From the IMG/VR virus record IMGVR_UViG_3300021958_008980, positions 12,465-76,464 of that record: DNA of 64,000 bases. One strand, 5' to 3'. The position numbers were made by a program, and so were the translations under genes. The notes below the pieces were generated by a model that saw nothing but the letters and a program-made list of their open reading frames with translations, was not told the DNA's origin and ran no database searches. The stretch is from a virus (Duplodnaviria; Caudoviricetes). Positions 1-64,000 of this stretch are shown piece after piece. How positions within the stretch are numbered: the stretch's first letter is position 1; each line of letters begins with the position of its first letter.

Positions 1-1
1 T

Positions 2-310
2 CTGCAGGGCATGGGATTTCATAACAATAGTTTTGTAATAGGACCCTTGTACAGGCCAGAACCACTTAACGTACTCAATTTACCAGCCCATTTGGTCAAA
101 GAGTGCAAAGATAGGTTGCAGGAAGAAATTGATAAGAAGCCTGGTTTTCTTTTACAGAATGGCTTAGAAAACTGCCTAAGTTATTTGACTGATACAGAAT
201 TTAATGCTAATATAGAAGAAACAAAAAAAATATTAAAAAATATGGATTCACGTAGAAACATCGACAGTAAGAAAGTGTTTCCTGAATTATACCAAAAGGC
301 TTTTAAATGA
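2..310 (+). CDS. C-terminal part of a radical SAM protein (5'-truncated by the window edge)
   Basis: The frame is open back to the window edge. The sequence (PEPLNVLNLP...MDSRRNIDSKKVFPELY) resembles the C-termini of the five radical SAM paralogs at 29993-36526 (e.g. DSIRNENTLDVFPEW, DQYRKENFGEVFPLL). Confidence 0.55.
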   Translation: MQGMGFHNNSFVIGPLYRPEPLNVLNLPAHLVKECKDRLQEEIDKKPGFLLQNGLENCLSYLTDTEFNANIEETKKILKNMDSRRNIDSKKVFPELYQKAFK

Positions 311-1473
311 AAATATTTTACATGGGGCTCGAGTCATACCAAGCAAGGTACACATATCAATTAACAGACTGGACGAAACGTGCATACGACAAACGTAAGA
401 TAGATTACGTGATTGTTCCAGGAGACACCATAGACGATTCCGAGGCCATAGTCACAGGACAGGTGCTTGACGCACACGGCAGAAGTTATTTTGGCATGAG
501 CCAGATGATGAACCTGGTCAAAATGCTGAAGGCAGGTGAAATCACAAACAAGGATGCAATATTTTTCGAGGACATGTTCCAACCGGGCATGGAATCATTA
601 CCCTACATTCTACAACAGACACCTGAGAAATACAGGCCAACCATATATTTGAGATGCTTGGCACAGGCCATAGACCCAGATGACTTTGTACACGTTTGGG
701 GCATGAGCAAATGGATGAGTCTATATGAACAGATGTGTAATGAAATTCCAAATGTAATCATACTTGCAAGTAATGAAGAGATGGTGGCACACATGAGGAT
801 AGCCAACTGGAAGGCACCCATATACAACATATCAGGTCTGAGCTTTGGCAAGGAAGAAGTGCAATCGAGAGTTGAACAGAAACCTTTCATGCAGAGAAAA
901 AACAGAGTGGTGTTTGGTGCTAGATGGGATCAAGAGAAGCAACCACAGTTTTTCTTGGACATGATACAAAAATTCAAAGAAAAACATCCTGAAACAGAGT
1001 TTGTGATATGTCAAGGTGGACCATTGAGATCCAACAACGACTACTATGTAAAAGAAGCAAAGTATCTTGAGAAACAAGGATTGCTGACCATACATGAAAA
1101 TTTAAAGAAAAACGAATACTACGAAATACTGGCTGACTCAAGGGTGTTGTTCAATTGTGCATTACAGGACTGGACATCGAACACAGTGAGTGAAGCGGAC
1201 GCATTAGGTTGCAACGTGCTGTTTCCGGCATACAGGTCATTTCCGGAAGTGTTCGCGAATGATCATACAAGAATGTATGTTCCATGGTCGCAGGAAGATG
1301 CAATGAATAAACTAGAATTACTATTAAGCAAACCATCCCCTAGTATGGGTCAAATATCAGATTGGACCAATGGCACAATTGACAGGATGTTGGACATCAT
1401 GACAGGCAAGGGCGAACAATGGAGAAGAGATGGATCCCACTACAGAACACCCGTTTCAGAATACAAATATTAA
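307..1473 (+). CDS. GT-B fold glycosyltransferase (GT4/Glycos_transf_1-like)
   Basis: C-terminal donor-binding half: RVVFGARWDQEKQP and ADSRVLFNCALQDWTSNTVSEADALGCNVLFP. ATGA overlap with the upstream ORF. Confidence 0.8.
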   Translation: MKIFYMGLESYQARYTYQLTDWTKRAYDKRKIDYVIVPGDTIDDSEAIVTGQVLDAHGRSYFGMSQMMNLVKMLKAGEITNKDAIFFEDMFQPGMESLPYILQQTPEKYRPTIYLRCLAQAIDPDDFVHVWGMSKWMSLYEQMCNEIPNVIILASNEEMVAHMRIANWKAPIYNISGLSFGKEEVQSRVEQKPFMQRKNRVVFGARWDQEKQPQFFLDMIQKFKEKHPETEFVICQGGPLRSNNDYYVKEAKYLEKQGLLTIHENLKKNEYYEILADSRVLFNCALQDWTSNTVSEADALGCNVLFPAYRSFPEVFANDHTRMYVPWSQEDAMNKLELLLSKPSPSMGQISDWTNGTIDRMLDIMTGKGEQWRRDGSHYRTPVSEYKY

Positions 1474-2461
1474 AGGTGTAAACAAAGCAGTGCTAGTGAC
1501 CGGTGGTGCAGGTTACGTAGGCTCGCACACTTGCAAATTGTTGGCAAAAAACGGATACCTTCCAGTAACAGTCGACAGACACTTCAGAGAAGGACTTAAA
1601 TCCTATGGACCAAATCACAATTTGCACCTTCCACAGGAAATAGACAGACTGGATGAGATTATAAAAAGATACAACATCACAAGTTGCATACACTTCGCAG
1701 GTAGCACAAGTGTTCCGGAAAGTGTTGCAAATCCTTCGTTGTATTACAAGAACAATTTCATAGTCACACTGTCATTAGTGGACAAACTGATAGAGTGTGG
1801 CGTGAACACTTTCGTGTACAGTTCTAGTGCGGCCACATACGGTGACCCAGGATTTAGAAAATGCAAAGAAACAGATGTACCAAAACCCATCAGTGCTTAT
1901 GGTGGCAGTAAACTCATGATCGAGATGATGTGTAGAGATTACATGACTGCGTACGGATTGAGCAGTGTTGGCCTAAGATATTTCAACGCCGCGGGAGCAG
2001 ACCCAGATGGCGAGATAGGTGAGCTCAGAGAAAAAGAGACCCACATAGTGCCGCTTGCCATAGAGGCGGCGAGGCACGGTAAAACTTTTAAGATATTTGG
2101 AGACAAATATGATACCCCCGACGGTACGTGTGTGAGAGATTACGTGCATGTGATGGACCTGGCAGACGCTCACGTGAAAGCGTTGAATTACGCTTCGGAG
2201 AAATTGAGATCGGAAGTTTTCAATCTTGGTTCAGGTGCCCCGGCATCTAACCGAGAACTGCTAGATACAGTTCAAAAATACACAGGCAAAATGAATATCG
2301 AAGTACACGGAAACAGGCCAGGGGATCCTCCTTACCTAGTTGCAGACACGACAAAAGCAAAAAAAATACTAGGATGGGAGCCCACACAGAGTTCTATTGA
2401 CAACGTGGTGGCAACTGCTGTACAATGGTATAACAAGACACACAAGAAGGAAATACAATAA
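1430..2461 (+). CDS. galE: UDP-glucose 4-epimerase
   Basis: TGGAGYVGS Rossmann motif, SSSAATYG, YGGSK (YxxxK), LRYFNAAGAD and DGTCVRDYVHVMDLA. GGAG lies 5 nt before the ATG at 1430. Confidence 0.92.
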   Translation: MDPTTEHPFQNTNIKGVNKAVLVTGGAGYVGSHTCKLLAKNGYLPVTVDRHFREGLKSYGPNHNLHLPQEIDRLDEIIKRYNITSCIHFAGSTSVPESVANPSLYYKNNFIVTLSLVDKLIECGVNTFVYSSSAATYGDPGFRKCKETDVPKPISAYGGSKLMIEMMCRDYMTAYGLSSVGLRYFNAAGADPDGEIGELREKETHIVPLAIEAARHGKTFKIFGDKYDTPDGTCVRDYVHVMDLADAHVKALNYASEKLRSEVFNLGSGAPASNRELLDTVQKYTGKMNIEVHGNRPGDPPYLVADTTKAKKILGWEPTQSSIDNVVATAVQWYNKTHKKEIQ

Positions 2462-3174
2462 TGAGCGAAGATATTTTGAAAGATAGTTGGATGCCTGAAA
2501 CACCAATCAGTAAAAAGATAAAGGAGAGAATCAAAAAGGCAGGCAAGAGATTCCATTCAAATGACAACATCTCTGAATACATAGAAGATGGTGAGATGGA
2601 TCTGTTACAAGCAGAGGTACAAGAAAAACTACAAGGTGTGTTAGACAGCCTTGTGATTGACACGGAAAATGATCATAACACGAACGAGACTGCGAAACGT
2701 GTGGCCAAGATGTACATCAGGGAAACGTTTGGTGGCAGGTTCAAGCCAGCACCAAGGGTTACGAGTTTCCCTAACATGGGTTACAAGAGCATGTACACCA
2801 GTGGTCCAATATCGATCAGATCAACGTGTGCCCATCACTTCCAGAACATCGTGGGAAAAGCATGGGTAGGCATCATCCCTAATGGTGAAGTGATTGGATT
2901 GAGCAAGTTCAACAGGATCGTGCATCACATCGTGGAGAGACCACAGATACAGGAAGAAATGACAACACAGATCGCAGATGAATTGAAGAAATATGCTAAG
3001 ACAGAGAATCTTGCAGTGGTAGTCAAAGCAGAACATCACTGCATGACACACAGAGGTGTGAGAGAACACGAATCAGATATGACCACAGCGATAATGCTAG
3101 GTGCGTTCAAAGATGACCCAGCAACCAGAGACGAGTTTTATAAAATCTGTATGAGCATGAAGGGTCATGGCTAA
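2461..3174 (+). CDS. folE: GTP cyclohydrolase I
   Basis: ETAKRVAKMY, IRSTCAHHF, GLSKFNRIV, PQIQEEMT and AEHHCMTHRGV motifs, including the Zn ligands. Confidence 0.95.
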   Translation: MSEDILKDSWMPETPISKKIKERIKKAGKRFHSNDNISEYIEDGEMDLLQAEVQEKLQGVLDSLVIDTENDHNTNETAKRVAKMYIRETFGGRFKPAPRVTSFPNMGYKSMYTSGPISIRSTCAHHFQNIVGKAWVGIIPNGEVIGLSKFNRIVHHIVERPQIQEEMTTQIADELKKYAKTENLAVVVKAEHHCMTHRGVREHESDMTTAIMLGAFKDDPATRDEFYKICMSMKGHG

Positions 3175-3472
3175 AAAAACAAAAAAACAATTAAAGATCG
3201 AGCAGGCTAACATGCAATCGGACAACATGGAAATGGCAGGTTGGAGTGAGGGTTTGAATACCGGTGGAGTTGTGACAACTGCCACTGTGAACATGGACAT
3301 GGATCCAGACTTCTCGTACAGTTACGGAGAACTAGGTGACATGGGACAGTTGGACCTTTTTGATGAAATGGAATTGAGGGACAAGTATCCTGCACTGAAC
3401 CAAGCATGGGAACACTATCGGAGTGTGCTAGAAGTATGTAAAACAAAAGAAAAGGAAGAAAATGAGGATTAA
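3167..3472 (+). CDS. hypothetical protein
   Basis: 101-aa ORF overlapping both neighbours; no recognised motif. Confidence 0.7.
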   Translation: MAKKTKKQLKIEQANMQSDNMEMAGWSEGLNTGGVVTTATVNMDMDPDFSYSYGELGDMGQLDLFDEMELRDKYPALNQAWEHYRSVLEVCKTKEKEENED

Positions 3473-4511
3473 CACAGAACCAAAACTTAATTTTGAGGAC
3501 GTATTGCTACAGCCAAAACGTTCGACACTGTCCAGCAGGAGAGATGTGGACATGACTCGTAAGTTCACGTTCCGTAATTCAGGTAAGGTAATGGATTTCC
3601 TTCCCATATTCGCAAGTAACATGGATGGTGTTGGCACATTCTCCATGGCAAAAGAAATGCAGAAGCACAAGATGATGACTGTGATAACAAAGACCACAAC
3701 ACCAGAACAGTGGAAAGAGGCCGCAGGCACAGGATTGAGAATGCAATCTGTATCAGTGTGTACAGGAACCAATGTGATGTGGGATCCAGAAGCACCTGAT
3801 TGGGCGACCATGAATAAAGTTTTAGAAATGTTTCCAGATGTAAAGATGATAACTGTTGATGTAGCAAACGCATATCATCAGAACATGGTAGATTTCATAA
3901 AAAAAGTTAGAGATGAATACCCAGACAAGGTCATCATAGCAGGTAATGTTGTCACACCTGAAATGACGGAAGAATTAATCATTAATGGTGCTGACGTGGT
4001 CAAGATAGGCATAGGACCAGGATCAGTTTGTACAACAAGGACAATGACCGGTGTAGGAGTACCTCAATTTAGTGCAATAGTTGATTGTTCAGATGCCGCG
4101 AACGGTGTCGGTGGACACATAATGGCGGACGGTGGTTGCGTGTACCCAGGTGATATAGCAAAAGCATTCGGTGGCGGAGCACACATGGTCATGATAGGTG
4201 GCATGTTGGCAGGGCATGATGAATCAGAACAGCCGGTAGTGGATGGCAAGGTAGAATTTTATGGAATGAGCTCAGATAGGGCTCGTGAGAAACATGGTAA
4301 ACGTAAAGACGGATACAGGGGCAACGAGGGAAGACTGATATCATTGCCACACAGAGGACCTGTTGAACCAACATTAGAAGACATACTGGGTGGAGTGAGG
4401 AGTGCCTGCACATACATAGGTGCGAGAAGACTCAAAGACATGGCCAAGTGTGCCAGTTTCGTTACGACCAACAACGTGATCAACAGGGTATATGAGCGAT
4501 ACACCAAATAA
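3462..4511 (+). CDS. guaC: GMP reductase
   Basis: N-terminus KLNFEDVLLQPKRSTLSSR, ASNMDGVGTFSMA, VDVANAY, catalytic GIGPGSVCTTR, ADGGC and FYGMSS. All match enterobacterial-type GuaC. Confidence 0.93.
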   Translation: MRINTEPKLNFEDVLLQPKRSTLSSRRDVDMTRKFTFRNSGKVMDFLPIFASNMDGVGTFSMAKEMQKHKMMTVITKTTTPEQWKEAAGTGLRMQSVSVCTGTNVMWDPEAPDWATMNKVLEMFPDVKMITVDVANAYHQNMVDFIKKVRDEYPDKVIIAGNVVTPEMTEELIINGADVVKIGIGPGSVCTTRTMTGVGVPQFSAIVDCSDAANGVGGHIMADGGCVYPGDIAKAFGGGAHMVMIGGMLAGHDESEQPVVDGKVEFYGMSSDRAREKHGKRKDGYRGNEGRLISLPHRGPVEPTLEDILGGVRSACTYIGARRLKDMAKCASFVTTNNVINRVYERYTK

Positions 4512-4824
4512 CATAGAACCAATCAAAGAGAAACTGGACGACAAGATCCGGAAACTGAACTCATCAAGGGTGATCAAGAAAGTTACACCCAAGGGGGACC
4601 TCTCTTGGTACGTGAAATGGGTCTCTGTGTTCTTTATATTAGTGGCCACGGCGGCCAGAGGTGTTGGCACCATACCACACATAGACATGTGGTTTGGACT
4701 AGTAGGCACAGTGGGTTGGGCATGGGTTGGATACCTTTGGCACGACAGGGCACTGCTGTTCCTTAACGCAATACTTGTGACATTGTTAATAATGGGTTTA
4801 ATGAATTACTATTTTGGAATATGA
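4492..4824 (+). CDS. small integral membrane protein (about 3 TM helices; DUF6552-like)
   Basis: Hydrophobic segments (WYVKWVSVFFILVATAA; GTVGWAWVGYLWHDRALLFLN). The family name is from recollection only. Confidence 0.55.
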   Translation: MSDTPNNIEPIKEKLDDKIRKLNSSRVIKKVTPKGDLSWYVKWVSVFFILVATAARGVGTIPHIDMWFGLVGTVGWAWVGYLWHDRALLFLNAILVTLLIMGLMNYYFGI

Positions 4825-5285
4825 GCGAAGAAGTTAAAAAGAATTATTTCACTACAGGACAGATGCGTAACGCACTGATCCAGATAGAGGACAAGATGGT
4901 TCACTCAAACTGGATGCCATCGGTCATACTTGGAATCAATCGGGGTGGATGCATACCTGGAGTGTACCTTTCCCACAGGTTGAAGACTGCACACGAGGTG
5001 CTGGACATCAGATTGAGGGATCACACCGTCAAGCCTGACCTACGCACATTAGAAAAAGCATTCGCATTCCAAAAGAAGATATTGATCATAGACGACATAA
5101 ACGATTCCGGAGCCACGTTCCAGTACATACTTGACAACTTCGGCAAAAGAGAAGATCGTATTAGATTTGCCGCACTCATAAACAACAAGCCTAGTAAGGT
5201 CAAAGTAGATTACCACGGGTATGAGATCAACAAAGACGAAGCACCCGCTTGGATAGTCTTCCCGTGGGAACAATGGGACAAGTAA
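4821..5285 (+). CDS. purine phosphoribosyltransferase (xanthine-guanine PRT/Gpt-like)
   Basis: ILGINRGGCIPG, the PRPP-binding loop ILIIDDINDSGAT, and C-terminal WIVFPWE. Confidence 0.88.
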   Translation: MSEEVKKNYFTTGQMRNALIQIEDKMVHSNWMPSVILGINRGGCIPGVYLSHRLKTAHEVLDIRLRDHTVKPDLRTLEKAFAFQKKILIIDDINDSGATFQYILDNFGKREDRIRFAALINNKPSKVKVDYHGYEINKDEAPAWIVFPWEQWDK

Positions 5286-5809
5286 TTACATCAATAGCAC
5301 CAAACTTCTATAGGATCACTGATGTGTTTTCTGACAGTGTGTTAGATCAATTAAAAGCACAATTCAAAGACAGAACCAGTTGGGAGAAGCAACCAAACAT
5401 CAAAGGCACAAGACTTGCATCTGTCCCAAGCCTGGATTTACAAAAATCGCTAAAGTACGAACATCTTCTGCCGGTTAAAAAGTTTGTTGAATCTGTTTTA
5501 AGTCAACAAGTTTATTGGAATGGTCCTGTTATATGGCACGATCCAATCGGATATGTTAATCAATGCCACATGGATCAGTCGGAAAACTTGACCGTAAACC
5601 TTCAGGTTTATCTATCTGACGGTGCTGACAAGCAAGGCACACATTTCAAATACAACGACACCTGGTACTCTGTCCCGTATGAATGTAATACTGGATACAT
5701 AATGTTCTACCCAACCAAGCACGAACACGGAATGAAACATGAATCACTCGCAGTAAGGCAGTCATTGTACCAATCCTTTCGACTCACAGAAGCGGAAAAG
5801 GCTTGGTAG
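5273..5809 (+). CDS. 2OG-Fe(II) oxygenase-like protein
   Basis: HxD (CHMD), VNLQVYL, a distal His (KHEHG) and Arg (VRQSLY) fit the DSBH pattern. I chose the ATG at 5273 over the TTG at 5249. Confidence 0.65.
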   Translation: MGQVITSIAPNFYRITDVFSDSVLDQLKAQFKDRTSWEKQPNIKGTRLASVPSLDLQKSLKYEHLLPVKKFVESVLSQQVYWNGPVIWHDPIGYVNQCHMDQSENLTVNLQVYLSDGADKQGTHFKYNDTWYSVPYECNTGYIMFYPTKHEHGMKHESLAVRQSLYQSFRLTEAEKAW

Positions 5810-5827
5810 TGTGTATCAAAAGTTGTA

Positions 5828-5856
5828 TTGACCTTATTCCACAAAACTGCTAAAAT
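5828..5856 (+). promoter_or_regulatory. sigma70-type promoter for yhhQ
   Basis: TTGACC-N17-TAAAAT with an extended -10 TGn; AGGAG SD before the ATG at 5890. Confidence 0.8.
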
Positions 5857-5889
5857 TACGTACATTTAAATTAACCTATAGGAGATTAA

Positions 5890-6498
5890 ATGTTTAAAAA
5901 CGTAGACAAATCAATGCTGATGAAATTGGTGTTACTACATGTTGTGGTGATCACTGTTTCAAATGCGTTAGTGGCGATCCCAGTAGAGATACTTGGAGTC
6001 AAACTGACGTGGGCGGCATTCACATTCCCATTGGTCGTTATAGCCACTGACTTGACTGTAAGACTATTGGGCAAACACATAGCCAGAGCCACAATCGCGG
6101 CGGCGTATCCATTAGCAATAATCGGATCCATCGCAGTAGTGTTGGCGGAAGGCGCACCACAATCGGTTGCTTTAAGGATTGGCTTCGCAAGTGCCACTGC
6201 TTACGCTATCGGTACTTTACTTGACGTGTACGTATTCCAATACATAAGGGAATCAAAGACATACGGCAAGAACTGGTGGATGGCACCAGCGGTATCTACT
6301 ATCGCGGCCAACATAATTGACACTTACACATTCTTTGCAGTTGCATTCAACAACAGCGCCGACGAGTACATGGCGGCGAACTGGGTTGAGATCGCGGGAT
6401 CGCAGGTGGTGTTGAAAATCATAGTGGGACTGGTTGTGTTCTTACCAGCATACGGATTATTGCTGAACAGACTACAGAAGACCTACAAACTCAAATAA
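5890..6498 (+). CDS. yhhQ: queuosine-precursor (preQ0/preQ1) transporter, VUT/YhhQ family
   Basis: SNALV, TWAAFTFPLVVIATDLTVRLLG, LLDVYVFQ and IDTYTFFAVAF match YhhQ; multi-TM. Confidence 0.9.
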   Translation: MFKNVDKSMLMKLVLLHVVVITVSNALVAIPVEILGVKLTWAAFTFPLVVIATDLTVRLLGKHIARATIAAAYPLAIIGSIAVVLAEGAPQSVALRIGFASATAYAIGTLLDVYVFQYIRESKTYGKNWWMAPAVSTIAANIIDTYTFFAVAFNNSADEYMAANWVEIAGSQVVLKIIVGLVVFLPAYGLLLNRLQKTYKLK

Positions 6499-6504
6499 TC
6501 TCTA

Positions 6505-6530
6505 GGGGGGAGTTTTTTCTCCCCCCATTT
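6505..6530 (+). terminator. Rho-independent terminator after yhhQ
   Basis: GGGGGGAG-TTTTTT-CTCCCCCC forms an 8-bp stem followed by ATTT. Confidence 0.75.
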
Positions 6531-6538
6531 ATAAGTCC

Positions 6539-6545
6539 TTAAATA
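6539..6545 (+). promoter_or_regulatory. putative late-type promoter (TAAATA)
   Basis: TTAAATA lies just after the terminator, 4 nt before the GTG start at 6550. Confidence 0.4.
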
Positions 6546-6549
6546 CTTT

Positions 6550-7278
6550 GTGATAAACAATCCACAAATACTTGTAGTGTATGAACCTGGCATGTATGGC
6601 ACTTTCCTGTGCAGTCTTTTCATGATGCAAAAACTATGGGGTGGTGCAGACTTGGACCAAGAATTCCCACCCTCCCCTATGTCAAGCGTAAATGCACACC
6701 ATTCAGGATACAGAGACAAACTATCAAATTTCCATACTAATCATCACATCGAAATACTATTAGAGAAAAATCATGACGAATTAAAAAAATTTTTCCTACC
6801 TTTGCAGGCAATCAAATTAGGAGTACACAGACTTGCGAGTTACAATTTTTTAAAATTAGATTATAAGAAATACTTCAATAACTTCACCATTCTATTGATC
6901 AAACCCAAGACACATAGGTTAGGTGCGTACATCCAAAGAATGGAAGAATCTACAACCAACGACTACGAAACACAATGGTGGTACAAGAATTTTAGGAAAA
7001 AAGACCTTGGAAAAATGCCAAAGTGGTTTTTGGAAAAATTAAGCATGAAAGAAAAACAGAAGTACATGGAAAAACATGTCAATATGGTTAATAATTATCT
7101 GGATAATGATCAGCAAAACATCATTGTCTTTGATCCTGACCAAATCGCTGGCCCAAACTTGTTACAGGAGATGGCCGATAAAGTTTGTGGATCTCTCGGA
7201 ATAGATAATTTTAAAATACCTTCTGACAAGGTAAAAAAGTTTGTTGACAGGAATAGCAAATACTTTTCAACCGATTGA
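6550..7278 (+). CDS. hypothetical protein (possible P-loop/sulfotransferase-like fold)
   Basis: 242-aa AT-rich ORF. N-terminal ILVVYEPGMYGTFL resembles a strand plus P-loop; the fold call is weak. Confidence 0.55.
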   Translation: MINNPQILVVYEPGMYGTFLCSLFMMQKLWGGADLDQEFPPSPMSSVNAHHSGYRDKLSNFHTNHHIEILLEKNHDELKKFFLPLQAIKLGVHRLASYNFLKLDYKKYFNNFTILLIKPKTHRLGAYIQRMEESTTNDYETQWWYKNFRKKDLGKMPKWFLEKLSMKEKQKYMEKHVNMVNNYLDNDQQNIIVFDPDQIAGPNLLQEMADKVCGSLGIDNFKIPSDKVKKFVDRNSKYFSTD

Positions 7279-7304
7279 CATTTCATCTAAATACCGTATA
7301 TAAT
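7275..7304 (+). promoter_or_regulatory. sigma70 promoter with embedded late-type motif
   Basis: TTGACA-N18-TATAAT with both hexamers perfect. CTAAATA sits inside the spacer (7287-7293), and AAGGA precedes the ATG at 7326. Confidence 0.75.
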
Positions 7305-7325
7305 AAATGATAAGGAATTTACACA

Positions 7326-7721
7326 ATGGGAAACAAAACAGGTAAAATTTGGGGGGAAACAGAACTTATTCTAGCAAACAATTCGTTGGAATTTCACAGG
7401 ATAGATTACAAGGCAGGCGGTGTCTGCTCCAAACACAAACACGAATACAAGTGGAACGGTTTCTATGTGATGTCTGGAAGAATGAAAATCAAGGTATGGC
7501 AAAAAGACTACGATCTGATTGATGAAACTATACTTAATCCAGGCGAATTCACAGCAGTCAAGCCTGGCCTATACCACACGTTCGAAGGTTTAGAGGACGG
7601 TGTTGCATTCGAACTGTATTGGGCAAATTTCTCACACAACGACATACAGAGAGAATCTGTTGGGCATCTCAAGGATACCGACGGTAAAGTTGTAAGATTA
7701 GACAAGACCAAGAAAAAATAG
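7326..7721 (+). CDS. cupin-domain protein
   Basis: Cupin motif 1 (KHKHEYKWNGFYVMSG) and motif 2 (PGEFTAVKPGLYHTF). Confidence 0.8.
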   Translation: MGNKTGKIWGETELILANNSLEFHRIDYKAGGVCSKHKHEYKWNGFYVMSGRMKIKVWQKDYDLIDETILNPGEFTAVKPGLYHTFEGLEDGVAFELYWANFSHNDIQRESVGHLKDTDGKVVRLDKTKKK

Positions 7722-7722
7722 T

Positions 7723-8718
7723 ATGATCCCTATCAAAGGATACGCTACTTTTGATCCACTTAAACACTGCTGGATTGGATCTGCATTCCAAACAGAATGG
7801 TTCCGAGATCTCGACATCTACAAGAACAACAAGATAATGGATCCGTTGAAACGTATAGCAGACGAAACAGAAGAGGATTATCAGACACTTGAAAAAATAC
7901 TTAAGGACGCTGGTGTGCAAACATATAGAAGTTTCCTTGACATCAACAATGTAAAATCTTTAAAAAATATTTTCAGGCCGCCTGTAAATCCAAGAGATCA
8001 TTTTGCAGTTGTCGGGGAAAAATTATATGCTGTATCACATGGCGCTGAAGGCTATGCAGATGTGTTGAAACAGATAGACAGGAAAAACATAGACATCGTT
8101 ACCACCGAAGGTGTAATATCGACAGCAACCATATGCCGGGTCGGCAAGGACCTATGGTGGGACATACATCCTGATACTACACAAGATATCATAGACAAAT
8201 ATGTAAACCTATGGACCAACGAAGGTTTTAGGGTTCACACATCTCGAAAAGGATATCATATAGATAGTCTTTTCTGTGTTGTCAAGCCGGGCTGTATTGT
8301 GTCATTGAAGGAAACACAAGATTACAAGACCGAATTCCCAGGGTGGGACGTTTTATACCTGCCTGATCAGAGTTGGGCTAAGGTTAGTCCTTTTTTTACA
8401 ATGAAAGAAAAGGTGGGAGGGCGTTGGTGGCTCAAAGGAGAGGAGCACAACGATCAATTGATCGAATTCGTAAACACATGGTTGAATGACTGGGTCGGTT
8501 ACGTGGAGGAGACTGTGTTTGATGTAAACATGCTGTCCATAGACAAGGACACCATAATCTGTAACAACTACAACAAGGATGTGTTTGACCATTTCAAGAA
8601 GCACAGAGTCGAACCAATCATATTCAACTTCCGACACAGGTACTTCTGGGATGGCGGCATACACTGCATCACACAGGACCTTTACAGAGAAGGCACACAG
8701 GAGGATTACTTTGGCTGA
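7723..8718 (+). CDS. amidinotransferase (pentein superfamily, glycine amidinotransferase-like)
   Basis: NPRD, YHIDSLF and WDGGIHCITQD correspond to the Asp/His/Cys catalytic motifs of L-Arg amidinotransferases. Confidence 0.82.
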   Translation: MIPIKGYATFDPLKHCWIGSAFQTEWFRDLDIYKNNKIMDPLKRIADETEEDYQTLEKILKDAGVQTYRSFLDINNVKSLKNIFRPPVNPRDHFAVVGEKLYAVSHGAEGYADVLKQIDRKNIDIVTTEGVISTATICRVGKDLWWDIHPDTTQDIIDKYVNLWTNEGFRVHTSRKGYHIDSLFCVVKPGCIVSLKETQDYKTEFPGWDVLYLPDQSWAKVSPFFTMKEKVGGRWWLKGEEHNDQLIEFVNTWLNDWVGYVEETVFDVNMLSIDKDTIICNNYNKDVFDHFKKHRVEPIIFNFRHRYFWDGGIHCITQDLYREGTQEDYFG

Positions 8719-9139
8719 CATATATCACATTTGGGCAAACAAGAAACAAGGCATAAGTGATAATGATTTTGCTAATGGAATGAGACGATTCCTTAGACAA
8801 CTCCAAGACGAAGGAAAGATGATTTCATTTAGGATCACAAGGTGTAAATTAGGTTTCCGTTCCATACAGGATTTGCCCGAATGGCACATAATGATGGAGT
8901 TTCACAACATGGCGCAACTTGAGGAGGCATTTTCTAGAGTGGTTCCACAACAAGGAGAGTTGGAAGAGAAACACACTTCTTTCAACAAGTATGTTGAAAA
9001 CGACATACAACACGCACTTTACCGAGACTGGCCTGATACAGTGAACAAGTCAAAGTTGACAAAAACAAAAGAGTCATATACAATTAAGGAGTTAGCGGAG
9101 GCAACTAAAAACATAGATCCAACAATATGGAAAAAATAA
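8711..9139 (+). CDS. hypothetical protein (DUF6614-like)
   Basis: Likely TTG start at 8711 with GAGGA 5 nt upstream; the ORF-track extension to 8579 overlaps the previous gene. Pattern YHIW...FRITRCKLGF...EWHIMMEF...ALYRDWPD. The family name is from recollection only. Confidence 0.6.
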   Translation: MADIYHIWANKKQGISDNDFANGMRRFLRQLQDEGKMISFRITRCKLGFRSIQDLPEWHIMMEFHNMAQLEEAFSRVVPQQGELEEKHTSFNKYVENDIQHALYRDWPDTVNKSKLTKTKESYTIKELAEATKNIDPTIWKK

Positions 9140-10014
9140 GATATTCGGAAATATTTTACAGTGTACAGGGCGAGGGCAGATTCGTTGGTGTGCCTAGCGT
9201 GTTCTTCCGTGTGTTTGGTTGCAATTTCCACTGCCACGGATTTGGACAAGGCAGAGACAGGAGCAAATGGTTGAAACCTGAGGAGATGCCATACGCTACC
9301 CAAGACCTTTCAGATGTTAAACACGTGAGCGAACTGCCAGTGGTAGAGATAGGTTGTGACGCTAGTGCAAGTTGGTCAAACAGATATAAACATCTAGTCA
9401 ACTGGGATGATGTCAGCAAAATAGCAAAGGACGTGACGGCGTACACTCCACAGAACAAATGGACTTGCGACAATGGACAGGATGTACACTTTATAATCAC
9501 AGGTGGCGAACCTATGCTGTGGCAAAGAGAAACACAACAACTGTTAAGGCAACCAGAATTCAATGACTTGAAAAACATCACGATAGAAACAAATTGCACA
9601 CAACCATTCAAAGAAGGATTTGACAAATTCTTGCATGGCTTGGTCAATGGTGACTACACAAAAGAACCAGTACACATCACTTGGTCGACATCACCAAAAC
9701 TATCGATATCTGGAGAGGCATGGGACAAGGCCATAAGGCCGGATGTTGCTAAACAGTACGCATCTATTCCAAACACACACCTCTATTACAAATTTGTGGT
9801 GCAGGACGAACAGGACCTTGACGAAGTGAATAGGGCAAGAGATGAATATCACAAAGCGGGAGTAGACGCAGACATATGGTTAATGCCAATGGGCGCAACA
9901 CAAGAGGGACAGGCTAAAACTGCCGGTCAGGTTGCAGAGATGGCGATGAAACACGGTTTCAAATATTCTCCGAGGCTACATGTTGATCTGTTCGGAAATA
10001 AATGGGGAACCTAA
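9127..10014 (+). CDS. queE: 7-carboxy-7-deazaguanine synthase (radical SAM)
   Basis: EIFYSVQGEG, FFRVFGCNFHC...CD, ITGGEP, ETNCT, SPKLS, YKFVV, LMPMG and SPRLHVDLFG. Confidence 0.9.
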   Translation: MEKIRYSEIFYSVQGEGRFVGVPSVFFRVFGCNFHCHGFGQGRDRSKWLKPEEMPYATQDLSDVKHVSELPVVEIGCDASASWSNRYKHLVNWDDVSKIAKDVTAYTPQNKWTCDNGQDVHFIITGGEPMLWQRETQQLLRQPEFNDLKNITIETNCTQPFKEGFDKFLHGLVNGDYTKEPVHITWSTSPKLSISGEAWDKAIRPDVAKQYASIPNTHLYYKFVVQDEQDLDEVNRARDEYHKAGVDADIWLMPMGATQEGQAKTAGQVAEMAMKHGFKYSPRLHVDLFGNKWGT

Positions 10015-10033
10015 TCAAAGTCATAATTAAAAA

Positions 10034-10042
10034 TGTTATAAT
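10034..10042 (+). promoter_or_regulatory. extended -10 promoter for tctA/tctC
   Basis: TG-T-TATAAT in the intergenic gap; no good -35. Confidence 0.55.
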
Positions 10043-10092
10043 GTTGTAACGCTCACAGGAAGTTCACAACACTAATCCCAAAAATCGATAGT

Positions 10093-11529
10093 ATGGAACT
10101 TGTTATACTCATGGCAGGTATTGTTTACGGCTTGATCATTGGCCTAATACCTGCCGCGGGAGCAACAACAGGTCTAATCACACTATTTGGATTCATGCCC
10201 TACTTCGTGGGCGACCCCTACCTGGGCGTGATATTCTGTGTGGCAGTTGTGGCATCCTCGACAACCGGTGATTCATTCAGTGGTGTGCTGTTGGGCATAC
10301 CCGGAGCCAACTCTGCGGCCGCGACAATGGTGGATGGATTTCCCATGGCCAAGAACGGAGAGGCCACACGGGCATTATCGGCCGCAATTACTTCATCAAC
10401 CTTTAATGGACTGTTATGGGGATCACTGACATTTTTATTCCTGCCATACTACACAAACGTTGTGATGTACATGGGCATACCCGAACTGTGGGCACTGGTG
10501 CTACTTGCATTTGTAACTGTTGGCTTTATATCTACTAGGAAATATGTAAGAAGCACACTGGCCATTGTGTTGGGAATCACAATAGGACTTGTAGGTGTTG
10601 ATGTGAACAATGTGCCACGTTTCACAATGGGTTGGAGATACCTTGAGGACGGTGTTCAAATATTACCATTTGTGGCAGGACTATTCGCCATTCCAGAACT
10701 TTGGAACGGATGGTTCAACAGAAAGAAGACGACAACTGTTAAAGCAGAACATGGCAGTTGGCAAGACATAACGCAAGGAGTCAAGGATACTGTCAGATGT
10801 TGGAAGGACAGCATCAGGGGAGGAGCCATAGGTTCTTTCATAGGATTGCTCCCGGGACTGGGCGGAGCAATGGCTGACTGGTTGGCCTATGGTGCCACAG
10901 TTGCCGCCAACCCCAAAGAGAAGTTTGGAGAAGGTAATGTAAAAGGTATTGTTGGAGCGGAAGGAGCCAACAACGCACAGAAGGCCTCTTCATTTATCCC
11001 AACAGTTCTGTTTGGTATACCAGGCGCACCATTCGCCGCTATACTGATGGGATTATTTTTATACCTAGGCATCGACCTAGGATCTCCTGACACCTTTTAT
11101 GACGACAAATTATTTGACAGCATGACCTACGCATTCTTGTTAGGAACATTTATTACCGCTGTCGTTTGTTATGGACTGGCTTATTTCGCAGGATGGGTGA
11201 CACGTATTCCATATGTGTATTACTTTCCTTTCATACTTGCTGTGATTGTTTGGGCAACTTTACAATACACAGGCGGATGGGAAGACCTTGCGGTACTTGT
11301 AGCGTTCTCCATATTGGGATTGCTATGTAAAAAATTCCAAGTCAGCAGGCCAGCACTGCTGATAGGGTACCTGTTGAGTGACAGGATTTACAACCTCACT
11401 TATCAACTAACAACGCTTCATTCGGTAAATGATTTGATTACGAGACCACTCTTTATTTTTATCATGATCTGTGTTATACTTTTACTGTATTGGGGCATAA
11501 CAAAAAGGAGTCGAATAGACTATGCTTAA
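10093..11529 (+). CDS. tctA: tripartite tricarboxylate transporter permease (TctA family)
   Basis: GLIPAAGAT, VLLGIPGANSAAATMVDGFPMAKNGEA, GLLPGLGG, GAEGANNA and LFGIPG; about 12 TM helices. Confidence 0.9.
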   Translation: MELVILMAGIVYGLIIGLIPAAGATTGLITLFGFMPYFVGDPYLGVIFCVAVVASSTTGDSFSGVLLGIPGANSAAATMVDGFPMAKNGEATRALSAAITSSTFNGLLWGSLTFLFLPYYTNVVMYMGIPELWALVLLAFVTVGFISTRKYVRSTLAIVLGITIGLVGVDVNNVPRFTMGWRYLEDGVQILPFVAGLFAIPELWNGWFNRKKTTTVKAEHGSWQDITQGVKDTVRCWKDSIRGGAIGSFIGLLPGLGGAMADWLAYGATVAANPKEKFGEGNVKGIVGAEGANNAQKASSFIPTVLFGIPGAPFAAILMGLFLYLGIDLGSPDTFYDDKLFDSMTYAFLLGTFITAVVCYGLAYFAGWVTRIPYVYYFPFILAVIVWATLQYTGGWEDLAVLVAFSILGLLCKKFQVSRPALLIGYLLSDRIYNLTYQLTTLHSVNDLITRPLFIFIMICVILLLYWGITKRSRIDYA

Positions 11530-12568
11530 GAAAACAATAATAGCATTATTGCTAATGACAACAACGGCGTTGGCCGATTACAACTTGATCGTGCCACAGA
11601 AACCATCTGGTGGAACTTCTGTGTGGGCACAGATAGTTGTGGCGGAATGGGAGAAACATCTAGGTGAAAAAATTAACTTGATCTACAAGCCAGGTGCGAG
11701 AGACCAACTGGGACCAAACGAGTTCCAAAACAAACTGAGGTTCGACGACAAAACCATACTTGTATCACATGGTGGTAACGGTATATCATATCTTGTTGAG
11801 CCTGTTGATTACAATTATCTGGATTGGGAGTCAATTGGACAAATGAATCTAAACATCATTGTGGGTGCAAGGAACAAGGCAGACACAAAGAACGGTCCCA
11901 TAAAGTTTCCCTCAGGCTCTGGTATGACACCGGAAGTGATGGCCATTGTCATGTTACTTGCAGGACCAGACAATGATCCTGTGAAAACATTTGAAGACAA
12001 AGTTGTATGGGTAAAGGGAATGAAAGGGTCCGAAAGAAGACTTGCTTTCATTAGAGGCGACTTGAATGCAACAAGGGAGAACCCTGCCGCATACAAGAAA
12101 CACGTTTTACCTGTTATTGCAAAAGGTGATGCTTACACATGGTTCCATCATGGACTACTTGATGTCAGCACAGGCGAACACGGTGAGGATCCTAACTTCA
12201 CTGAACCAACATTTGAGGCTTTGTACAAAGCAACATATGGAGTGGCACCAAGTGGCGACTTCTATAATGCATACAAACTTGTCAAGAGTTGGAGAGATGC
12301 ACTTCAGAAAGCATTCTGGGTAAACAAAGGCAATCCAAACAGAGACAAACTGGTTGCCGCCTTGAACAAAATGATAAACGATCCAGAATCAGTTGCCGCT
12401 ATCGAAAAGAAAGTGGGCAAGTATGAGTGGAGGACAGGAGCAGAAGGTGATGATGCAGTGAGAACACTGAAGTCGTTTATCACACCAGAAGCACTTAAAA
12501 CTTTATCAGACTTCAAAAGCCAACAGTTAGGCTATAACACAGTCTACAAAAAGGAACTTACTGAATAA
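11522..12568 (+). CDS. tctC: tripartite tricarboxylate transporter substrate-binding protein (TctC/Bug-like)
   Basis: Signal peptide (MLKKTIIALLLMTTTALA), then LIVPQKPSGGTSVWAQ resembling the IVPxxxGGxxD motif. It overlaps tctA. Confidence 0.7.
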   Translation: MLKKTIIALLLMTTTALADYNLIVPQKPSGGTSVWAQIVVAEWEKHLGEKINLIYKPGARDQLGPNEFQNKLRFDDKTILVSHGGNGISYLVEPVDYNYLDWESIGQMNLNIIVGARNKADTKNGPIKFPSGSGMTPEVMAIVMLLAGPDNDPVKTFEDKVVWVKGMKGSERRLAFIRGDLNATRENPAAYKKHVLPVIAKGDAYTWFHHGLLDVSTGEHGEDPNFTEPTFEALYKATYGVAPSGDFYNAYKLVKSWRDALQKAFWVNKGNPNRDKLVAALNKMINDPESVAAIEKKVGKYEWRTGAEGDDAVRTLKSFITPEALKTLSDFKSQQLGYNTVYKKELTE

Positions 12569-13137
12569 TGTATATCCTTCTCACTGGTGCACCGGGTTCA
12601 AAATGGAGTAGTGTGGCAGAAAGCCTAAGTCGTTCGCCAGACATAGACAAATCTGATAGCACCATTGAGAGGGCATACAACAACGGAGAGGTCAAGCACA
12701 AGGGATCATATTTTGATCCTGGAATGGAATTTGAAAACGATCGGGAGAACTGGGACAAACCGTTCTCAGGCACAGGACATAGAATAATCAAATCACACAC
12801 CTTCTCTCACAAACTAGAGGATTTAAAAAATTTATCATATCCCATAATCATGGTCGTCAGAAGCAATTTAGAATGTTTTGACTGGTGGGTTCAGGCCGGC
12901 GGCTTTGACATAATGTATCCTAACTATTCTTACTATGGAAATTTAGAAAAGATGAAGACACACATACAGAATCAAAACATAGATATCAACAGATTTATCC
13001 TAAACAACTTGAAAAGAATCACTTGTCCGATTGACAATTTTGATCTTTGCAACACGTTAGAAATAAATCCACCAAGCAGGAGAGATATCATACATAACTA
13101 CGCAGACAGAGATACCAAAGTATACGTATACAAATGA
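12568..13137 (+). CDS. hypothetical P-loop-like protein
   Basis: Starts MYILLTGAPGSKWS (Walker-A-like); TAATG coupling to tctC. Confidence 0.55.
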   Translation: MYILLTGAPGSKWSSVAESLSRSPDIDKSDSTIERAYNNGEVKHKGSYFDPGMEFENDRENWDKPFSGTGHRIIKSHTFSHKLEDLKNLSYPIIMVVRSNLECFDWWVQAGGFDIMYPNYSYYGNLEKMKTHIQNQNIDINRFILNNLKRITCPIDNFDLCNTLEINPPSRRDIIHNYADRDTKVYVYK

Positions 13138-13808
13138 ACAAAAAAATATTCGCACAACTACTCTCATACTCTCAAAACAATCTAAAAAAAATTACTCAGC
13201 CATATATAATGGAAACTTTTGGTGTCGCAGTGAAGCGTTGCGAAACACTTGAGGAATATAGTGATGTTATCGATGATGCTTGTCTGTCTAGATACTTTTC
13301 AAAATATTGGCACAATGACATGAAGAAATGGAAGTACTCAGGACTTGCACTGATAGACGAAGTCAACAACATGAAACCACGTGCAGTGCTAGACGTAGGA
13401 TGTGGCTACAACGAATTCAAAGGAAAAATTAAAAATATAATTGGAATAGATTCATATAACGATGCGGCCGACATAAAAATCAATGTGATGGATTACAGGA
13501 CCAATCAAAAGTTTGACGTGATATTGTGTTTGGGTTCTGTAAACTTTGGTAATCAGGACAAGATTACGGCTGAGGTAGGCAGGTGTGTCAATCTGTTGGC
13601 AAAAGGCGGTACAATGTTCTTTAGGGTAAATCCAGGGTTACAACACGATAAACCAGAAGCGAAATGGATTGAATTTTTTGGTTGGAATGTGCCATTCATA
13701 ATAAAACTGGCCGAAATGTATGATCTGGATATTTTAGATATCAGGGACGACACCAACCAAAGAAAATACTTTGTGCTTAGAAAGAAGTTGACTGATTTGG
13801 AAAAATAA
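13134..13808 (+). CDS. class I SAM-dependent methyltransferase
   Basis: Motif I (AVLDVGCG), an acidic IGID and KFDVILCLGS. Confidence 0.8.
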   Translation: MNKKIFAQLLSYSQNNLKKITQPYIMETFGVAVKRCETLEEYSDVIDDACLSRYFSKYWHNDMKKWKYSGLALIDEVNNMKPRAVLDVGCGYNEFKGKIKNIIGIDSYNDAADIKINVMDYRTNQKFDVILCLGSVNFGNQDKITAEVGRCVNLLAKGGTMFFRVNPGLQHDKPEAKWIEFFGWNVPFIIKLAEMYDLDILDIRDDTNQRKYFVLRKKLTDLEK

Positions 13809-13816
13809 AGTAAAAT
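13788..13816 (+). promoter_or_regulatory. sigma70 promoter, probably giving a leaderless mRNA
   Basis: TTGACT-N17-TAAAAT ends 6 nt before the ATG at 13823; no SD. Confidence 0.7.
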
Positions 13817-13822
13817 ATACAT

Positions 13823-14149
13823 ATGAAAGTGAAAAAAACAGCAAAAACAACTATTAAGAAAAACAACAAAAAAGGTTCAAAGAAAAGCGAAGAGCCAATG
13901 GTAAAAGTTCTCAACTTGAATGTGAACCCAGAAAATCCTAGGAACGGATTTTTTGAATTGGACTGGAATGACGAATTTGTAAACATGTTGCAACAATCTG
14001 GATATCAAGGTCAAAGCGAAGAAGAGATTGTTGACAGATGGTTCCAAACACTTTGTAGAACTATCGGAAACGAGCAAGGCATAGACGTCACTGGATCTGG
14101 ATATGTACAGATCAACAGAAGAGATGACGGTAAGACAGAGGTGTCATAA
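13823..14149 (+). CDS. conserved phage hypothetical protein
   Basis: Lys-rich N-terminus and FFELDWNDEFV...EEIVDRWF; TAATG coupling to the RNase H gene. Confidence 0.75.
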   Translation: MKVKKTAKTTIKKNNKKGSKKSEEPMVKVLNLNVNPENPRNGFFELDWNDEFVNMLQQSGYQGQSEEEIVDRWFQTLCRTIGNEQGIDVTGSGYVQINRRDDGKTEVS

Positions 14150-15135
14150 TGGCACACATACTAGTAGACACAGCAAACACATTCTTTAGAGCACGACACG
14201 TGATCCGAGGCGACACCTCCGAGAAAGTGGGAATGGCCATACATATCATGATGAGTTCAATCAAGAAGGCGTGGCAGGATTTCAATGGCACTCATGTTGT
14301 TTTCTGTCTTGAAGGTAGAAGTTGGCGTAAGGATCACTATGCACCTTATAAAAAAAATAGGAAAGACACCATAGATGCAATGTCTGACAAAGAAAAAGAA
14401 GAAAATGAAGTGTTCTGGGAGTGCTATGATGACTTCTGTGATTTCATTAAGACAAAGACCAATGCAACTGTGCTTAGGAATGCTAGGACAGAAGCAGATG
14501 ATCTTATAGCAAGATGGATAGACAAGCACCCGGATGAGAAACACGTGATCATAAGCACAGACAAAGATCTAAATCAACTTGTTGCTCAAAATGTGAAACA
14601 ATATAACGGCGTCTCAGAAGTCACACTTACACACGAGGGTTGGTTTGATGCAAAAGGCAACCCTGTAATAGACAAGAAATTAAAAGCACCAAAACCTGCT
14701 CCAGACACAGAATGGATGATATTCGAAAAGGCAATGAGAGGCGATCCAAGTGACAACATATTCTCAGCATACCCAGGAGTGCGTACTAAAGGCACGAAGA
14801 ACAAGATAGGATTGCAAGAAGCATTTGCGGATAGACAGGAAAAAGGATACACTTGGAACAATCTTATGTTGAGTAAGTGGGTGGATCACGAAGGCAACGA
14901 ACACAGAGTGTTGGAAGATTATGAGAGAAATAGACTTTTAGTAGACTTACACGCACAACCAGAGGCCATCATAGAAGAACTTGATCAAACGATTGCACAG
15001 GCAAAGTCTGAGAATAAAAGCATAGACCAAGTTGGAATCAGATTCATGAGGTTCTGTGCCAAGTATGACCTAAATAGGATTAGTGAGCAGGCGCAACTGT
15101 ATGTTGAGCCTTTTAATGCGAGGTTGGTATCATGA
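14149..15135 (+). CDS. rnh: T4-type RNase H / 5'-3' flap exonuclease
   Basis: FEN/PIN acidic motifs: ILVDTANTFFR, EGRSWRKDHY, EADDLIA, STDKDL and GDPSDNI. Confidence 0.88.
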   Translation: MAHILVDTANTFFRARHVIRGDTSEKVGMAIHIMMSSIKKAWQDFNGTHVVFCLEGRSWRKDHYAPYKKNRKDTIDAMSDKEKEENEVFWECYDDFCDFIKTKTNATVLRNARTEADDLIARWIDKHPDEKHVIISTDKDLNQLVAQNVKQYNGVSEVTLTHEGWFDAKGNPVIDKKLKAPKPAPDTEWMIFEKAMRGDPSDNIFSAYPGVRTKGTKNKIGLQEAFADRQEKGYTWNNLMLSKWVDHEGNEHRVLEDYERNRLLVDLHAQPEAIIEELDQTIAQAKSENKSIDQVGIRFMRFCAKYDLNRISEQAQLYVEPFNARLVS

Positions 15136-15635
15136 CAGTACGTGCAAAGACCCTAGTCAAAGGCAAGTTTTGGATAGTCGAGCAAAACGGCCAAAAATTA
15201 GGCACCCTTTCGAAACAAGCGGACAATGGTTGGATTTTCCTCAGCAAACAGGACAAGAGGCAAGTGTTCCACACGCAGGAGAGCCTGTTCACACGCTTCG
15301 GCTTTGGCATATTCGATCAATCAAAAGTACAGACAACCGAAAGAGATGTGGAAGCGGACAACTTTGACGTACATGGTTTCCCTTGTAGTCAGCATCCTTA
15401 CAACCCTATGTTTGATGTGCAGAAGCAGTTGCCGGTTTACACCAAGACACCAAAAAGCAAGAGTCAATTCTGTGCAGGTTATTACATAATCTGTTTCGAA
15501 AAAGGTTGGAGAAAAGCATACTGTCCAAAGATGATAACACTTTCAAGGTACGAATACAAAGGACCAATCAAGACCAAACTAGAAATGCAACAGGTATTGA
15601 ATAATGCAGTCAAGGAATTCCAAGATACAAACTAG
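15132..15635 (+). CDS. conserved phage hypothetical protein
   Basis: 167-aa ORF with an ATGA overlap and host-like codon use. Confidence 0.75.
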   Translation: MTVRAKTLVKGKFWIVEQNGQKLGTLSKQADNGWIFLSKQDKRQVFHTQESLFTRFGFGIFDQSKVQTTERDVEADNFDVHGFPCSQHPYNPMFDVQKQLPVYTKTPKSKSQFCAGYYIICFEKGWRKAYCPKMITLSRYEYKGPIKTKLEMQQVLNNAVKEFQDTN

Positions 15636-15861
15636 ACCCATAGAGGATCTCATAGGCAGGATCAGGACCCTGCGACAGAAGGGCGAGAGACAGATCGTGA
15701 TCCCTGCGAAAGAGGCAGACCAACTGGCTGACAGTCTCACACAGGTGATGACCAGAATGGTCACAATCCAGGAGGATATCATTGAAGCATTAAAGACTGC
15801 CAAAGACGCACAAACCATTAACATCGAAATGGACGGTGGTAATTTCAGTGCTAAAGAATAA
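15604..15861 (+). CDS. hypothetical helical protein
   Basis: 85-aa ORF overlapping both neighbours. Confidence 0.65.
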   Translation: MQSRNSKIQTRPIEDLIGRIRTLRQKGERQIVIPAKEADQLADSLTQVMTRMVTIQEDIIEALKTAKDAQTINIEMDGGNFSAKE

Positions 15862-16639
15862 TTTCAAATTAATTTTAAGCAATTCAGATAATAAAGAGCT
15901 CGATCTTGATTATGAACTGAATGATTCATTACTTGCTGAGAAATGGGCAAAAAAAATCAAGCATCTGAAGAGAGTTCCTGTTGATCCGGTTGAATCAAAT
16001 ATAATCGATGTCTCTGACATACAAAATATTTACAGGGAATTTTGTGAATTTGCAAATTTAGAACCTATGGATATTGAGCCATTGGATCAAAGCAAACTGA
16101 ATAAATTGCACAAAATTTTCGAGGAACAGCACGACACACTATCTAGAATCAAAAACAATGAAATACTATACAAATTCCACCACTCCATTCACTACAACGA
16201 AAATGTTTCAAAAGAAGAATCCCAAATAATTGTTGGTTGGGGCATAAATGAAGGACTATTAACCGAACAGTTTGATTGCTACTCGTACTATGCGGATAGG
16301 ATAGAAAGAAATAACATATACCTTCGTTGGACAGAACTGGGCAAGAAGCCGTTTGCATACTTCACAGACAAAGAACCAAACAATCAAAAACGTGTCAATG
16401 AATTATGTAAACCACATGTTACGTTAAGAGCTAAATTTTTTATAAGTTTTAAAGACATAATTCCTAGCGAGTTTACACCTGACTTTTCAAAATGGTTTGA
16501 TCAATACAAACAAGCATGGTTCAAAGCATATAACATACAAGAATACACCCCAATACATGAACACAGTGCACCTATGTTGGCACACACAAACAACAAACAG
16601 GATCTAACAGGTTTTAAATTTGTTAGGATAGAATTATGA
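15836..16639 (+). CDS. hypothetical protein
   Basis: 267-aa AT-rich ORF with a GTG start (uncertain); ATGA coupling to the next gene. Confidence 0.7.
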   Translation: MVISVLKNNFKLILSNSDNKELDLDYELNDSLLAEKWAKKIKHLKRVPVDPVESNIIDVSDIQNIYREFCEFANLEPMDIEPLDQSKLNKLHKIFEEQHDTLSRIKNNEILYKFHHSIHYNENVSKEESQIIVGWGINEGLLTEQFDCYSYYADRIERNNIYLRWTELGKKPFAYFTDKEPNNQKRVNELCKPHVTLRAKFFISFKDIIPSEFTPDFSKWFDQYKQAWFKAYNIQEYTPIHEHSAPMLAHTNNKQDLTGFKFVRIEL

Positions 16640-17901
16640 TCGTTATAAAAGACGGACCAGAATTCAGTAAAATATATGCCGACAAGGCGTTTGATAAATG
16701 GGGAGCGCCTACAGAAGAAGACATCAGGATAGTGGAGGAATGGACCGATTTTGACATTCCCAGTGATGCTGAAAAAATTGATGCCAATTTATCTTATGAT
16801 GCTAATTTCGATGATTACTACAACATGATAGAAAACACACTGTGGATTTTTAACAACGAGATGATTAAGTTAAAAACAGATGTACATATGACCGGTGGTG
16901 GTGTTCATTGGATGTTTCAAAAAGGTAATGTAAATATCTTCGATATCAGTAAAGTTCAAGTGGCATTTATAAAGTCATTACTACAAGATTGGAATGGAGA
17001 AAATTATGGGGAATTTGTTTACAACTTCATTACGGAGAACAAAATAACACATTTCCACGTTAATCTCAACGAGACCCAAAACTCAAACAAGGACCTAATT
17101 GCCAACAAGAACGAGTTCATTGAAAAAATAAATGCAAATTTTGAGATGCTCAAAAACAAGTATGATCCAGATTGGAAATGGCATTCAGAAAAAAATGTCA
17201 AAGTACACAATGGAGATCTAATTGGACAACTGCCCAATGTGTATTTGGGCAAAGCATTAGTTTCAAACATATTTGATTTTAAATATTACTTTGCCAAGTG
17301 CTACATTTCAAATGCATACACAATGTTATCTCCAAGCACAAGATCATTCATACAACAAAACGCACATCAGAATATAAAAACAGACAACCCTGCTTGTAGA
17401 AAAATTGAATTGAATGTTCCTGTACATGAAATATACAACGAAATACAAGACATCAAAAAATACTTACGAATGCATCGGTCAGATTCGGGCATTGGTTGGA
17501 GAGCATTCTGCATACATGGACAGTCATACAAAAGAACAAAAGAGGACAGTTACTATCCTGACTTTTTAGGGCATGATTGGACTCCTGAAGCATTGGAGAA
17601 CATGCCGGTAACAATAAAATGGCTGAAGTCCTTGGGTTACAAAAGTTTTAAACGTGTCAGAGTGATGTGTCTACTGCCAAAGAGTTTCATAAACTTACAC
17701 AGGGATCAAAATCACAGCAAGTTAGGTGCGGTTAATATTGCTATAAACAATCCCAAGGACTGCAAATTCTATCTACAGAATCATGGTGTGCTGGATTTCA
17801 AACCTGGCACTTCATATGAGTTGGATTTGGTTAATTATCACGCAGTTGTTAATAACAGCAACATTCCGCGATTCCATATTATCATACACGGTTATAAGTA
17901 A
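16636..17901 (+). CDS. two-domain protein with a C-terminal aspartyl/asparaginyl beta-hydroxylase-like 2OG-Fe(II) domain
   Basis: C-terminal RVRVMCLLPKSFINLHRD...NIAINNP...YHAVVNNSNIPRFHIIIHG gives HxD...H...R.H. The N-terminal ~240 aa are unassigned. Confidence 0.72.
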   Translation: MIVIKDGPEFSKIYADKAFDKWGAPTEEDIRIVEEWTDFDIPSDAEKIDANLSYDANFDDYYNMIENTLWIFNNEMIKLKTDVHMTGGGVHWMFQKGNVNIFDISKVQVAFIKSLLQDWNGENYGEFVYNFITENKITHFHVNLNETQNSNKDLIANKNEFIEKINANFEMLKNKYDPDWKWHSEKNVKVHNGDLIGQLPNVYLGKALVSNIFDFKYYFAKCYISNAYTMLSPSTRSFIQQNAHQNIKTDNPACRKIELNVPVHEIYNEIQDIKKYLRMHRSDSGIGWRAFCIHGQSYKRTKEDSYYPDFLGHDWTPEALENMPVTIKWLKSLGYKSFKRVRVMCLLPKSFINLHRDQNHSKLGAVNIAINNPKDCKFYLQNHGVLDFKPGTSYELDLVNYHAVVNNSNIPRFHIIIHGYK

Positions 17902-17916
17902 ACCTTTATTTTTTTG

Positions 17917-17923
17917 GTAAATA
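17917..17923 (+). promoter_or_regulatory. putative late-type promoter (GTAAATA)
   Basis: TAAATA motif in the intergenic gap before 17945. Confidence 0.45.
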
Positions 17924-17944
17924 CACATAGTAAAGAGTGAATCT

Positions 17945-18232
17945 ATGAGCAGACCAAAACCCACAGTGCTGTTGCAACACAGCAATAAGTCTACCTTCAA
18001 AATGGACGAGGTCCTAGCGGCCGAGGGCATCTGGGCGGTGTTTTACGATGGCAAACCCATCAACCTCAAGTCATCTAGTTTGGTCGCCAATTATCCAGGA
18101 CCAAAATACAAGAAAGTCTCATTTTCTAATCCCGGACACGCGGAAAATTTAGCCAAGAAACTGAACGCACAACACAACACAGACAAGTTTGGCGTGTACA
18201 TTTTAAAAACCGGCGAAAAATTCTCAAGATAA
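17945..18232 (+). CDS. conserved phage hypothetical protein
   Basis: MSRPKPTVLL...WAVFYDGKPINL...KYKKVSFSNPGHA, a pattern I recall from large myoviruses. Confidence 0.75.
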   Translation: MSRPKPTVLLQHSNKSTFKMDEVLAAEGIWAVFYDGKPINLKSSSLVANYPGPKYKKVSFSNPGHAENLAKKLNAQHNTDKFGVYILKTGEKFSR

Positions 18233-18242
18233 TTAACTTACA

Positions 18243-18638
18243 ATGGATCGTAAAACAGCCTACACCCGAACCTTCATGGAACTATTAGAACAACCAATAC
18301 ATGATGAGACAATTAAAAACAATTACTACGCATGGTGGCAGAATGTACGAGAAAGTTACCAGGCGAGATCATTGAGACTTACCAAACAAGGTTTAGAAAT
18401 GTTGGAGAAATTGGATCTAAAGACCTACGACATCAAATTTCCGGCAAAAGTGATATTCACTCCACAGACGTATCTATGGCTAGACGAATTCGTTGACTGC
18501 CCTTATTACGTTGACAAGAAAAAAATCATTGTGACCATGGAAAAAATGGCATTACAACTGATGCTTTTTGCAGGAGATATCACAAAATATGGACTTGCAA
18601 GGGCAATGAGCAAGATGGACGAACAAAAAAGTCAGTAA
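18243..18638 (+). CDS. hypothetical protein
   Basis: 131-aa ORF with normal codon use. Confidence 0.72.
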   Translation: MDRKTAYTRTFMELLEQPIHDETIKNNYYAWWQNVRESYQARSLRLTKQGLEMLEKLDLKTYDIKFPAKVIFTPQTYLWLDEFVDCPYYVDKKKIIVTMEKMALQLMLFAGDITKYGLARAMSKMDEQKSQ

Positions 18639-18669
18639 AACCGCGGTTTTTTTAGCCAAATTTACCAGG

Positions 18670-18697
18670 TTGACGTATAACACAATCCTGCTATAAT
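18670..18697 (+). promoter_or_regulatory. sigma70 promoter for the MoxR operon
   Basis: TTGACG-N16-TATAAT with an extended -10 TGn; AGGAG SD at 18718-18722. Confidence 0.78.
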
Positions 18698-18730
18698 GAT
18701 ATTATAAACATTTAAACAGGAGTGTACTAA

Positions 18731-19834
18731 ATGGCAAGAGCTAAAAACAAAGAGGCGGCAGTAGGTTCGCAAAACAGAACAGTTTCACCCAACGAGGCGA
18801 AATCAGCATTAACACATTGTATCAAATTACAAAGACCCATAATGATGTGGGGTGCACCAGGTATCGGTAAGTCAGATATCGTAAAACAGATTGCAGAGGC
18901 AGAAGGCAGAGAAGTGATCGATATTAGACTTCCTTTATGGGAGCCAACAGACATCAAGGGTATTCCCTATTACAATTCAAAAGAAAACAACATGGTTTGG
19001 GCAAGTCCGGCAGAACTGCCAACAGATCCTAAATCCAAGGCGATTGTTTTCTTGGACGAGTTGAACTCGGCGGCTCCGGCTGTACAGGCGGCGGCTTATC
19101 AGTTAATCCTAAACAGAAGAGTAGGTCAGTATCACCTACCAGAAGGCGTGTCGATCGTGGCGGCGGGTAACAGAGACAGTGACAAAGGTGTCACTTACAG
19201 AATGCCGGCTCCGTTGGCAAACAGATTCGTACACGTAGAACTTAGAGTGGACTTCGAGGACTGGTTGCAATGGGCAACTAATGAACACATACACGCAGAT
19301 GTCGTAGGTTACTGCACATTCGCAAAACAAGATTTATACGATTTTGATCCTAGAGGTAGTTCTAGATCATTCGCAACTCCAAGATCATGGAGTTTCGTAA
19401 GCCAACTTCTATCAGACGACCTGCCAGAAAGTACGCTCACTGACCTCGTAGCAGGTTGCGTAGGAGAAGGACTGGCCGTTAAGTTTATGAATCATCGTAA
19501 GATTAGCGGTCAGTTGCCTAACCCATCTGATATATTGAGCGGTAAGGTCCGAGACCTTAAAACAAAGGAGATATCAGCGATGTACTCCCTAACAGTTTCT
19601 TTGTGCTATGAACTACAACAGGCACACGAGAAGAAAGACAAGACTTGGAATGAACAAGCGGACAGGTTCTTCAACTACATGATGGACAACTTTGAGACGG
19701 AGTTGGTGGTTATGGGTGCGAAGATCGCCTTAACAAACTACAAACTTCCGTTCGATCCTAGCAAGTTGAAATCATTTGATAGGTTCCATAAGAAGTTTGG
19801 CAAGTACGTCATAACTGCTATGGAGTCTAAATAA
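18731..19834 (+). CDS. MoxR-family AAA+ ATPase
   Basis: Walker A (WGAPGIGKS), Walker B (VFLDELN), AAGN sensor and LANRF arginine finger. Confidence 0.9.
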   Translation: MARAKNKEAAVGSQNRTVSPNEAKSALTHCIKLQRPIMMWGAPGIGKSDIVKQIAEAEGREVIDIRLPLWEPTDIKGIPYYNSKENNMVWASPAELPTDPKSKAIVFLDELNSAAPAVQAAAYQLILNRRVGQYHLPEGVSIVAAGNRDSDKGVTYRMPAPLANRFVHVELRVDFEDWLQWATNEHIHADVVGYCTFAKQDLYDFDPRGSSRSFATPRSWSFVSQLLSDDLPESTLTDLVAGCVGEGLAVKFMNHRKISGQLPNPSDILSGKVRDLKTKEISAMYSLTVSLCYELQQAHEKKDKTWNEQADRFFNYMMDNFETELVVMGAKIALTNYKLPFDPSKLKSFDRFHKKFGKYVITAMESK

Positions 19835-21075
19835 TGGTTGATTATCACGATCAGAAAATAATAGACAAACTGGTTACCGCAAGGATCGCCTTACTACTGA
19901 AGCATCCGTTCTTTGGCAACCTCGCAACCAGATTGAAACTTGTGAACGCAGACGACTGGTGTCCAACTGCTGGCACGGATGGCAGACACTTCTTCTACAA
20001 CACTAAATTCATAGATTCACTCACACCAAAAGAAGCAGAGTTCTTGTTTGGTCATGAAGTACTTCACAATGTGTTCGAACACATGCTGGTGAGGATCGGA
20101 GACAGGGATCCGCAACTTTGGAACATCGCGGCGGACTATGCCGTGAACCAGATATTGAAAGATTCAAACATCGGTGAGATGCCCAAGGGCAAGAAAGGCG
20201 AGAACAAAGGTTTCCAGGACGACAAGTACAAGGATTGGGCATCAGAAAGAATATATGATGACCTTTACAAGCAGGCCAAGAAGAACGGCAAGAAGATGTT
20301 GGAGAAACTTGGCGAGTTGATGGACGATCACCAGGAATGGGGTAAAGGTGATGGTGCGGGAGAAAAAGACGAGAAAGGTGGCAAGAAGGGTGGCAAAGGC
20401 AAGCCTGTGTACACCAAAGAAGAACTGAAGAAGATCAGAGACGAAGTGAAAGAAGCAATGGTGAGTGCGGCACAGAGCACAGGTGCAAGTAATCTACCTG
20501 GTGCCTTACAGAGACTGGTAAAAGATCTCACAGAGCCTAAGATGGACTGGAGAGAAATACTCCAGCAACAGATAATGAGCACGATAAAAAGTGATTACAC
20601 ATGGATGAGACCCAGCAGAAAATCATGGCACACATCTGCCATACTACCAGGACAGAACAATGATGAGATGATTGACATCTGTTTGGCTCTCGATGCATCT
20701 GGATCAATCAGCAACGAACAGTGTAAAGAATTCTTAACAGAAGTTAAAAACATAATGGACCAATACAAAGATTACAGAATACATCTTTGGAGTTTCGACA
20801 CAGAGGTGTTCAACCCTGTTGTGTTCACGCCCGACAACGCAGACGAGTTGTTGGACTACAAACTAGGTTCAGGAGGTGGTACAGAGTTTGAGTGCAACTG
20901 GAAATACATGAAGGCCAACGGCATAGAGCCCAAGAAGTTCGTGATGTTTACAGATGGTTGGCCTTTTGATAGTTGGGGTGACGAACACTACTGTGACACA
21001 ATATTCTTGATCAACAATCCATACGAGAGAGACATAGAGGCTCCTTTCGGAATGACGGTGCAGTACAATGATTAG
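19834..21075 (+). CDS. metallopeptidase-VWA domain protein (DUF2201-like), MoxR partner
   Basis: TAGTDGR, HEVLH (HExxH), MIDAS LDASGS, GGGTEF and FTDG; TAATG coupling. Confidence 0.85.
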   Translation: MVDYHDQKIIDKLVTARIALLLKHPFFGNLATRLKLVNADDWCPTAGTDGRHFFYNTKFIDSLTPKEAEFLFGHEVLHNVFEHMLVRIGDRDPQLWNIAADYAVNQILKDSNIGEMPKGKKGENKGFQDDKYKDWASERIYDDLYKQAKKNGKKMLEKLGELMDDHQEWGKGDGAGEKDEKGGKKGGKGKPVYTKEELKKIRDEVKEAMVSAAQSTGASNLPGALQRLVKDLTEPKMDWREILQQQIMSTIKSDYTWMRPSRKSWHTSAILPGQNNDEMIDICLALDASGSISNEQCKEFLTEVKNIMDQYKDYRIHLWSFDTEVFNPVVFTPDNADELLDYKLGSGGGTEFECNWKYMKANGIEPKKFVMFTDGWPFDSWGDEHYCDTIFLINNPYERDIEAPFGMTVQYND

Positions 21076-21178
21076 GTTACTATGGGAGACTTTCAAAGAT
21101 TGGTTCTTCAATGAGGTATCAATATCCATAATGAGTTTTGGATTACTATTGATAGCACTATGGAGTTACCTGTCATGA
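21068..21178 (+). CDS. 36-aa membrane micropeptide (not in ORF track)
   Basis: MIRLLWETFKDWFFNEVSISIMSFGLLLIALWSYLS; overlaps the VWA stop and is ATGA-coupled to the next ORF. Confidence 0.6.
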   Translation: MIRLLWETFKDWFFNEVSISIMSFGLLLIALWSYLS

Positions 21179-21246
21179 TTAGTGCAGTCATAAAAGCGTC
21201 ATTGGTTATGGCCTTGATTTTAATAATTTTGAACTGGATGTTGTAA
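21175..21246 (+). CDS. 23-aa hydrophobic micropeptide (not in ORF track)
   Basis: MISAVIKASLVMALILIILNWML; ATGA overlap upstream and TAATG overlap downstream. Confidence 0.55.
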   Translation: MISAVIKASLVMALILIILNWML

Positions 21247-21602
21247 TGATGTTATTTCCAAACACAAATCCATACACGGGCAAACTTGAGAAGGTAAAGA
21301 ACCTACGCAACTGGATGATAGATGCCGCTACGATACTGTTTGACGACAGCAAGAATGATCTACGGGCATTGCCAAAGACTGTGAGACTTCAGATACTTGT
21401 TACATTAAGTTTCCTATGGAGTACAGCATTCACTATCTATTTTTGGGGCATAAGAACTGACATATGGTTGAGTTGGTTCATAGGACACATAGCAATAATA
21501 TTTGTGGCCTACTACACATTCAAACAGTTCCACGGTAAAGCACACACAATGAAAGCAGACAAGACAGAGCCTCCAATGTACGATGATGTGTGGGGAGCCT
21601 AA
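21246..21602 (+). CDS. membrane protein (2 TM helices)
   Basis: Hydrophobic segments ILVTLSFLWSTAFTIYFWG and WFIGHIAIIFVAYY. Confidence 0.7.
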   Translation: MMLFPNTNPYTGKLEKVKNLRNWMIDAATILFDDSKNDLRALPKTVRLQILVTLSFLWSTAFTIYFWGIRTDIWLSWFIGHIAIIFVAYYTFKQFHGKAHTMKADKTEPPMYDDVWGA

Positions 21603-21868
21603 TGAAAGTAAATCCAAACAACTTCTTCAAGAGAGAACTTGACATATTACCACCACACTTCGTTAACACAGTGGTAAAGGCACACGAAGCCGATGTGGAG
21701 AAGATGAGAAAGTGGATCTACGAGAACTGCTCAGGCAGATATTCAATTACCAAAGATGTGAAATATGACGGTGGAGAATCTAGGTCTTGCACTGTGATAG
21801 GATTTGAAAATCCCGGGGATCTTACTCTGTTTGCATTGAGTGGTGTTGCTCAGATAAATCAAACCTAA
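21602..21868 (+). CDS. conserved phage hypothetical protein
   Basis: The ATG at 21602 forms a TAATG overlap and has GGAG upstream. Confidence 0.7.
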   Translation: MKVNPNNFFKRELDILPPHFVNTVVKAHEADVEKMRKWIYENCSGRYSITKDVKYDGGESRSCTVIGFENPGDLTLFALSGVAQINQT

Positions 21869-21871
21869 CCG

Positions 21872-21900
21872 TTGCAATCCATAATTAATTTTAGTATAAT
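21872..21900 (+). promoter_or_regulatory. sigma70 promoter
   Basis: TTGCAA-N17-TATAAT; AAGGA SD before the ATG at 21946. Confidence 0.72.
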
Positions 21901-21932
21901 ATACGTATATTATATATTAATTGCAATTAATA
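21895..21932. repeat. two abutting perfect palindromes (20 bp + 18 bp)
   Basis: TATAATATACGTATATTATA (21895-21914) and TATTAATTGCAATTAATA (21915-21932). Confidence 0.9.
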
Positions 21933-21945
21933 AAGGAAATAACAA

Positions 21946-22260
21946 ATGGCAACAAAAAAGAAAAATCTAAAGAAGCCAACCAAAGCAACTGCACAACCTA
22001 CCGCGGCGGCGCAACCGCAACAGGCACCTGCAGGACAACAGGCTCCGCAACCGGATCCGACTGCTTTATCGATAGGCGACTTGAAAAACCTTTCTACCAT
22101 TATTGATGTGGCATCCACTAGAGGTGCATTCAAGGCAAATGAAATGGCAGGTGTAGGAGTGTTATATAACAAACTTCAGGCGTTCTTGGCCAAAGTGGCA
22201 CCAGAACCAAAACCAGAAGAGAAAAAAGCGGAAGCACCAGCGACTGCGGAAGGAAAATAA
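21946..22260 (+). CDS. conserved phage hypothetical protein
   Basis: Ala/Pro/Gln-rich linker plus the core LSIGDLKNLSTIIDVASTRGAFKANEM. Confidence 0.8.
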   Translation: MATKKKNLKKPTKATAQPTAAAQPQQAPAGQQAPQPDPTALSIGDLKNLSTIIDVASTRGAFKANEMAGVGVLYNKLQAFLAKVAPEPKPEEKKAEAPATAEGK

Positions 22261-22261
22261 A

Positions 22262-22813
22262 ATGGACACACTAATGAACGTTAACGAGCAGGCAATGCCG
22301 ATGGGTGACAACACTGGGCAAACCGGCGATGGTCAAACTGGTCCAAAAAGACACTTCAAGCATATTGGAGAACTTGTGGATGGTGGAGCGAAGGTCGTTA
22401 TCATGTATAGAACAGTACCAGGGGAGCCAAACAACTGTTTGGTGATAGGTACAAAATTCTTACCAGACATCTACCATAACGCATTGATGAAGGCCGTGGA
22501 GTCAGATGGTGGACAGGAGGCAGACGAGTTTGCCACTTTCGCCAGCAGACAAACATTCCCAGATGGCACAAACATGTTGGCAATGTTACACAATGACAAC
22601 TACATCAAGAAGTTCAAAACCAAAGATATCATGGTCACGTACGGAAATACAACCGATGGCCGAATATTATTAAACAAGTTGAACGAAATGATCTCAAAAG
22701 AAAAAGGCGTGTCAGTGAAAGATCTTGCACAGGATTCTGACGCACCTGCTGAAGCACCAGCAAAGAAGACTACTAAAAAAGCGGATGCCAAAAAGACAGC
22801 CGCAAAAGAATAA
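22262..22813 (+). CDS. conserved phage hypothetical protein
   Basis: 183-aa ORF with an AAGGA SD and a Lys/Ala-rich tail. Confidence 0.78.
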   Translation: MDTLMNVNEQAMPMGDNTGQTGDGQTGPKRHFKHIGELVDGGAKVVIMYRTVPGEPNNCLVIGTKFLPDIYHNALMKAVESDGGQEADEFATFASRQTFPDGTNMLAMLHNDNYIKKFKTKDIMVTYGNTTDGRILLNKLNEMISKEKGVSVKDLAQDSDAPAEAPAKKTTKKADAKKTAAKE

Positions 22814-23129
22814 GACATGGGTACAACTGACAAAAGATTTTGTCAAGGAATGGCCGGAAGTTTTAGACGGATTACAGTTTACAAACATGCCGGTCAAGTA
22901 CCTGATGTACATTAACATCCTCTTAAAGAACAATATCACAATACACTACGACATAGCCAAAGACCTAAAGACGAAGAAGCAGGAAACAATCGCAAAGTTT
23001 CTTAAAAAAACAATAGAAGACAATTACATGAAAATAAAGAGCGTGGACATGAAGTTCGACATACCTAAACTGAAACGTGATATGGAGTCCAAAACATCAT
23101 TGATAATGGCTAAAACTTTTAAGAAATAG
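22785..23129 (+). CDS. hypothetical protein
   Basis: Likely ATG at 22785 (MPKRQPQK...). It is the last plus-strand gene, and its stop overlaps the convergent gene by 11 nt. Confidence 0.65.
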   Translation: MPKRQPQKNKTWVQLTKDFVKEWPEVLDGLQFTNMPVKYLMYINILLKNNITIHYDIAKDLKTKKQETIAKFLKKTIEDNYMKIKSVDMKFDIPKLKRDMESKTSLIMAKTFKK

Positions 23130-24399
23130 TTTTAAATCTTTCTTTTAACCAATCTAATTCATACGACAACATCAAAGCATCATGATCATCCTTGTGTTTT
23201 TCGTAGTATGTGACTGCGTCTGTGGCACCTTTCTGTACAAAGTCTGCGTAATTACCTTTTCCCAACAGACACCATTTCCGTAGCCTGTACTGTGATTCCA
23301 CCGTCGGTTTCATTTTGCACAACTTCAACACTTCTCTAAAAGCCACACGCCAACTTATTTCTGGTGTTTGATTGAAATGGCTAGTACCACTCAGAATCGG
23401 AACAACTGTGTGTGGTTGTGACAATGTGAAATCCAATCCAGGATTAAGTGTCGCCAAACACAGTTGTTTGTTGTAAAGAAGCACTGCCCTGTGTCCATAC
23501 TCCAATCCAGTGACCGGATTTTTAGCATGGAATATATAGTGACACGGATTCTTTAGCCTGTCCGGTTGGAAACTGAAATCAAAACTGTCTTCTAATTCTA
23601 TTGTTGGGAACACAGCGAAAAAGTAATCTGTTTCACTCAATTGTGCCGCGGCATGGTACGCCTTAGTCCTTCCTTTGATACCTTGTATGCGTTTGGCCCT
23701 TGGGTATTTGTCTTTAAGAACTTCCCAATATTTTTCTGCACTTGGTTCATCATAGGACAAAAACACAATGTCCATTGGTTTCACATCATACTCAAGGTCA
23801 TAATGCACGTGTCTATCTATTTCATAAAACTGTTCTAGGTCTTTGCCACCTGGTAACAACATAATATCTTTGGTTTCTCCCCAGGTATACATTTTTAAGT
23901 CTTCCCAAAAACTAGGATAGAAATCGGGCGTGGCTGTTTGGCAATCCTTGTTGATCAACCATGTGTAAAACTTATCAGATCCTTTGTAAGCACCCAACGG
24001 GTCTCCCAGATCGAATTCGAGTTTGCCAATGGGCCTTTGCCACAAAGTTGGTTCATAATGGTAATTTATATAATTAAAATCACGTAGGAAATTTATTTCT
24101 TTCAACTGCTTTTTGAATTCATTTGTTGGCACCAACATCACATTTCCTTCTTGATTCAAGCCGGCTGTGTGCCATACGTGCAATTGGTTCTCTTCGTATA
24201 ATTCAGGAATGTAATCAAGATCCATTTTGGACAAGTCAACAAAATTTGAGAAGAACCAGAAATGGTCTGTCTTGACATCGTTTATGACACTTTTAAGTAT
24301 TTCAAAATAACTTCCTATGAAAGGCACCACCCGAGTGTTCGCAAATGGGGATTCGATGTTCTCAACATCTTTGAACCTAACTTGGATGCTATCAAACAT
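23119..24399 (-). CDS. GT-A-like glycosyltransferase homolog (DxD not evident)
   Basis: C-terminal half DIVFLSYDEPSAE...AKRIQGIKG...AYHAAAQLSETDYFF is paralogous to 36513-37409. An additional N-terminal degenerate domain is present. Confidence 0.65.
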   Translation of the reverse strand: MFDSIQVRFKDVENIESPFANTRVVPFIGSYFEILKSVINDVKTDHFWFFSNFVDLSKMDLDYIPELYEENQLHVWHTAGLNQEGNVMLVPTNEFKKQLKEINFLRDFNYINYHYEPTLWQRPIGKLEFDLGDPLGAYKGSDKFYTWLINKDCQTATPDFYPSFWEDLKMYTWGETKDIMLLPGGKDLEQFYEIDRHVHYDLEYDVKPMDIVFLSYDEPSAEKYWEVLKDKYPRAKRIQGIKGRTKAYHAAAQLSETDYFFAVFPTIELEDSFDFSFQPDRLKNPCHYIFHAKNPVTGLEYGHRAVLLYNKQLCLATLNPGLDFTLSQPHTVVPILSGTSHFNQTPEISWRVAFREVLKLCKMKPTVESQYRLRKWCLLGKGNYADFVQKGATDAVTYYEKHKDDHDALMLSYELDWLKERFKTIS

Positions 24400-25450
24400 A
24401 TATAAACTCCTTTATTTTTTCACATACATAGTCAACTTCTCTTGTTGTCAGATGTGGATAAATTGGAAGGCTGATTGCCTTTGCACAAAGTTTTTCTGCA
24501 TTTGGATACATGCCTACATTTTTTGTGTCCAATATTTTTGGGTAATGTACTTTTGTTTCTATACCTTTTGTTTCCAAGAAATTTTTTAATTCATCTCTCC
24601 TGTCAGTTAGAATAACCAATTTGTGATTGCTGGATTCGGTGTTTGGTCCTGCACACACTATTTGTACTTCTGTAAGATTTTTATGATATCTCTTACACAA
24701 CTTTGCTCTAGAACTTTGTAACCTATCAAATTTTTGTAATAGCAATAATAGTTGACAAGCATGATCTTCGGATATAAGACTGTTGTAACCATAGGTGTGT
24801 TTGCCACTAACACCATGTCTTCGTAAGGACAAAACATTATCGCGTATTTCCTTGCTGTCGGTAAGCACCATACCACCACCACCAAAACTAGGCATGTTCT
24901 TCATAGGATCAAAACTAAACACGCTGACATCTCCCAATGCACCTGATGGTATCTTTCCGTACATGGCGCCCTGTGACTGTGCGGCGTCTTCTATGAGAGG
25001 TATCCGGTGTGTATCACAATATTTCCTCAGCCTTTGATAGTTTGCAGGGTTTCCGAACATGTTTACATACAACACCGCGTCTGGTAATCCTTGACCTTGC
25101 CAATCACCAATGTTGCCATTTTCGTCTGTATCAACGAAATGAATATCTGCACCCAAGCGTTTTATTGCTCCTGACGTGGCAATGTAACTGAATGCTGGAC
25201 AGATTATTGTGTTGTCTTTGTTCAATCCCACGGCTCTCATGGCAAAGTATAAACCATCAGTAGCACTGCCTACTCCAACTGCATACTTTCTTTTGTATTT
25301 TTTTGCAATCTTTTGCTCTAACTCTTTAAGGAATTTTCCTTGTAGCACATCACCAGATTCCCATACCGCTTTGGCTCTTCTTGCAAGACGCCAACTGTAA
25401 TCGTCATACAGCCTGTCAACACCATTAAATTTTATTTTGTAACCATTCAT
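24392..25450 (-). CDS. DegT/DnrJ/EryC1/StrS PLP-dependent sugar aminotransferase
   Basis: VGSATDGL, IEDAAQSQGA, FSFDPMKN (PLP Lys), GGGGM and SLPIYP. ATG taken at 25450. Confidence 0.92.
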   Translation of the reverse strand: MNGYKIKFNGVDRLYDDYSWRLARRAKAVWESGDVLQGKFLKELEQKIAKKYKRKYAVGVGSATDGLYFAMRAVGLNKDNTIICPAFSYIATSGAIKRLGADIHFVDTDENGNIGDWQGQGLPDAVLYVNMFGNPANYQRLRKYCDTHRIPLIEDAAQSQGAMYGKIPSGALGDVSVFSFDPMKNMPSFGGGGMVLTDSKEIRDNVLSLRRHGVSGKHTYGYNSLISEDHACQLLLLLQKFDRLQSSRAKLCKRYHKNLTEVQIVCAGPNTESSNHKLVILTDRRDELKNFLETKGIETKVHYPKILDTKNVGMYPNAEKLCAKAISLPIYPHLTTREVDYVCEKIKEFIYV

Positions 25451-26375
25451 AATAATTTTCAAGTCCTTGTCTAAACGACACCTGTGGAACGTACTCTAAT
25501 AGATCTTTTGCACGTGATATGTCCAGTGTTCCCCTCATAGGGTAAAGGCTTTGCATTCCAATGTCGTTGATGTCTGATTCACTACCGGTTATATCAATAA
25601 TTGTTTCCGCTAGTGTTCTCAGGCTTGATGCATTGCCGGCTGTAATATTAAAACTGGTGTTTGCCACATCAGAATTTGCCGCTCTAATTATTCCATCGGC
25701 CGCATCATCTCTGTAAGTGAAATCAACTTTGTTCTCACCATTGTGTAAAGTGATTGTTTCATTGTTCATGGCCTTTGCAAAAAACTTAGAAACTACTCTG
25801 TCTGGAAGATCTCCAGGACCATAAACACCACTTGGACGCACGATTATGTAATTCAACCCATCACGTTTTGCAAATAATTTTGTAAGTCTCTCTCCAGTAA
25901 GTTTTGCTTCTCCGTATATGTTTGTAGGTTTAGTATTTGACTCTTCCCTTGTTCCGTCGACAAAATCTCCATACACCATGCTACTGCTGACGTACACAAA
26001 TTTTTTTGTGTTGAATTGTGTTGCGTGCCACAACAGATTAGTTGTTGTGCCAATCACTTTTGGTATTCCATTGATTGGATCTTGATCAACTATTTTTGCT
26101 CTAGGATATGTTGCTAGATGTATGACAATGTCAGGATTATATTTGAAGGCCTTCAGACACACCATCCTATCTAATATGTCTCCGTCGATGATATGCACTT
26201 TGTCTTTTTTCCAATTACGTGTTCTCCATTCTATAAGTGCGTCAAGATTTTCTTTGGTTATAATATCGTAAGTGTCTTTGTTATCAATACACTGAATGCT
26301 GTGTCCTTCGTTTGAAAGTTTCTCTATTATCTTGCTTCCTATAAATCCCAGTCCGCCCGTGATCAAATATTTCAT
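25425..26375 (-). CDS. NAD-dependent nucleotide-sugar epimerase/dehydratase (extended SDR)
   Basis: MKYLITGGLGFIGS, VSSSMVYG, YGEAK (YxxxK) and RPSGVYGPG; AGGAG SD before the ATG at 26375. Confidence 0.9.
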   Translation of the reverse strand: MKYLITGGLGFIGSKIIEKLSNEGHSIQCIDNKDTYDIITKENLDALIEWRTRNWKKDKVHIIDGDILDRMVCLKAFKYNPDIVIHLATYPRAKIVDQDPINGIPKVIGTTTNLLWHATQFNTKKFVYVSSSMVYGDFVDGTREESNTKPTNIYGEAKLTGERLTKLFAKRDGLNYIIVRPSGVYGPGDLPDRVVSKFFAKAMNNETITLHNGENKVDFTYRDDAADGIIRAANSDVANTSFNITAGNASSLRTLAETIIDITGSESDINDIGMQSLYPMRGTLDISRAKDLLEYVPQVSFRQGLENYYEWLQNKI

Positions 26376-26525
26376 CAAAACTCCTTCTTTATTCCTAGTT
26401 GTGGATTCTCCACACAACTGTCTTTGATTTCCTTCATTGTTTCCTTGTTTAGATCCACGTCACAACTCGCACTGGGTTTTATTCCGCAACCTGCTAACAA
26501 CACGAACATTATCAAATATTTCATC
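26362..26525. repeat. 15-bp direct repeat flanking a lipoprotein gene
   Basis: ATCAAATATTTCATC occurs at 26362-26376 and 26511-26525. Confidence 0.9.
26375..26524 (-). CDS. 49-aa lipoprotein (not in ORF track)
   Basis: MKYLIMFVLLAGC|GIKPSASCDVDLNKETMKEIKDSCVENPQLGIKKEF: signal peptide with lipobox LAGC. Coupled to both neighbours (ATGA and TGATG). Confidence 0.78.
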   Translation of the reverse strand: MKYLIMFVLLAGCGIKPSASCDVDLNKETMKEIKDSCVENPQLGIKKEF

Positions 26526-27993
26526 CCAATACCTTTACACCGTATTTGTTGGTAAATGCTTTACCATCTTGTCTATCATTTACAATTGGTTGTCCTTTTA
26601 TGTTCAAACTGGTGTTGAGAAGTATGGGGCAACCCGTCTGTCGTTTCCATTCCGTGAGCAGTGCGTGGAACCCTGGATTATCCGTTTTTCGCACCGTTTG
26701 TACCCTAGAAGTGTGATCGTGGTGTATTATAGCAGGAAACTCTTTACCATGCGTACACGCCGCTGTAAATTGCATATAAGGGGTGTTTTTGACTGCTTTA
26801 GGTAGCTCAAAATAGTCGTTTACATCCTCTTCCAATATGGCAGGAGCGAACGGTCTAAACTTCTGTCTTTTCTTTATACTGTTTACCAGATCCTTGATGT
26901 CCTCACCCCGCGGGTCAGCCAACAGTGATCTATTACCAAGTGCCCTAGGACCAAACTCCGCCCTACCACTTGCAACTCCCACCATTTTGTTTTCCTTTAA
27001 TTCTTTTATCAGCGCATCAACCGGATACTCACCTTCTATGTTGTGTCCCAGGAATGGGTGTTGCCAATCAAGATGTCTTTTCTCATGAGCGGCAATACAG
27101 CCTAGGCTGGATCCTGCGTCTCCGGGATTTGGAATTATCCATATGTTGTCAAACATTCCCATGTTTGCCAGCACCCTGTTAGCGGCACAATTAAGTGCCA
27201 CACCACCTGCATACACCAAGTTCCTACTGCCATACTTGGATGCCCTGGTCCATAGGTCTGCCAGCAGTTCTTCCGTCACTGCCTGTATGCTGGCCGCTAT
27301 GTCCATTACGTCTGCGTTAGGTTCCCAATCACTGAGACCCCTGTGTAGATTCTGTTTCAGTTTGAAGGGTGATTGTTCTACGAATTCATCATATATCTTC
27401 TGTTTGTACTTTGGTTGTCCGTATGCCGCCATGCCCATAAGGATGTATTCCTCTTCAGCAGGTTTTAGACCACAACGATGTGTGAATGCACTGTAGAGTA
27501 TTCCAATGCTGTGTGGATACTGAATTGTTTCTTTACGTTCAATCCAAATTTTTTCAGCAGTCGATATGGACACAGTGTCCCACTCACCAATAGCATCTAC
27601 TGTGAGTATTGTTGCACCTTCGTCCTTGAATGGTGAAGTGAAGTAACCGGCCGCGGCGTGTGAGTCGTGATGCTTCACGTACTCATCTATCTTTATGCCA
27701 AAGTGGTCAAGGTGCCATTGTGGCATCTCTGTGTAACTCATTGCCAGTCCATATTGTCCTGCGTAGAACTGTCTCGCCTTCTTGAGCAAAGGTTTTTCAT
27801 AGTAAACGACCTTATCGAATGGACCATGTGTCATTGCCTCGTCCACTATCATCTGATTGAGGTAATGATCATTCTTGACTTTAGAATATCTCTCTGCGTG
27901 TGCGGCCCATAATATTTTTCCTATGCCTCCGCTGTAATCTACAACGGCCATGGCGGCATCATGATTCATGCAGTTTATTCCTAGTATTCTCAT
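26521..27993 (-). CDS. O-carbamoyltransferase (NodU/CmcH/TobZ family)
   Basis: LGIN..NHDAA, HHDSHAAAGY, DAIGE, GGVALNC, DAGSSLG, GRAEFGPRALGNRS, FRPFAP and NTSLNIKGQP. ATG at 27993. Confidence 0.93.
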   Translation of the reverse strand: MRILGINCMNHDAAMAVVDYSGGIGKILWAAHAERYSKVKNDHYLNQMIVDEAMTHGPFDKVVYYEKPLLKKARQFYAGQYGLAMSYTEMPQWHLDHFGIKIDEYVKHHDSHAAAGYFTSPFKDEGATILTVDAIGEWDTVSISTAEKIWIERKETIQYPHSIGILYSAFTHRCGLKPAEEEYILMGMAAYGQPKYKQKIYDEFVEQSPFKLKQNLHRGLSDWEPNADVMDIAASIQAVTEELLADLWTRASKYGSRNLVYAGGVALNCAANRVLANMGMFDNIWIIPNPGDAGSSLGCIAAHEKRHLDWQHPFLGHNIEGEYPVDALIKELKENKMVGVASGRAEFGPRALGNRSLLADPRGEDIKDLVNSIKKRQKFRPFAPAILEEDVNDYFELPKAVKNTPYMQFTAACTHGKEFPAIIHHDHTSRVQTVRKTDNPGFHALLTEWKRQTGCPILLNTSLNIKGQPIVNDRQDGKAFTNKYGVKVLG

Positions 27994-28424
27994 CTGTGAG
28001 GACCCATATTTCCGTGTTTGTCTTGTATGTCTTGCTTGATTAGATATGCCCACATGTTGGCTTCTTGATGTGTTACTCTAAAATCATAAGTCGAGGGTTT
28101 TTGAAACATCTTGTTTGTGTCCTCAAACCTTCCTTCCTTTATTGTGTCCATCCAAACTGTGTAATCTGCTTTGAACTGTTTCCTTGTTTCTTCAGTTGGG
28201 CACACAAAATCGGCCACAACATTTCTATTCCTGTCAACGGCCTCTTCAGCAAGAGTCCACATGCGTAGTGATTGTCTCTTTCTACCCTCTTCCGAGAAGT
28301 CCCAATCATCTGCTTCTTTTCTCACTACATCTGCGTTAATCCATACTGCATTGAACATCGGTGCAAGTAATTTCGCCAATGTTGTTTTGCCTGATCCTGG
28401 AAGTCCCATAATTAATATCTTCAT
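27990..28424 (-). CDS. adenylylsulfate kinase (CysC)-like P-loop kinase
   Basis: MKILIMGLPGSGKTT, WINADVVR, DFSEEGR, ADFVCP and FQKP. It is short (144 aa). Confidence 0.75.
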   Translation of the reverse strand: MKILIMGLPGSGKTTLAKLLAPMFNAVWINADVVRKEADDWDFSEEGRKRQSLRMWTLAEEAVDRNRNVVADFVCPTEETRKQFKADYTVWMDTIKEGRFEDTNKMFQKPSTYDFRVTHQEANMWAYLIKQDIQDKHGNMGPHR

Positions 28425-29098
28425 TTTACTTTCAAGAATCCTTTTGCTTTTACAAGTGCTGTTTCCCAATCTTCAAGAGTTATATCGTATTCAAAGTTTT
28501 GTGTCTTATCATTTACTTGTAACTCCTTTGCTCCATTTTTTATATGGAAGTTCCTGGCCATATCCGTCAAGGGCGAAAGCGTGATCAACCTATTGAGGTG
28601 GTTTGACTTCTTGACCATCTTGTACACTTCGTTGACAATGGCACGTCCGCCTCCCTTTTTCTTGGCCCATACCGTGTATGCTATCGCCATCGAACCTTGC
28701 ACACCTGCCCTGTGTATAGATTGCAGTGCGGCATCATAACTCATCTCTTCCATCTCTTCCACTGTCCTTGGCACGTCATTTGTGAACGCGAAACACATTA
28801 TCGCGGCTATCTCACCAACATCGTCCTTCAAGCCGTAAATCTTCCTTCCGTATGATTGTCTGAATTGTAAGTCAAGTTCAGGACGCACAGGATCTTCCTT
28901 GACGTCTATGTAAGGCAATTCAACAAGTTCATACTTGGCTTCTTTGATTTTCTGCTTGGTGTATGCTTCTAAACTTTTGTAATTTTTATTTGTGTATGAT
29001 TGTAACTGTGAAAATTTCTCCAAGAGTCCAGTAACGGATGGATGTTCCTTCCATCGTTCCAAAACTTCTTTCAGTTTTTCTCTATTGAGTATTTCCAT
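28421..29098 (-). CDS. hypothetical protein, possible C-terminal GNAT-like fold
   Basis: AYTVWAKKKGGGRAIV...LITLSP...ARNFHIKNGA resembles acetyl-CoA-binding motifs A and B. Confidence 0.55.
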   Translation of the reverse strand: MEILNREKLKEVLERWKEHPSVTGLLEKFSQLQSYTNKNYKSLEAYTKQKIKEAKYELVELPYIDVKEDPVRPELDLQFRQSYGRKIYGLKDDVGEIAAIMCFAFTNDVPRTVEEMEEMSYDAALQSIHRAGVQGSMAIAYTVWAKKKGGGRAIVNEVYKMVKKSNHLNRLITLSPLTDMARNFHIKNGAKELQVNDKTQNFEYDITLEDWETALVKAKGFLKVK

Positions 29099-29101
29099 TT
29101 C

Positions 29102-29206
29102 TTATTTGTATATGAATGGGTCTTTCTTTTTTAGTTCTTTCAATCTTTTCCTGTACTTGATCTCTTGCTTGATCTTGTTAATAAGATTTTTTATCCAAGT
29201 GAACAT
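29102..29206 (-). CDS. 34-aa basic micropeptide (not in ORF track)
   Basis: MFTWIKNLINKIKQEIKYRKRLKELKKKDPFIYK; AGGAGG SD and TAATG overlap. Confidence 0.78.
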   Translation of the reverse strand: MFTWIKNLINKIKQEIKYRKRLKELKKKDPFIYK

Positions 29207-30000
29207 TATTTTCCTCCTATCAGTTTGTTAAAAGTTGGTAACATTAATTGTACGGCATCCTCGTGTGCCTTGTCAAGCGGATGTGTTGTGGCATATTCAT
29301 AATGATTTAGACTGGCCCATTGGTTGAATCCCATCATACGCTCTCCAAATGAAAACCATTTGGTAAGATCTATCTCGTCATGTAGACCTGTCATGAGAGA
29401 ATCTATGTTCTTCATGTGTGCTTCGTAATCATAGAACAGGCTGTTGTCAGCAAGAGTAAACATGTATGGAATGTTTTTCTTCTCCAAAATGTTCTGCAAC
29501 CATATTATGCTCTTCCAACTGAGATAGGCTTCATGGTACATGTTGGCCGCGTACTTGTATATTGCTTCTGCGAAGGGACCGGTGCCATTGTGTTTGGCTA
29601 TCTCCCTCCTTTCATTCCAAAGTTGCATTTGGTAGTCATCATTTTGCAATTTTTCAAATACCCTTCCTTGATCTTTTTCCGTATCCCAAGGCGACAGGCT
29701 GGCCCATCTTGCTGATTCAAGCGAACCATGGCGCTTCATTGCCCAGTCGTATCTTGAAAGGAAACTCCACATCACCACCACACAATCAACTTCATCCTTT
29801 GAAATTTCATGAAACACCCTACGTGCTATTCCACAATTTCCTAATCCTCCCCTGGCTGTGTTAATAAACGTACTGCCACTGTCTCTAATTTTATGTAAGT
29901 GACTGCTCCACGTCTTTTGTGATGGCAAGCCGGGTGTGTCATCACTGAGTTCATGCCCCCAAGTGAAACTGCAACCTCCTGCTATAAATCTTTTAGTCAT
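29206..30000 (-). CDS. SGNH/GDSL-like hydrolase/acyltransferase-fold protein
   Basis: GGCSFTWG (block I), NTARGGLGN (block II) and THP..AHE (block V His). Confidence 0.65.
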   Translation of the reverse strand: MTKRFIAGGCSFTWGHELSDDTPGLPSQKTWSSHLHKIRDSGSTFINTARGGLGNCGIARRVFHEISKDEVDCVVVMWSFLSRYDWAMKRHGSLESARWASLSPWDTEKDQGRVFEKLQNDDYQMQLWNERREIAKHNGTGPFAEAIYKYAANMYHEAYLSWKSIIWLQNILEKKNIPYMFTLADNSLFYDYEAHMKNIDSLMTGLHDEIDLTKWFSFGERMMGFNQWASLNHYEYATTHPLDKAHEDAVQLMLPTFNKLIGGK

Positions 30001-31159
30001 ATATTTGTAAAACTTTATTTAAAAGCGGAAAAACTTCTCCAAAATTTTCTTTCCTGTACTGATCTGTTTGCAGTATACGAGACTTACGTCTTTCCCTGAT
30101 GTCCGGTGTGTCTCTGTCCTGAGAATTCATAAAACGCAGTGTTGGCTGAAAATCAGTCAACATGTTGTACCTACTGTTTACTATGTTCTTAACTTGCTTA
30201 GGTAATGTTTGCACATTGAAATAATCTGGATCAAAGCATGTGTTCACATAGAAAAATTTTGGCTGGTACTGAGCCACCCATAGAGATATCTTTGCAAGAT
30301 TAAAGATATTAAATATTGACACAGTAGAACATATCTGGAAGTCCATGTTAGGAGTCTGCTGTTCTTTAAATTTTACTAGGTTGGCATTAACTTCTCTCCA
30401 GTTGGCAGGATGTCTTTGATACTCGAAGGGCTCTCCAACATCGTCTATACTGAAAGCAATTTCGACATGTTTGAAATAACTCCATAGGTCAAATATTTCC
30501 TGTGGTGGGAGTTGCGTGCCGTTTGTGTTGTAATGAATGTCTATGTTCTTGGCATATCCCTTCTCCACACAGTGCATCAATATCTTGAAGTGATCCTTGA
30601 TCATGAATGGTTCACCACCAGTGAACTCGAAATACTCTACGTGCTTGAGATCTTCCTGCAACTCGTCAAAAAACTGTGGATTACGTTTTGGCCAACCGCC
30701 CTCACGCAGATTCTTCCTGGCAACTGGATTTTCCCCATAATCAAGTTCCTCTTGAGCCCATTTTGAAGAACTCCATGATCCACAGATTCTACACTTGAGG
30801 TTACACACGTTACCTAACTTAAAGTCTATAAATTTCAGCGTTGGCTCGCTGTTAGGTGTCCAGTCCGTTAAACTTTTCTTCATTTTGTAAATTGAATTTT
30901 GTCTCTTTGAAGTTTTTCCTGCATTTTCTTCCTGCCAGCAACTTTGGCAACCTTCAGGACGTGCTCCGTCACGGAATTGGCCTCGCAGTGTTTCCATGAA
31001 ATTAGAGTGCTGTATAGATTTAAGGCTCTGTTTGTAGACTTTTACATCGGGGACATTGCCCTTGTACAAACAGCATGGAGATGCGCCGCCATTTACATCG
31101 ACTTCGAGATGTGTCCAAGGCAAAGGACACACATTGGATTTTATATACTTTTCCACCAT
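29993..31159 (-). CDS. radical SAM protein with N-terminal SPASM/twitch-like Cys motif
   Basis: CPLPWTH...PCC, CNLKCRIC (Cx3Cx2C), GGEP and YNTNG. Confidence 0.9.
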   Translation of the reverse strand: MVEKYIKSNVCPLPWTHLEVDVNGGASPCCLYKGNVPDVKVYKQSLKSIQHSNFMETLRGQFRDGARPEGCQSCWQEENAGKTSKRQNSIYKMKKSLTDWTPNSEPTLKFIDFKLGNVCNLKCRICGSWSSSKWAQEELDYGENPVARKNLREGGWPKRNPQFFDELQEDLKHVEYFEFTGGEPFMIKDHFKILMHCVEKGYAKNIDIHYNTNGTQLPPQEIFDLWSYFKHVEIAFSIDDVGEPFEYQRHPANWREVNANLVKFKEQQTPNMDFQICSTVSIFNIFNLAKISLWVAQYQPKFFYVNTCFDPDYFNVQTLPKQVKNIVNSRYNMLTDFQPTLRFMNSQDRDTPDIRERRKSRILQTDQYRKENFGEVFPLLNKVLQIYD

Positions 31160-32547
31160 TCTAAGATTTCCGGTTCCTTTGCTAATATTTTTTTGATGTC
31201 GGTTCCACGTATACTATCCAATCTTTCACATTCATTTTTACCGTGCCTCCAACCCTTTTCGCAGGTTTCCCTGTCGTATCTTTCATCGTTAGTGGCATGG
31301 CTCTTGATGTCATGTAGGCCTTCGAGGAATGCCATGTTGAAAACACTCTTTTTTTCATCCTTGTATTTGTGTATCAACTTATCAAGTACAAGGTTTAATA
31401 ACTTTCTCGGCAACCATAAAGGGCTCATAAAAATTTCTGGACTGAATGTAAAAACTTTTTTGCACAGCAACGGTACCTGTAAATCTTTTTGTAGTTCATG
31501 CATGTTTTCCAGATCAAAAAGGCCTGGCATGGTTACAGTCAGGTCTAGTTGCAGTTGTCTAGGATGTTTCATAAATTTTCTAGCATACCTCATATTTTCC
31601 AACCACTCGTCATACTTGAGTCCTGTTCTAATATATTCTCCTATCTCGCCGGTGCCGTCGATGCTGGCATTTATTTGCCAATCTTTGAATTTTGATAGCA
31701 CGTCATCGAACAAATTTTTCCCAAAGAATTCTATTCTGCTCATGTTCGAATTATACCTTGCAAACACACTGTCAGCATATCCAAGTTCTATTACACGTTG
31801 CATGGCTGTCCAGTGTATTTTCCACATCAAAGGTTCACCGCCACACCAGTAAAATTCTTTAATTGTTTTGTTCTCAACTGCTTCCATAAATTCTTTGACA
31901 ACGTGTTGATCATGGAATTTCTGTAATTGTTCTTTGATGTCTTTCCTACCCCATATATCTTTTGTTTCGTACCTGTCTGCTCTCCCATGCTTTCTGTTCT
32001 CTGCCTCCCAACTGCTTGAAAGCATATCACCGCACATTCTACATGAAAAATTACATAAATTAGAAAACCTGTAGTCCCAACTTGTAACTTTCATAGTGGT
32101 GGCACCTGTATCATCTGTTGATTCAAACGCTTCGTCTATTTGGCCAGCGTAGAACCTGTTAAAATGCTGTCTATAAACTTGAGAGTTAAGCAGTTTGTGG
32201 TTACAAGTGGCGCATTGTGGTATTTCTTTTCCGGCCAAGAGTTTTAATCTTATACTTTTCATGTACTCCGAATTCCAGTGTTCATCCAGAGTTTGCAAGT
32301 TTATTTTTCTGTTCTCTCCGTTTTTTTTAAGTTCAGAAGTGGTATCTATGTACTGTTTGAAATTTTTAGATTCTTCTCTCGAGGCACAACACAACCTTCT
32401 CTCCATCTGTGGTGATATGTAGGTGTGCGTCCACGGCGCCATACAAAATGTCTTGTTACCTTCACTTGGTTTTATCCTTTTATTTGAAGTGACAACTATT
32501 CCCTGCCTTGGCCAACGTTCTTCTGCAGTCGGAAATCTATTTTTCAT
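31141..32547 (-). CDS. radical SAM protein with N-terminal SPASM/twitch-like Cys motif
   Basis: FCMAPWTH...LCC, CNFSCRMC and GGEP. ATG taken at 32547. Confidence 0.9.
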   Translation of the reverse strand: MKNRFPTAEERWPRQGIVVTSNKRIKPSEGNKTFCMAPWTHTYISPQMERRLCCASREESKNFKQYIDTTSELKKNGENRKINLQTLDEHWNSEYMKSIRLKLLAGKEIPQCATCNHKLLNSQVYRQHFNRFYAGQIDEAFESTDDTGATTMKVTSWDYRFSNLCNFSCRMCGDMLSSSWEAENRKHGRADRYETKDIWGRKDIKEQLQKFHDQHVVKEFMEAVENKTIKEFYWCGGEPLMWKIHWTAMQRVIELGYADSVFARYNSNMSRIEFFGKNLFDDVLSKFKDWQINASIDGTGEIGEYIRTGLKYDEWLENMRYARKFMKHPRQLQLDLTVTMPGLFDLENMHELQKDLQVPLLCKKVFTFSPEIFMSPLWLPRKLLNLVLDKLIHKYKDEKKSVFNMAFLEGLHDIKSHATNDERYDRETCEKGWRHGKNECERLDSIRGTDIKKILAKEPEILEWWKSI

Positions 32548-33826
32548 ATTTTTCAAATAGTTCCTTCCATTCGGGAAACACATCTAGTGTGTTTTCGTTT
32601 CGTATAGAATCATACTTTCTTGTCTGCGAAAAAAAATTATCTAGATGTTTTTGATTGTCTGTGGCCATCATCCATTCTATTGCAGACTGATATCCTTTGG
32701 TTGCCCTGGTAAGATGATCCTGACCTTGCAACCATTTCATGTGCGATTCATATTTCTCCTTCACCGCTTGTTTGTACTCCGCTGGTAGCAAATCCATTCT
32801 CTGCCACGTGGGGTGTTGTAAAAGATTGAAATTGAAATCCTGTGGTTTTATTAGTCCCTGATCTACCCAACTCTTATGGAAATCTGTTACGTGTAGGCTG
32901 TTTATTAATCCGACTGTCGAACTGATATAAAAATCCACCTGTGGACATATTTCCATCATTCTTTTCCTGTTGTCAACTATTTCTTTCCACACCGTGCCTT
33001 TACGCATCAGTTCTGCACGTGGTCCTTCCGCATCTAGACTGGCTCCTATGCTTACCGAATCAAACTTGTTCCATAACTCGAACACATCTATATCTTTGAA
33101 TTTGGTCCTGCTGAAATTTGTGTTGTATATCAACCTAACGTGATACATTTTTCTTTTGTCTAACTCCTTAAGTATGCGATAGTGCTCTTCCATCATTATT
33201 GGTTCACCACCCGCAAAGTAAAACTGCTCTGTGTGTTCAAACTGTTCCAACATCTGCTCCCAAAGATCGTCGGTGTGTCTTCCTACCCTCATTATTTTTG
33301 CGTGGGGAGGTGGACTGCCTGTAAGTTTTTTATGGTCCTCGTACCAATTGGAACTGAACCATGTTCCACAACTCCTGCAGGCCATGTTACATATGTTTGA
33401 GAAACGTATGTCCCAATACTTCATTACGAAATCCGCTGTGCCGTCAGGCTGTGTGTTGTTTACTAAAGGAATATTGTGACCAAAGTGTTTGTTTGAACTC
33501 AATCGCAAACTGAAAAATCCAGACTTTTCTTGGTCATAACATTTGAGGCATTCACGCGATTTCTTATTGTTCAACATTCTTACACGCATTTCTTTCATTT
33601 TTTCTCCATTGAAGACTTCCGAAAGACTCTGTTCGTTAAGATTTCCTACAGGATAAGGATCGAAAGCAAAACAGCATGGATAGGCTCTTCCGTCCGGGTA
33701 TGCATGAATGTGCATCCATGGCAACATACAGAATGTGTCACTTTCTAAAAGTAACTCCTTTTCTTTTGCAGTCATGTCGTCTATTTTAAGTTTTACGGGC
33801 TCCTTTGCCCCATACTCATATGCCAC
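32537..33826 (-). CDS. radical SAM protein with N-terminal SPASM/twitch-like Cys motif
   Basis: FCMLPWMH...PCC, CLKC, CNMACRSC and GGEP. Confidence 0.9.
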   Translation of the reverse strand: MAYEYGAKEPVKLKIDDMTAKEKELLLESDTFCMLPWMHIHAYPDGRAYPCCFAFDPYPVGNLNEQSLSEVFNGEKMKEMRVRMLNNKKSRECLKCYDQEKSGFFSLRLSSNKHFGHNIPLVNNTQPDGTADFVMKYWDIRFSNICNMACRSCGTWFSSNWYEDHKKLTGSPPPHAKIMRVGRHTDDLWEQMLEQFEHTEQFYFAGGEPIMMEEHYRILKELDKRKMYHVRLIYNTNFSRTKFKDIDVFELWNKFDSVSIGASLDAEGPRAELMRKGTVWKEIVDNRKRMMEICPQVDFYISSTVGLINSLHVTDFHKSWVDQGLIKPQDFNFNLLQHPTWQRMDLLPAEYKQAVKEKYESHMKWLQGQDHLTRATKGYQSAIEWMMATDNQKHLDNFFSQTRKYDSIRNENTLDVFPEWKELFEKYEK

Positions 33827-35159
33827 GGTACCATTCTCCTATAATTGGGAAAGTTTTTTCAAAATCTTTTCCTGTTCTATTATCATATTGGCTGTAGAAA
33901 GTTTTAAAATCTTTCTGTAATTTTTCCTGTGCGGCCGCACCTGCGTGGGGTGTTTTCACAACATCCAAATAATCGATAAGTCTTTGCGTTTGATTCACTT
34001 CCATGCCCTCTAACCATTTCTCATTAGTAGTTAAGAACTTTTGGAGGTCTCCTTTAAATTTATTCCTTAGGTCGTCTGGTAGTACAAGAGGCGATTGAAA
34101 ACTAGGAAATCTCAAAATGTTCAAAGTGAAATTCATTGTTGGTCCATAGACTTTACCTGCACCTTTGAACCATACAAGTTTCTCTAAAAACTCCGGAAGT
34201 GATTCCAAACACAATGCGTTTATTGTGGCCATGTTGTGTATTTCAGACGGCACCTTGTCTACCATCATGTGTAGAACTTGACTATGCCAATCACCATAAT
34301 CTAATCCGTCTCTTATGTATTCGGCCTGACCAAATATTGCTTCACAACTAGTGTACAAGTGAAAATTTTTAAAATTTTTTAATTTTGTTTTAAATCTATC
34401 GATGATGCTTTGCTTTGCTCCCAGATTGGAGTTTATTGCAATACGCATTTTTGGATTCATCCTGTCACCCTGTGTTTCAATCCAATCCAGCAGTCTCCAT
34501 AAATTCGGTGACATCATGGGCTCACCACCTGTGATCCTTAATTCGTCCAAACTTTTATGCAAGTCAGTCTCCCACCATTTATAGAACGCCTCAACATAGG
34601 GATTGTGTTCATCCTTCTTGTATGGTTCTGCCGATTCATGGCTGTGGGTGTAGTGATTCCTTCCATCTGATGTAAGTCCTGCGTACGGTCCATGCTGTTT
34701 TATATTGTTGGCCCAAGTAGAACTGAACGCTGGATTGCAGTATGTACAAGCAAACTGACACGTCCTATCGAAGGCGATCTCCAGTGTTTTCAGGTTACAG
34801 TCTACATCGTGGCCAGAGTCGAATGCTTCTTTAAGGTGTTCATCATCGAAAATCCTGGATTTGTACACCCTATCACTGATTGCATCACGACCTATGTCTT
34901 CAATTTTCCAGCAGTACTCACACCCTGCTGGTCTTTCTCCGTTCTGCATCTGCCTGCGCTGTTCTTTTTTTTCTTTTGTGTTGTGTATAGCACTTGGATT
35001 GTCTTTTATAGCCTGCAAATCTATCTTGTGCGGTAACGGATGGTGACAACTTGTTGTCATTCCTGATCCCAGCCATATCGTTGCATTGTACCACTTGGCT
35101 CCACAGAAACTTGCGGATTTCGTGTCCAGTACCTGGCGTTTGTATTCTAGATCATTCAT
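33816..35159 (-). CDS. radical SAM protein with N-terminal SPASM/twitch-like Cys motif
   Basis: FCGAKW...SCHH, CEYC, CQFACTYC and GGEP. The ATG at 35159 forms an ATGA overlap. Confidence 0.9.
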   Translation of the reverse strand: MNDLEYKRQVLDTKSASFCGAKWYNATIWLGSGMTTSCHHPLPHKIDLQAIKDNPSAIHNTKEKKEQRRQMQNGERPAGCEYCWKIEDIGRDAISDRVYKSRIFDDEHLKEAFDSGHDVDCNLKTLEIAFDRTCQFACTYCNPAFSSTWANNIKQHGPYAGLTSDGRNHYTHSHESAEPYKKDEHNPYVEAFYKWWETDLHKSLDELRITGGEPMMSPNLWRLLDWIETQGDRMNPKMRIAINSNLGAKQSIIDRFKTKLKNFKNFHLYTSCEAIFGQAEYIRDGLDYGDWHSQVLHMMVDKVPSEIHNMATINALCLESLPEFLEKLVWFKGAGKVYGPTMNFTLNILRFPSFQSPLVLPDDLRNKFKGDLQKFLTTNEKWLEGMEVNQTQRLIDYLDVVKTPHAGAAAQEKLQKDFKTFYSQYDNRTGKDFEKTFPIIGEWYRGI

Positions 35160-36526
35160 GAGTTCTTGCACTCCTCCCAGAACTCCTCCATCTCAGGAAA
35201 TGTGTTCAAGAACCGTGTCAGACGTCTTCTGTCATGTTCGTTAAAAAATGCGTAAAAGTTTTTCTTGTTTTGCGTACTTGTGTCCGCGTTGTCGCGCCAG
35301 AAAGCGAGATTCCTTTGCATCTTCTGTATCTCGAAGTCTTTGAATATGTGCAGGCCCTTTTCCTCTCCGGAGTTGGCCTTCATGTACTCTATGTTGGCCT
35401 CATGGATGGCCTGATATGACTCTGGCAGGATGGTGATCTGTTGCCATGCGGGCTGTCTCAACAGTGGCACGTCAAACCATACCCTCTGGTAGGTCTTTGA
35501 GTAACGTTTACGCAGTTCCATTATCTTCTCCAGCAGTCGGTCCATGCTGGTGATACTGAGGTTGTTGTAGGTGCATATGAATGTGATGGAATTACGCACA
35601 GGTATCCTGTCAAGGAACTCCTCCACGTTGTCCATCATGTAGTTGAAATCTAGTCCGTCACGTATGTACTCTGCCCGTTTGCCATATGCATCCACGGACA
35701 CGAACTGCATCATGTGTTCCACCTTCTCCTCCATGCAGATGTTCTGTGCCATGTTGAAGTATTTCTCTTTCAATTTCTTGTCGGCCGGACACATGTTGCT
35801 GGTAACGTTGAGGTGTAGGTCCTGTTTGGGGTGATCCATTACGTATTGTAGCACACGATAAGTGTTCTTGTCCATCATGGGCTCACCTCCGGTCATCCTG
35901 AAGTGCTTGAGGTTCTTGTACAGCGTTGGCCACCACTTCCAGAACGCGGTCACGTATGGGTTCTCCTCACGGTTGGGTATCGGCCTTCTGCGACCCTGAA
36001 AATGCTCGGGAGCGTTGTGTGGAGGTGTCGTCGGGTACTCGCCGTAGGTTTCCACCTCCTTGGCCCACGTTGTCGAGAACTGTGGCGAACAATAACTACA
36101 CCTGAAGTTGCAGGCGTTGTTGAAGTTGACCTCAACGTACCTGGGCGTGTGCCTTTCGTCTATAGGATTGTCTTTGATCTTGTCGAAGTCCTGGATTGCC
36201 CATGGTTCACCCGAACGGTAGTGCCTGTCAGACATCTCACCGGTCTTCTCTATGTTCCAACAATAACTGCAACCATCTGGTTTTTCGCCGGACAGCATCT
36301 GTTCACGCTGTCGCATTTTCTCCTGGGTGTTGTGCAGTGCCGCTGGATTGTCCTTCAATTGATCCGCATCTATCTCGTGCAGTGGCGGATGGTAGCAACT
36401 GTTGGTAAGTCCAGTGGGTAGGTGCAGTGACGTCTGGTTCCACTTGGCCAGGCACATCGTGGGTGAAACCTGCTCAAGTTTCTTCTGTGCCGCCATTGCA
36501 TCACTGCTGTACTTACTTGTACTCAC
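35156..36526 (-). CDS. radical SAM protein with N-terminal SPASM/twitch-like Cys motif
   Basis: MCLAKW...SCYH, CSYC, CNFRCSYC and GGEP; GTG start. Confidence 0.9.
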   Translation of the reverse strand: MSTSKYSSDAMAAQKKLEQVSPTMCLAKWNQTSLHLPTGLTNSCYHPPLHEIDADQLKDNPAALHNTQEKMRQREQMLSGEKPDGCSYCWNIEKTGEMSDRHYRSGEPWAIQDFDKIKDNPIDERHTPRYVEVNFNNACNFRCSYCSPQFSTTWAKEVETYGEYPTTPPHNAPEHFQGRRRPIPNREENPYVTAFWKWWPTLYKNLKHFRMTGGEPMMDKNTYRVLQYVMDHPKQDLHLNVTSNMCPADKKLKEKYFNMAQNICMEEKVEHMMQFVSVDAYGKRAEYIRDGLDFNYMMDNVEEFLDRIPVRNSITFICTYNNLSITSMDRLLEKIMELRKRYSKTYQRVWFDVPLLRQPAWQQITILPESYQAIHEANIEYMKANSGEEKGLHIFKDFEIQKMQRNLAFWRDNADTSTQNKKNFYAFFNEHDRRRLTRFLNTFPEMEEFWEECKNS

Positions 36527-37409
36527 GATCTTGCACTCCCTTGTTTTTGTGAGGATTCATTGCGAACTTAAAGAACTTGCTGTCTTCCGCTGTGAAATCT
36601 GCGAGCGGCACATCCATTCTTTGCCTCAGGCTCTCTCCATACAGTCGGAGCGCCTGGTCTATGTCGTTTTCCTCAAAAAATTTGTTATAAACATTTTCCA
36701 TGTTGTCTAAATCCCTAACGCCTAGGTGATCCAGTCCGTCCAGCACAGTGTTGTACATGCCTAACCTGGCACCCATCATGGCGTACTTGCCGTTCTCCAC
36801 ATCTGCACCAACGGACATCCACGTGGTGAGTGTCCTCAGGTTGGGTGGCCATATCTGCTTGGCAAAGTTGTCTGGTTGCAAAGGCCTGCCCTTCGTAGTG
36901 CTCATCTTTACACCTTCCCTGTATCCTGCCACGAACGCCTGTCTTGGGTCAGCATTTATTACTGTGGTGGAATAGCAGTTGTGCAGGTTCTCGTGTGGTA
37001 CGCCCCAGCAGAAATCAATCTGGTTCTCATCACTGTCTGCGTTTTCGTGTGTCCGCATATTGAGGCATGTCTTCTTAGACCAACCTACAAGTCCACCGTT
37101 TCCGTATACCAATCCATTTATGTTGTTCAGTGCCCGCCACCTGTGTACTGCGTTTCTGTCGGTAAGTGTAAAATCCAAAGTCTCCAATAAAAACTGTTCG
37201 TGTAATATGTTGTCACCGTCAACAGATATGAAAAAGTCCGTGTCTGCTACCTCGGCCGCGGCCTTGTGTGCGTTGTCGAAACCAACAACTCCATCAACAC
37301 GCTTGGCCCATGGCACCTTGTTCCTGAGGTCCGCCCAATTCTCTTCCTTATTAGGCTCCTTGAAACTGATGTACACGAAATCTAGATCTGCAACTTTTAC
37401 CTTGTCCAT
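36513..37409 (-). CDS. GT-A fold glycosyltransferase
   Basis: DFVYISFKEPN...AHKAAA...FFISVDGDN (DxD). ATG taken at 37409. Confidence 0.75.
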   Translation of the reverse strand: MDKVKVADLDFVYISFKEPNKEENWADLRNKVPWAKRVDGVVGFDNAHKAAAEVADTDFFISVDGDNILHEQFLLETLDFTLTDRNAVHRWRALNNINGLVYGNGGLVGWSKKTCLNMRTHENADSDENQIDFCWGVPHENLHNCYSTTVINADPRQAFVAGYREGVKMSTTKGRPLQPDNFAKQIWPPNLRTLTTWMSVGADVENGKYAMMGARLGMYNTVLDGLDHLGVRDLDNMENVYNKFFEENDIDQALRLYGESLRQRMDVPLADFTAEDSKFFKFAMNPHKNKGVQDREYK

Positions 37410-37690
37410 GTGTAACCCCCATCTACCACATCTGTTGGCCAAAACATATTTCCCTGCAACAGTCCAAGACCTTTGTCTCCTTTTTCCAACATGGAGTATT
37501 TTGACCTGGCCTGTTGCTGTGGTCTCCTACAAATTTCACCTTTTACAATATGGTACTCTGCCTCACCGTTGTTCCTGATTTCATTGAAAAGTTTTGTCGA
37601 CACCTGGTACTGCTTACCGTCTATGGTCACTTCGGGTAGTGACTTTTTATGTTCTGGCAATTTTGCGATTGACTCAAAAAATCCTGGCAT
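37397..37690 (-). CDS. hypothetical protein
   Basis: 97-aa ORF overlapping both neighbours. Confidence 0.7.
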   Translation of the reverse strand: MPGFFESIAKLPEHKKSLPEVTIDGKQYQVSTKLFNEIRNNGEAEYHIVKGEICRRPQQQARSKYSMLEKGDKGLGLLQGNMFWPTDVVDGGYTWTR

Positions 37691-38480
37691 AGATGTCCTT
37701 TATTGTGTGTTTGTCCACATAGTGCCATGGTCTTGTCACAGCGTATCCGCCTAAAAACAACTTATTTTCGGCCAAAGTTGGGAGCAGATAGGAATTTTGG
37801 TCTATGTGTCTATCCAGTTTGTTAACTGCTTTCTTGTTGTGTATCATTTTAAACCATGGATAGTTTATCAACTTCCGCTTCACTGGATCCATTATCCTGT
37901 ATGCCAATGCATACACCATGTCGGTGCTTGGATATCTATCATGACATCCTATCAGCATCTGTTCACGTACTGTTTTCCAGTTTTTTGTCAAATATTTACA
38001 GACGTGACCAAACACCCGAGAAGAAGAACAGTGCCTGAAATAGGTCAGATCACTATACAAGTTTGGCAGTTGGTTCCTGTCATGGTGTGGCCTATATGTT
38101 CTATCCCTGACCAACTTATCTTGGTAATTGTAACAGTCCACCGAAAACACCAATTCATGCCTGCACAGGTAGTTCCACCACCAATCAGTGTTGGCTGTCC
38201 ACAGCATGTCCGCGGCAAGTTTGATGGTGTGTTTGAAAGGTGACATTGTGAATGCCTTGTATTCGTTTGCCCACTTAATATCATCATTTTCGCTTTCGTC
38301 ATGCCCTAGTATTTGCACTTCATCTATCAAAGGCGAATTGATTTTGGTCTTTGAGTCTGTTATCACACACACCTTGTTATATTTGTTGTATCTTTTGATC
38401 GACTTTGCCAGTGACAGTGACAGTTCAACGTAATCTGTCTTGTCGTTATTTTGGCAGAACCATAAAAAACCCTTAGACAT
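37674..38480 (-). CDS. GT-A (GT8-like) glycosyltransferase homolog, DxD degenerate
   Basis: DYVELS..LAKSIK...VCVITD and SPFKHTIKLAADM; paralog of 38473-39219. Confidence 0.7.
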   Translation of the reverse strand: MSKGFLWFCQNNDKTDYVELSLSLAKSIKRYNKYNKVCVITDSKTKINSPLIDEVQILGHDESENDDIKWANEYKAFTMSPFKHTIKLAADMLWTANTDWWWNYLCRHELVFSVDCYNYQDKLVRDRTYRPHHDRNQLPNLYSDLTYFRHCSSSRVFGHVCKYLTKNWKTVREQMLIGCHDRYPSTDMVYALAYRIMDPVKRKLINYPWFKMIHNKKAVNKLDRHIDQNSYLLPTLAENKLFLGGYAVTRPWHYVDKHTIKDIYARIF

Positions 38481-39219
38481 AGGCTACCCCTTTGTCAATA
38501 ACATGCACATCGTTGTTTTCAATTTGTCCAACACGACCTTCGTAATTCCATTTGATGTGGCTTTCTGATATTTCTGTAACAACAGCATTTCCTGGAAGTG
38601 TTGGCAGGTTGGTTGGGATGGTCTCATATCCTCGGAAACCACCAAGTTGGTGGAGAGCGATTGCGAACGCATAATCATTCCTAAAGTTCTTGAAATCTAT
38701 TCTATAGAGCTCACAGAAATAATTATACCGTTGCTTTACGTACTTCACCATATCAAAAATTGCTTTCGCTCTCTGCGATTTTTTGAATATGATTGCTGTG
38801 GCCCACACCATCGGGATCATGGAATTCCTACTAAACCTGTAACTATCATTACCAGTAATATCATGAACCTTGTCGTGTACCATGAAGTCTTGATCTGTGT
38901 TTGCCAATGTCAACAGGTATTCCGAAAAGCAAAAGTAATCTATGTCAAGCAAAATTGTTTTTTCATATGGTGAAAGTTCGTAGGCCCTGTACCTGTCTAA
39001 GTTGTGCCATGGTTTCCTGTTTATCTGATTGCCTGTTTCATTTTCTATCAGTTTGTAGTCTATAAATCCTAGGGGTGGCATACACTTGAACGTGTCTATG
39101 TTGGTAACGATTGTTATTGGTAGTCTGAGATACTTCTTCAACAAAGGCACTGTCTTGGCCGCAATTTTGTCATAGCGGTAGGTGTCGGTGTTGAAGCAAT
39201 ATAACAATACACCTGTCAT
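38473..39219 (-). CDS. GT-A (GT8-like) glycosyltransferase
   Basis: SPYEKTILLDIDY (DxD), WATAIIFKK and RNDYAFAIAL. Confidence 0.75.
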   Translation of the reverse strand: MTGVLLYCFNTDTYRYDKIAAKTVPLLKKYLRLPITIVTNIDTFKCMPPLGFIDYKLIENETGNQINRKPWHNLDRYRAYELSPYEKTILLDIDYFCFSEYLLTLANTDQDFMVHDKVHDITGNDSYRFSRNSMIPMVWATAIIFKKSQRAKAIFDMVKYVKQRYNYFCELYRIDFKNFRNDYAFAIALHQLGGFRGYETIPTNLPTLPGNAVVTEISESHIKWNYEGRVGQIENNDVHVIDKGVAYV

Positions 39220-39224
39220 ATTGA

Positions 39225-39539
39225 CTAACCCTTTTTTATTGCTTCTTTGTAAGACTGATGATATCTGTTCAAGGCTTCCTGTTGTTTTCCTATGAGTTTA
39301 TCCAAAAAATCATCTGGCTCTTCAACCTTCATTGGATTGTCGTTACTGTCCAAAACTATAAAGTTTTGAAACTTGTCTTTAAGCACCTGTACAAGATTGA
39401 TTGTTTGTGCATTGGCCTCGAACAGGTGTCCGGAATAGGCCAAAAGCATCGATGACTTTGCTTTCTCTAATGCATTCTTTTTGTTGACTGCTATTCTGTA
39501 TGATCTGTCAGAGGTATCTTTTAATGTCTGTAAGTCCAT
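39225..39539 (-). CDS. hypothetical helical protein, first gene of the modification operon
   Basis: 104-aa ORF directly behind a sigma70 promoter. Confidence 0.72.
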   Translation of the reverse strand: MDLQTLKDTSDRSYRIAVNKKNALEKAKSSMLLAYSGHLFEANAQTINLVQVLKDKFQNFIVLDSNDNPMKVEEPDDFLDKLIGKQQEALNRYHQSYKEAIKKG

Positions 39540-39545
39540 ATCACA

Positions 39546-39574
39546 ATTATATTGTAATTATGGAATGATTTCAA
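39546..39574 (-). promoter_or_regulatory. sigma70 promoter for the glycosylation/radical SAM operon (leaderless first gene)
   Basis: On the minus strand, TTGAAA-N17-TATAAT ends 6 nt before the ATG at 39539. Confidence 0.75.
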
Positions 39575-39586
39575 CCTGAAAAAATA

Positions 39587-40543
39587 TTATGCAGTAGTAT
39601 TACTTACAATCGCAGTTGAGCTTGGAGCGTACGAATTAGCAAGGTGAGTAGAGTCAACATCCAGGGAAATAAGCCTGTGCTCGTGTACTCCGTTCCTGTA
39701 TGCTGTGTTGTCTGCACTCGCGTCACTGAATGTAAAGTCAGCAGATCCGTCCGTTTCGGTGATCTTAACGGTAATTGTTACTGAAGAACCTGGTGAGGCA
39801 TCCAATTTGGCCTCAAACTTGATGTTGTTGGCCGTGTATGGATAGTTTGCATCCGAAATCTGTAATAGTGTTTGATATGATGTTGTAAGATCATGGAATC
39901 CAGTTGTGTTCGCAAAGGAGTCTTGCGTTTCACCTGAACCAGATCTTAGACAATCTGTTGCCCTAATATCAAAGTTTCCAACAGCAGTGTGTATGCTGTC
40001 CCATGCTGTGTCTTTACCCGAAACACCGTCCGTACCCCCGCTACCGGTTCTCACAGGATCGATCCTGATTCTGCCTCCCGCATTGAAGAAAAATCTCATG
40101 TTTGCCGCACTTGAGAAAGTTGCAGACACTTCAGTTGTGAATGATCCGTACCAGTTCGCACTTGATGCCGGTGCCTGTAGCGATGCAGATGTTGTGGTTG
40201 CTGTGGTGTTTACACAACCGCCTGCAACCGATGCCGCTAATGTGGCAAGGTCTGCCGCAACTGCCGCCTTGATCTTGATCGGATCTCCTGCAGATACCTG
40301 TCCCCTTGCTGACAAAGTGTCTCCTGTGTGAGATGCAATAGTGTCCAGTCCTGAAAAGAAAGTATTCCAGTTAGCCGCTTTAATTGCCGCGCCAACTTCT
40401 ACTGTTGGAATGTGTGTTTCGCCTAGTCCATATACGCCTGAGCCTGTGCCAGCGAAATGATTGTATCCATATGGATCAGAACTGCTGTTGACAAATGTGT
40501 TGTATTCGTCATCTAAAATTTTTTCACCTGCTACGTATCCCAT
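39587..40543 (-). CDS. virion structural protein (tail/baseplate-associated)
   Basis: Thr/Ser/Ala/Gly-rich. Pattern GTGSGVYGLG...NW, FFNAGGRI. It lies within the tail-fibre cluster. Confidence 0.65.
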   Translation of the reverse strand: MGYVAGEKILDDEYNTFVNSSSDPYGYNHFAGTGSGVYGLGETHIPTVEVGAAIKAANWNTFFSGLDTIASHTGDTLSARGQVSAGDPIKIKAAVAADLATLAASVAGGCVNTTATTTSASLQAPASSANWYGSFTTEVSATFSSAANMRFFFNAGGRIRIDPVRTGSGGTDGVSGKDTAWDSIHTAVGNFDIRATDCLRSGSGETQDSFANTTGFHDLTTSYQTLLQISDANYPYTANNIKFEAKLDASPGSSVTITVKITETDGSADFTFSDASADNTAYRNGVHEHRLISLDVDSTHLANSYAPSSTAIVSNTTA

Positions 40544-40547
40544 AAAA

Positions 40548-42176
40548 TTATTTCACTCCTATCACGCACTCTGTAAGTGCCGTTTGTTCATTATATTTAT
40601 GTTTAATTAGGCGGCCAATGGTGTTAAAACTGGTGCATTCGTCTATTTGTGCCACTCTGGCCTCTCCTTTACCCGCTGATACTACACGGTCTCCTGGTTT
40701 TCCGCAACCTTTCAGTTTCACCAGTACCCGTCCTTTTAGTGCTACCATAGGGTGCGAATCGTTGTTTCCTATGTTTGCGTTCATCAAAAACGCTGGTGAA
40801 TCGGATATTACACCAAAGACATCGTCTGAAAGTTCCTGATTCTCTTTGGTAATTTCAGCAGTACCACCTAATTTGACAACATCTCCAACTTCAAGTGGGC
40901 AATCAGATTCGTATCGTTCAGCCAGATCAGCGTATTGTGCCGCTGTCGATGTAGCGTGTACTATGTTTGCCCGCACATCAACCAGTGTTGGTGCTTCCAA
41001 CTCAGTATCAGTCTGTGAGGCCTTGAATGCTGTCCAGGCACCACCTGCATTTCCGTGAATTGTCGTTCCGTCATCTGCGAATGTTTCATCCCATATCCAG
41101 TAAAGGTTCTGTTCCGTTGCACTTGATGTCTCACCTCTGTTGACTTTAAGACCTGTGTAATTTGGCATGCCAGCGGCCGATGATATATTCCTATTCAATT
41201 CTATGATATTGTCTTCTACGGAAAGCGTTGAAGTGTTGATTATTGTTTGTGTACCATCGACGGTCAAATCACCAACACGAAGATGTTCGATTCTACCCGA
41301 TGTTCCTGTGATTCTCAGTGCCTCTCTTGTAGTTCCGCCATCATTTACTGTGAATATGATGTCTTTGTCTTGCGTTGTGTTTGCAATCGTAAAATTATCA
41401 CTGCTAAGACTCATTGTGACGTCTGATCCAGCACCGATTGTTAATCCTGTGTCATTTATAATTCCCAATGATCCTGTTGTTGTGTCATTGGTGTTTGATC
41501 TCAAGAAGTTAGCGGCCGCTACTCCTCCAAGAGTGTCTGAATCAGTTGCTGTACCTCGAAATTTGGCCGAAGACACAGACGTAGAAAGTTGTATACCTTG
41601 TGCCACTGTTGTGAAACCAGCGGCAACCAATGCGGCTCCCACCGATTCTGTTGAACTAGGAGTGAATGCCTGATTCGAAACCACACCCACAACCGCGTCA
41701 TTGGTCACTAGTTTCAATATGGATCGCTTGACTCCGGTGTTGTCTTCTGGTGATTCTGTGATAACTTGCGTGACACCTGATCCTGCAACTGTGGTCGGTC
41801 CGATCAATGTCCATGCAGTGCCTGTGTAAACGTACAACTGTGTGTTCGTTGTGTCAAACCACATGTCTCCTTGCACAGCGTTACTTGGTGCTGTAGCAGA
41901 GTTGTTTGTTGATCCCACAGGTTTCCATTTAGAACCTGTGTACACGTTAATCTGATTGTTTGTTTTGTCATACCACAACTGCCCTTGCTGTTTGTTTGAC
42001 GGTGCAGATGTGTTGTTGAAATTTTCTAAAAGTTTAATAAGGTTCTCGTTCAACTTTTCGCCGAAACCTGCATAACCTTTGCCAATGAGCGTAAGGTCTG
42101 TAGTCGCCACATCGATTGTGCCGTCTGCCAGAGTAACCAGCAAAGTTCCAAAGGTGTTGTTGAGTTTATATGCCAT
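40548..42176 (-). CDS. tail fibre paralog 3 with C-terminal intramolecular-chaperone/autocleavage (peptidase G2-like) domain
   Basis: Shared N-terminus MAY...LIGKGYAGFGE.LNEN...ENF...GQLWYD; C-terminal YADLAERY...VALKGRV.VK. Confidence 0.75.
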   Translation of the reverse strand: MAYKLNNTFGTLLVTLADGTIDVATTDLTLIGKGYAGFGEKLNENLIKLLENFNNTSAPSNKQQGQLWYDKTNNQINVYTGSKWKPVGSTNNSATAPSNAVQGDMWFDTTNTQLYVYTGTAWTLIGPTTVAGSGVTQVITESPEDNTGVKRSILKLVTNDAVVGVVSNQAFTPSSTESVGAALVAAGFTTVAQGIQLSTSVSSAKFRGTATDSDTLGGVAAANFLRSNTNDTTTGSLGIINDTGLTIGAGSDVTMSLSSDNFTIANTTQDKDIIFTVNDGGTTREALRITGTSGRIEHLRVGDLTVDGTQTIINTSTLSVEDNIIELNRNISSAAGMPNYTGLKVNRGETSSATEQNLYWIWDETFADDGTTIHGNAGGAWTAFKASQTDTELEAPTLVDVRANIVHATSTAAQYADLAERYESDCPLEVGDVVKLGGTAEITKENQELSDDVFGVISDSPAFLMNANIGNNDSHPMVALKGRVLVKLKGCGKPGDRVVSAGKGEARVAQIDECTSFNTIGRLIKHKYNEQTALTECVIGVK

Positions 42177-42178
42177 CT

Positions 42179-42361
42179 TTAATCGTTGTTGGAAGCGTTA
42201 TCTCTAACGTCCACCAAGAAACTCACATCTCCTAACAGTTTTATCAATATGGCGGCTACTTCCGGATTCATCTTTTGATCAATCTTTGCTATCTCTTCCG
42301 TAGTCAATATAGTCTCTGCGTTAGCGTTGATGTAGTCTGCCACTTCTTGTTTTGTTGCCAT
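42179..42361 (-). CDS. 60-aa hypothetical protein
   Basis: AAGGAG SD and a TTAAATA motif upstream. Confidence 0.7.
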   Translation of the reverse strand: MATKQEVADYINANAETILTTEEIAKIDQKMNPEVAAILIKLLGDVSFLVDVRDNASNND

Positions 42362-42378
42362 TTATGTCTCCTTACTTG

Positions 42379-42385
42379 TATTTAA
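42379..42385 (-). promoter_or_regulatory. putative late promoter (TTAAATA)
   Basis: TAAATA motif overlapping the upstream stop codon. Confidence 0.45.
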
Positions 42386-43779
42386 CGTATTTGCGGATCG
42401 TATATTTCTAACCATTTTGCGTATCTTTTTTCCACAAATGGCCTGATTATAGCCCCCAGAGTCCAACAGAAACTTTCACCAATTATTCTAGTGATTATTC
42501 CCAAAGTATCTCTCGATTTCTTAACTTTCATAGCGTACCCTAACTCGTTTGCCCTAGCCTGTGCCAACGCCCTTATTACTTTTATTACCAATAATCCAAA
42601 CTTATCACCGGATTTTTCTGCCCTCGTCATGTATTGCACAAGTGGCACTGCCCAGAACCAGTAACCAATTTTGGTGTTTCTTGAGATGTACTTGACGCTG
42701 TATTCTGTGTCTACTGCCAAATCCTCCGCGGAGAACAGTCCTCTTTCTTGTAGCCATGTACAGATCACACGACCTCCACCGCCACCGCCGGTTCCTCCGC
42801 CACCTGAACTAGCACCACCTTGTGCATCTCCAAAGCCTGCCGCTGTTTCTGTGAACGTTATTCCTGAATTGAAAAGTGCTTTCCACACACCTCCCACTTT
42901 GTAGTATCCTGCTGTAATTTTTTTCCAAGTGCCTGAAACTTTGTAGTACATGTCATTGATGCTTTTCCATGTGCCTGACACTTTGTAATTTGCTTGTACG
43001 CCGATGTTGAAAATAACAACCACTTTACCGTCACCGCCAGGAGAACTTGGTTGTCCTCCCACTGCTATGCCAGATGCATAATAACTTGAACCTGTTCCGC
43101 CAGGTGTCACACCTGATCCGTTGTCTTCTGATCCTCCCGCATTTGTGTTAGAACCAGACCTTCCGCCGGTTCCACCTGCATCACCTGATCCTGCATCACC
43201 TGAAGTTCCGCCGTTGGTTCCACCACCACCAGCACCTGCTCCACCTCCGTCTCCCGAGTGATCCTTTCCGTTCTCACCTAGTGTTCCTGGAGACTCTGCT
43301 GTTGCGGTGTTTGTGTTCACACCAGCGGTACCATTAGAAGTTTTACCTGCGCCGGCTCCCCCACCGCCGCCGCCTGATACTGCTATCTGTACTCCGTCGA
43401 TCAATACCGTAGAGGCTCCGCCACCTCCGCCACCTGATCCTGAGTATGGTGTTGGTCCTGCGTTACCGCCTTCACCACCCGAATATCCTGCTATGCTCTT
43501 TCCGTTCCGTCCACCAGCGGCTCCTCCACCTGATGAACCACCTGCTCCGCCGCCTCCTACTGCGATCGTCATGGTCTTGCCTATCTCGGCAGTCATGTCT
43601 ATAGAAGTTGCAGTAACATAGTGTCCGGCCGCGCCTGTGCCTCCAGGACCGCCCGCATCTGAGCCACCACCTCCACCTGCGCCACCCCAAAGGTGCACAT
43701 CAATAGAAGTAGTGCCAGCCGGTATTACGGTCTGGTGCAAAGTACCTGTGTAGTTAAATGTCTTGACGACTGTTGCCAT
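42382..43779 (-). CDS. glycine-rich tail fibre/adhesin with a C-terminal VICT domain
   Basis: Repeated WGGAGGGGG/GGGGGA blocks (polyglycine-II type), three YKV(S/G)G(T/V)WK repeats, then GGGGGRVICTW...GYWFWAVPLV. Confidence 0.7.
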   Translation of the reverse strand: MATVVKTFNYTGTLHQTVIPAGTTSIDVHLWGGAGGGGGSDAGGPGGTGAAGHYVTATSIDMTAEIGKTMTIAVGGGGAGGSSGGGAAGGRNGKSIAGYSGGEGGNAGPTPYSGSGGGGGGASTVLIDGVQIAVSGGGGGGAGAGKTSNGTAGVNTNTATAESPGTLGENGKDHSGDGGGAGAGGGGTNGGTSGDAGSGDAGGTGGRSGSNTNAGGSEDNGSGVTPGGTGSSYYASGIAVGGQPSSPGGDGKVVVIFNIGVQANYKVSGTWKSINDMYYKVSGTWKKITAGYYKVGGVWKALFNSGITFTETAAGFGDAQGGASSGGGGTGGGGGGRVICTWLQERGLFSAEDLAVDTEYSVKYISRNTKIGYWFWAVPLVQYMTRAEKSGDKFGLLVIKVIRALAQARANELGYAMKVKKSRDTLGIITRIIGESFCWTLGAIIRPFVEKRYAKWLEIYDPQIR

Positions 43780-43785
43780 AAAGGA

Positions 43786-45183
43786 TTACGCCTCCCTTAC
43801 GAACCAGAAGTCCCCGTCACTGCCGTCACCGCCTGTTGGTGCTGAAGTTGAAACAGTCTTCTCTGATCCGCCCCATTGGTCACCAAAAGTAGCAACCTGT
43901 CCAATTGTTGGAACACTCACGCTCGCAGTGTCTGATGTTGTTATTGCTGATCCAACCGCGGCCAAATTTATGTTGGTCACTGTAAGTAGACCTGCCGCCG
44001 TTGTTCTTAAAAATCCTGAATTCTTGTTTGCATTACCATCTGATACAGCATCTGCTTCTCTGATCAGAGCAGAGTAAGTTGCATTTTGGCCTGCCACCCA
44101 TTCGTTTTCTGACACATCATAGAACAATCTCGCATCGTCAGTGTCTGTTGTCTCGACAATTATACCTGAATCTGCTTCAGAGTTGCCTGTGTTTAATTTC
44201 AAGAATGCGTCATTTACAATGTTGATCTCGCTCGAACTGTTTTCGTACTCACCCGATACTGTGAGGTTTCCAGTTATGGTCACGTCACCACTGATGTCCA
44301 CACCACCGTCTGCGCCTGTCAGTTGTAAAGGTGTTTTTGTCACGCCACCGTCATTGACTGTGAACTTAAGATCCTTGTCTTGTGATGTCTGTGCGACTGT
44401 CACATCATTGCTTGAAACTGTTATTGTCAATTCTTGTGAGTCACCAATGATGACTCCGCTGTCCGTGTCAACAGTCAGCGCACCTGTAGTAGTGTCTGCC
44501 GCGTCCGCCCTAAGGAAGTTGCCTCCCGCGATCACTGTGGCTGAAGTGTTTGTTGTGCTTGAAACATCAACTGCTGACGCTGATGTTGTTGACCCTTCAA
44601 ACACTGCACTCAATGTTGAGTTCAGCGTCAGCCCTGCTTTGATTTGCGCGAAGCCCGACTGTGATGCACTTGGTGTGAACGTCTCTTTTGAAAGTATCGC
44701 CACCCTTGTGTTTCCAACGTACATCGAAGACACAACCTTGTTTCCACCGGAACTTGCAAGTGTCTCGATCTTCCAACCTGAAAGTGTCTGTCCAGATGTG
44801 TAAACCGGGCCAACTAATTGCCATGCACTGCCTGTGTAAACGTACAACTGATCGTCGTCAGTGTCCGTCCAAAGGTCTCCTGTTGATGGCGATGTAGGTG
44901 CAGTCGCTTGTGCTTTCGCACCTCCCGTTGGCTTGAAACTTGATCCATCATACACCTTGATCTGGTTAGTGTTTGCGTCAAACCACAGCTCACCCTTCAA
45001 AGGTGCAGTTGGTGCCGATGTTGATGATGAATTTTCAAGTAATTTTACTAGGTTTTCGTTCAGTAATTCACCAAAACCCGAATAACTCTTACCAAAGAGT
45101 GTCAAACTCGTTGAGTTGTCTATGGTGCCATCTGTGATTGTGGCAACTACTGTTCCGTCTGTTTTGTTAATTGTGTACGCCAT
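43786..45183 (-). CDS. tail fibre paralog 2
   Basis: MAYTINKTDG...LFGKSYSGFGELLNENLVKLLEN...GELWFD; Thr/Ser-rich. Confidence 0.75.
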   Translation of the reverse strand: MAYTINKTDGTVVATITDGTIDNSTSLTLFGKSYSGFGELLNENLVKLLENSSSTSAPTAPLKGELWFDANTNQIKVYDGSSFKPTGGAKAQATAPTSPSTGDLWTDTDDDQLYVYTGSAWQLVGPVYTSGQTLSGWKIETLASSGGNKVVSSMYVGNTRVAILSKETFTPSASQSGFAQIKAGLTLNSTLSAVFEGSTTSASAVDVSSTTNTSATVIAGGNFLRADAADTTTGALTVDTDSGVIIGDSQELTITVSSNDVTVAQTSQDKDLKFTVNDGGVTKTPLQLTGADGGVDISGDVTITGNLTVSGEYENSSSEINIVNDAFLKLNTGNSEADSGIIVETTDTDDARLFYDVSENEWVAGQNATYSALIREADAVSDGNANKNSGFLRTTAAGLLTVTNINLAAVGSAITTSDTASVSVPTIGQVATFGDQWGGSEKTVSTSAPTGGDGSDGDFWFVREA

Positions 45184-45189
45184 TTCTTA

Positions 45190-45196
45190 TATTTAC
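45190..45196 (-). promoter_or_regulatory. putative late promoter (GTAAATA), leaderless
   Basis: Lies exactly 6 nt before the ATG at 45183; no SD. Confidence 0.55.
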
Positions 45197-45199
45197 CTG

Positions 45200-46900
45200 T
45201 TAACTTACTATATCATATACCGCGATATACTTCTGTGTTTCAAATGAATGCAATTCATAAAGTTGTTTTGAATTTGTTGTCGAACCGTCACCGATGGGTC
45301 TCTCACCTTGAGTCACTCCATCTATCTGATATGTGATCTGTCTTACGTCTGCAGTCTGGGTAACGATCGTGATCCTTTTCAATGTGCCGTTCTGTGCGTT
45401 AGTAAAATTCAGTGTCACATCAGCGTTGACGTAAACTTCAAAGAACCTTCCTGTGGACAAGTCAACTGTGGTGTTGGTTGTCACACCTGCACTTATTGTA
45501 CCTGTCGAAATAACCTCACCAACTATGCTGTCAGCAGTTAGGTTTCCCTGCACCTGGAGGTCGTCTTCAATTGTTACCGCTGTAGAATCAGTTGCACTCA
45601 ATGCCGTGCCTGTGATGGACAAACCATCAACCACGACTGCACCTGTGCCTGCTCCTTTTAGAACAAGGTTGTCGTTTGATCTACTGGCTAATATCTCGTT
45701 GTCATTTATTGTGACTCCTTGGGTCTTGATCTCTGTTGCATCCAATACGTCAGAAAATGCCGTTGCGAATCTTGTTCCGTCAGTACCCAAGTTATATGTG
45801 CTGTCCGCACTAGGAAGTATTGTCTGCGAATTTACAGTACCTGATAATGTTCCACCAGTCAATAATAGGTTGAGACTCGCGGAACCAGTGACTGTTCCTG
45901 TTACATCACCTGTGACATCTCCCGTCACATCTCCTACTACGTTTCCTGTGAGTGGACCAGTGAATGCTGTCGCGTTTACTGTGCCCGATACGTCTAGTTT
46001 GGTTGTGGGAGTAATTGTTCCTATACCAACACGTGCCACATCTCCGTCCATAGTCATCAAAGTTGTTGTCGTGCCACCGTCATTGATCTTGAACGTTATG
46101 TCTTTGTCAGATATGATGTTCTGCATTACAACACCAGTGCTGTCGACAGTCAGTGTAAGATCACTGTCCGCACCTACGATCACACCACCATCGTTGGCAA
46201 CAGTCAATGTGCCTGAAGTTGTGTCGTTGGCATTTGATCTGAGGTAATTGGCCGCCGCAACACCACCCAACTTGTCCGAGTCTGTGGCTGTGCCTGCAAA
46301 CTTTAGGTCTGATATTGCTGTAGAAAGCGTGAGACCTTTTGATATTTCAGCAAATCCTGATATCGCCGCCTTGGGTGTGAATGCAATTTCGGAAATTATA
46401 GCGATAAGCGATCCGTTGTTGTACCACTTCGTTACCTTCCTGTCTGTGTCTGTATTGTCAGTGATGGTCTCGAATAAAAATCCATTTGTGGCCGTGCCTG
46501 AAGTAGAACTAGGTCCTATGAGAATGTTCGAAGTGCCGTTATAGAAATACAACTGAGAAGTGTCTGAATCTATCCAAAGATCACCTTGCACAAGATTGGA
46601 TGGTGCTGTTGGGCCATATGGAACACTACTTCCAGCAGGCACAAAGTTTGATCCTGTGTATACTTTCAGTATGCTGGCATCACTGTCATACCATAACTGT
46701 CCCTGTATTGGTTTGCTGGGTGCAGTTGTGTTTGCGAAATTTTCCAAAAGGTGTAGGAAGTTTTCGTGCAACACCTCACCATATCCAGCATACCCTTTTC
46801 CAATAAAAGAAAGATCAGTCTGTGTGTTCAACACACCGTCCTGGACGGTGTAAGAGCTCGGGGTAGCAGAACTATTTGTCTTGTCAACTGTGTATGCCAT
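45200..46900 (-). CDS. tail fibre paralog 1
   Basis: MAYTVDK...FIGKGYAGYGEVLHENFLHLLENF...GQLWYD; GDVT repeats; one DGST near the C-terminus. Confidence 0.75.
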   Translation of the reverse strand: MAYTVDKTNSSATPSSYTVQDGVLNTQTDLSFIGKGYAGYGEVLHENFLHLLENFANTTAPSKPIQGQLWYDSDASILKVYTGSNFVPAGSSVPYGPTAPSNLVQGDLWIDSDTSQLYFYNGTSNILIGPSSTSGTATNGFLFETITDNTDTDRKVTKWYNNGSLIAIISEIAFTPKAAISGFAEISKGLTLSTAISDLKFAGTATDSDKLGGVAAANYLRSNANDTTSGTLTVANDGGVIVGADSDLTLTVDSTGVVMQNIISDKDITFKINDGGTTTTLMTMDGDVARVGIGTITPTTKLDVSGTVNATAFTGPLTGNVVGDVTGDVTGDVTGTVTGSASLNLLLTGGTLSGTVNSQTILPSADSTYNLGTDGTRFATAFSDVLDATEIKTQGVTINDNEILASRSNDNLVLKGAGTGAVVVDGLSITGTALSATDSTAVTIEDDLQVQGNLTADSIVGEVISTGTISAGVTTNTTVDLSTGRFFEVYVNADVTLNFTNAQNGTLKRITIVTQTADVRQITYQIDGVTQGERPIGDGSTTNSKQLYELHSFETQKYIAVYDIVS

Positions 46901-47625
46901 TAGTATCCTGTGTTACCACCTGATGTAGTTCCACTCACTGTGTTCGAAGTTGTCAGTGCTGTAGAACTTGTTTCAGTAAATGTTGTTAAACTTTGAATTC
47001 TTAAAGTGTAATCAATTTGTATCAACCTGTTCAATGATTTCTGCACCGGATGGAATATCACATGTGTCAACAACTTGTTGGTCGAACCGTTCTCTGTGCC
47101 TTCCCAACTTTTTAAACCAAGTTCGTCAAACACATAATCACCATTGAAGTCAGTGGTGTTGTCGAACGCCGCCTGTCCGGTTGGTTCCCCGTAGTCCAAA
47201 GTGCAGGTGCAGACAATGTCAGTGTATTTGTTTCCTGCCGTGTGCCTCACTTCCATTTTGTTTCTTGTTGTGTCTTTGTTTGTTGCAGAGTTATCATCGA
47301 TAACCTTGTAATAAGTTTGATTATATAATGTGGCATTTGTGCCCGTTGAATTCGGTGTAAGGTAAGTTATGATTCCTGTTGGATCCACGCTGGTTCCACC
47401 ATTACCAAAGGCCATTTCGTGGACAAATCCTGTTGTCTTGTTTGCCAATGAATTGGCCAGTGCCTGAGACATGTTTTCGTAATGGATTGCATTCCTTTTG
47501 TCCACTAAAACTTCACCCGTTTCCGGGTCAAAAATCTTAATATGCCCCGTCATCATAACACCTGTGTTATCCTGAGGCTTCTTGTTTTCTTCTTTTGATT
47601 CTGTTGGTTTGTTTTCCTGTTTCAT
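46900..47625 (-). CDS. conserved virion/baseplate protein
   Basis: Sits between the giant baseplate gene and the fibres. Core HIKIFDP...NAIHYEN...FDELGL...LTHVIFHPVQKSLNR; Ser/Thr/Gly tail ending GY. Confidence 0.65.
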   Translation of the reverse strand: MKQENKPTESKEENKKPQDNTGVMMTGHIKIFDPETGEVLVDKRNAIHYENMSQALANSLANKTTGFVHEMAFGNGGTSVDPTGIITYLTPNSTGTNATLYNQTYYKVIDDNSATNKDTTRNKMEVRHTAGNKYTDIVCTCTLDYGEPTGQAAFDNTTDFNGDYVFDELGLKSWEGTENGSTNKLLTHVIFHPVQKSLNRLIQIDYTLRIQSLTTFTETSSTALTTSNTVSGTTSGGNTGY

Positions 47626-47631
47626 CTAGTG

Positions 47632-47638
47632 TATTTAT
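47632..47638 (-). promoter_or_regulatory. putative late promoter (ATAAATA), leaderless
   Basis: Lies exactly 6 nt before the ATG at 47625 and overlaps the stop of the giant gene. Confidence 0.55.
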
Positions 47639-50600
47639 TCAGGTGCGTTTGTAGGCTCATTAGCAATGAATACAGCCTGTTGAGTCGTTGAAGCCTGCAA
47701 TCCTTTACCGTCAGCAGGATTACCATCTTTGGCTGTGTACCATACCTGTCCTTTCTTGTGTAATATTTTTATCTGTGTTCCAGAAGCGGGTGCAGTGCTT
47801 AAAGTCACAGCAGTAGTGCTTCCGTCAACAGAGTAGTTGATAGTTGATCCATCCTCGCTAGTGAGCAACAATCGTTGGCCACCAATGAATATGTCTAACT
47901 CACTAGCGGATGATGGTGCTTGTGATAGTGCGAACACCACAGTGCTTCCATCACCTGTGAAGGTGTTGGTGTACACAGTGTCCGCATAAGGGATGGTTTG
48001 AGTACCAGACGCATCTACCACTTCAGTGCCTGATCCATGCTCCTTAATTCCTGTTCCCAAAGTACCACGTCTCAGTTGCCCCAACGTGTTACCTGATTTT
48101 GTGAAGTATTCAATTCTCTCTTTGTCTATGAATATGACTCCTGGCGTGTTACCTGCCACATCTGGTGTTGGCAACAAACTCGCGTCTTCAACTGTGATAG
48201 TCTGTGTGCCTTCTGTCATGACTAATGTTAATTTTGTTGTAGCAGTTTTAGATATACGTTTGTAGAAAGTCCTGTTCAACATGTCTTTGAATATCCTGAA
48301 ACCTGTGGCACCTGTTGCCGATTCTAAGGCGAAGTACATTACATCTAATCTATCTGATGATGTTATTGTTCTCCCTGACACAGTTATTGTGTTACCACTG
48401 ACAACGTAATCTTGCCCCTGTACAAGTTGTTCTCCATTCAACCATACATAAGTGTATCCTCCGTTCAAGGTTTCGAACCTTAATTTGAACACGCCCGATC
48501 CTCTACCTTCAAGCACTTCCCTTCTCTGTTTCATTCCCAGTGCGTTGTTGAATGTTGTGACTGATAACACGTCTGTTGCACTCAAACTGTAAGGTGAAGT
48601 TATAGCACTTGGTACTAATATTATATCAGTGCCCTCGTTGTAGTACTGATGATCTACCAAGGTTGATATGCATATGACATCCGTCGACGCTGGTACGTGT
48701 GCTGTAACAAAGTCAACGTTTTGGTTTCCAATGTCTACAGTGTAGTGAGTGTTTAAATTTTTCTTCACACCATTTACAAAAACTTGTACTTGGCTTGCGG
48801 CTGTAATTGTTTTAGCCGGATCGACTGTTGAATCATCCTCGAGTCCTGAAACAACTCCATACGTGTATGTGCTTCCATCACCCACGTAGTATGTGTTGTC
48901 CGGTCCTCGCAACACTCTTCCGTTCAGTTCCACTATCGTCAAACCAGAGAAAGGACCAATCGCTCCTGCAGGATATGTCAATGTATACCTGTTTGTCGAA
49001 CCATCGTAAGTTATTGTCTGATTTCTCACACTCGCATAACTTCTTGTAGACGTTGTAGATTTGTTGAATCCAGCAAACTGTATGTACGAACTTGCCGCCG
49101 GTGCTGAATTGAATATTACTGTTATCGTGTTGGCCGCAGTCGTTGTTGTATATGCAGTGGTCGGCACTCCATCTATTGTAACGTACATGTCAGAGGATGT
49201 TGAATCTAGATTAAATTCCCCTCTTGTTGAAGTTAGGAAAGTTGTTGTACTACCGTCACCTGTGAAAGTGTTTAGTACTCTGTAATTCTCTCCTGATATA
49301 GCAAACACTTTAGTGGATATCTTGCTGTTGTTTGCAGGTGCAGATGTGAAAGTAATAGTTTTATTGGCAACGTTTATTGAATAGTTTGTTGTAAGTTTCT
49401 GAACAACACCATCAACCGATACAGTAACAGATCCTAATGTTCCTGGATAATCTCCTACGCTGAATGTTGTCTCTGTGCCATCTCCTGTGTGAGTCATTTC
49501 ACTTATGAACGGCACACCTGACTCCGGTGACGTGTAAACTTTTATATCAACAGTATCGAACATCTGTCCTGGAATCGTTTCTTCCGGAGCATAACTTGTG
49601 TCTGGTGTAACAAATCCGTCACCTTCCAATACGATGTCACTAGGCGCATGTCCTAACGCTGATGTAAACAAACCTCCCTTGATTATGGAATCTAATGTCC
49701 TATCATCTGTTGGTGTCAATACACCGTCGTCATCAAAGGGTATGAATTCAACTAGTGCGTTCGCCTCAGGTGTTTCACTGATAGTGAAGGCAACTGTTGA
49801 TCCATCTCCCCTTATGACATCAGATAGTTTTCTCCTTGTGCTGTCATCCTGCGTGATATACACCTGGTACACTTCAGAACTCTTAGGCGCAGAAGCAAAT
49901 GTGTAAGATGCAGTCGATCCGTCGGCCCTGAACGCTTTGATCCTAGATGAACCAGTATTGTCAAATGGGAAATCGTAGAAACCAGATTTATCCCAACCTT
50001 GCTCTTGCGTGAACAACAGACCAGTCACCATTGTGCCGCCATAGTCAACACCGGACATCAACTGTGACAACTCATTGCCTGGCATTCCAGATCCTGGTGT
50101 GTAGAAACCCTTTGTCCTATCTGCCGCCGTTAGTCCGGTCTCGTCACCATAAACCTTGTACACGCTTCCTATGTTATCATCGAAGTCAGTGCTTGAGGTA
50201 AATGGATTCGTGACCTTGTACAACTGATTTTTGTATCTGATCAAATCGTTGTATGCGTAACTCGTTGCCGCCGCCCAGTCTACCACTCGTGAAGTGCTTG
50301 ACACCCTGTCAAATTTTATTGTAGTGTCAAAATCTCTTACGAGATCGTTGCCCAGATTTGCGTATGCTTTTGCAGGATCGCTTGGCGTTGTTCCATCCTT
50401 CATACCTCCCGAAAGTACCACTGTTGGAGTGGCCGTGTAGTTGGCGCCTATGCCTGTAACGTTTATCTTGGTCACAACACCACCTTGTATAATAGCCGTG
50501 GCAGTGGCCGCTGTAGTTGCCGGTGTCACGTACATTTTGAATGCTTCTGATTTATCGCTTACTGATTCACTGGTTGATGCAGTTGGACCATAGAAAGTGT

Positions 50601-53600
50601 CAGCATATCCATCGAAAATGTATGTTTTGGTTGTACCTGAACCACCGTTCTGGCTGTCATAGATTTCTGCCTGTTTTTTGCCTGTGAACAAAGGAAAGAA
50701 ATATCCAAACTGTCCAATGGTTGTACCTGACGAACTTGTGGCCTGTATCTGGAATGGTCCAGTCGATCCCACTGTGCCGCCCAATAAAGTCACGGTTGGT
50801 GCGACTTCATACCCAGATCCACCTGCTGTGACAGTGATTGACGAAACGTATTTTTTGTGATAATCGTTCCACATCTGCCATGGGTACTCTGTCAATTTAG
50901 AAGAATCACTAGTGACGTTAAGAGTCCTTATCTTGCCTGTAATTGGGTCATAGAATGTTGGGTTATCAAAGTCTGTGAATATTCCGTCCTGCGTTTCCAA
51001 AGTGTCATATGCAAGTTTATATTCCCTCAGTTTGGTGTGGAATGGTTTGACTTCGTTTATGTAACTTTCTATCCAACTGTCAGTTCCAGTGGTGTATGAT
51101 TTCCTTTGATTCAGTTCTCTCACAGAGTTCTTAACGTTGACGAAAGACGTTTTGAACATCCAGTTCACGTATGTCTGTTCAGAAAGCACTTTTCTTAATC
51201 CTGTAAAGAAAAGTGTGTTGTATTCCACTGCTAGGTCATTGATAAAGAGGTCATCTCTCAAAGCAGTCAACACTTTCCTTGTCTCGATGCTTGGCTCTTG
51301 GTCGAAGAAGTTGTCATCAAAGTTGTCCTGCCCTGCAAAACCTGTGGCATCCTGGCTATAATCGTAAAGTTTGGTAGACAGCCTTACTGTTCCATTTTCT
51401 GTTCCAACATTTTCCCAACCGTCCGCGGTCTTCATAAACAGTTTCCAGCCGCCTGTGTCTGCACTGGTTACTTTGACATGGCTTCCTACTGCGAAGTCCA
51501 ATGTGTCAAGTTCATACTGGAAAGTTACCTGCTTGTCAACCTTGGTGTTTTCGTCATGAGACATGTCTCCATCTGTCTTGTACCAGTCGGTGTAACTCCA
51601 GTAGACCGATGTGTTATAGGTCTGTAATTTTGTCCTTGTCCATTCTGTACCATCCCACTGGTAAATTGCCCAGTAGTTGTTTGCGGTTTCGTCCGCCTTG
51701 ACCAAGTAGTTCACTGTGCCTGATAGATCAGCAGTGTTTATGTAAGTTAGTTCTGCATAGGTGTCCACAGATGCGTCCCATTCGAGACTCTGTGCAGTAG
51801 GCTCAGGCTCTTTGGAATCTAGGTTATCAAGATTAATCTGGCCAGAAAGTTGATTTTTCTTCAGCACCGAGTTTGCATAATCTATGATCTCTTTCAATGC
51901 ATCATATCTGTTCACATACCAGCTCTGTCTAGGTCTGATTCTGTTGCCGTATCTTTCGTTGACTGGCAGATCGACATCAGGTACCAGATCGCCTGCATCG
52001 TTTTTGCCGATTAAAGAATCCCACCAACGTTGCTCTATGCTGGTTGCAGGACGGTATTCTTTGTCACCTTCCCTCACCAATTTCCAAACACTGTGGGCGT
52101 CGCCCTCAAACGTGTTATTCCTAATGTCAATGTTCAACACAATTTCATCATTGACAAGATTATTGACGTTGTTTATTAAAAATTTATTTGTGTCCGTCAC
52201 CGCATAGTACTTGTAATCAAACCTGTTAGGATCAGAGATAAGGTTAGCAACGTAAGAGACTGCGTTTTTCCGTGTTACCACACTGTTAGTAGGCAAAGTC
52301 TGTTTGCCTTTGACCCAGTAGTAATAAAAGTTAACGAACTTGTTTAACCTCGAATCATACTTCTGCACCACAGTGTAATTTGTGTCATCGGCGTGTAGAG
52401 GAGTGCCGGATATTACCTCACCTGAATTCTGTGGTCTTGCGTTCCATTGGCTCGGAAGTAGTTTTGATTCCACCCATTCGTAGACGTCAATTGTTGATCC
52501 AGGGAATGTTTGTCCCCAGTGATTTACCTTGTATTCTTGTGTGTCCTGCTCGTACCATATCCATTTCACTGTTGATAAATCCCACCACACCTCACCGATG
52601 TGATCTTCCGCCCAAGCCGTCTTGCTGTTTGCCTGTGGTCCAAAGTTATAGGTAGCAGGATCCCACGTTGTCTTTATATTGATCTCCCTGTCAGCCAAAC
52701 CAAGTATTCTACCTTTTACCGGATCGTAAAGATCATAGTGATCCCTGATTTGCTTTGTTCGTTTGTCAAATTCAAAAACTTTACCTAGTTTGTCAATGTC
52801 TATCAGTGCTTTTTCAGTTACGATATTATTCCAAGCATACTTGCCGTTTTCAGTTAGGTCATAACATTCAACGGTTCCGTCTCCATCAACTTTTGTGCTA
52901 CCATCAGAAGTGGTGTTACCATCATCATCTGGCGCTCCAACGAACAAAGAATTATCAATAACACATACGCCTCTTCCAAAATCATCATTGGAACTAATAT
53001 TGTCAGATCCTAATCTGTCATCCAGTATGAATTTAGTGTTGTACAAGGTTGCCGTGAATGCACCTCCTGAACCCTTATTATCATCTATTATTGTAGTGTC
53101 TTGCAGGTCGAATGACGTTTCTCCCGAGTCAAATTTCATTTCCCGAGCACTTCCAAAGTTTTCGGCACCTATTACAATTCTGTTGCCTTGTTGATTAATT
53201 GCAAGTGTTGTTCCAAACTTGATGTTCTCTTCTCTATCGGGTAGAGTGATTGTTTGTTGTAGAGTATATGTGTTTGTAGACCCGTCAGCGTTCCATTTGT
53301 AGTAGTAAACCGCGCCAGTGTCAGGATTTTCCGTGCCATCCACTCCCGGTGCACCAACAATTAGTGTTGTACCGTCCTTGCTCATCGCAAGTGACTCACC
53401 AAAAGCGGTGTTTATCGAAGAACCATCGCTGGACACTCCTGTGAGTGTCTGCGTCAAGGTGAATGCATTGATCGTGCTTCCGTCATTGCTCGCAGAACTC
53501 CTCACGAATATTTCTACCTTGCCTGCGTTCCCTGGAGCGAGTGAACTCACTGCAAGGATGTTACCGTTGTCGTTTGCCTGTAATCTATGACCGAAACGTT

Positions 53601-56600
53601 GCCCTGATCCACCGTCCGGTGCTTCTATAACGTAATCCTGTGTCCACGTGTCATATGTTGATCCGTCCGACCCTATAGCGTATTTGTAGAAGTATACCCT
53701 ACCTTGGTCGCTGTCATGTCCTGGTGCTGAAACAAACAAGTATTTGTTTGTGTCTAACACAGTGGAACCAGAGCCTGGTTCAGATATTTTGTGATCCCAT
53801 CCAAAGTTCGCATTTTCTAAGTTTGTTGAACCATCAAATGGTCCAGTGATCGTGTTTAGTTGGGCGTATTTGAAAGTGCTTGAATCCCAACGATATACCT
53901 TTATCAACCCAGAATCTATGAATCTAGTACTGCCGTCTGCTCCAACGGCGTTGGCGTATGGTGCACCTGCTACGATAAAGTTTTCGTCGGAACTTATAGA
54001 CAATGATTCACCCAATCTACTTGTGTTATCATCATTGTCACTCATTGTAGCAGAGCTCTGCGTTGATAATACAGTACCCGCCACATTGGAAGATCTAAAC
54101 AGGAAGTGTATGGTACCTTGCCCTTTGCCCGGGGCCGAAACCACAACAGTTCTTCCATCGTTACGTGCAACTATCCTGTGGCCAAACTCCTGTGAACCGG
54201 TCGTGGTGTCTGGAGATAGCACTGTGCCTGTAGTGTATGGATCTTGCTTCTCATACACACGCCATAGTCCTGATGTGTCTGCATCAGCAAAAACCTTATC
54301 ACCGCTGAATCCTATCGCTGTGTCCTTTTTCTCGTATTGGTCAAACGCTATAAGATCGTTTACGTTGTCAATTGATGACACCCTTACTGACACAAATTTG
54401 TAAACGTTTCCAAAACTGTCTGCAGTCGACCCGTCCTCTAATGCTGGTATGAAACCAAGAGAACCATCGTAATCGATTATCACAGTTTTATGACTTGGAG
54501 TTGCCTTCACTTGGAAGACTGCGTTCAAATCTGTGGACTCACTGTTTGTTATAGCAAAATAATCCGCTTCCGTTGTTGTTGATCCTGCTGTGAGATTATG
54601 GCTACCTGTGAATGTGATTTCAAGTTGAGTGCTGTCATTGATTGAAGCCAAAGTAGCAATTTTAACTCCAGAATGGGTCAACCTCAACACGTCCCAGTCA
54701 TTGTTGCTTTTGTTTGCCACCCATATCAAATCCTTGTTCGTCAATGCACCAACATCTAGACTCAACAATTGGTCTATGTTGTAGACAGTGTGTTGTACCT
54801 GAGATAACTGAGGGTATCCTGCTGTTTTAAAAACCTGGGCATTGTCTCTGGTGACACCTTCTTTGCTATAGTCCAAACGCTTGAACGTGGTTGATGCTGT
54901 ATATTCCACAGGTTTGTAATATAAATCATCTGCGGCTACTCCTTCTGACCTAACATATTCTTTGGAGTCGTTGCTGGTTGCTAACAGTTCTATACTCTGA
55001 GGATTCGCAATTATCTTGTTGTCTTTCAATGTCAGTTGGATGTTTTCTATAGAATCTACGTTGCCAAACTGTCCTGCACGTATCATCCATTCAGGATAGA
55101 AATCAAGCGTGATGTCTTCGTCTTCATATTGCGCCTTGATTAGTTTGTCGATTGCGTTCTTTGTTCCTTTCTCTCTAATATATCCCTGATAGAATTTGTA
55201 TTGAGATACATCATTTACAAAAAGATTTTCAAGGTAATCCCTGCTCTGATATCCAATAAGCCGCTGTGCAAGTAATTGTTGTGACTCGTCAAAGTTATTT
55301 GTTTCGAGATTATAGAAATCATTGAACTGTGATATTTTGTAATCAAAGTTTGGTATCAACTGAGGCGCAGGTTTGGAATCCTTTAAGATCCAATTTGTAT
55401 TCGTAAAAGTGGTCCCAGAATTATGATTGGTTTTAGCAACATAAAACTTGCCTTGGTATTCTACGCTTTCACCTATTTTGTAATCCGTGTTGGCCAACCA
55501 GTATGTGACCTGTGCTGAATCAAAAACGAAACCAGGAGAGTAATAGTCTCCGTTCCAGTTACCGGTCTTCCAACCAACCACTTTGAGTCTTTGCTGTCTG
55601 AATCCGGTGGATGGATCGTATATAATGTCAGCAAATACAGTCTTGTTGTCAAACAAAAGCAGGTGTTCTTTTTGAACCGTGTTCAATGCGACATTGTACA
55701 GACCAACTGTGTCTGACTTGATCCCTAATTCAAAAGTCTTGCCTATACGTTTAGTTGAAAATTCGCTGATGTCTATCTTTCTACCACCTGAATCTAGAAG
55801 TGAATAGTCACCTGTTAGGTTTCTAAGTTTGCCAACAATGCTGTTGTTTGTGTCCAATTCGAATCCGTCTGCGGCCGGTGAAACAGTAATAGCGGCGCCG
55901 GGTGCCCATTCCTGCGTTGTCCAGAACATGAATTCTTTCACTGCGTTCTGCCAGTTCAGTGTTTCCTTAAGTTCATTTGAGAACTTGTTAAACTTAAAAC
56001 CTTGTGATTCTAACCAGTGACCGTATCCCAATAGAAAATCCGCAACGTCCTGAACAGTGTCAAACACATAACCATAAGGTATAGTTTGCACGTTCTCGTC
56101 GTAGTTATTGTACTGTTTTACTTCAACTGACCCAGCGACAGATAAAACATTCGCCGTTGTTGTCTTTGTTGGATAGTTGAAGTTGAAATATGGTTTGACT
56201 GTGCTGTATCCGAGAACTTTGTATCCGCCTAGCACAGTTGATCCATCTGTGGCAAGGTTTGTGTTCTTCTCTATCAATACTCCGCTATAATAAAAACTGT
56301 TTACGGGATTAGATGTCCTAAACAAAATTTTATAGTTTTCGTCTGGTATAAATTTTGATCCTGAAGTAGACCCAGGAGACACACTGTCAGTAAGAACTTT
56401 GATGTTTTCTTTGTCTGTGAATCCACCTAATTTGTATGCCAACTGCACAGACAGTGCTTTTATCTTGTTATAGAAAAATGTTTTTGCGTCTAGGTTCCTG
56501 TGTGCAAGGTAATTTACTATGTACGGTTGGTAACCTGCCGTCTGATATCTTGTTGTCACTCCTGTTTTTAAATTGTTTTCAGTTTCCAAATGGTACTTGG

Positions 56601-59600
56601 CAGTTGCCATAGTTTGCCTCACACCGGTATCGGTGTCTATCTGATTTCCCGCCGTGTTGGTTGATAATCGCGATGGATCAAACATGTTTGAGAAAAATTT
56701 GGCCGGCTTCGCCAATGCAAGTGTTTTAACCACAGTGAATGGATACGCACTAGATTTCCTCCAAGATGTTTCTGCCGGTGCTTGGTCACCAAACTTCCAC
56801 GAGTTTGTTCTGCCCTGTATGTCGTAATTGTCTACTAGTCCCGCCGCCAATGGATCCAACAAGTTTCCTGACGCATCCACCGGTAGGTATGTTTTGATTA
56901 GGCTCTTGCCGTACCTTCCAGGTTCCGCCGCCACTGCGTCCCATAAAACATCGTTGCCCGAAGTGTAAGGGGCAGTTCCATAGGTGCTGTCCCAATTAGA
57001 AGGTTTTTCGGAGTGCCCAAACATCTCCCATGGTCTAATATGAGGTGCGTCCGTATCGTAGAAATATTTGTATATGCCCCTCCAGTGTCCCGGAAGTTTT
57101 TTTCCTGTCAATCTATCAGTTGATCTAGCGTAGTTGTATGTGAATGGCGAGCCTTCAGAAAAAACTGTGTTATTGATATACTGAACATTATTTCTGCCGG
57201 CCCATAGGTAAAAATCAGCACTCATGATGTCATTAACTTCCATCAATGAGTAATCGGTGGTCGTGAAAGCACTTGGCATGATGTCATTTATGTCAACTAA
57301 TGTTGAATCATAAGTGGTCTTGAGGTTGTTGTATATCCTTTTCTCTAATTCTAATATCAAGTCATCTCGCTCATCACCATACGCTTTAATAATACTTCCG
57401 TCGTGTTTCCTAATGACTGACGTATCTGTTAGGTAGGTTGTGTCGGTGTAAAGTTCAGGTGTAAACTTAGGATACATTCCTAATTTTGTAGGTGAAGTAG
57501 GCATGTAACTACCAGTGGTGTCTGCGTAATCCTTTATAACAATCTTGTCACCTTCTACAAGAGACTTGCTGATATTGACACTGTCGTCGTTGGTGCTGAA
57601 TGTGTAGTCGGTCCCTAATAACAATTGGACATCATTCAAATACACGTACACTGCCCTGTTGCTTGTTGTAGTGATGTTATGTTGAGAATCTAAAGCGTAT
57701 TCTGTCTGCGACGATCCCATGACAGTGTATGTCCTTGTTGAAACGTTTTCTCCGTGTCCTATCATGTCCTCGTAATAGAATGGGAAACTGTTGTTCCTAC
57801 CTGGTGTGATAGCACTGATTATTTCATCCACCCTATCCCTTACAATGCCCTCGTATGCTGTGCCTGTGGCATGTGTTAAAAATGCGTTGTACCATTTTTC
57901 ATACTCATGATTCACATAGTCTATCGCTGTCACAAAATTTGCATTTTGATCTATAAGGTTGAATATGGCCGGTAAAAGTGGTCCTTCGTGTTGGTGGATG
58001 CTTCCGCCTTTCAGCCTAGCGTCAGGTTTGTCCCTGAGATTTGAGACACCCGGTATTGACCCTGTTACATCTTGGTTTTTGTCAAATATGTCCCTCACAT
58101 GACCAAGTATCTGGCCATACGTGAATGTGCCCAGTTGCTGATTTAGACTGTTAGTTGTTAGGTTTTCGGGAACCTCGTATATGCCCTTGCCGTCTACTTT
58201 ATCCGCACTGCTGAAACCTGCTATCCTTATCTGGTCATTGACTTTCAGTGCTTTGTTAAACTTGATAAATCTGTTTTTTGTACCGTTTACTAACGTGTAA
58301 TCGGTCGTGATTGTCTTTCTCGCACCATTCACTACCACGCTAACTTCTAGATCTGTCAGTGATGCGGAGTCCTTGAAGAAATCTATTGGAAACAACTGTT
58401 TCTCAGTGTCGTCCACTATTATGGTCCTCAACACTCTTTGTTTGCTCTCCACCGAACGCTTGATCCATGCGCTCCGTGAGTTGTGTGTTGCCCTACCTGT
58501 GGTGTAGTGCAGGTGTCCTTCTGCGTATTTCTTGGTCACTATTTCCGTTCCGCTTTGGTAGGTGAATGTTCCTGACGTATGGTCTGATTCAAAAACAATA
58601 TCTCCAACATTGTTAATAGTGTTGTACTTGACTTTTATGCCCAACACTGTGTCTGTGGTTGCGCTGTCCGACGTTGCAAAGGCGAAAACCTTGGCTCCTG
58701 CGAAATTCGAAGTTGGATAGGTTGTTACGTCATCAAATGAAACATGGTTGTTGTCCCACATTCCGAACAATGGTTGTTGATTTAAACCTGTTTTCTGTTG
58801 TGATACTTTAAAAGTTTCTGCTGTGCTGTCATAATGGAAAGTCTTGCCCTGATTGGCAGTACCGAACTCTATGAATACAGAGTCATCATTGGCCGGCGTT
58901 GCATCCGATGCCTCTGTCAATGCTATGACCTGAGACGAGTCACCCGCGGTGACAAAGTTGACATCATAAATTTTATTTTTTACCAGTGGATCTGTGTCCG
59001 CTGAAAATATGACTCTCATTCCGTTGGCCAACGCGACGCCATCAATGATGTAACCTGTCTGTTTGACCACATCGCTGAATGCATCCGTGGTCGCTGTGTC
59101 ATAAAGCGTCACTGATTTTTTGGCCACTGTGCCATGATTGTATAACGCAAGTCCCGAATCAAACTCTATAATTGGTCGCTTTGCCCGATCATCCTCGTCC
59201 AAAGTAGGTGTGAAGCCTCCCACTCTTGCTGTTTCCTCTATCACGTCTCTATGGAACCATCGGTTGTATCTGGACCAGGCGTTCCTGTCTTGCGAATCTC
59301 TTTTAATAGTAATGTAATCTTTTTTCTCAGGCAGATAAAATGCTTTTGCATACGGCCTTGAATCGTATGCCACTTGGTCATACAACACCGTTGTTTCGGT
59401 AGCATACGTACCGGGAGTAATTAGATCTTCAACATCTGTCAAAGTAATTGCGTCACCAACTCCCTCTACATAATATTCCTTGTCCTGGTTCGCTGTTGGC
59501 ACCAATGAATTCTTGAATTTTATCTTCATACCATTTGATAATGAGAGAGTACGTAGGCTGTAGTTTTTTGTGCCCACGATATCGTCTTCTACATCGATAG

Positions 59601-60483
59601 CCGTGGTGCTTGTGGCATCTTTGATTTGCAGTATTCCGTACATGGCATCATGATTGCCGCACTGATAGTACAAAGTGTCTGGTGCACCAGTAGTTGGGAC
59701 TGTAAATGTTACTGTACCTTTGTCAGCACCATTATTTGACACACCTGTACTGAAAATTGTAGATGTTGATCCATCAACGGAAACCTTGCTTTTGTAAGGC
59801 TCTGTCATGATCCAGAAAGGGTGTCCTTTGGCGTCAACACTGAACTTGTAGGTGTTACCTCTATACAGTGTCAATATCGGATTGTTTTCGTTTTCCCTGT
59901 GCGTGAATTCGTACGCAGACTGACTGTTGTTGGTTACTGTGTATTCTACTACGGCTGAAGGTCCCACTGAGTCTATCTCAATCGATCCAGGGCCTGCCGG
60001 CATCCAGTAGTACTCTCTATAGTTGATCAATTTGTCATAGTCAATTGCAGGGTTCCAACTGTAGACTGTTTCTTTGTTGAGCCTGTCATGATTTTGGACC
60101 TTTCCGCCAAAATACTTGATTTGATTTATGTAATCGTCGTATGTCCCTGTGAACTTAACCTGATCTTCGGGATTGACTGATGTGGTGTCTCTGTCTGTGT
60201 AGGTCACAGCAGGTTCCAACTGATATGCGAATCTGTCAGCACTAGTGGCAGTAAGGTAGCGATCGGTCACACTCCTTGTGTAAGCGTCCTGTCTACCAAT
60301 GAAACCATCTAATCTTTCAAGTGATCCTTTTTGTACCAACGGATCTAAAGTGCTGGCCAAGAATCTTTGATTGGAGTCTGTCCTATAGAAAGCAGGTAGG
60401 TGCTGAACTGTTCTTCTGAATTCGTTGTTGCCTTGCTTTACAACTTCGTTGTTAGTCAGTGCGTTTGTTGGATTGTCGGCCAT
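47635..60483 (-). CDS. giant (4282 aa) baseplate/virion structural protein
   Basis: Uninterrupted ORF, TAATG-coupled to the gp6-like gene. It contains a cupredoxin-like motif, about 7 FG-GAP-like blades, GDGSTxxF repeats and 17 DGST motifs. Confidence 0.8.
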   Translation of the reverse strand: MADNPTNALTNNEVVKQGNNEFRRTVQHLPAFYRTDSNQRFLASTLDPLVQKGSLERLDGFIGRQDAYTRSVTDRYLTATSADRFAYQLEPAVTYTDRDTTSVNPEDQVKFTGTYDDYINQIKYFGGKVQNHDRLNKETVYSWNPAIDYDKLINYREYYWMPAGPGSIEIDSVGPSAVVEYTVTNNSQSAYEFTHRENENNPILTLYRGNTYKFSVDAKGHPFWIMTEPYKSKVSVDGSTSTIFSTGVSNNGADKGTVTFTVPTTGAPDTLYYQCGNHDAMYGILQIKDATSTTAIDVEDDIVGTKNYSLRTLSLSNGMKIKFKNSLVPTANQDKEYYVEGVGDAITLTDVEDLITPGTYATETTVLYDQVAYDSRPYAKAFYLPEKKDYITIKRDSQDRNAWSRYNRWFHRDVIEETARVGGFTPTLDEDDRAKRPIIEFDSGLALYNHGTVAKKSVTLYDTATTDAFSDVVKQTGYIIDGVALANGMRVIFSADTDPLVKNKIYDVNFVTAGDSSQVIALTEASDATPANDDSVFIEFGTANQGKTFHYDSTAETFKVSQQKTGLNQQPLFGMWDNNHVSFDDVTTYPTSNFAGAKVFAFATSDSATTDTVLGIKVKYNTINNVGDIVFESDHTSGTFTYQSGTEIVTKKYAEGHLHYTTGRATHNSRSAWIKRSVESKQRVLRTIIVDDTEKQLFPIDFFKDSASLTDLEVSVVVNGARKTITTDYTLVNGTKNRFIKFNKALKVNDQIRIAGFSSADKVDGKGIYEVPENLTTNSLNQQLGTFTYGQILGHVRDIFDKNQDVTGSIPGVSNLRDKPDARLKGGSIHQHEGPLLPAIFNLIDQNANFVTAIDYVNHEYEKWYNAFLTHATGTAYEGIVRDRVDEIISAITPGRNNSFPFYYEDMIGHGENVSTRTYTVMGSSQTEYALDSQHNITTTSNRAVYVYLNDVQLLLGTDYTFSTNDDSVNISKSLVEGDKIVIKDYADTTGSYMPTSPTKLGMYPKFTPELYTDTTYLTDTSVIRKHDGSIIKAYGDERDDLILELEKRIYNNLKTTYDSTLVDINDIMPSAFTTTDYSLMEVNDIMSADFYLWAGRNNVQYINNTVFSEGSPFTYNYARSTDRLTGKKLPGHWRGIYKYFYDTDAPHIRPWEMFGHSEKPSNWDSTYGTAPYTSGNDVLWDAVAAEPGRYGKSLIKTYLPVDASGNLLDPLAAGLVDNYDIQGRTNSWKFGDQAPAETSWRKSSAYPFTVVKTLALAKPAKFFSNMFDPSRLSTNTAGNQIDTDTGVRQTMATAKYHLETENNLKTGVTTRYQTAGYQPYIVNYLAHRNLDAKTFFYNKIKALSVQLAYKLGGFTDKENIKVLTDSVSPGSTSGSKFIPDENYKILFRTSNPVNSFYYSGVLIEKNTNLATDGSTVLGGYKVLGYSTVKPYFNFNYPTKTTTANVLSVAGSVEVKQYNNYDENVQTIPYGYVFDTVQDVADFLLGYGHWLESQGFKFNKFSNELKETLNWQNAVKEFMFWTTQEWAPGAAITVSPAADGFELDTNNSIVGKLRNLTGDYSLLDSGGRKIDISEFSTKRIGKTFELGIKSDTVGLYNVALNTVQKEHLLLFDNKTVFADIIYDPSTGFRQQRLKVVGWKTGNWNGDYYSPGFVFDSAQVTYWLANTDYKIGESVEYQGKFYVAKTNHNSGTTFTNTNWILKDSKPAPQLIPNFDYKISQFNDFYNLETNNFDESQQLLAQRLIGYQSRDYLENLFVNDVSQYKFYQGYIREKGTKNAIDKLIKAQYEDEDITLDFYPEWMIRAGQFGNVDSIENIQLTLKDNKIIANPQSIELLATSNDSKEYVRSEGVAADDLYYKPVEYTASTTFKRLDYSKEGVTRDNAQVFKTAGYPQLSQVQHTVYNIDQLLSLDVGALTNKDLIWVANKSNNDWDVLRLTHSGVKIATLASINDSTQLEITFTGSHNLTAGSTTTEADYFAITNSESTDLNAVFQVKATPSHKTVIIDYDGSLGFIPALEDGSTADSFGNVYKFVSVRVSSIDNVNDLIAFDQYEKKDTAIGFSGDKVFADADTSGLWRVYEKQDPYTTGTVLSPDTTTGSQEFGHRIVARNDGRTVVVSAPGKGQGTIHFLFRSSNVAGTVLSTQSSATMSDNDDNTSRLGESLSISSDENFIVAGAPYANAVGADGSTRFIDSGLIKVYRWDSSTFKYAQLNTITGPFDGSTNLENANFGWDHKISEPGSGSTVLDTNKYLFVSAPGHDSDQGRVYFYKYAIGSDGSTYDTWTQDYVIEAPDGGSGQRFGHRLQANDNGNILAVSSLAPGNAGKVEIFVRSSASNDGSTINAFTLTQTLTGVSSDGSSINTAFGESLAMSKDGTTLIVGAPGVDGTENPDTGAVYYYKWNADGSTNTYTLQQTITLPDREENIKFGTTLAINQQGNRIVIGAENFGSAREMKFDSGETSFDLQDTTIIDDNKGSGGAFTATLYNTKFILDDRLGSDNISSNDDFGRGVCVIDNSLFVGAPDDDGNTTSDGSTKVDGDGTVECYDLTENGKYAWNNIVTEKALIDIDKLGKVFEFDKRTKQIRDHYDLYDPVKGRILGLADREINIKTTWDPATYNFGPQANSKTAWAEDHIGEVWWDLSTVKWIWYEQDTQEYKVNHWGQTFPGSTIDVYEWVESKLLPSQWNARPQNSGEVISGTPLHADDTNYTVVQKYDSRLNKFVNFYYYWVKGKQTLPTNSVVTRKNAVSYVANLISDPNRFDYKYYAVTDTNKFLINNVNNLVNDEIVLNIDIRNNTFEGDAHSVWKLVREGDKEYRPATSIEQRWWDSLIGKNDAGDLVPDVDLPVNERYGNRIRPRQSWYVNRYDALKEIIDYANSVLKKNQLSGQINLDNLDSKEPEPTAQSLEWDASVDTYAELTYINTADLSGTVNYLVKADETANNYWAIYQWDGTEWTRTKLQTYNTSVYWSYTDWYKTDGDMSHDENTKVDKQVTFQYELDTLDFAVGSHVKVTSADTGGWKLFMKTADGWENVGTENGTVRLSTKLYDYSQDATGFAGQDNFDDNFFDQEPSIETRKVLTALRDDLFINDLAVEYNTLFFTGLRKVLSEQTYVNWMFKTSFVNVKNSVRELNQRKSYTTGTDSWIESYINEVKPFHTKLREYKLAYDTLETQDGIFTDFDNPTFYDPITGKIRTLNVTSDSSKLTEYPWQMWNDYHKKYVSSITVTAGGSGYEVAPTVTLLGGTVGSTGPFQIQATSSSGTTIGQFGYFFPLFTGKKQAEIYDSQNGGSGTTKTYIFDGYADTFYGPTASTSESVSDKSEAFKMYVTPATTAATATAIIQGGVVTKINVTGIGANYTATPTVVLSGGMKDGTTPSDPAKAYANLGNDLVRDFDTTIKFDRVSSTSRVVDWAAATSYAYNDLIRYKNQLYKVTNPFTSSTDFDDNIGSVYKVYGDETGLTAADRTKGFYTPGSGMPGNELSQLMSGVDYGGTMVTGLLFTQEQGWDKSGFYDFPFDNTGSSRIKAFRADGSTASYTFASAPKSSEVYQVYITQDDSTRRKLSDVIRGDGSTVAFTISETPEANALVEFIPFDDDGVLTPTDDRTLDSIIKGGLFTSALGHAPSDIVLEGDGFVTPDTSYAPEETIPGQMFDTVDIKVYTSPESGVPFISEMTHTGDGTETTFSVGDYPGTLGSVTVSVDGVVQKLTTNYSINVANKTITFTSAPANNSKISTKVFAISGENYRVLNTFTGDGSTTTFLTSTRGEFNLDSTSSDMYVTIDGVPTTAYTTTTAANTITVIFNSAPAASSYIQFAGFNKSTTSTRSYASVRNQTITYDGSTNRYTLTYPAGAIGPFSGLTIVELNGRVLRGPDNTYYVGDGSTYTYGVVSGLEDDSTVDPAKTITAASQVQVFVNGVKKNLNTHYTVDIGNQNVDFVTAHVPASTDVICISTLVDHQYYNEGTDIILVPSAITSPYSLSATDVLSVTTFNNALGMKQRREVLEGRGSGVFKLRFETLNGGYTYVWLNGEQLVQGQDYVVSGNTITVSGRTITSSDRLDVMYFALESATGATGFRIFKDMLNRTFYKRISKTATTKLTLVMTEGTQTITVEDASLLPTPDVAGNTPGVIFIDKERIEYFTKSGNTLGQLRRGTLGTGIKEHGSGTEVVDASGTQTIPYADTVYTNTFTGDGSTVVFALSQAPSSASELDIFIGGQRLLLTSEDGSTINYSVDGSTTAVTLSTAPASGTQIKILHKKGQVWYTAKDGNPADGKGLQASTTQQAVFIANEPTNAPE

Positions 60484-63400
60484 TAATATCCTGCCCCGCT
60501 ACTGCCGGAACTTGATCCCGAACCTGATGTAGTAGAGCCTGATACTGCTGATCCTGTTGTAGTGTTGGTTGTGGCAGTTGATGTTGATGTCACAACATTT
60601 CCCGAAGCCTCTAACTGATTGGCTCCTAGTGCTGTAATAATTGATACATCATCAACGGTGGCCCCACTGATAAAAATCTCATCTGCCGCTGAATTTATCT
60701 GGAACAGAGACCCAAAACTCTGTCCTGACTGATTAGGAACGATGACCACACTCAACAGGTCTGGTGCTAGTTCGTTGTGTATGTAAGCGGCTAATTCTGT
60801 AAAATAAAAAGCGTCTCCAAAATCCCAGTTATCCAACGCAAAGAATTCGTTTATCGCGGCAATCACTCTTGTCTTAATCACTGCATCTGACACATTAGTT
60901 TTAGTATTCTTCACAACCTTGAATGTCGCTTGGAGTTCTTCGTCTGCATTAGATCCGAACAGGATCTTGTACTTCACTGGATGGTATATGATTTGATCTG
61001 ACACTGACTTCAATGGGTTCAATGTTCCTGCGTAACTGATACGCAGTTGATCAGAGGTTGAAGCACTTGGTTTAGTTCCTCCATCTTGCAACCATATCCT
61101 GAAAAGGTTGTCATAGGTTCTTTCCAACAGATACACATCAACAATGTTTGACACGCTAGGATCAATCCTTGTCTCTTGTCCTGCGTGGTGTTTGTATTGG
61201 AAATTTATAGCACTTCTACCTTTTCGTGCTCGATAATCTGTTGTTGTGGTCAATGTGTTGGTTGTTGAACTGTAAGACTTGATCACATCCTCTGATGGCG
61301 AGTAAAAATAAAACAACTGTCCATTAGTGTACGATGTGGAATTCAAGTTGATGTCTGCTTCGTTTTGTGTTACAATAAAATTCGTAGCCGCATATGGCCT
61401 AAATCTTTCAATGTTGTCATAAGATGTGTACTTTTCAAAAAACACAAATTTAGTGGATTCAGATAGTGTTGGTTCAACGTAGATGTCAAACAATTCTGGA
61501 TTGTCAACAACTCCATCATCGTCGGCATCAAAGAAGCCGACCTTCACTTTTCTGTTGTCCTGGAAACCGTCCGCTTCTGTTACTGTATCTACTACCTGCC
61601 ATGTTAGCGGATAGCCAATGCTTGATCCTGTTGACACAATGTCGTTGGTTTTTAGAATTTTTACGCTGTCCTTGACACTTCTTCCAGTTTTATAATCATA
61701 GATTTTTTCTTGCCTGTCAAAGTGAAATTTGTTTTGGGATTCTGATTCAAATATGTAATCTAATTTCCTGTACTGAACTGTATACGTATTTCCATCATTT
61801 GTAAATTTGAACCACCAACTGGCATCTGCGTTTGTGCCGACTGTTGATCCTGTGTTAGCAAGACTGAATATTGAACTTGTGCTTAAATTAGTTGATGTTA
61901 TCACTTTCCAGGTTTCTGTGTCTATGTCGTACCTCAATCCAAATTCTTCGTACGCTTCTATCCTATCTAAAAGATCTGCTTCGAGGCTTTCCGGAAAAGA
62001 TGTAGTCAAGTTTGGAATCACTGCGTTTACCACAGCACCGTTTGGCACTATGTTTGCCAGTGTAATAGGACCAACTCCAGATTCTAAATTTCCTGTACCA
62101 CCGTTCGCTCCGTCAAGCACCACTGCACCTATCTTTGCCCATACTCTGTCTTCTGCGTTGTCTGTACCCGCAGTTACTAAAGTGCCATTCTTGAACTCTC
62201 TTGTGTCAGGTGATGTAAACTTCACAAGTGCACCGGGTTTAGCATATTTCAAATTTGACGTTGCAAAATCACCTACTACCAATGCGCCACCTGATGTGAA
62301 ATAACCTGTGTTTGTGTTGGTACTAGTCGTTGTTGAATTCCACGTGGCAGACAGTGTGCTTGTGTCTTTGCTTCCGTATTTCAAGTAGTAAAATTGTCTT
62401 GCGTAGGCCTCTTTCAACTTGGCCTCGACTGACGTGTCAATAGTGGACTGTATTTCACTCCTGTTACTGAAAGAGAAGGTGAATTGTTGTGTGGATTCTT
62501 CTCTGTAAATAATTCCGTCTTCGGCAAACACACTCACGTTTGAATAAGCACCTGTTGGATCTAGTATCTCTTTTGCACGAGATATTCCAGATGCAGATCT
62601 ATTCACGGATCTCACTTTTACAATCTCCTGTGACGCTGACAATGGCACAACTTGATAGTCTTCTGCTGTGATCATCCTGTTCTGTGAGTAGTACACCTGT
62701 GCGGCCTTCTCCTTTATGGAGTCGTTTGACTCGGTGGCCGCGGCGTTGTACACGCTGGCCTTAAGGCTCATCGTTATGGTCAGTGTCTGTTGTGCACCGT
62801 TGGCATCCGTGTATGGCACTGCTAATTGTACGTTCTGCATGTCCGCTGACTGGATTGCATACTTGGCATTATCGCTAACCCTCACGTAAGTTCTAAAACT
62901 TCCAAGCGGTATGTTAGAAAAATTTCCGTCTCCGAATACTAGATCTATCGCGTCGTTGTTTTTCGTCACAATGTTGTAGGTGTTTCTTTCAGATTTTGCA
63001 AGTGAATTGTATATTGCGTTGTTGCCAGACAAAGATGGAACCTTGGTCCATTTTTGTGTTATCTGTCCAAACTGGTCCAATTTGTACAACCACACATCTG
63101 TGTCATTGACGTTTGAAAGTTCTATTGGTTTTACAAAATTTGTTACGGAACTGTCAACGTTGAAATCTCTTTGTTGTAGAACTCCTTGCTTGAACAAGAA
63201 GAAAAAACCTGTGTTGTTGGAACTGTCTCCCGCTCCGTCTGACCTGTATGTGTATGTCAGTCCTGTCCCGGGAATCGGATCTGATTCGTAAATGTTGTCA
63301 GAATCGTTTGTAGTGCTTGACACAATTTCAAATGCTCTTGATACACCACCTACTGATTTTGTGAATTTAAAGATGGGCAAGTCCAATTGATTGGAACTTA

Positions 63401-63965
63401 AAGTGTATGTTTCTGTGTCGATTCCCCCTATGTTCGCTGACTCCCTTGGACTGCCGAACAGTTGTCCTGATTGGTTGGCCGCGTTCAATATTGCCGTAAA
63501 CTGCTCTCTGTAATTTGCATTCGCCGAATCATTCCAAATTACTGTGCTATTGGCCAAGTTTGTGCCTGTGCTATCTTTTACATCTTGCGTAGTTGATATC
63601 GAATCAACCTTCAACAGACCTGTCGCGGGTTTGTTACGCTTGGCGTTGTAGTTGATCAACCTCGCCAATCTAAGAACACTGTTCCTTCTCTCTGCTGTCT
63701 CCAGGAAGTTCTCCCTGGCGTTCAGGTCAACCCTGAAACTTAATGCCTGTGCTATGTAGGCTATGAGATCTATCAGTGCCACGTACTCAGAACTCTCAAC
63801 GAAATCGTTGAAATCATCCGGGTAGTTCTCCTTGAGATATGCTACCATGGTCCTTCTCAAAGTTTCAAAATCATAAGATTTGAAGTCGGCCTGTTGGAAG
63901 GCCTGGTAGATCTTCCTCCAATCTTCCGCTACTAATAATCTGTTCTGTCTATCTGTTGTGGCCAT
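60483..63965 (-). CDS. gp6: baseplate wedge subunit (T4 gp6-like)
   Basis: DFETLRRTM..YL...FNDF.ESS....LIDLIAY....LSF..D....ENFLETA.RR.SV.RLA follows the gp6 N-terminal pattern; also RMITAEDY. Ser/Thr/Gly tail ending GY. Confidence 0.8.
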   Translation of the reverse strand: MATTDRQNRLLVAEDWRKIYQAFQQADFKSYDFETLRRTMVAYLKENYPDDFNDFVESSEYVALIDLIAYIAQALSFRVDLNARENFLETAERRNSVLRLARLINYNAKRNKPATGLLKVDSISTTQDVKDSTGTNLANSTVIWNDSANANYREQFTAILNAANQSGQLFGSPRESANIGGIDTETYTLSSNQLDLPIFKFTKSVGGVSRAFEIVSSTTNDSDNIYESDPIPGTGLTYTYRSDGAGDSSNNTGFFFLFKQGVLQQRDFNVDSSVTNFVKPIELSNVNDTDVWLYKLDQFGQITQKWTKVPSLSGNNAIYNSLAKSERNTYNIVTKNNDAIDLVFGDGNFSNIPLGSFRTYVRVSDNAKYAIQSADMQNVQLAVPYTDANGAQQTLTITMSLKASVYNAAATESNDSIKEKAAQVYYSQNRMITAEDYQVVPLSASQEIVKVRSVNRSASGISRAKEILDPTGAYSNVSVFAEDGIIYREESTQQFTFSFSNRSEIQSTIDTSVEAKLKEAYARQFYYLKYGSKDTSTLSATWNSTTTSTNTNTGYFTSGGALVVGDFATSNLKYAKPGALVKFTSPDTREFKNGTLVTAGTDNAEDRVWAKIGAVVLDGANGGTGNLESGVGPITLANIVPNGAVVNAVIPNLTTSFPESLEADLLDRIEAYEEFGLRYDIDTETWKVITSTNLSTSSIFSLANTGSTVGTNADASWWFKFTNDGNTYTVQYRKLDYIFESESQNKFHFDRQEKIYDYKTGRSVKDSVKILKTNDIVSTGSSIGYPLTWQVVDTVTEADGFQDNRKVKVGFFDADDDGVVDNPELFDIYVEPTLSESTKFVFFEKYTSYDNIERFRPYAATNFIVTQNEADINLNSTSYTNGQLFYFYSPSEDVIKSYSSTTNTLTTTTDYRARKGRSAINFQYKHHAGQETRIDPSVSNIVDVYLLERTYDNLFRIWLQDGGTKPSASTSDQLRISYAGTLNPLKSVSDQIIYHPVKYKILFGSNADEELQATFKVVKNTKTNVSDAVIKTRVIAAINEFFALDNWDFGDAFYFTELAAYIHNELAPDLLSVVIVPNQSGQSFGSLFQINSAADEIFISGATVDDVSIITALGANQLEASGNVVTSTSTATTNTTTGSAVSGSTTSGSGSSSGSSGAGY

Positions 63966-63979
63966 TGTAATTACAACGG

Positions 63980-63986
63980 TATTTAT
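63980..63986 (-). promoter_or_regulatory. putative late promoter (ATAAATA)
   Basis: T4/cyanomyovirus-like late motif 14 nt before the gp6 ATG. Confidence 0.55.
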
Positions 63987-64000
63987 GTGTTAGGAAATGT

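What the first reader, a model, noticed from the sequence alone, without database searches (positions are those of the whole stretch)
23119..39574. A 16.4-kb, 19-gene operon of coupled genes for glycan synthesis and tailoring, directly downstream of tail genes: candidate virion glycosylation system
Seen: from 39539 to 23119 every gene overlaps the next or is within 5 nt. The operon has its own sigma70 promoter, and I saw no terminator separating it from the upstream tail genes. It contains 4 GT-A homologs, 5 radical SAMs, an SGNH protein, a GNAT-like protein, an APS-kinase-like protein, a carbamoyltransferase, an SDR epimerase and a DegT aminotransferase. Known: SDR plus DegT make amino-sugar nucleotides; NodU/TobZ enzymes O-carbamoylate sugars; GT-A enzymes can glycosylate proteins; virion glycosylation by phage GTs is documented in mycobacteriophages. 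Inference: the phage builds a heavily decorated (aminated, carbamoylated, acylated, possibly sulfated) glycan for its baseplate or fibres, or for the host surface.
Basis: partly seen in the sequence, partly recalled or inferred. Interest (0 to 1): 0.85.

Follow-up and report, generated by a model that had tools for sequence, protein, structure and literature searches.

The report
Phage radical-SAM glycan operon beside tail-fibres
An abundant, uncultured marine jumbo phage keeps, directly behind its tail-fibre genes, a tightly packed 19-gene operon of sugar transferases, five unstudied iron-sulfur "radical SAM" enzymes and sugar-decorating enzymes.

Summary
Nineteen minus-strand ORFs (39539 to 23119) overlap or lie at most 5 nt apart. 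They sit behind a promoter-like element that is conserved in 36 of 39 distinct related loci, and no terminator-like site separates them from the tail genes.

Family calls:
- Five paralogous N-terminal-twitch radical SAM enzymes (NCBIfam NF033640).
- Two GT8/glycogenin-like transferases, a third GT-A transferase with a DGD motif, and a fourth protein that carries that transferase's domain.
- A NodU/TobZ-type carbamoyltransferase, an SDR and a DegT aminotransferase.
- A small APS-kinase-like P-loop kinase.
- The "SGNH" call rests on motifs only, and the "GNAT" call on a weak lead.

Across 71 distinct IMG/VR loci the core always follows the fibre-like genes. That core is a Ser/Thr-rich 318-aa protein, two GT8-like genes, the GT-A gene, five rSAMs and the carbamoyltransferase. 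The amino-sugar cassette is variable.

In bacteria, and at a second site in this genome, the same rSAM family sits among polysaccharide or sugar genes. The cluster encodes no predicted membrane protein, flippase or initiating transferase.

A glycan assembly and tailoring pathway is well supported (about 0.8). The virion as target is plausible but unproven (about 0.4), and host-envelope modification is the main rival.

This scan has already found the same module in at least four other genomes.

The parts
40548..42176 (-). T0, tail-fibre-like protein (542 aa), the last gene with direct tail evidence. It is one of three paralogous fibres (with 43786-45183 and 45200-46900).
   Evidence: PHROG tail-fiber and virion-structural hits, plus a weak Peptidase_G2/IMC domain. 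The N-terminal ~300 aa are 40-47% identical among the paralogs.
39587..40543 (-). Tm_318, a Ser/Thr-rich (24%) protein of unknown family that always precedes the cluster. It is a candidate acceptor or fibre component.
   Evidence: No Pfam, PHROG or NCBIfam hit. Present in 59 of 59 distinct loci. It has 2287 metagenomic homologs, all unannotated.
39546..39574 (-). Conserved sigma70-like promoter element. The -10 box ends 6-7 nt before the first ATG, so the mRNA is possibly leaderless.
   Evidence: 11 of 12 match; architecture conserved in 36 of 39 distinct loci.
39225..39539 (-). g01, 104 aa, unknown.
   Evidence: No family hit; present in 46 of 60 loci.
38473..39219 (-). g02, GT8-like retaining glycosyltransferase and paralog of g03. 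DxD motif at D92-I-D94.
   Evidence: hhalign to the g03 family: probability 95.9%, E 5.5e-9. Present in 61 of 61 loci.
37674..38480 (-). g03, GT8/glycogenin-like glycosyltransferase.
   Evidence: AF2 model pLDDT 95. Foldseek to glycogenin E 2.4e-8, also to alpha-1,3-GalT and Skp1 alpha-GalT. Present in 62 of 62 loci.
37397..37690 (-). g04, 97 aa, unknown.
   Evidence: No family hit; present in 40 of 62 loci.
36513..37409 (-). g05, glycosyltransferase with an N-terminal GT-A fold (DGD motif at 64-66) and a unique helical C-terminal domain.
   Evidence: AF2 model pLDDT 90. VIA Z 9.9-8.2 to B4GALNT1, STIV A197, SunS and PBCV-1 A64R over residues 1-157. Present in 64 of 64 loci. At least 8000 metagenomic clusters, none annotated.
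35156..36526 (-). rS1, N-terminal-twitch radical SAM.
   Evidence: NF033640, 325 bits.
33816..35171 (-). rS2, N-terminal-twitch radical SAM.
   Evidence: NF033640, 298 bits.
32537..33826 (-). rS3, N-terminal-twitch radical SAM.
   Evidence: NF033640, 411 bits. SPASM at residues 33-97 lies before the rSAM core.
31141..32583 (-). rS4, N-terminal-twitch radical SAM.
   Evidence: NF033640, 316 bits.
29993..31159 (-). rS5, N-terminal-twitch radical SAM.
   Evidence: NF033640, 367 bits.
29206..30000 (-). g11, SGNH-like by motif only (GCSFT, G52..N55, D243..H246).
   Evidence: Invariant motif columns. No HMM or PDB support. Present in 53 of 63 loci.
29102..29206 (-). g12, 34-aa basic peptide with an invariant C-terminal DPFIYK. 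It always lies upstream of the carbamoyltransferase.
   Evidence: 277 representatives at 50% identity.
28421..29098 (-). g13, 225 aa, possibly GNAT-like (weak lead); variable.
   Evidence: Atlas neighbours: 13-24% carry MCD and 20% Acetyltransf_1. Present in 32 of 60 loci.
27990..28424 (-). g14, small P-loop kinase, APS-kinase-like; variable.
   Evidence: APS_kinase E 9e-9, AAA_33 E 3e-9. All NCBIfam equivalog cut-offs missed. Present in 15 of 56 loci.
26521..27993 (-). g15, NodU/TobZ-type carbamoyltransferase.
   Evidence: Carbam_trans_C 185 bits and Carbam_trans_N 149 bits. Present in 55 of 56 loci.
26375..26524 (-). g16, 49-aa lipobox lipoprotein, an inserted accessory gene.
   Evidence: Conserved peptide with LxGC in 11 of 40 loci.
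25425..26375 (-). g17, SDR with an epimerase-type SSS...YGEAK catalytic set; variable cassette.
   Evidence: Epimerase E 5e-43; motifs.
24392..25450 (-). g18, DegT/PseC-like sugar aminotransferase; variable cassette.
   Evidence: DegT_DnrJ_EryC1 E 4e-73. PseC 165 bits, below its cut-off.
23119..24399 (-). g19, two-domain protein. Residues 206-364 are homologous to the GT-A domain of g05, but the DGD motif is replaced.
   Evidence: BLASTP E 3e-21, 29% identity.

Best explanation
The operon encodes a soluble, cytoplasmic pathway that assembles and heavily tailors a glycan. It is conserved as part of the phage's host-recognition (tail-fibre) module.

Proposed steps (all inferred):
1. A strain-variable cassette (SDR g17, DegT g18, possibly the GNAT-like g13) converts host UDP/NDP-sugars into amino-sugar donors.
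2. Two retaining GT8-like transferases (g02, g03) and the GT-A enzymes (g05, perhaps g19) build an oligosaccharide on a cytoplasmic acceptor.
3. Five non-redundant N-terminal-twitch radical SAM enzymes carry out radical chemistry on sugar C-H bonds. This could be oxidation, epimerisation, deoxygenation or C-C/C-methyl chemistry; the exact reactions are unknown.
4. The NodU/TobZ-type enzyme, possibly with the 34-aa peptide g12, O-carbamoylates the glycan. The SGNH-like protein and the small kinase add or remove acyl and phosphate (or sulfate-donor) groups.

My best guess for the acceptor is the Ser/Thr-rich protein encoded immediately upstream (Tm_318) or the paralogous fibres. That would give glycosylated fibres.

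What is shown: the folds and families, the synteny, and the absence of export machinery. What is inferred: every chemical step and the acceptor.

Sub-confidences: glycan pathway about 0.8; virion protein as acceptor about 0.4.
For: Enzyme families:
- g03 has a GT8 fold and g02 is its paralog.
- g05 has a GT-A fold with DGD, and its nearest structures include protein- and virion-glycosylating enzymes: SunS, PBCV-1 A64R, STIV A197, Mimivirus R655.
- Carbamoyltransferase, SDR and DegT.

Sugar context of the rSAM family in three independent settings:
- A Crocinitomicaceae chromosome locus with UDP-Glc dehydrogenase, SDR, carbamoyltransferase, a GT4 fusion, sulfotransferase, GDSL and an ABC transporter.
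- A Bdellovibrionota locus with GT2 enzymes.
- A sixth copy in this genome, followed directly by a GT4 and a GalE-like epimerase.
- The N-terminal auxiliary-cluster region matches the twitch domain of BtrN, an aminocyclitol dehydrogenase.

Linkage to the fibres:
- In 71 distinct loci spanning 47-87% rS3 identity, the order T0 - Tm_318 - GT8 x2 - GT-A - rSAMs is invariant.
- The order persists in a distant lineage that has a single, fused rSAM.
- Same strand as the tail genes, with no terminator-like site between them.

No classical export route: no predicted membrane protein, initiating phosphoglycosyltransferase, flippase, polymerase or transporter.
Against: - No experiment or read data bear on the acceptor.
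- The cluster has its own conserved sigma70-like promoter, and a related motif stands before non-structural plus-strand genes. Its expression may therefore be uncoupled from late tail expression.
- Bacterial GT8 enzymes mostly extend LPS cores at the cytoplasmic membrane face and need no membrane domain of their own, so the lack of membrane proteins does not exclude a host glycolipid acceptor.
- In bacteria the same rSAM family belongs to cell-surface polysaccharide loci.
- Tm_318 has no demonstrated structural role.
- The nearest solved rSAM core is a peptide-modifying enzyme, 8VPO.
Confidence: 0.4

Rival explanations
1. The pathway remodels the infected host's envelope glycan. It would act on LPS/LOS core or on capsule precursors at the cytoplasmic face, and host machinery would then export the product. 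The effect would be to block superinfection, or to stop progeny being trapped on debris.
For: - GT8 is the classical LPS-core family (own knowledge).
- This is the published reading of the analogous GT8 / LPS-like / radical SAM cassettes in pelagimyophage host-recognition clusters (PMC7029224).
- Bacterial homologous loci make surface polysaccharides and carry an ABC transporter.
- The cluster's own sigma70-like promoter suggests transcription by host RNA polymerase.
- An Llp-like small lipoprotein gene is inserted in the cluster in 11 of 40 loci.
Against: - There is no initiating transferase, lipid-carrier enzyme, flippase or transporter.
- It is a very large investment (9 or more conserved enzymes) for a lytic phage.
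- The strict, deep linkage to one Ser/Thr-rich protein and to the fibres is not required by this model.
Confidence: 0.3
2. The operon makes a free or secreted small glycoside, such as an aminoglycoside- or nucleoside-like metabolite.
For: The enzyme palette is typical of aminoglycoside clusters (own knowledge): DegT, SDR, a TobZ-type carbamoyltransferase, a twitch rSAM related to BtrN, a kinase and transferases.
Against: - The conserved core lacks the aminotransferase and SDR genes, which are variable.
- There is no cyclitol or scaffold synthase and no exporter.
- Linkage to the fibres is left unexplained.
Confidence: 0.08
3. The operon hypermodifies phage DNA with a tailored sugar.
For: - Phage GT-A enzymes glycosylate DNA (cited in PMC12619734).
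- P-loop kinases, PLP enzymes and rSAMs occur in thymidine hypermodification pathways (own knowledge).
Against: - The operon is located in the tail module, not near replication or nucleotide genes.
- The kinase and the PLP enzyme are variable.
- No DNA-binding or base-exchange enzyme is present.
Confidence: 0.05
4. The five rSAMs mature a peptide or protein (RiPP-like, or cross-links in a fibre protein), and the sugar enzymes are secondary.
For: - The closest solved rSAM core is the RiPP cyclopropyl synthase 8VPO (E 7e-8), followed by SkfB.
- A highly conserved 34-aa peptide (g12) lies in the operon.
Against: - The rSAMs have no RiPP-recognition domain.
- g12 travels with the carbamoyltransferase, not with the rSAMs.
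- The family's bacterial and second phage contexts are sugar loci.
Confidence: 0.05

Closest known systems
NCBIfam NF033640, N_Twi_rSAM (twitch domain-containing radical SAM protein)
   Same: All five tandem enzymes, and a sixth elsewhere in the genome, score far above the family cut-off. They have the N-terminal 4-Cys region, CxxxCxxC and GGEP.
   Different: I found no characterised member of the family in the searches run. Here five anciently diverged paralogs (19-27% identity) stand in fixed order inside a phage operon.
Host-recognition cluster of pelagimyophages and cyanomyophages (tail fibres plus GT8, LPS-like genes and radical SAM cassettes; PMC7029224)
   Same: Marine myoviruses with sugar transferases (mostly GT8), sugar-nucleotide genes and radical SAM cassettes embedded next to the tail fibres. 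Function is untested.
   Different: This is a different phage lineage: its baseplate wedge is closest to Atu_ph07/RaK2-type jumbo phages at 32-38% identity. It has a fixed 9-gene core with five rSAMs and a carbamoyltransferase, rather than scattered cassettes. The published reading is host O-chain modification.
Virus-encoded virion glycosylation: mycobacteriophage capsid/tail-tube glycans (Freeman et al. 2023, cited in PMC12619734); PBCV-1 and Mimivirus capsid/fibril glycosylation
   Same: Soluble virus-encoded GT-A enzymes. In Mimivirus there is also an SDR, DegT and acetyltransferase set that makes amino sugars for virion proteins (own knowledge). PBCV-1 A64R and Mimivirus R655 are among the structural neighbours of g05.
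   Different: No radical SAM or carbamoyltransferase is known in those systems. Here no glycan on a virion protein has been shown.
Bacteroidota/Bdellovibrionota polysaccharide loci with N_Twi rSAMs and a carbamoyltransferase-SxtJ-DUF5989 trio
   Same: The same rSAM family (24-40% identity), a homologous carbamoyltransferase (30-35%), SDR and GDSL enzymes, and a small peptide ending in PFIY next to the carbamoyltransferase.
   Different: The bacterial loci have membrane and export parts: a UbiA-GT4 fusion, an ABC transporter, and the membrane peptides SxtJ and DUF5989. The phage has none, and its 34-aa peptide lacks the transmembrane helix.
TobZ/NodU O-carbamoyltransferases
   Same: Both the Kae1-like and the YrdC-like domain are present and score above the Pfam cut-offs, and the His-rich metal motif is conserved.
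   Different: The NodU equivalog cut-off is not reached (149 bits against 1000). The substrate is unknown.

Membership tests
NF033640 N_Twi_rSAM | HMM score above the curated cut-off (170 bits) | tested here: met
   298-411 bits for all five; the sixth copy scores 253 bits.
NF033640 N_Twi_rSAM | An auxiliary-cluster Cys motif N-terminal to the CxxxCxxC radical SAM core | tested here: met
   Invariant C33, C52, C93 and C96, then C146, C150 and C153. Pfam SPASM lies N-terminal of Radical_SAM. The region aligns to the BtrN twitch domain.
GT8 (glycogenin/LgtC-like retaining GT-A) | GT8 fold | tested here: met
   g03 model pLDDT 95; Foldseek E 2.4e-8, probability 1.00 to glycogenin. g02 is linked by hhalign at 95.9%.
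GT8 (glycogenin/LgtC-like retaining GT-A) | DxD metal motif plus downstream His/Lys | tested here: inconclusive
   g02 has D92-I-D94. The g03 family has E-A-D, but this window's g03 reads A-A-D. D91, D187, H253 and K257 are invariant across both families. Correspondence to glycogenin residues was not checked in 3D.
GT8 (glycogenin/LgtC-like retaining GT-A) | Pfam/NCBIfam family HMM match | tested here: not met
   No hit at E 0.01-0.05.
GT-A glycosyltransferase (g05) | GT-A Rossmann-like fold with DxD | tested here: met
   Z 9.9-8.0 over residues 1-157 (rmsd 3.1-3.8 A, 134-143 residues aligned) to many GT-A enzymes. D64-G-D66 is invariant. Nucleotidyltransferases of the same fold also score Z about 8.6, so transferase activity is inferred.
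SGNH/GDSL hydrolase (g11) | Blocks I, III and V (GDS-like Ser, GxN, DxxH) and a family HMM | tested here: inconclusive
   Motif columns are invariant. No Pfam hit in any of 24 members, no PDB profile hit, and no hhalign link to a bacterial GDSL protein.
GNAT acyltransferase (g13) | GNAT fold or HMM | tested here: inconclusive
   No HMM hit. The only lead is Atlas feature neighbours, of which a minority carry MCD or Acetyltransf_1.
APS kinase (CysC) | Family HMM above the equivalog cut-off; full-length fold with the lid | tested here: inconclusive
   Pfam APS_kinase scores 35.9 bits (cut-off 21.1) but covers only model positions 4-94 of 152, and AAA_33 scores equally well. NCBIfam apsK scores 26.7 against 138.7. 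The P-loop and a DFS motif are present.
NodU/TobZ/CmcH carbamoyltransferase | Carbam_trans_N and Carbam_trans_C domains | tested here: met
   149.5 and 185.3 bits.
DegT/DnrJ/EryC1 sugar aminotransferase | Family HMM | tested here: met
   247 bits. No equivalog cut-off is met, so the sugar is unknown.
DUF5989 / SxtK-like carbamoyltransferase-associated peptide (g12) | PF19451 HMM; transmembrane helix; position next to a carbamoyltransferase | tested here: not met
   There is no PF19451 hit for g12, while the bacterial peptide scores E 2e-25. g12 has no hydrophobic segment. hhalign is weak (E 0.002-0.03, probability 13% or less). Only the PFIY end, the basic patch and the gene position are shared.
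Classical surface-polysaccharide locus (Wzx/Wzy or ABC type) | Initiating phosphoglycosyltransferase, flippase/polymerase or transporter | tested here: not met
   No such Pfam family and no predicted membrane protein among the 19 products.
Virion glycosylation system | Glycan covalently bound to a virion protein | not testable with these tools
   Only genetic linkage is available.

The most novel reading that the evidence does not exclude
An abundant marine jumbo-phage lineage glycosylates its own tail-fibre proteins. The glycan's sugars would be rewritten by five dedicated radical SAM enzymes and then carbamoylated. This would be the first radical-SAM glycan tailoring assigned to the NF033640 family, and the first elaborate virion glycosylation in a phage of this lineage (its host is unknown).
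Probability: 0.3. Interest if true: 0.8.

Novelty: new variant of a known kind. Interest (0 to 1): 0.6.

Why it matters
- Reach: the module is very common in ocean metagenomes. The GT-A gene alone has at least 8000 clusters at 90% identity, all unannotated. Tm_318 has 2287 homologs.
- Enzymology: it offers a compact, soluble, five-enzyme entry point into a radical SAM family for which I found no known chemistry. That family also decorates bacterial surface polysaccharides.
- Phage biology: if the glycan sits on the fibres, it changes how host recognition and antigenic variation of abundant marine phages should be read. If it goes to the host envelope, it is a large, lytic-phage-encoded surface-remodelling system.
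- Either outcome can be tested by expressing a handful of soluble proteins.

Tried and rejected
Searches that returned nothing useful:
- Megablast of the 16.4 kb against the phage collection: no match.
- PDB profile searches for the g02, g05 and g11 families: nothing meaningful.
- Single-sequence PDB search for rS3: nothing.
- g11 as SGNH: hhalign against a bacterial GDSL protein failed, and a Pfam scan of all 24 members gave no GDSL hit.
- Atlas searches for Tm_318 and g13 returned only viral hypothetical proteins.
- The Vibrio phage K566 rSAM locus gave no informative annotation.
- The first rSAM alignment was too diverged for a genome scan.

Ideas rejected:
- Second 11-of-12 promoter-like site at 29276-29247. 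Its TTGAC comes from the Leu-Asp codons of the conserved HPLDxAH block, and the full pattern is present in only 3 of 41 loci.
- g12 as a member of DUF5989: rejected at the HMM level. A search of 1.84 billion representatives found 277 g12-like peptides but no membrane-spanning intermediate.

Full report
CONTEXT. The window is part of a 76-kb IMG/VR fragment. Its baseplate wedge protein (60483-63965) is 32-38% identical to those of Atu_ph07, SCTP-2 and RaK2-type jumbo myoviruses. Minus-strand genes run without real gaps from 63965 to 23119. They comprise the baseplate wedge, a 4282-aa giant protein, three paralogous fibre proteins that share an N-terminal ~300 aa, further small genes, and then the cluster in question.

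OBSERVATION.
- ORF listing and junction analysis give 17 ORFs of at least 80 aa. Adding a 49-aa lipobox ORF and a 34-aa ORF that exactly fills the only apparent gap (29099-29205) gives 19 genes.
- With the best in-frame starts, all 18 junctions are overlaps or gaps of at most 5 nt. This is normal packing for this genome; the tail genes are packed the same way.
- The only real spacer is 47 nt (39540-39586) and holds TTGAAA-17-TATAAT.
- Promoter-like matches as a class are no more frequent than in shuffled sequence. This element, however, is conserved in 36 of 39 distinct related loci as TTGA..CATAATTA..TGTATAAT, followed by 6-7 nt and the ATG. It is therefore a real signal, and it implies a very short or absent leader (inference).
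- A related half-motif occurs before several non-structural plus-strand genes (7 matches against 2.2 expected).
- No terminator-like site separates the cluster from the tail genes.

WHAT THE GENES ARE.
- g06-g10 are five members of NF033640 (298-411 bits against a cut-off of 170). The auxiliary-cluster cysteines lie N-terminal of the CxxxCxxC core. The paralogs are only 19-27% identical to one another, yet each has orthologs in fixed order in every related locus. They are therefore five distinct functions, not recent duplicates.
- g15 is a full-length NodU/TobZ-type carbamoyltransferase, g17 an SDR with the epimerase-type Ser/Tyr/Lys set, and g18 a DegT/PseC-like aminotransferase.
- g14 is a small P-loop kinase whose best but partial match is APS kinase.
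- Eight products had no HMM hit at all.
- I built alignments from related loci and predicted two structures. g03 (pLDDT 95) is a GT8/glycogenin-like retaining transferase (Foldseek E 2.4e-8), and g02 is its paralog (hhalign 95.9%).
- g05 (pLDDT 90) has an N-terminal GT-A domain with an invariant DGD motif. It scores Z 9.9-8.2 to B4GALNT1, STIV A197, SunS and PBCV-1 A64R, and carries a helical C-terminal domain of its own.
- Residues 206-364 of g19 are homologous to g05 (E 3e-21), but the DGD motif is replaced.
- g11 carries invariant GCSFT, GxN and DxxH blocks, but no profile method supports an SGNH assignment.
- g13 is GNAT-like only by a weak Atlas lead.
- None of the 19 products has a predicted membrane segment, apart from the signal-peptide-like stretch implied by the lipobox of the 49-aa lipoprotein.

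SYNTENY.
- A scan of IMG/VR with rS3 returned 80 loci at 47-87% identity, which give 71 distinct gene-order signatures.
- Among loci that reach far enough, the following are present: T0 in 50/50, Tm_318 in 59/59, g02 in 61/61, g03 in 62/62, g05 in 64/64, each rSAM in 67-71 (rS4 in 67 of 69 loci, the other four in every locus), and g15 in 55/56.
- Less constant genes are g11 (53/63), g12 (at least 50/62), g13 (32/60), g14 (15/56), g16 (11/40), g17 (28/40) and g18 (30/39). These are often replaced or inverted.
- The conserved core is therefore Tm_318, two GT8-like genes, the GT-A gene, five rSAMs, the peptide and the carbamoyltransferase. The amino-sugar part is a swappable cassette.
- A more distant lineage, with contigs binned into a 'Rickettsiales' MAG, keeps T1-T0-Tm-g01-g02-g03-g05 followed by a single rSAM fused into a 735-aa protein.

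WHAT THE rSAM FAMILY DOES ELSEWHERE.
- A genome scan found the family (24-40% identity) mainly in Bacteroidota and Bdellovibrionota, singly or in tandem arrays, often near a carbamoyltransferase and an SDR.
- On a Crocinitomicaceae chromosome three copies lie among UDP-glucose dehydrogenase, SDR, carbamoyltransferase, SxtJ, DUF5989, a UbiA-GT4-GDSL fusion, a sulfotransferase, GDSL, two 2OG oxygenases and an ABC transporter.
- In a Bdellovibrionota contig they alternate with GT2 enzymes.
- In this phage a sixth copy is followed directly by a GT4 and a GalE-like epimerase.
- All three independent contexts are sugar contexts. The solved relatives do not discriminate: a RiPP cyclopropyl synthase core, SkfB, viperin, the BtrN twitch domain and BlsE.

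THE 34-aa PEPTIDE.
- g12 is under strong protein-level constraint. Its C-terminal DPFIYK is invariant and ..YRKRLKELKKK.. is nearly so, even where the rSAMs are about 50% identical.
- The family has 277 representatives at 50% identity.
- It always precedes the carbamoyltransferase, directly so where g13 and g14 are absent.
- In the bacterial loci a 49-aa DUF5989 membrane peptide ending in APFIYSLF, with SxtJ, occupies the same position.
- Homology is not demonstrated.
- A complex prediction of g12 with g15 gave weak support. The median score was 0.45 and the best control 0.00. The mark was reached by 58 of 80 solved complexes and 2 of 110 mismatches, but scores of 0.60 or under were reached by only 7 of those 80 and by both passing mismatches. 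Runs agreed in at least 62% of contacts, and the partner pLDDT was at least 62.
- I treat 'carbamoyltransferase accessory peptide' as a lead. A regulatory leader or arrest peptide is an alternative.

MECHANISM AND TARGET.
- The enzyme set and contexts make a glycan assembly and tailoring pathway the clear best reading (about 0.8).
- The pathway is entirely soluble and lacks every classical export component. The acceptor must therefore be cytoplasmic or at the inner membrane face.
- For virion proteins as acceptor: the invariant linkage to the fibres and to one Ser/Thr-rich protein, and the resemblance of the transferases to protein- and virion-glycosylating enzymes.
- For the host envelope: the operon's own sigma70-like promoter, the usual role of GT8 enzymes, the bacterial homolog loci, the inserted lipoprotein gene, and the published reading of analogous pelagimyophage clusters (PMC7029224).
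- My odds are about 0.4 virion, 0.3 host envelope, and small shares for a free metabolite, DNA or peptide maturation.

NOVELTY.
- Phage sugar-gene clusters beside tail fibres, including GT8 and radical SAM cassettes, have been described. Virion glycosylation is known in mycobacteriophages and giant viruses. The rSAM family has an NCBIfam model.
- What is new is the fixed five-rSAM, three-to-four-GT, carbamoyltransferase core and its strict coupling to the fibre genes in a very abundant lineage.
- Earlier notes of this scan describe the same module in at least four other genomes, with similar verdicts, so this window is a further instance.
- Added here: the fold evidence for the transferases, the presence statistics, the bacterial and intragenomic sugar contexts, the conserved promoter, and the peptide/DUF5989 parallel.

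Noticed in passing
window 39540-39586 and the homologous spacers of L013-L091: The promoter-like element before the operon is conserved almost base for base (TTGA..CATAATTA..TGTATAAT), while the flanking proteins are only 40-57% identical. The -10 box ends 6-7 nt before the ATG, which suggests a leaderless or near-leaderless mRNA. Short inverted repeats overlap the -10 box in several variants.
   Followed up: partly
window 29102-29206: The 34-aa peptide family has an invariant C-terminal DPFIYK and a poly-basic run. There are 277 representatives, and some are tandem duplicates within one ORF. It could be an enzyme accessory subunit or a translational arrest/leader peptide.
   Followed up: partly
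window 26375-26524: A 49-aa lipobox lipoprotein gene is inserted between the carbamoyltransferase and the SDR. It is present in only 11 of 40 related loci but is conserved as a protein. In its position next to host-recognition genes it resembles T5 Llp-type exclusion lipoproteins (own knowledge).
   Followed up: partly
G000:C1:11650-12756 (ends at window 310), window 307-2461: A sixth N-terminal-twitch rSAM is translationally coupled to a GT4 glycosyltransferase and a GalE-like epimerase, just before folE and the deazaguanine genes.
   Followed up: partly
window 16636-17901 (+); L148:16422-17090: A protein with an Asp/Asn beta-hydroxylase (LpxO-type 2OG oxygenase) domain is encoded on the other strand here. 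Its homolog lies inside the glycan cluster of a distant related lineage.
   Followed up: no
window 47635-60483: DGST occurs 17 times in the 4282-aa giant protein, against 0.22 expected from shuffles. It mostly sits in a G/A-DGST-x-x-F/Y-T context that looks like the start of a repeated beta-sandwich domain rather than a proven sequon.
   Followed up: partly
window 38214-38216 (residue 89 of g03): This window's g03 has Ala where at least 90% of orthologs have the Glu of the E-A-D metal motif.
   Followed up: no
window 29247-29276: An 11-of-12 sigma70-like match inside g11 is a by-product of the codons for the conserved HPLDxAH block. It is not a conserved promoter (full pattern in 3 of 41 loci).
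   Followed up: yes
L093-L101, L148, L152: Contigs carrying this phage module are binned into MAGs labelled Verrucomicrobia, Betaproteobacteria, Rickettsiales, Flavobacterium, Legionellales, Polynucleobacter, Haliscomenobacter and Porticoccaceae. This is probably phage DNA mis-binned, so the labels give no reliable host.
   Followed up: no
L148:6906-9113: In a distant lineage the single rS3-like rSAM is fused to a C-terminal extension of about 300 aa and unknown family (735 aa in all).
   Followed up: no
L012:288-824 and 1120-1440 (just upstream of the window): A redoxin/AhpC-type protein and a small SET-domain protein are encoded immediately before the sixth rSAM.
   Followed up: no
window ~42180-42360 (-): An unlisted ORF of about 59 aa fills the apparent 205-nt gap between two tail-fibre-region genes. 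The tail block is therefore as tightly packed as the glycan operon.
   Followed up: no
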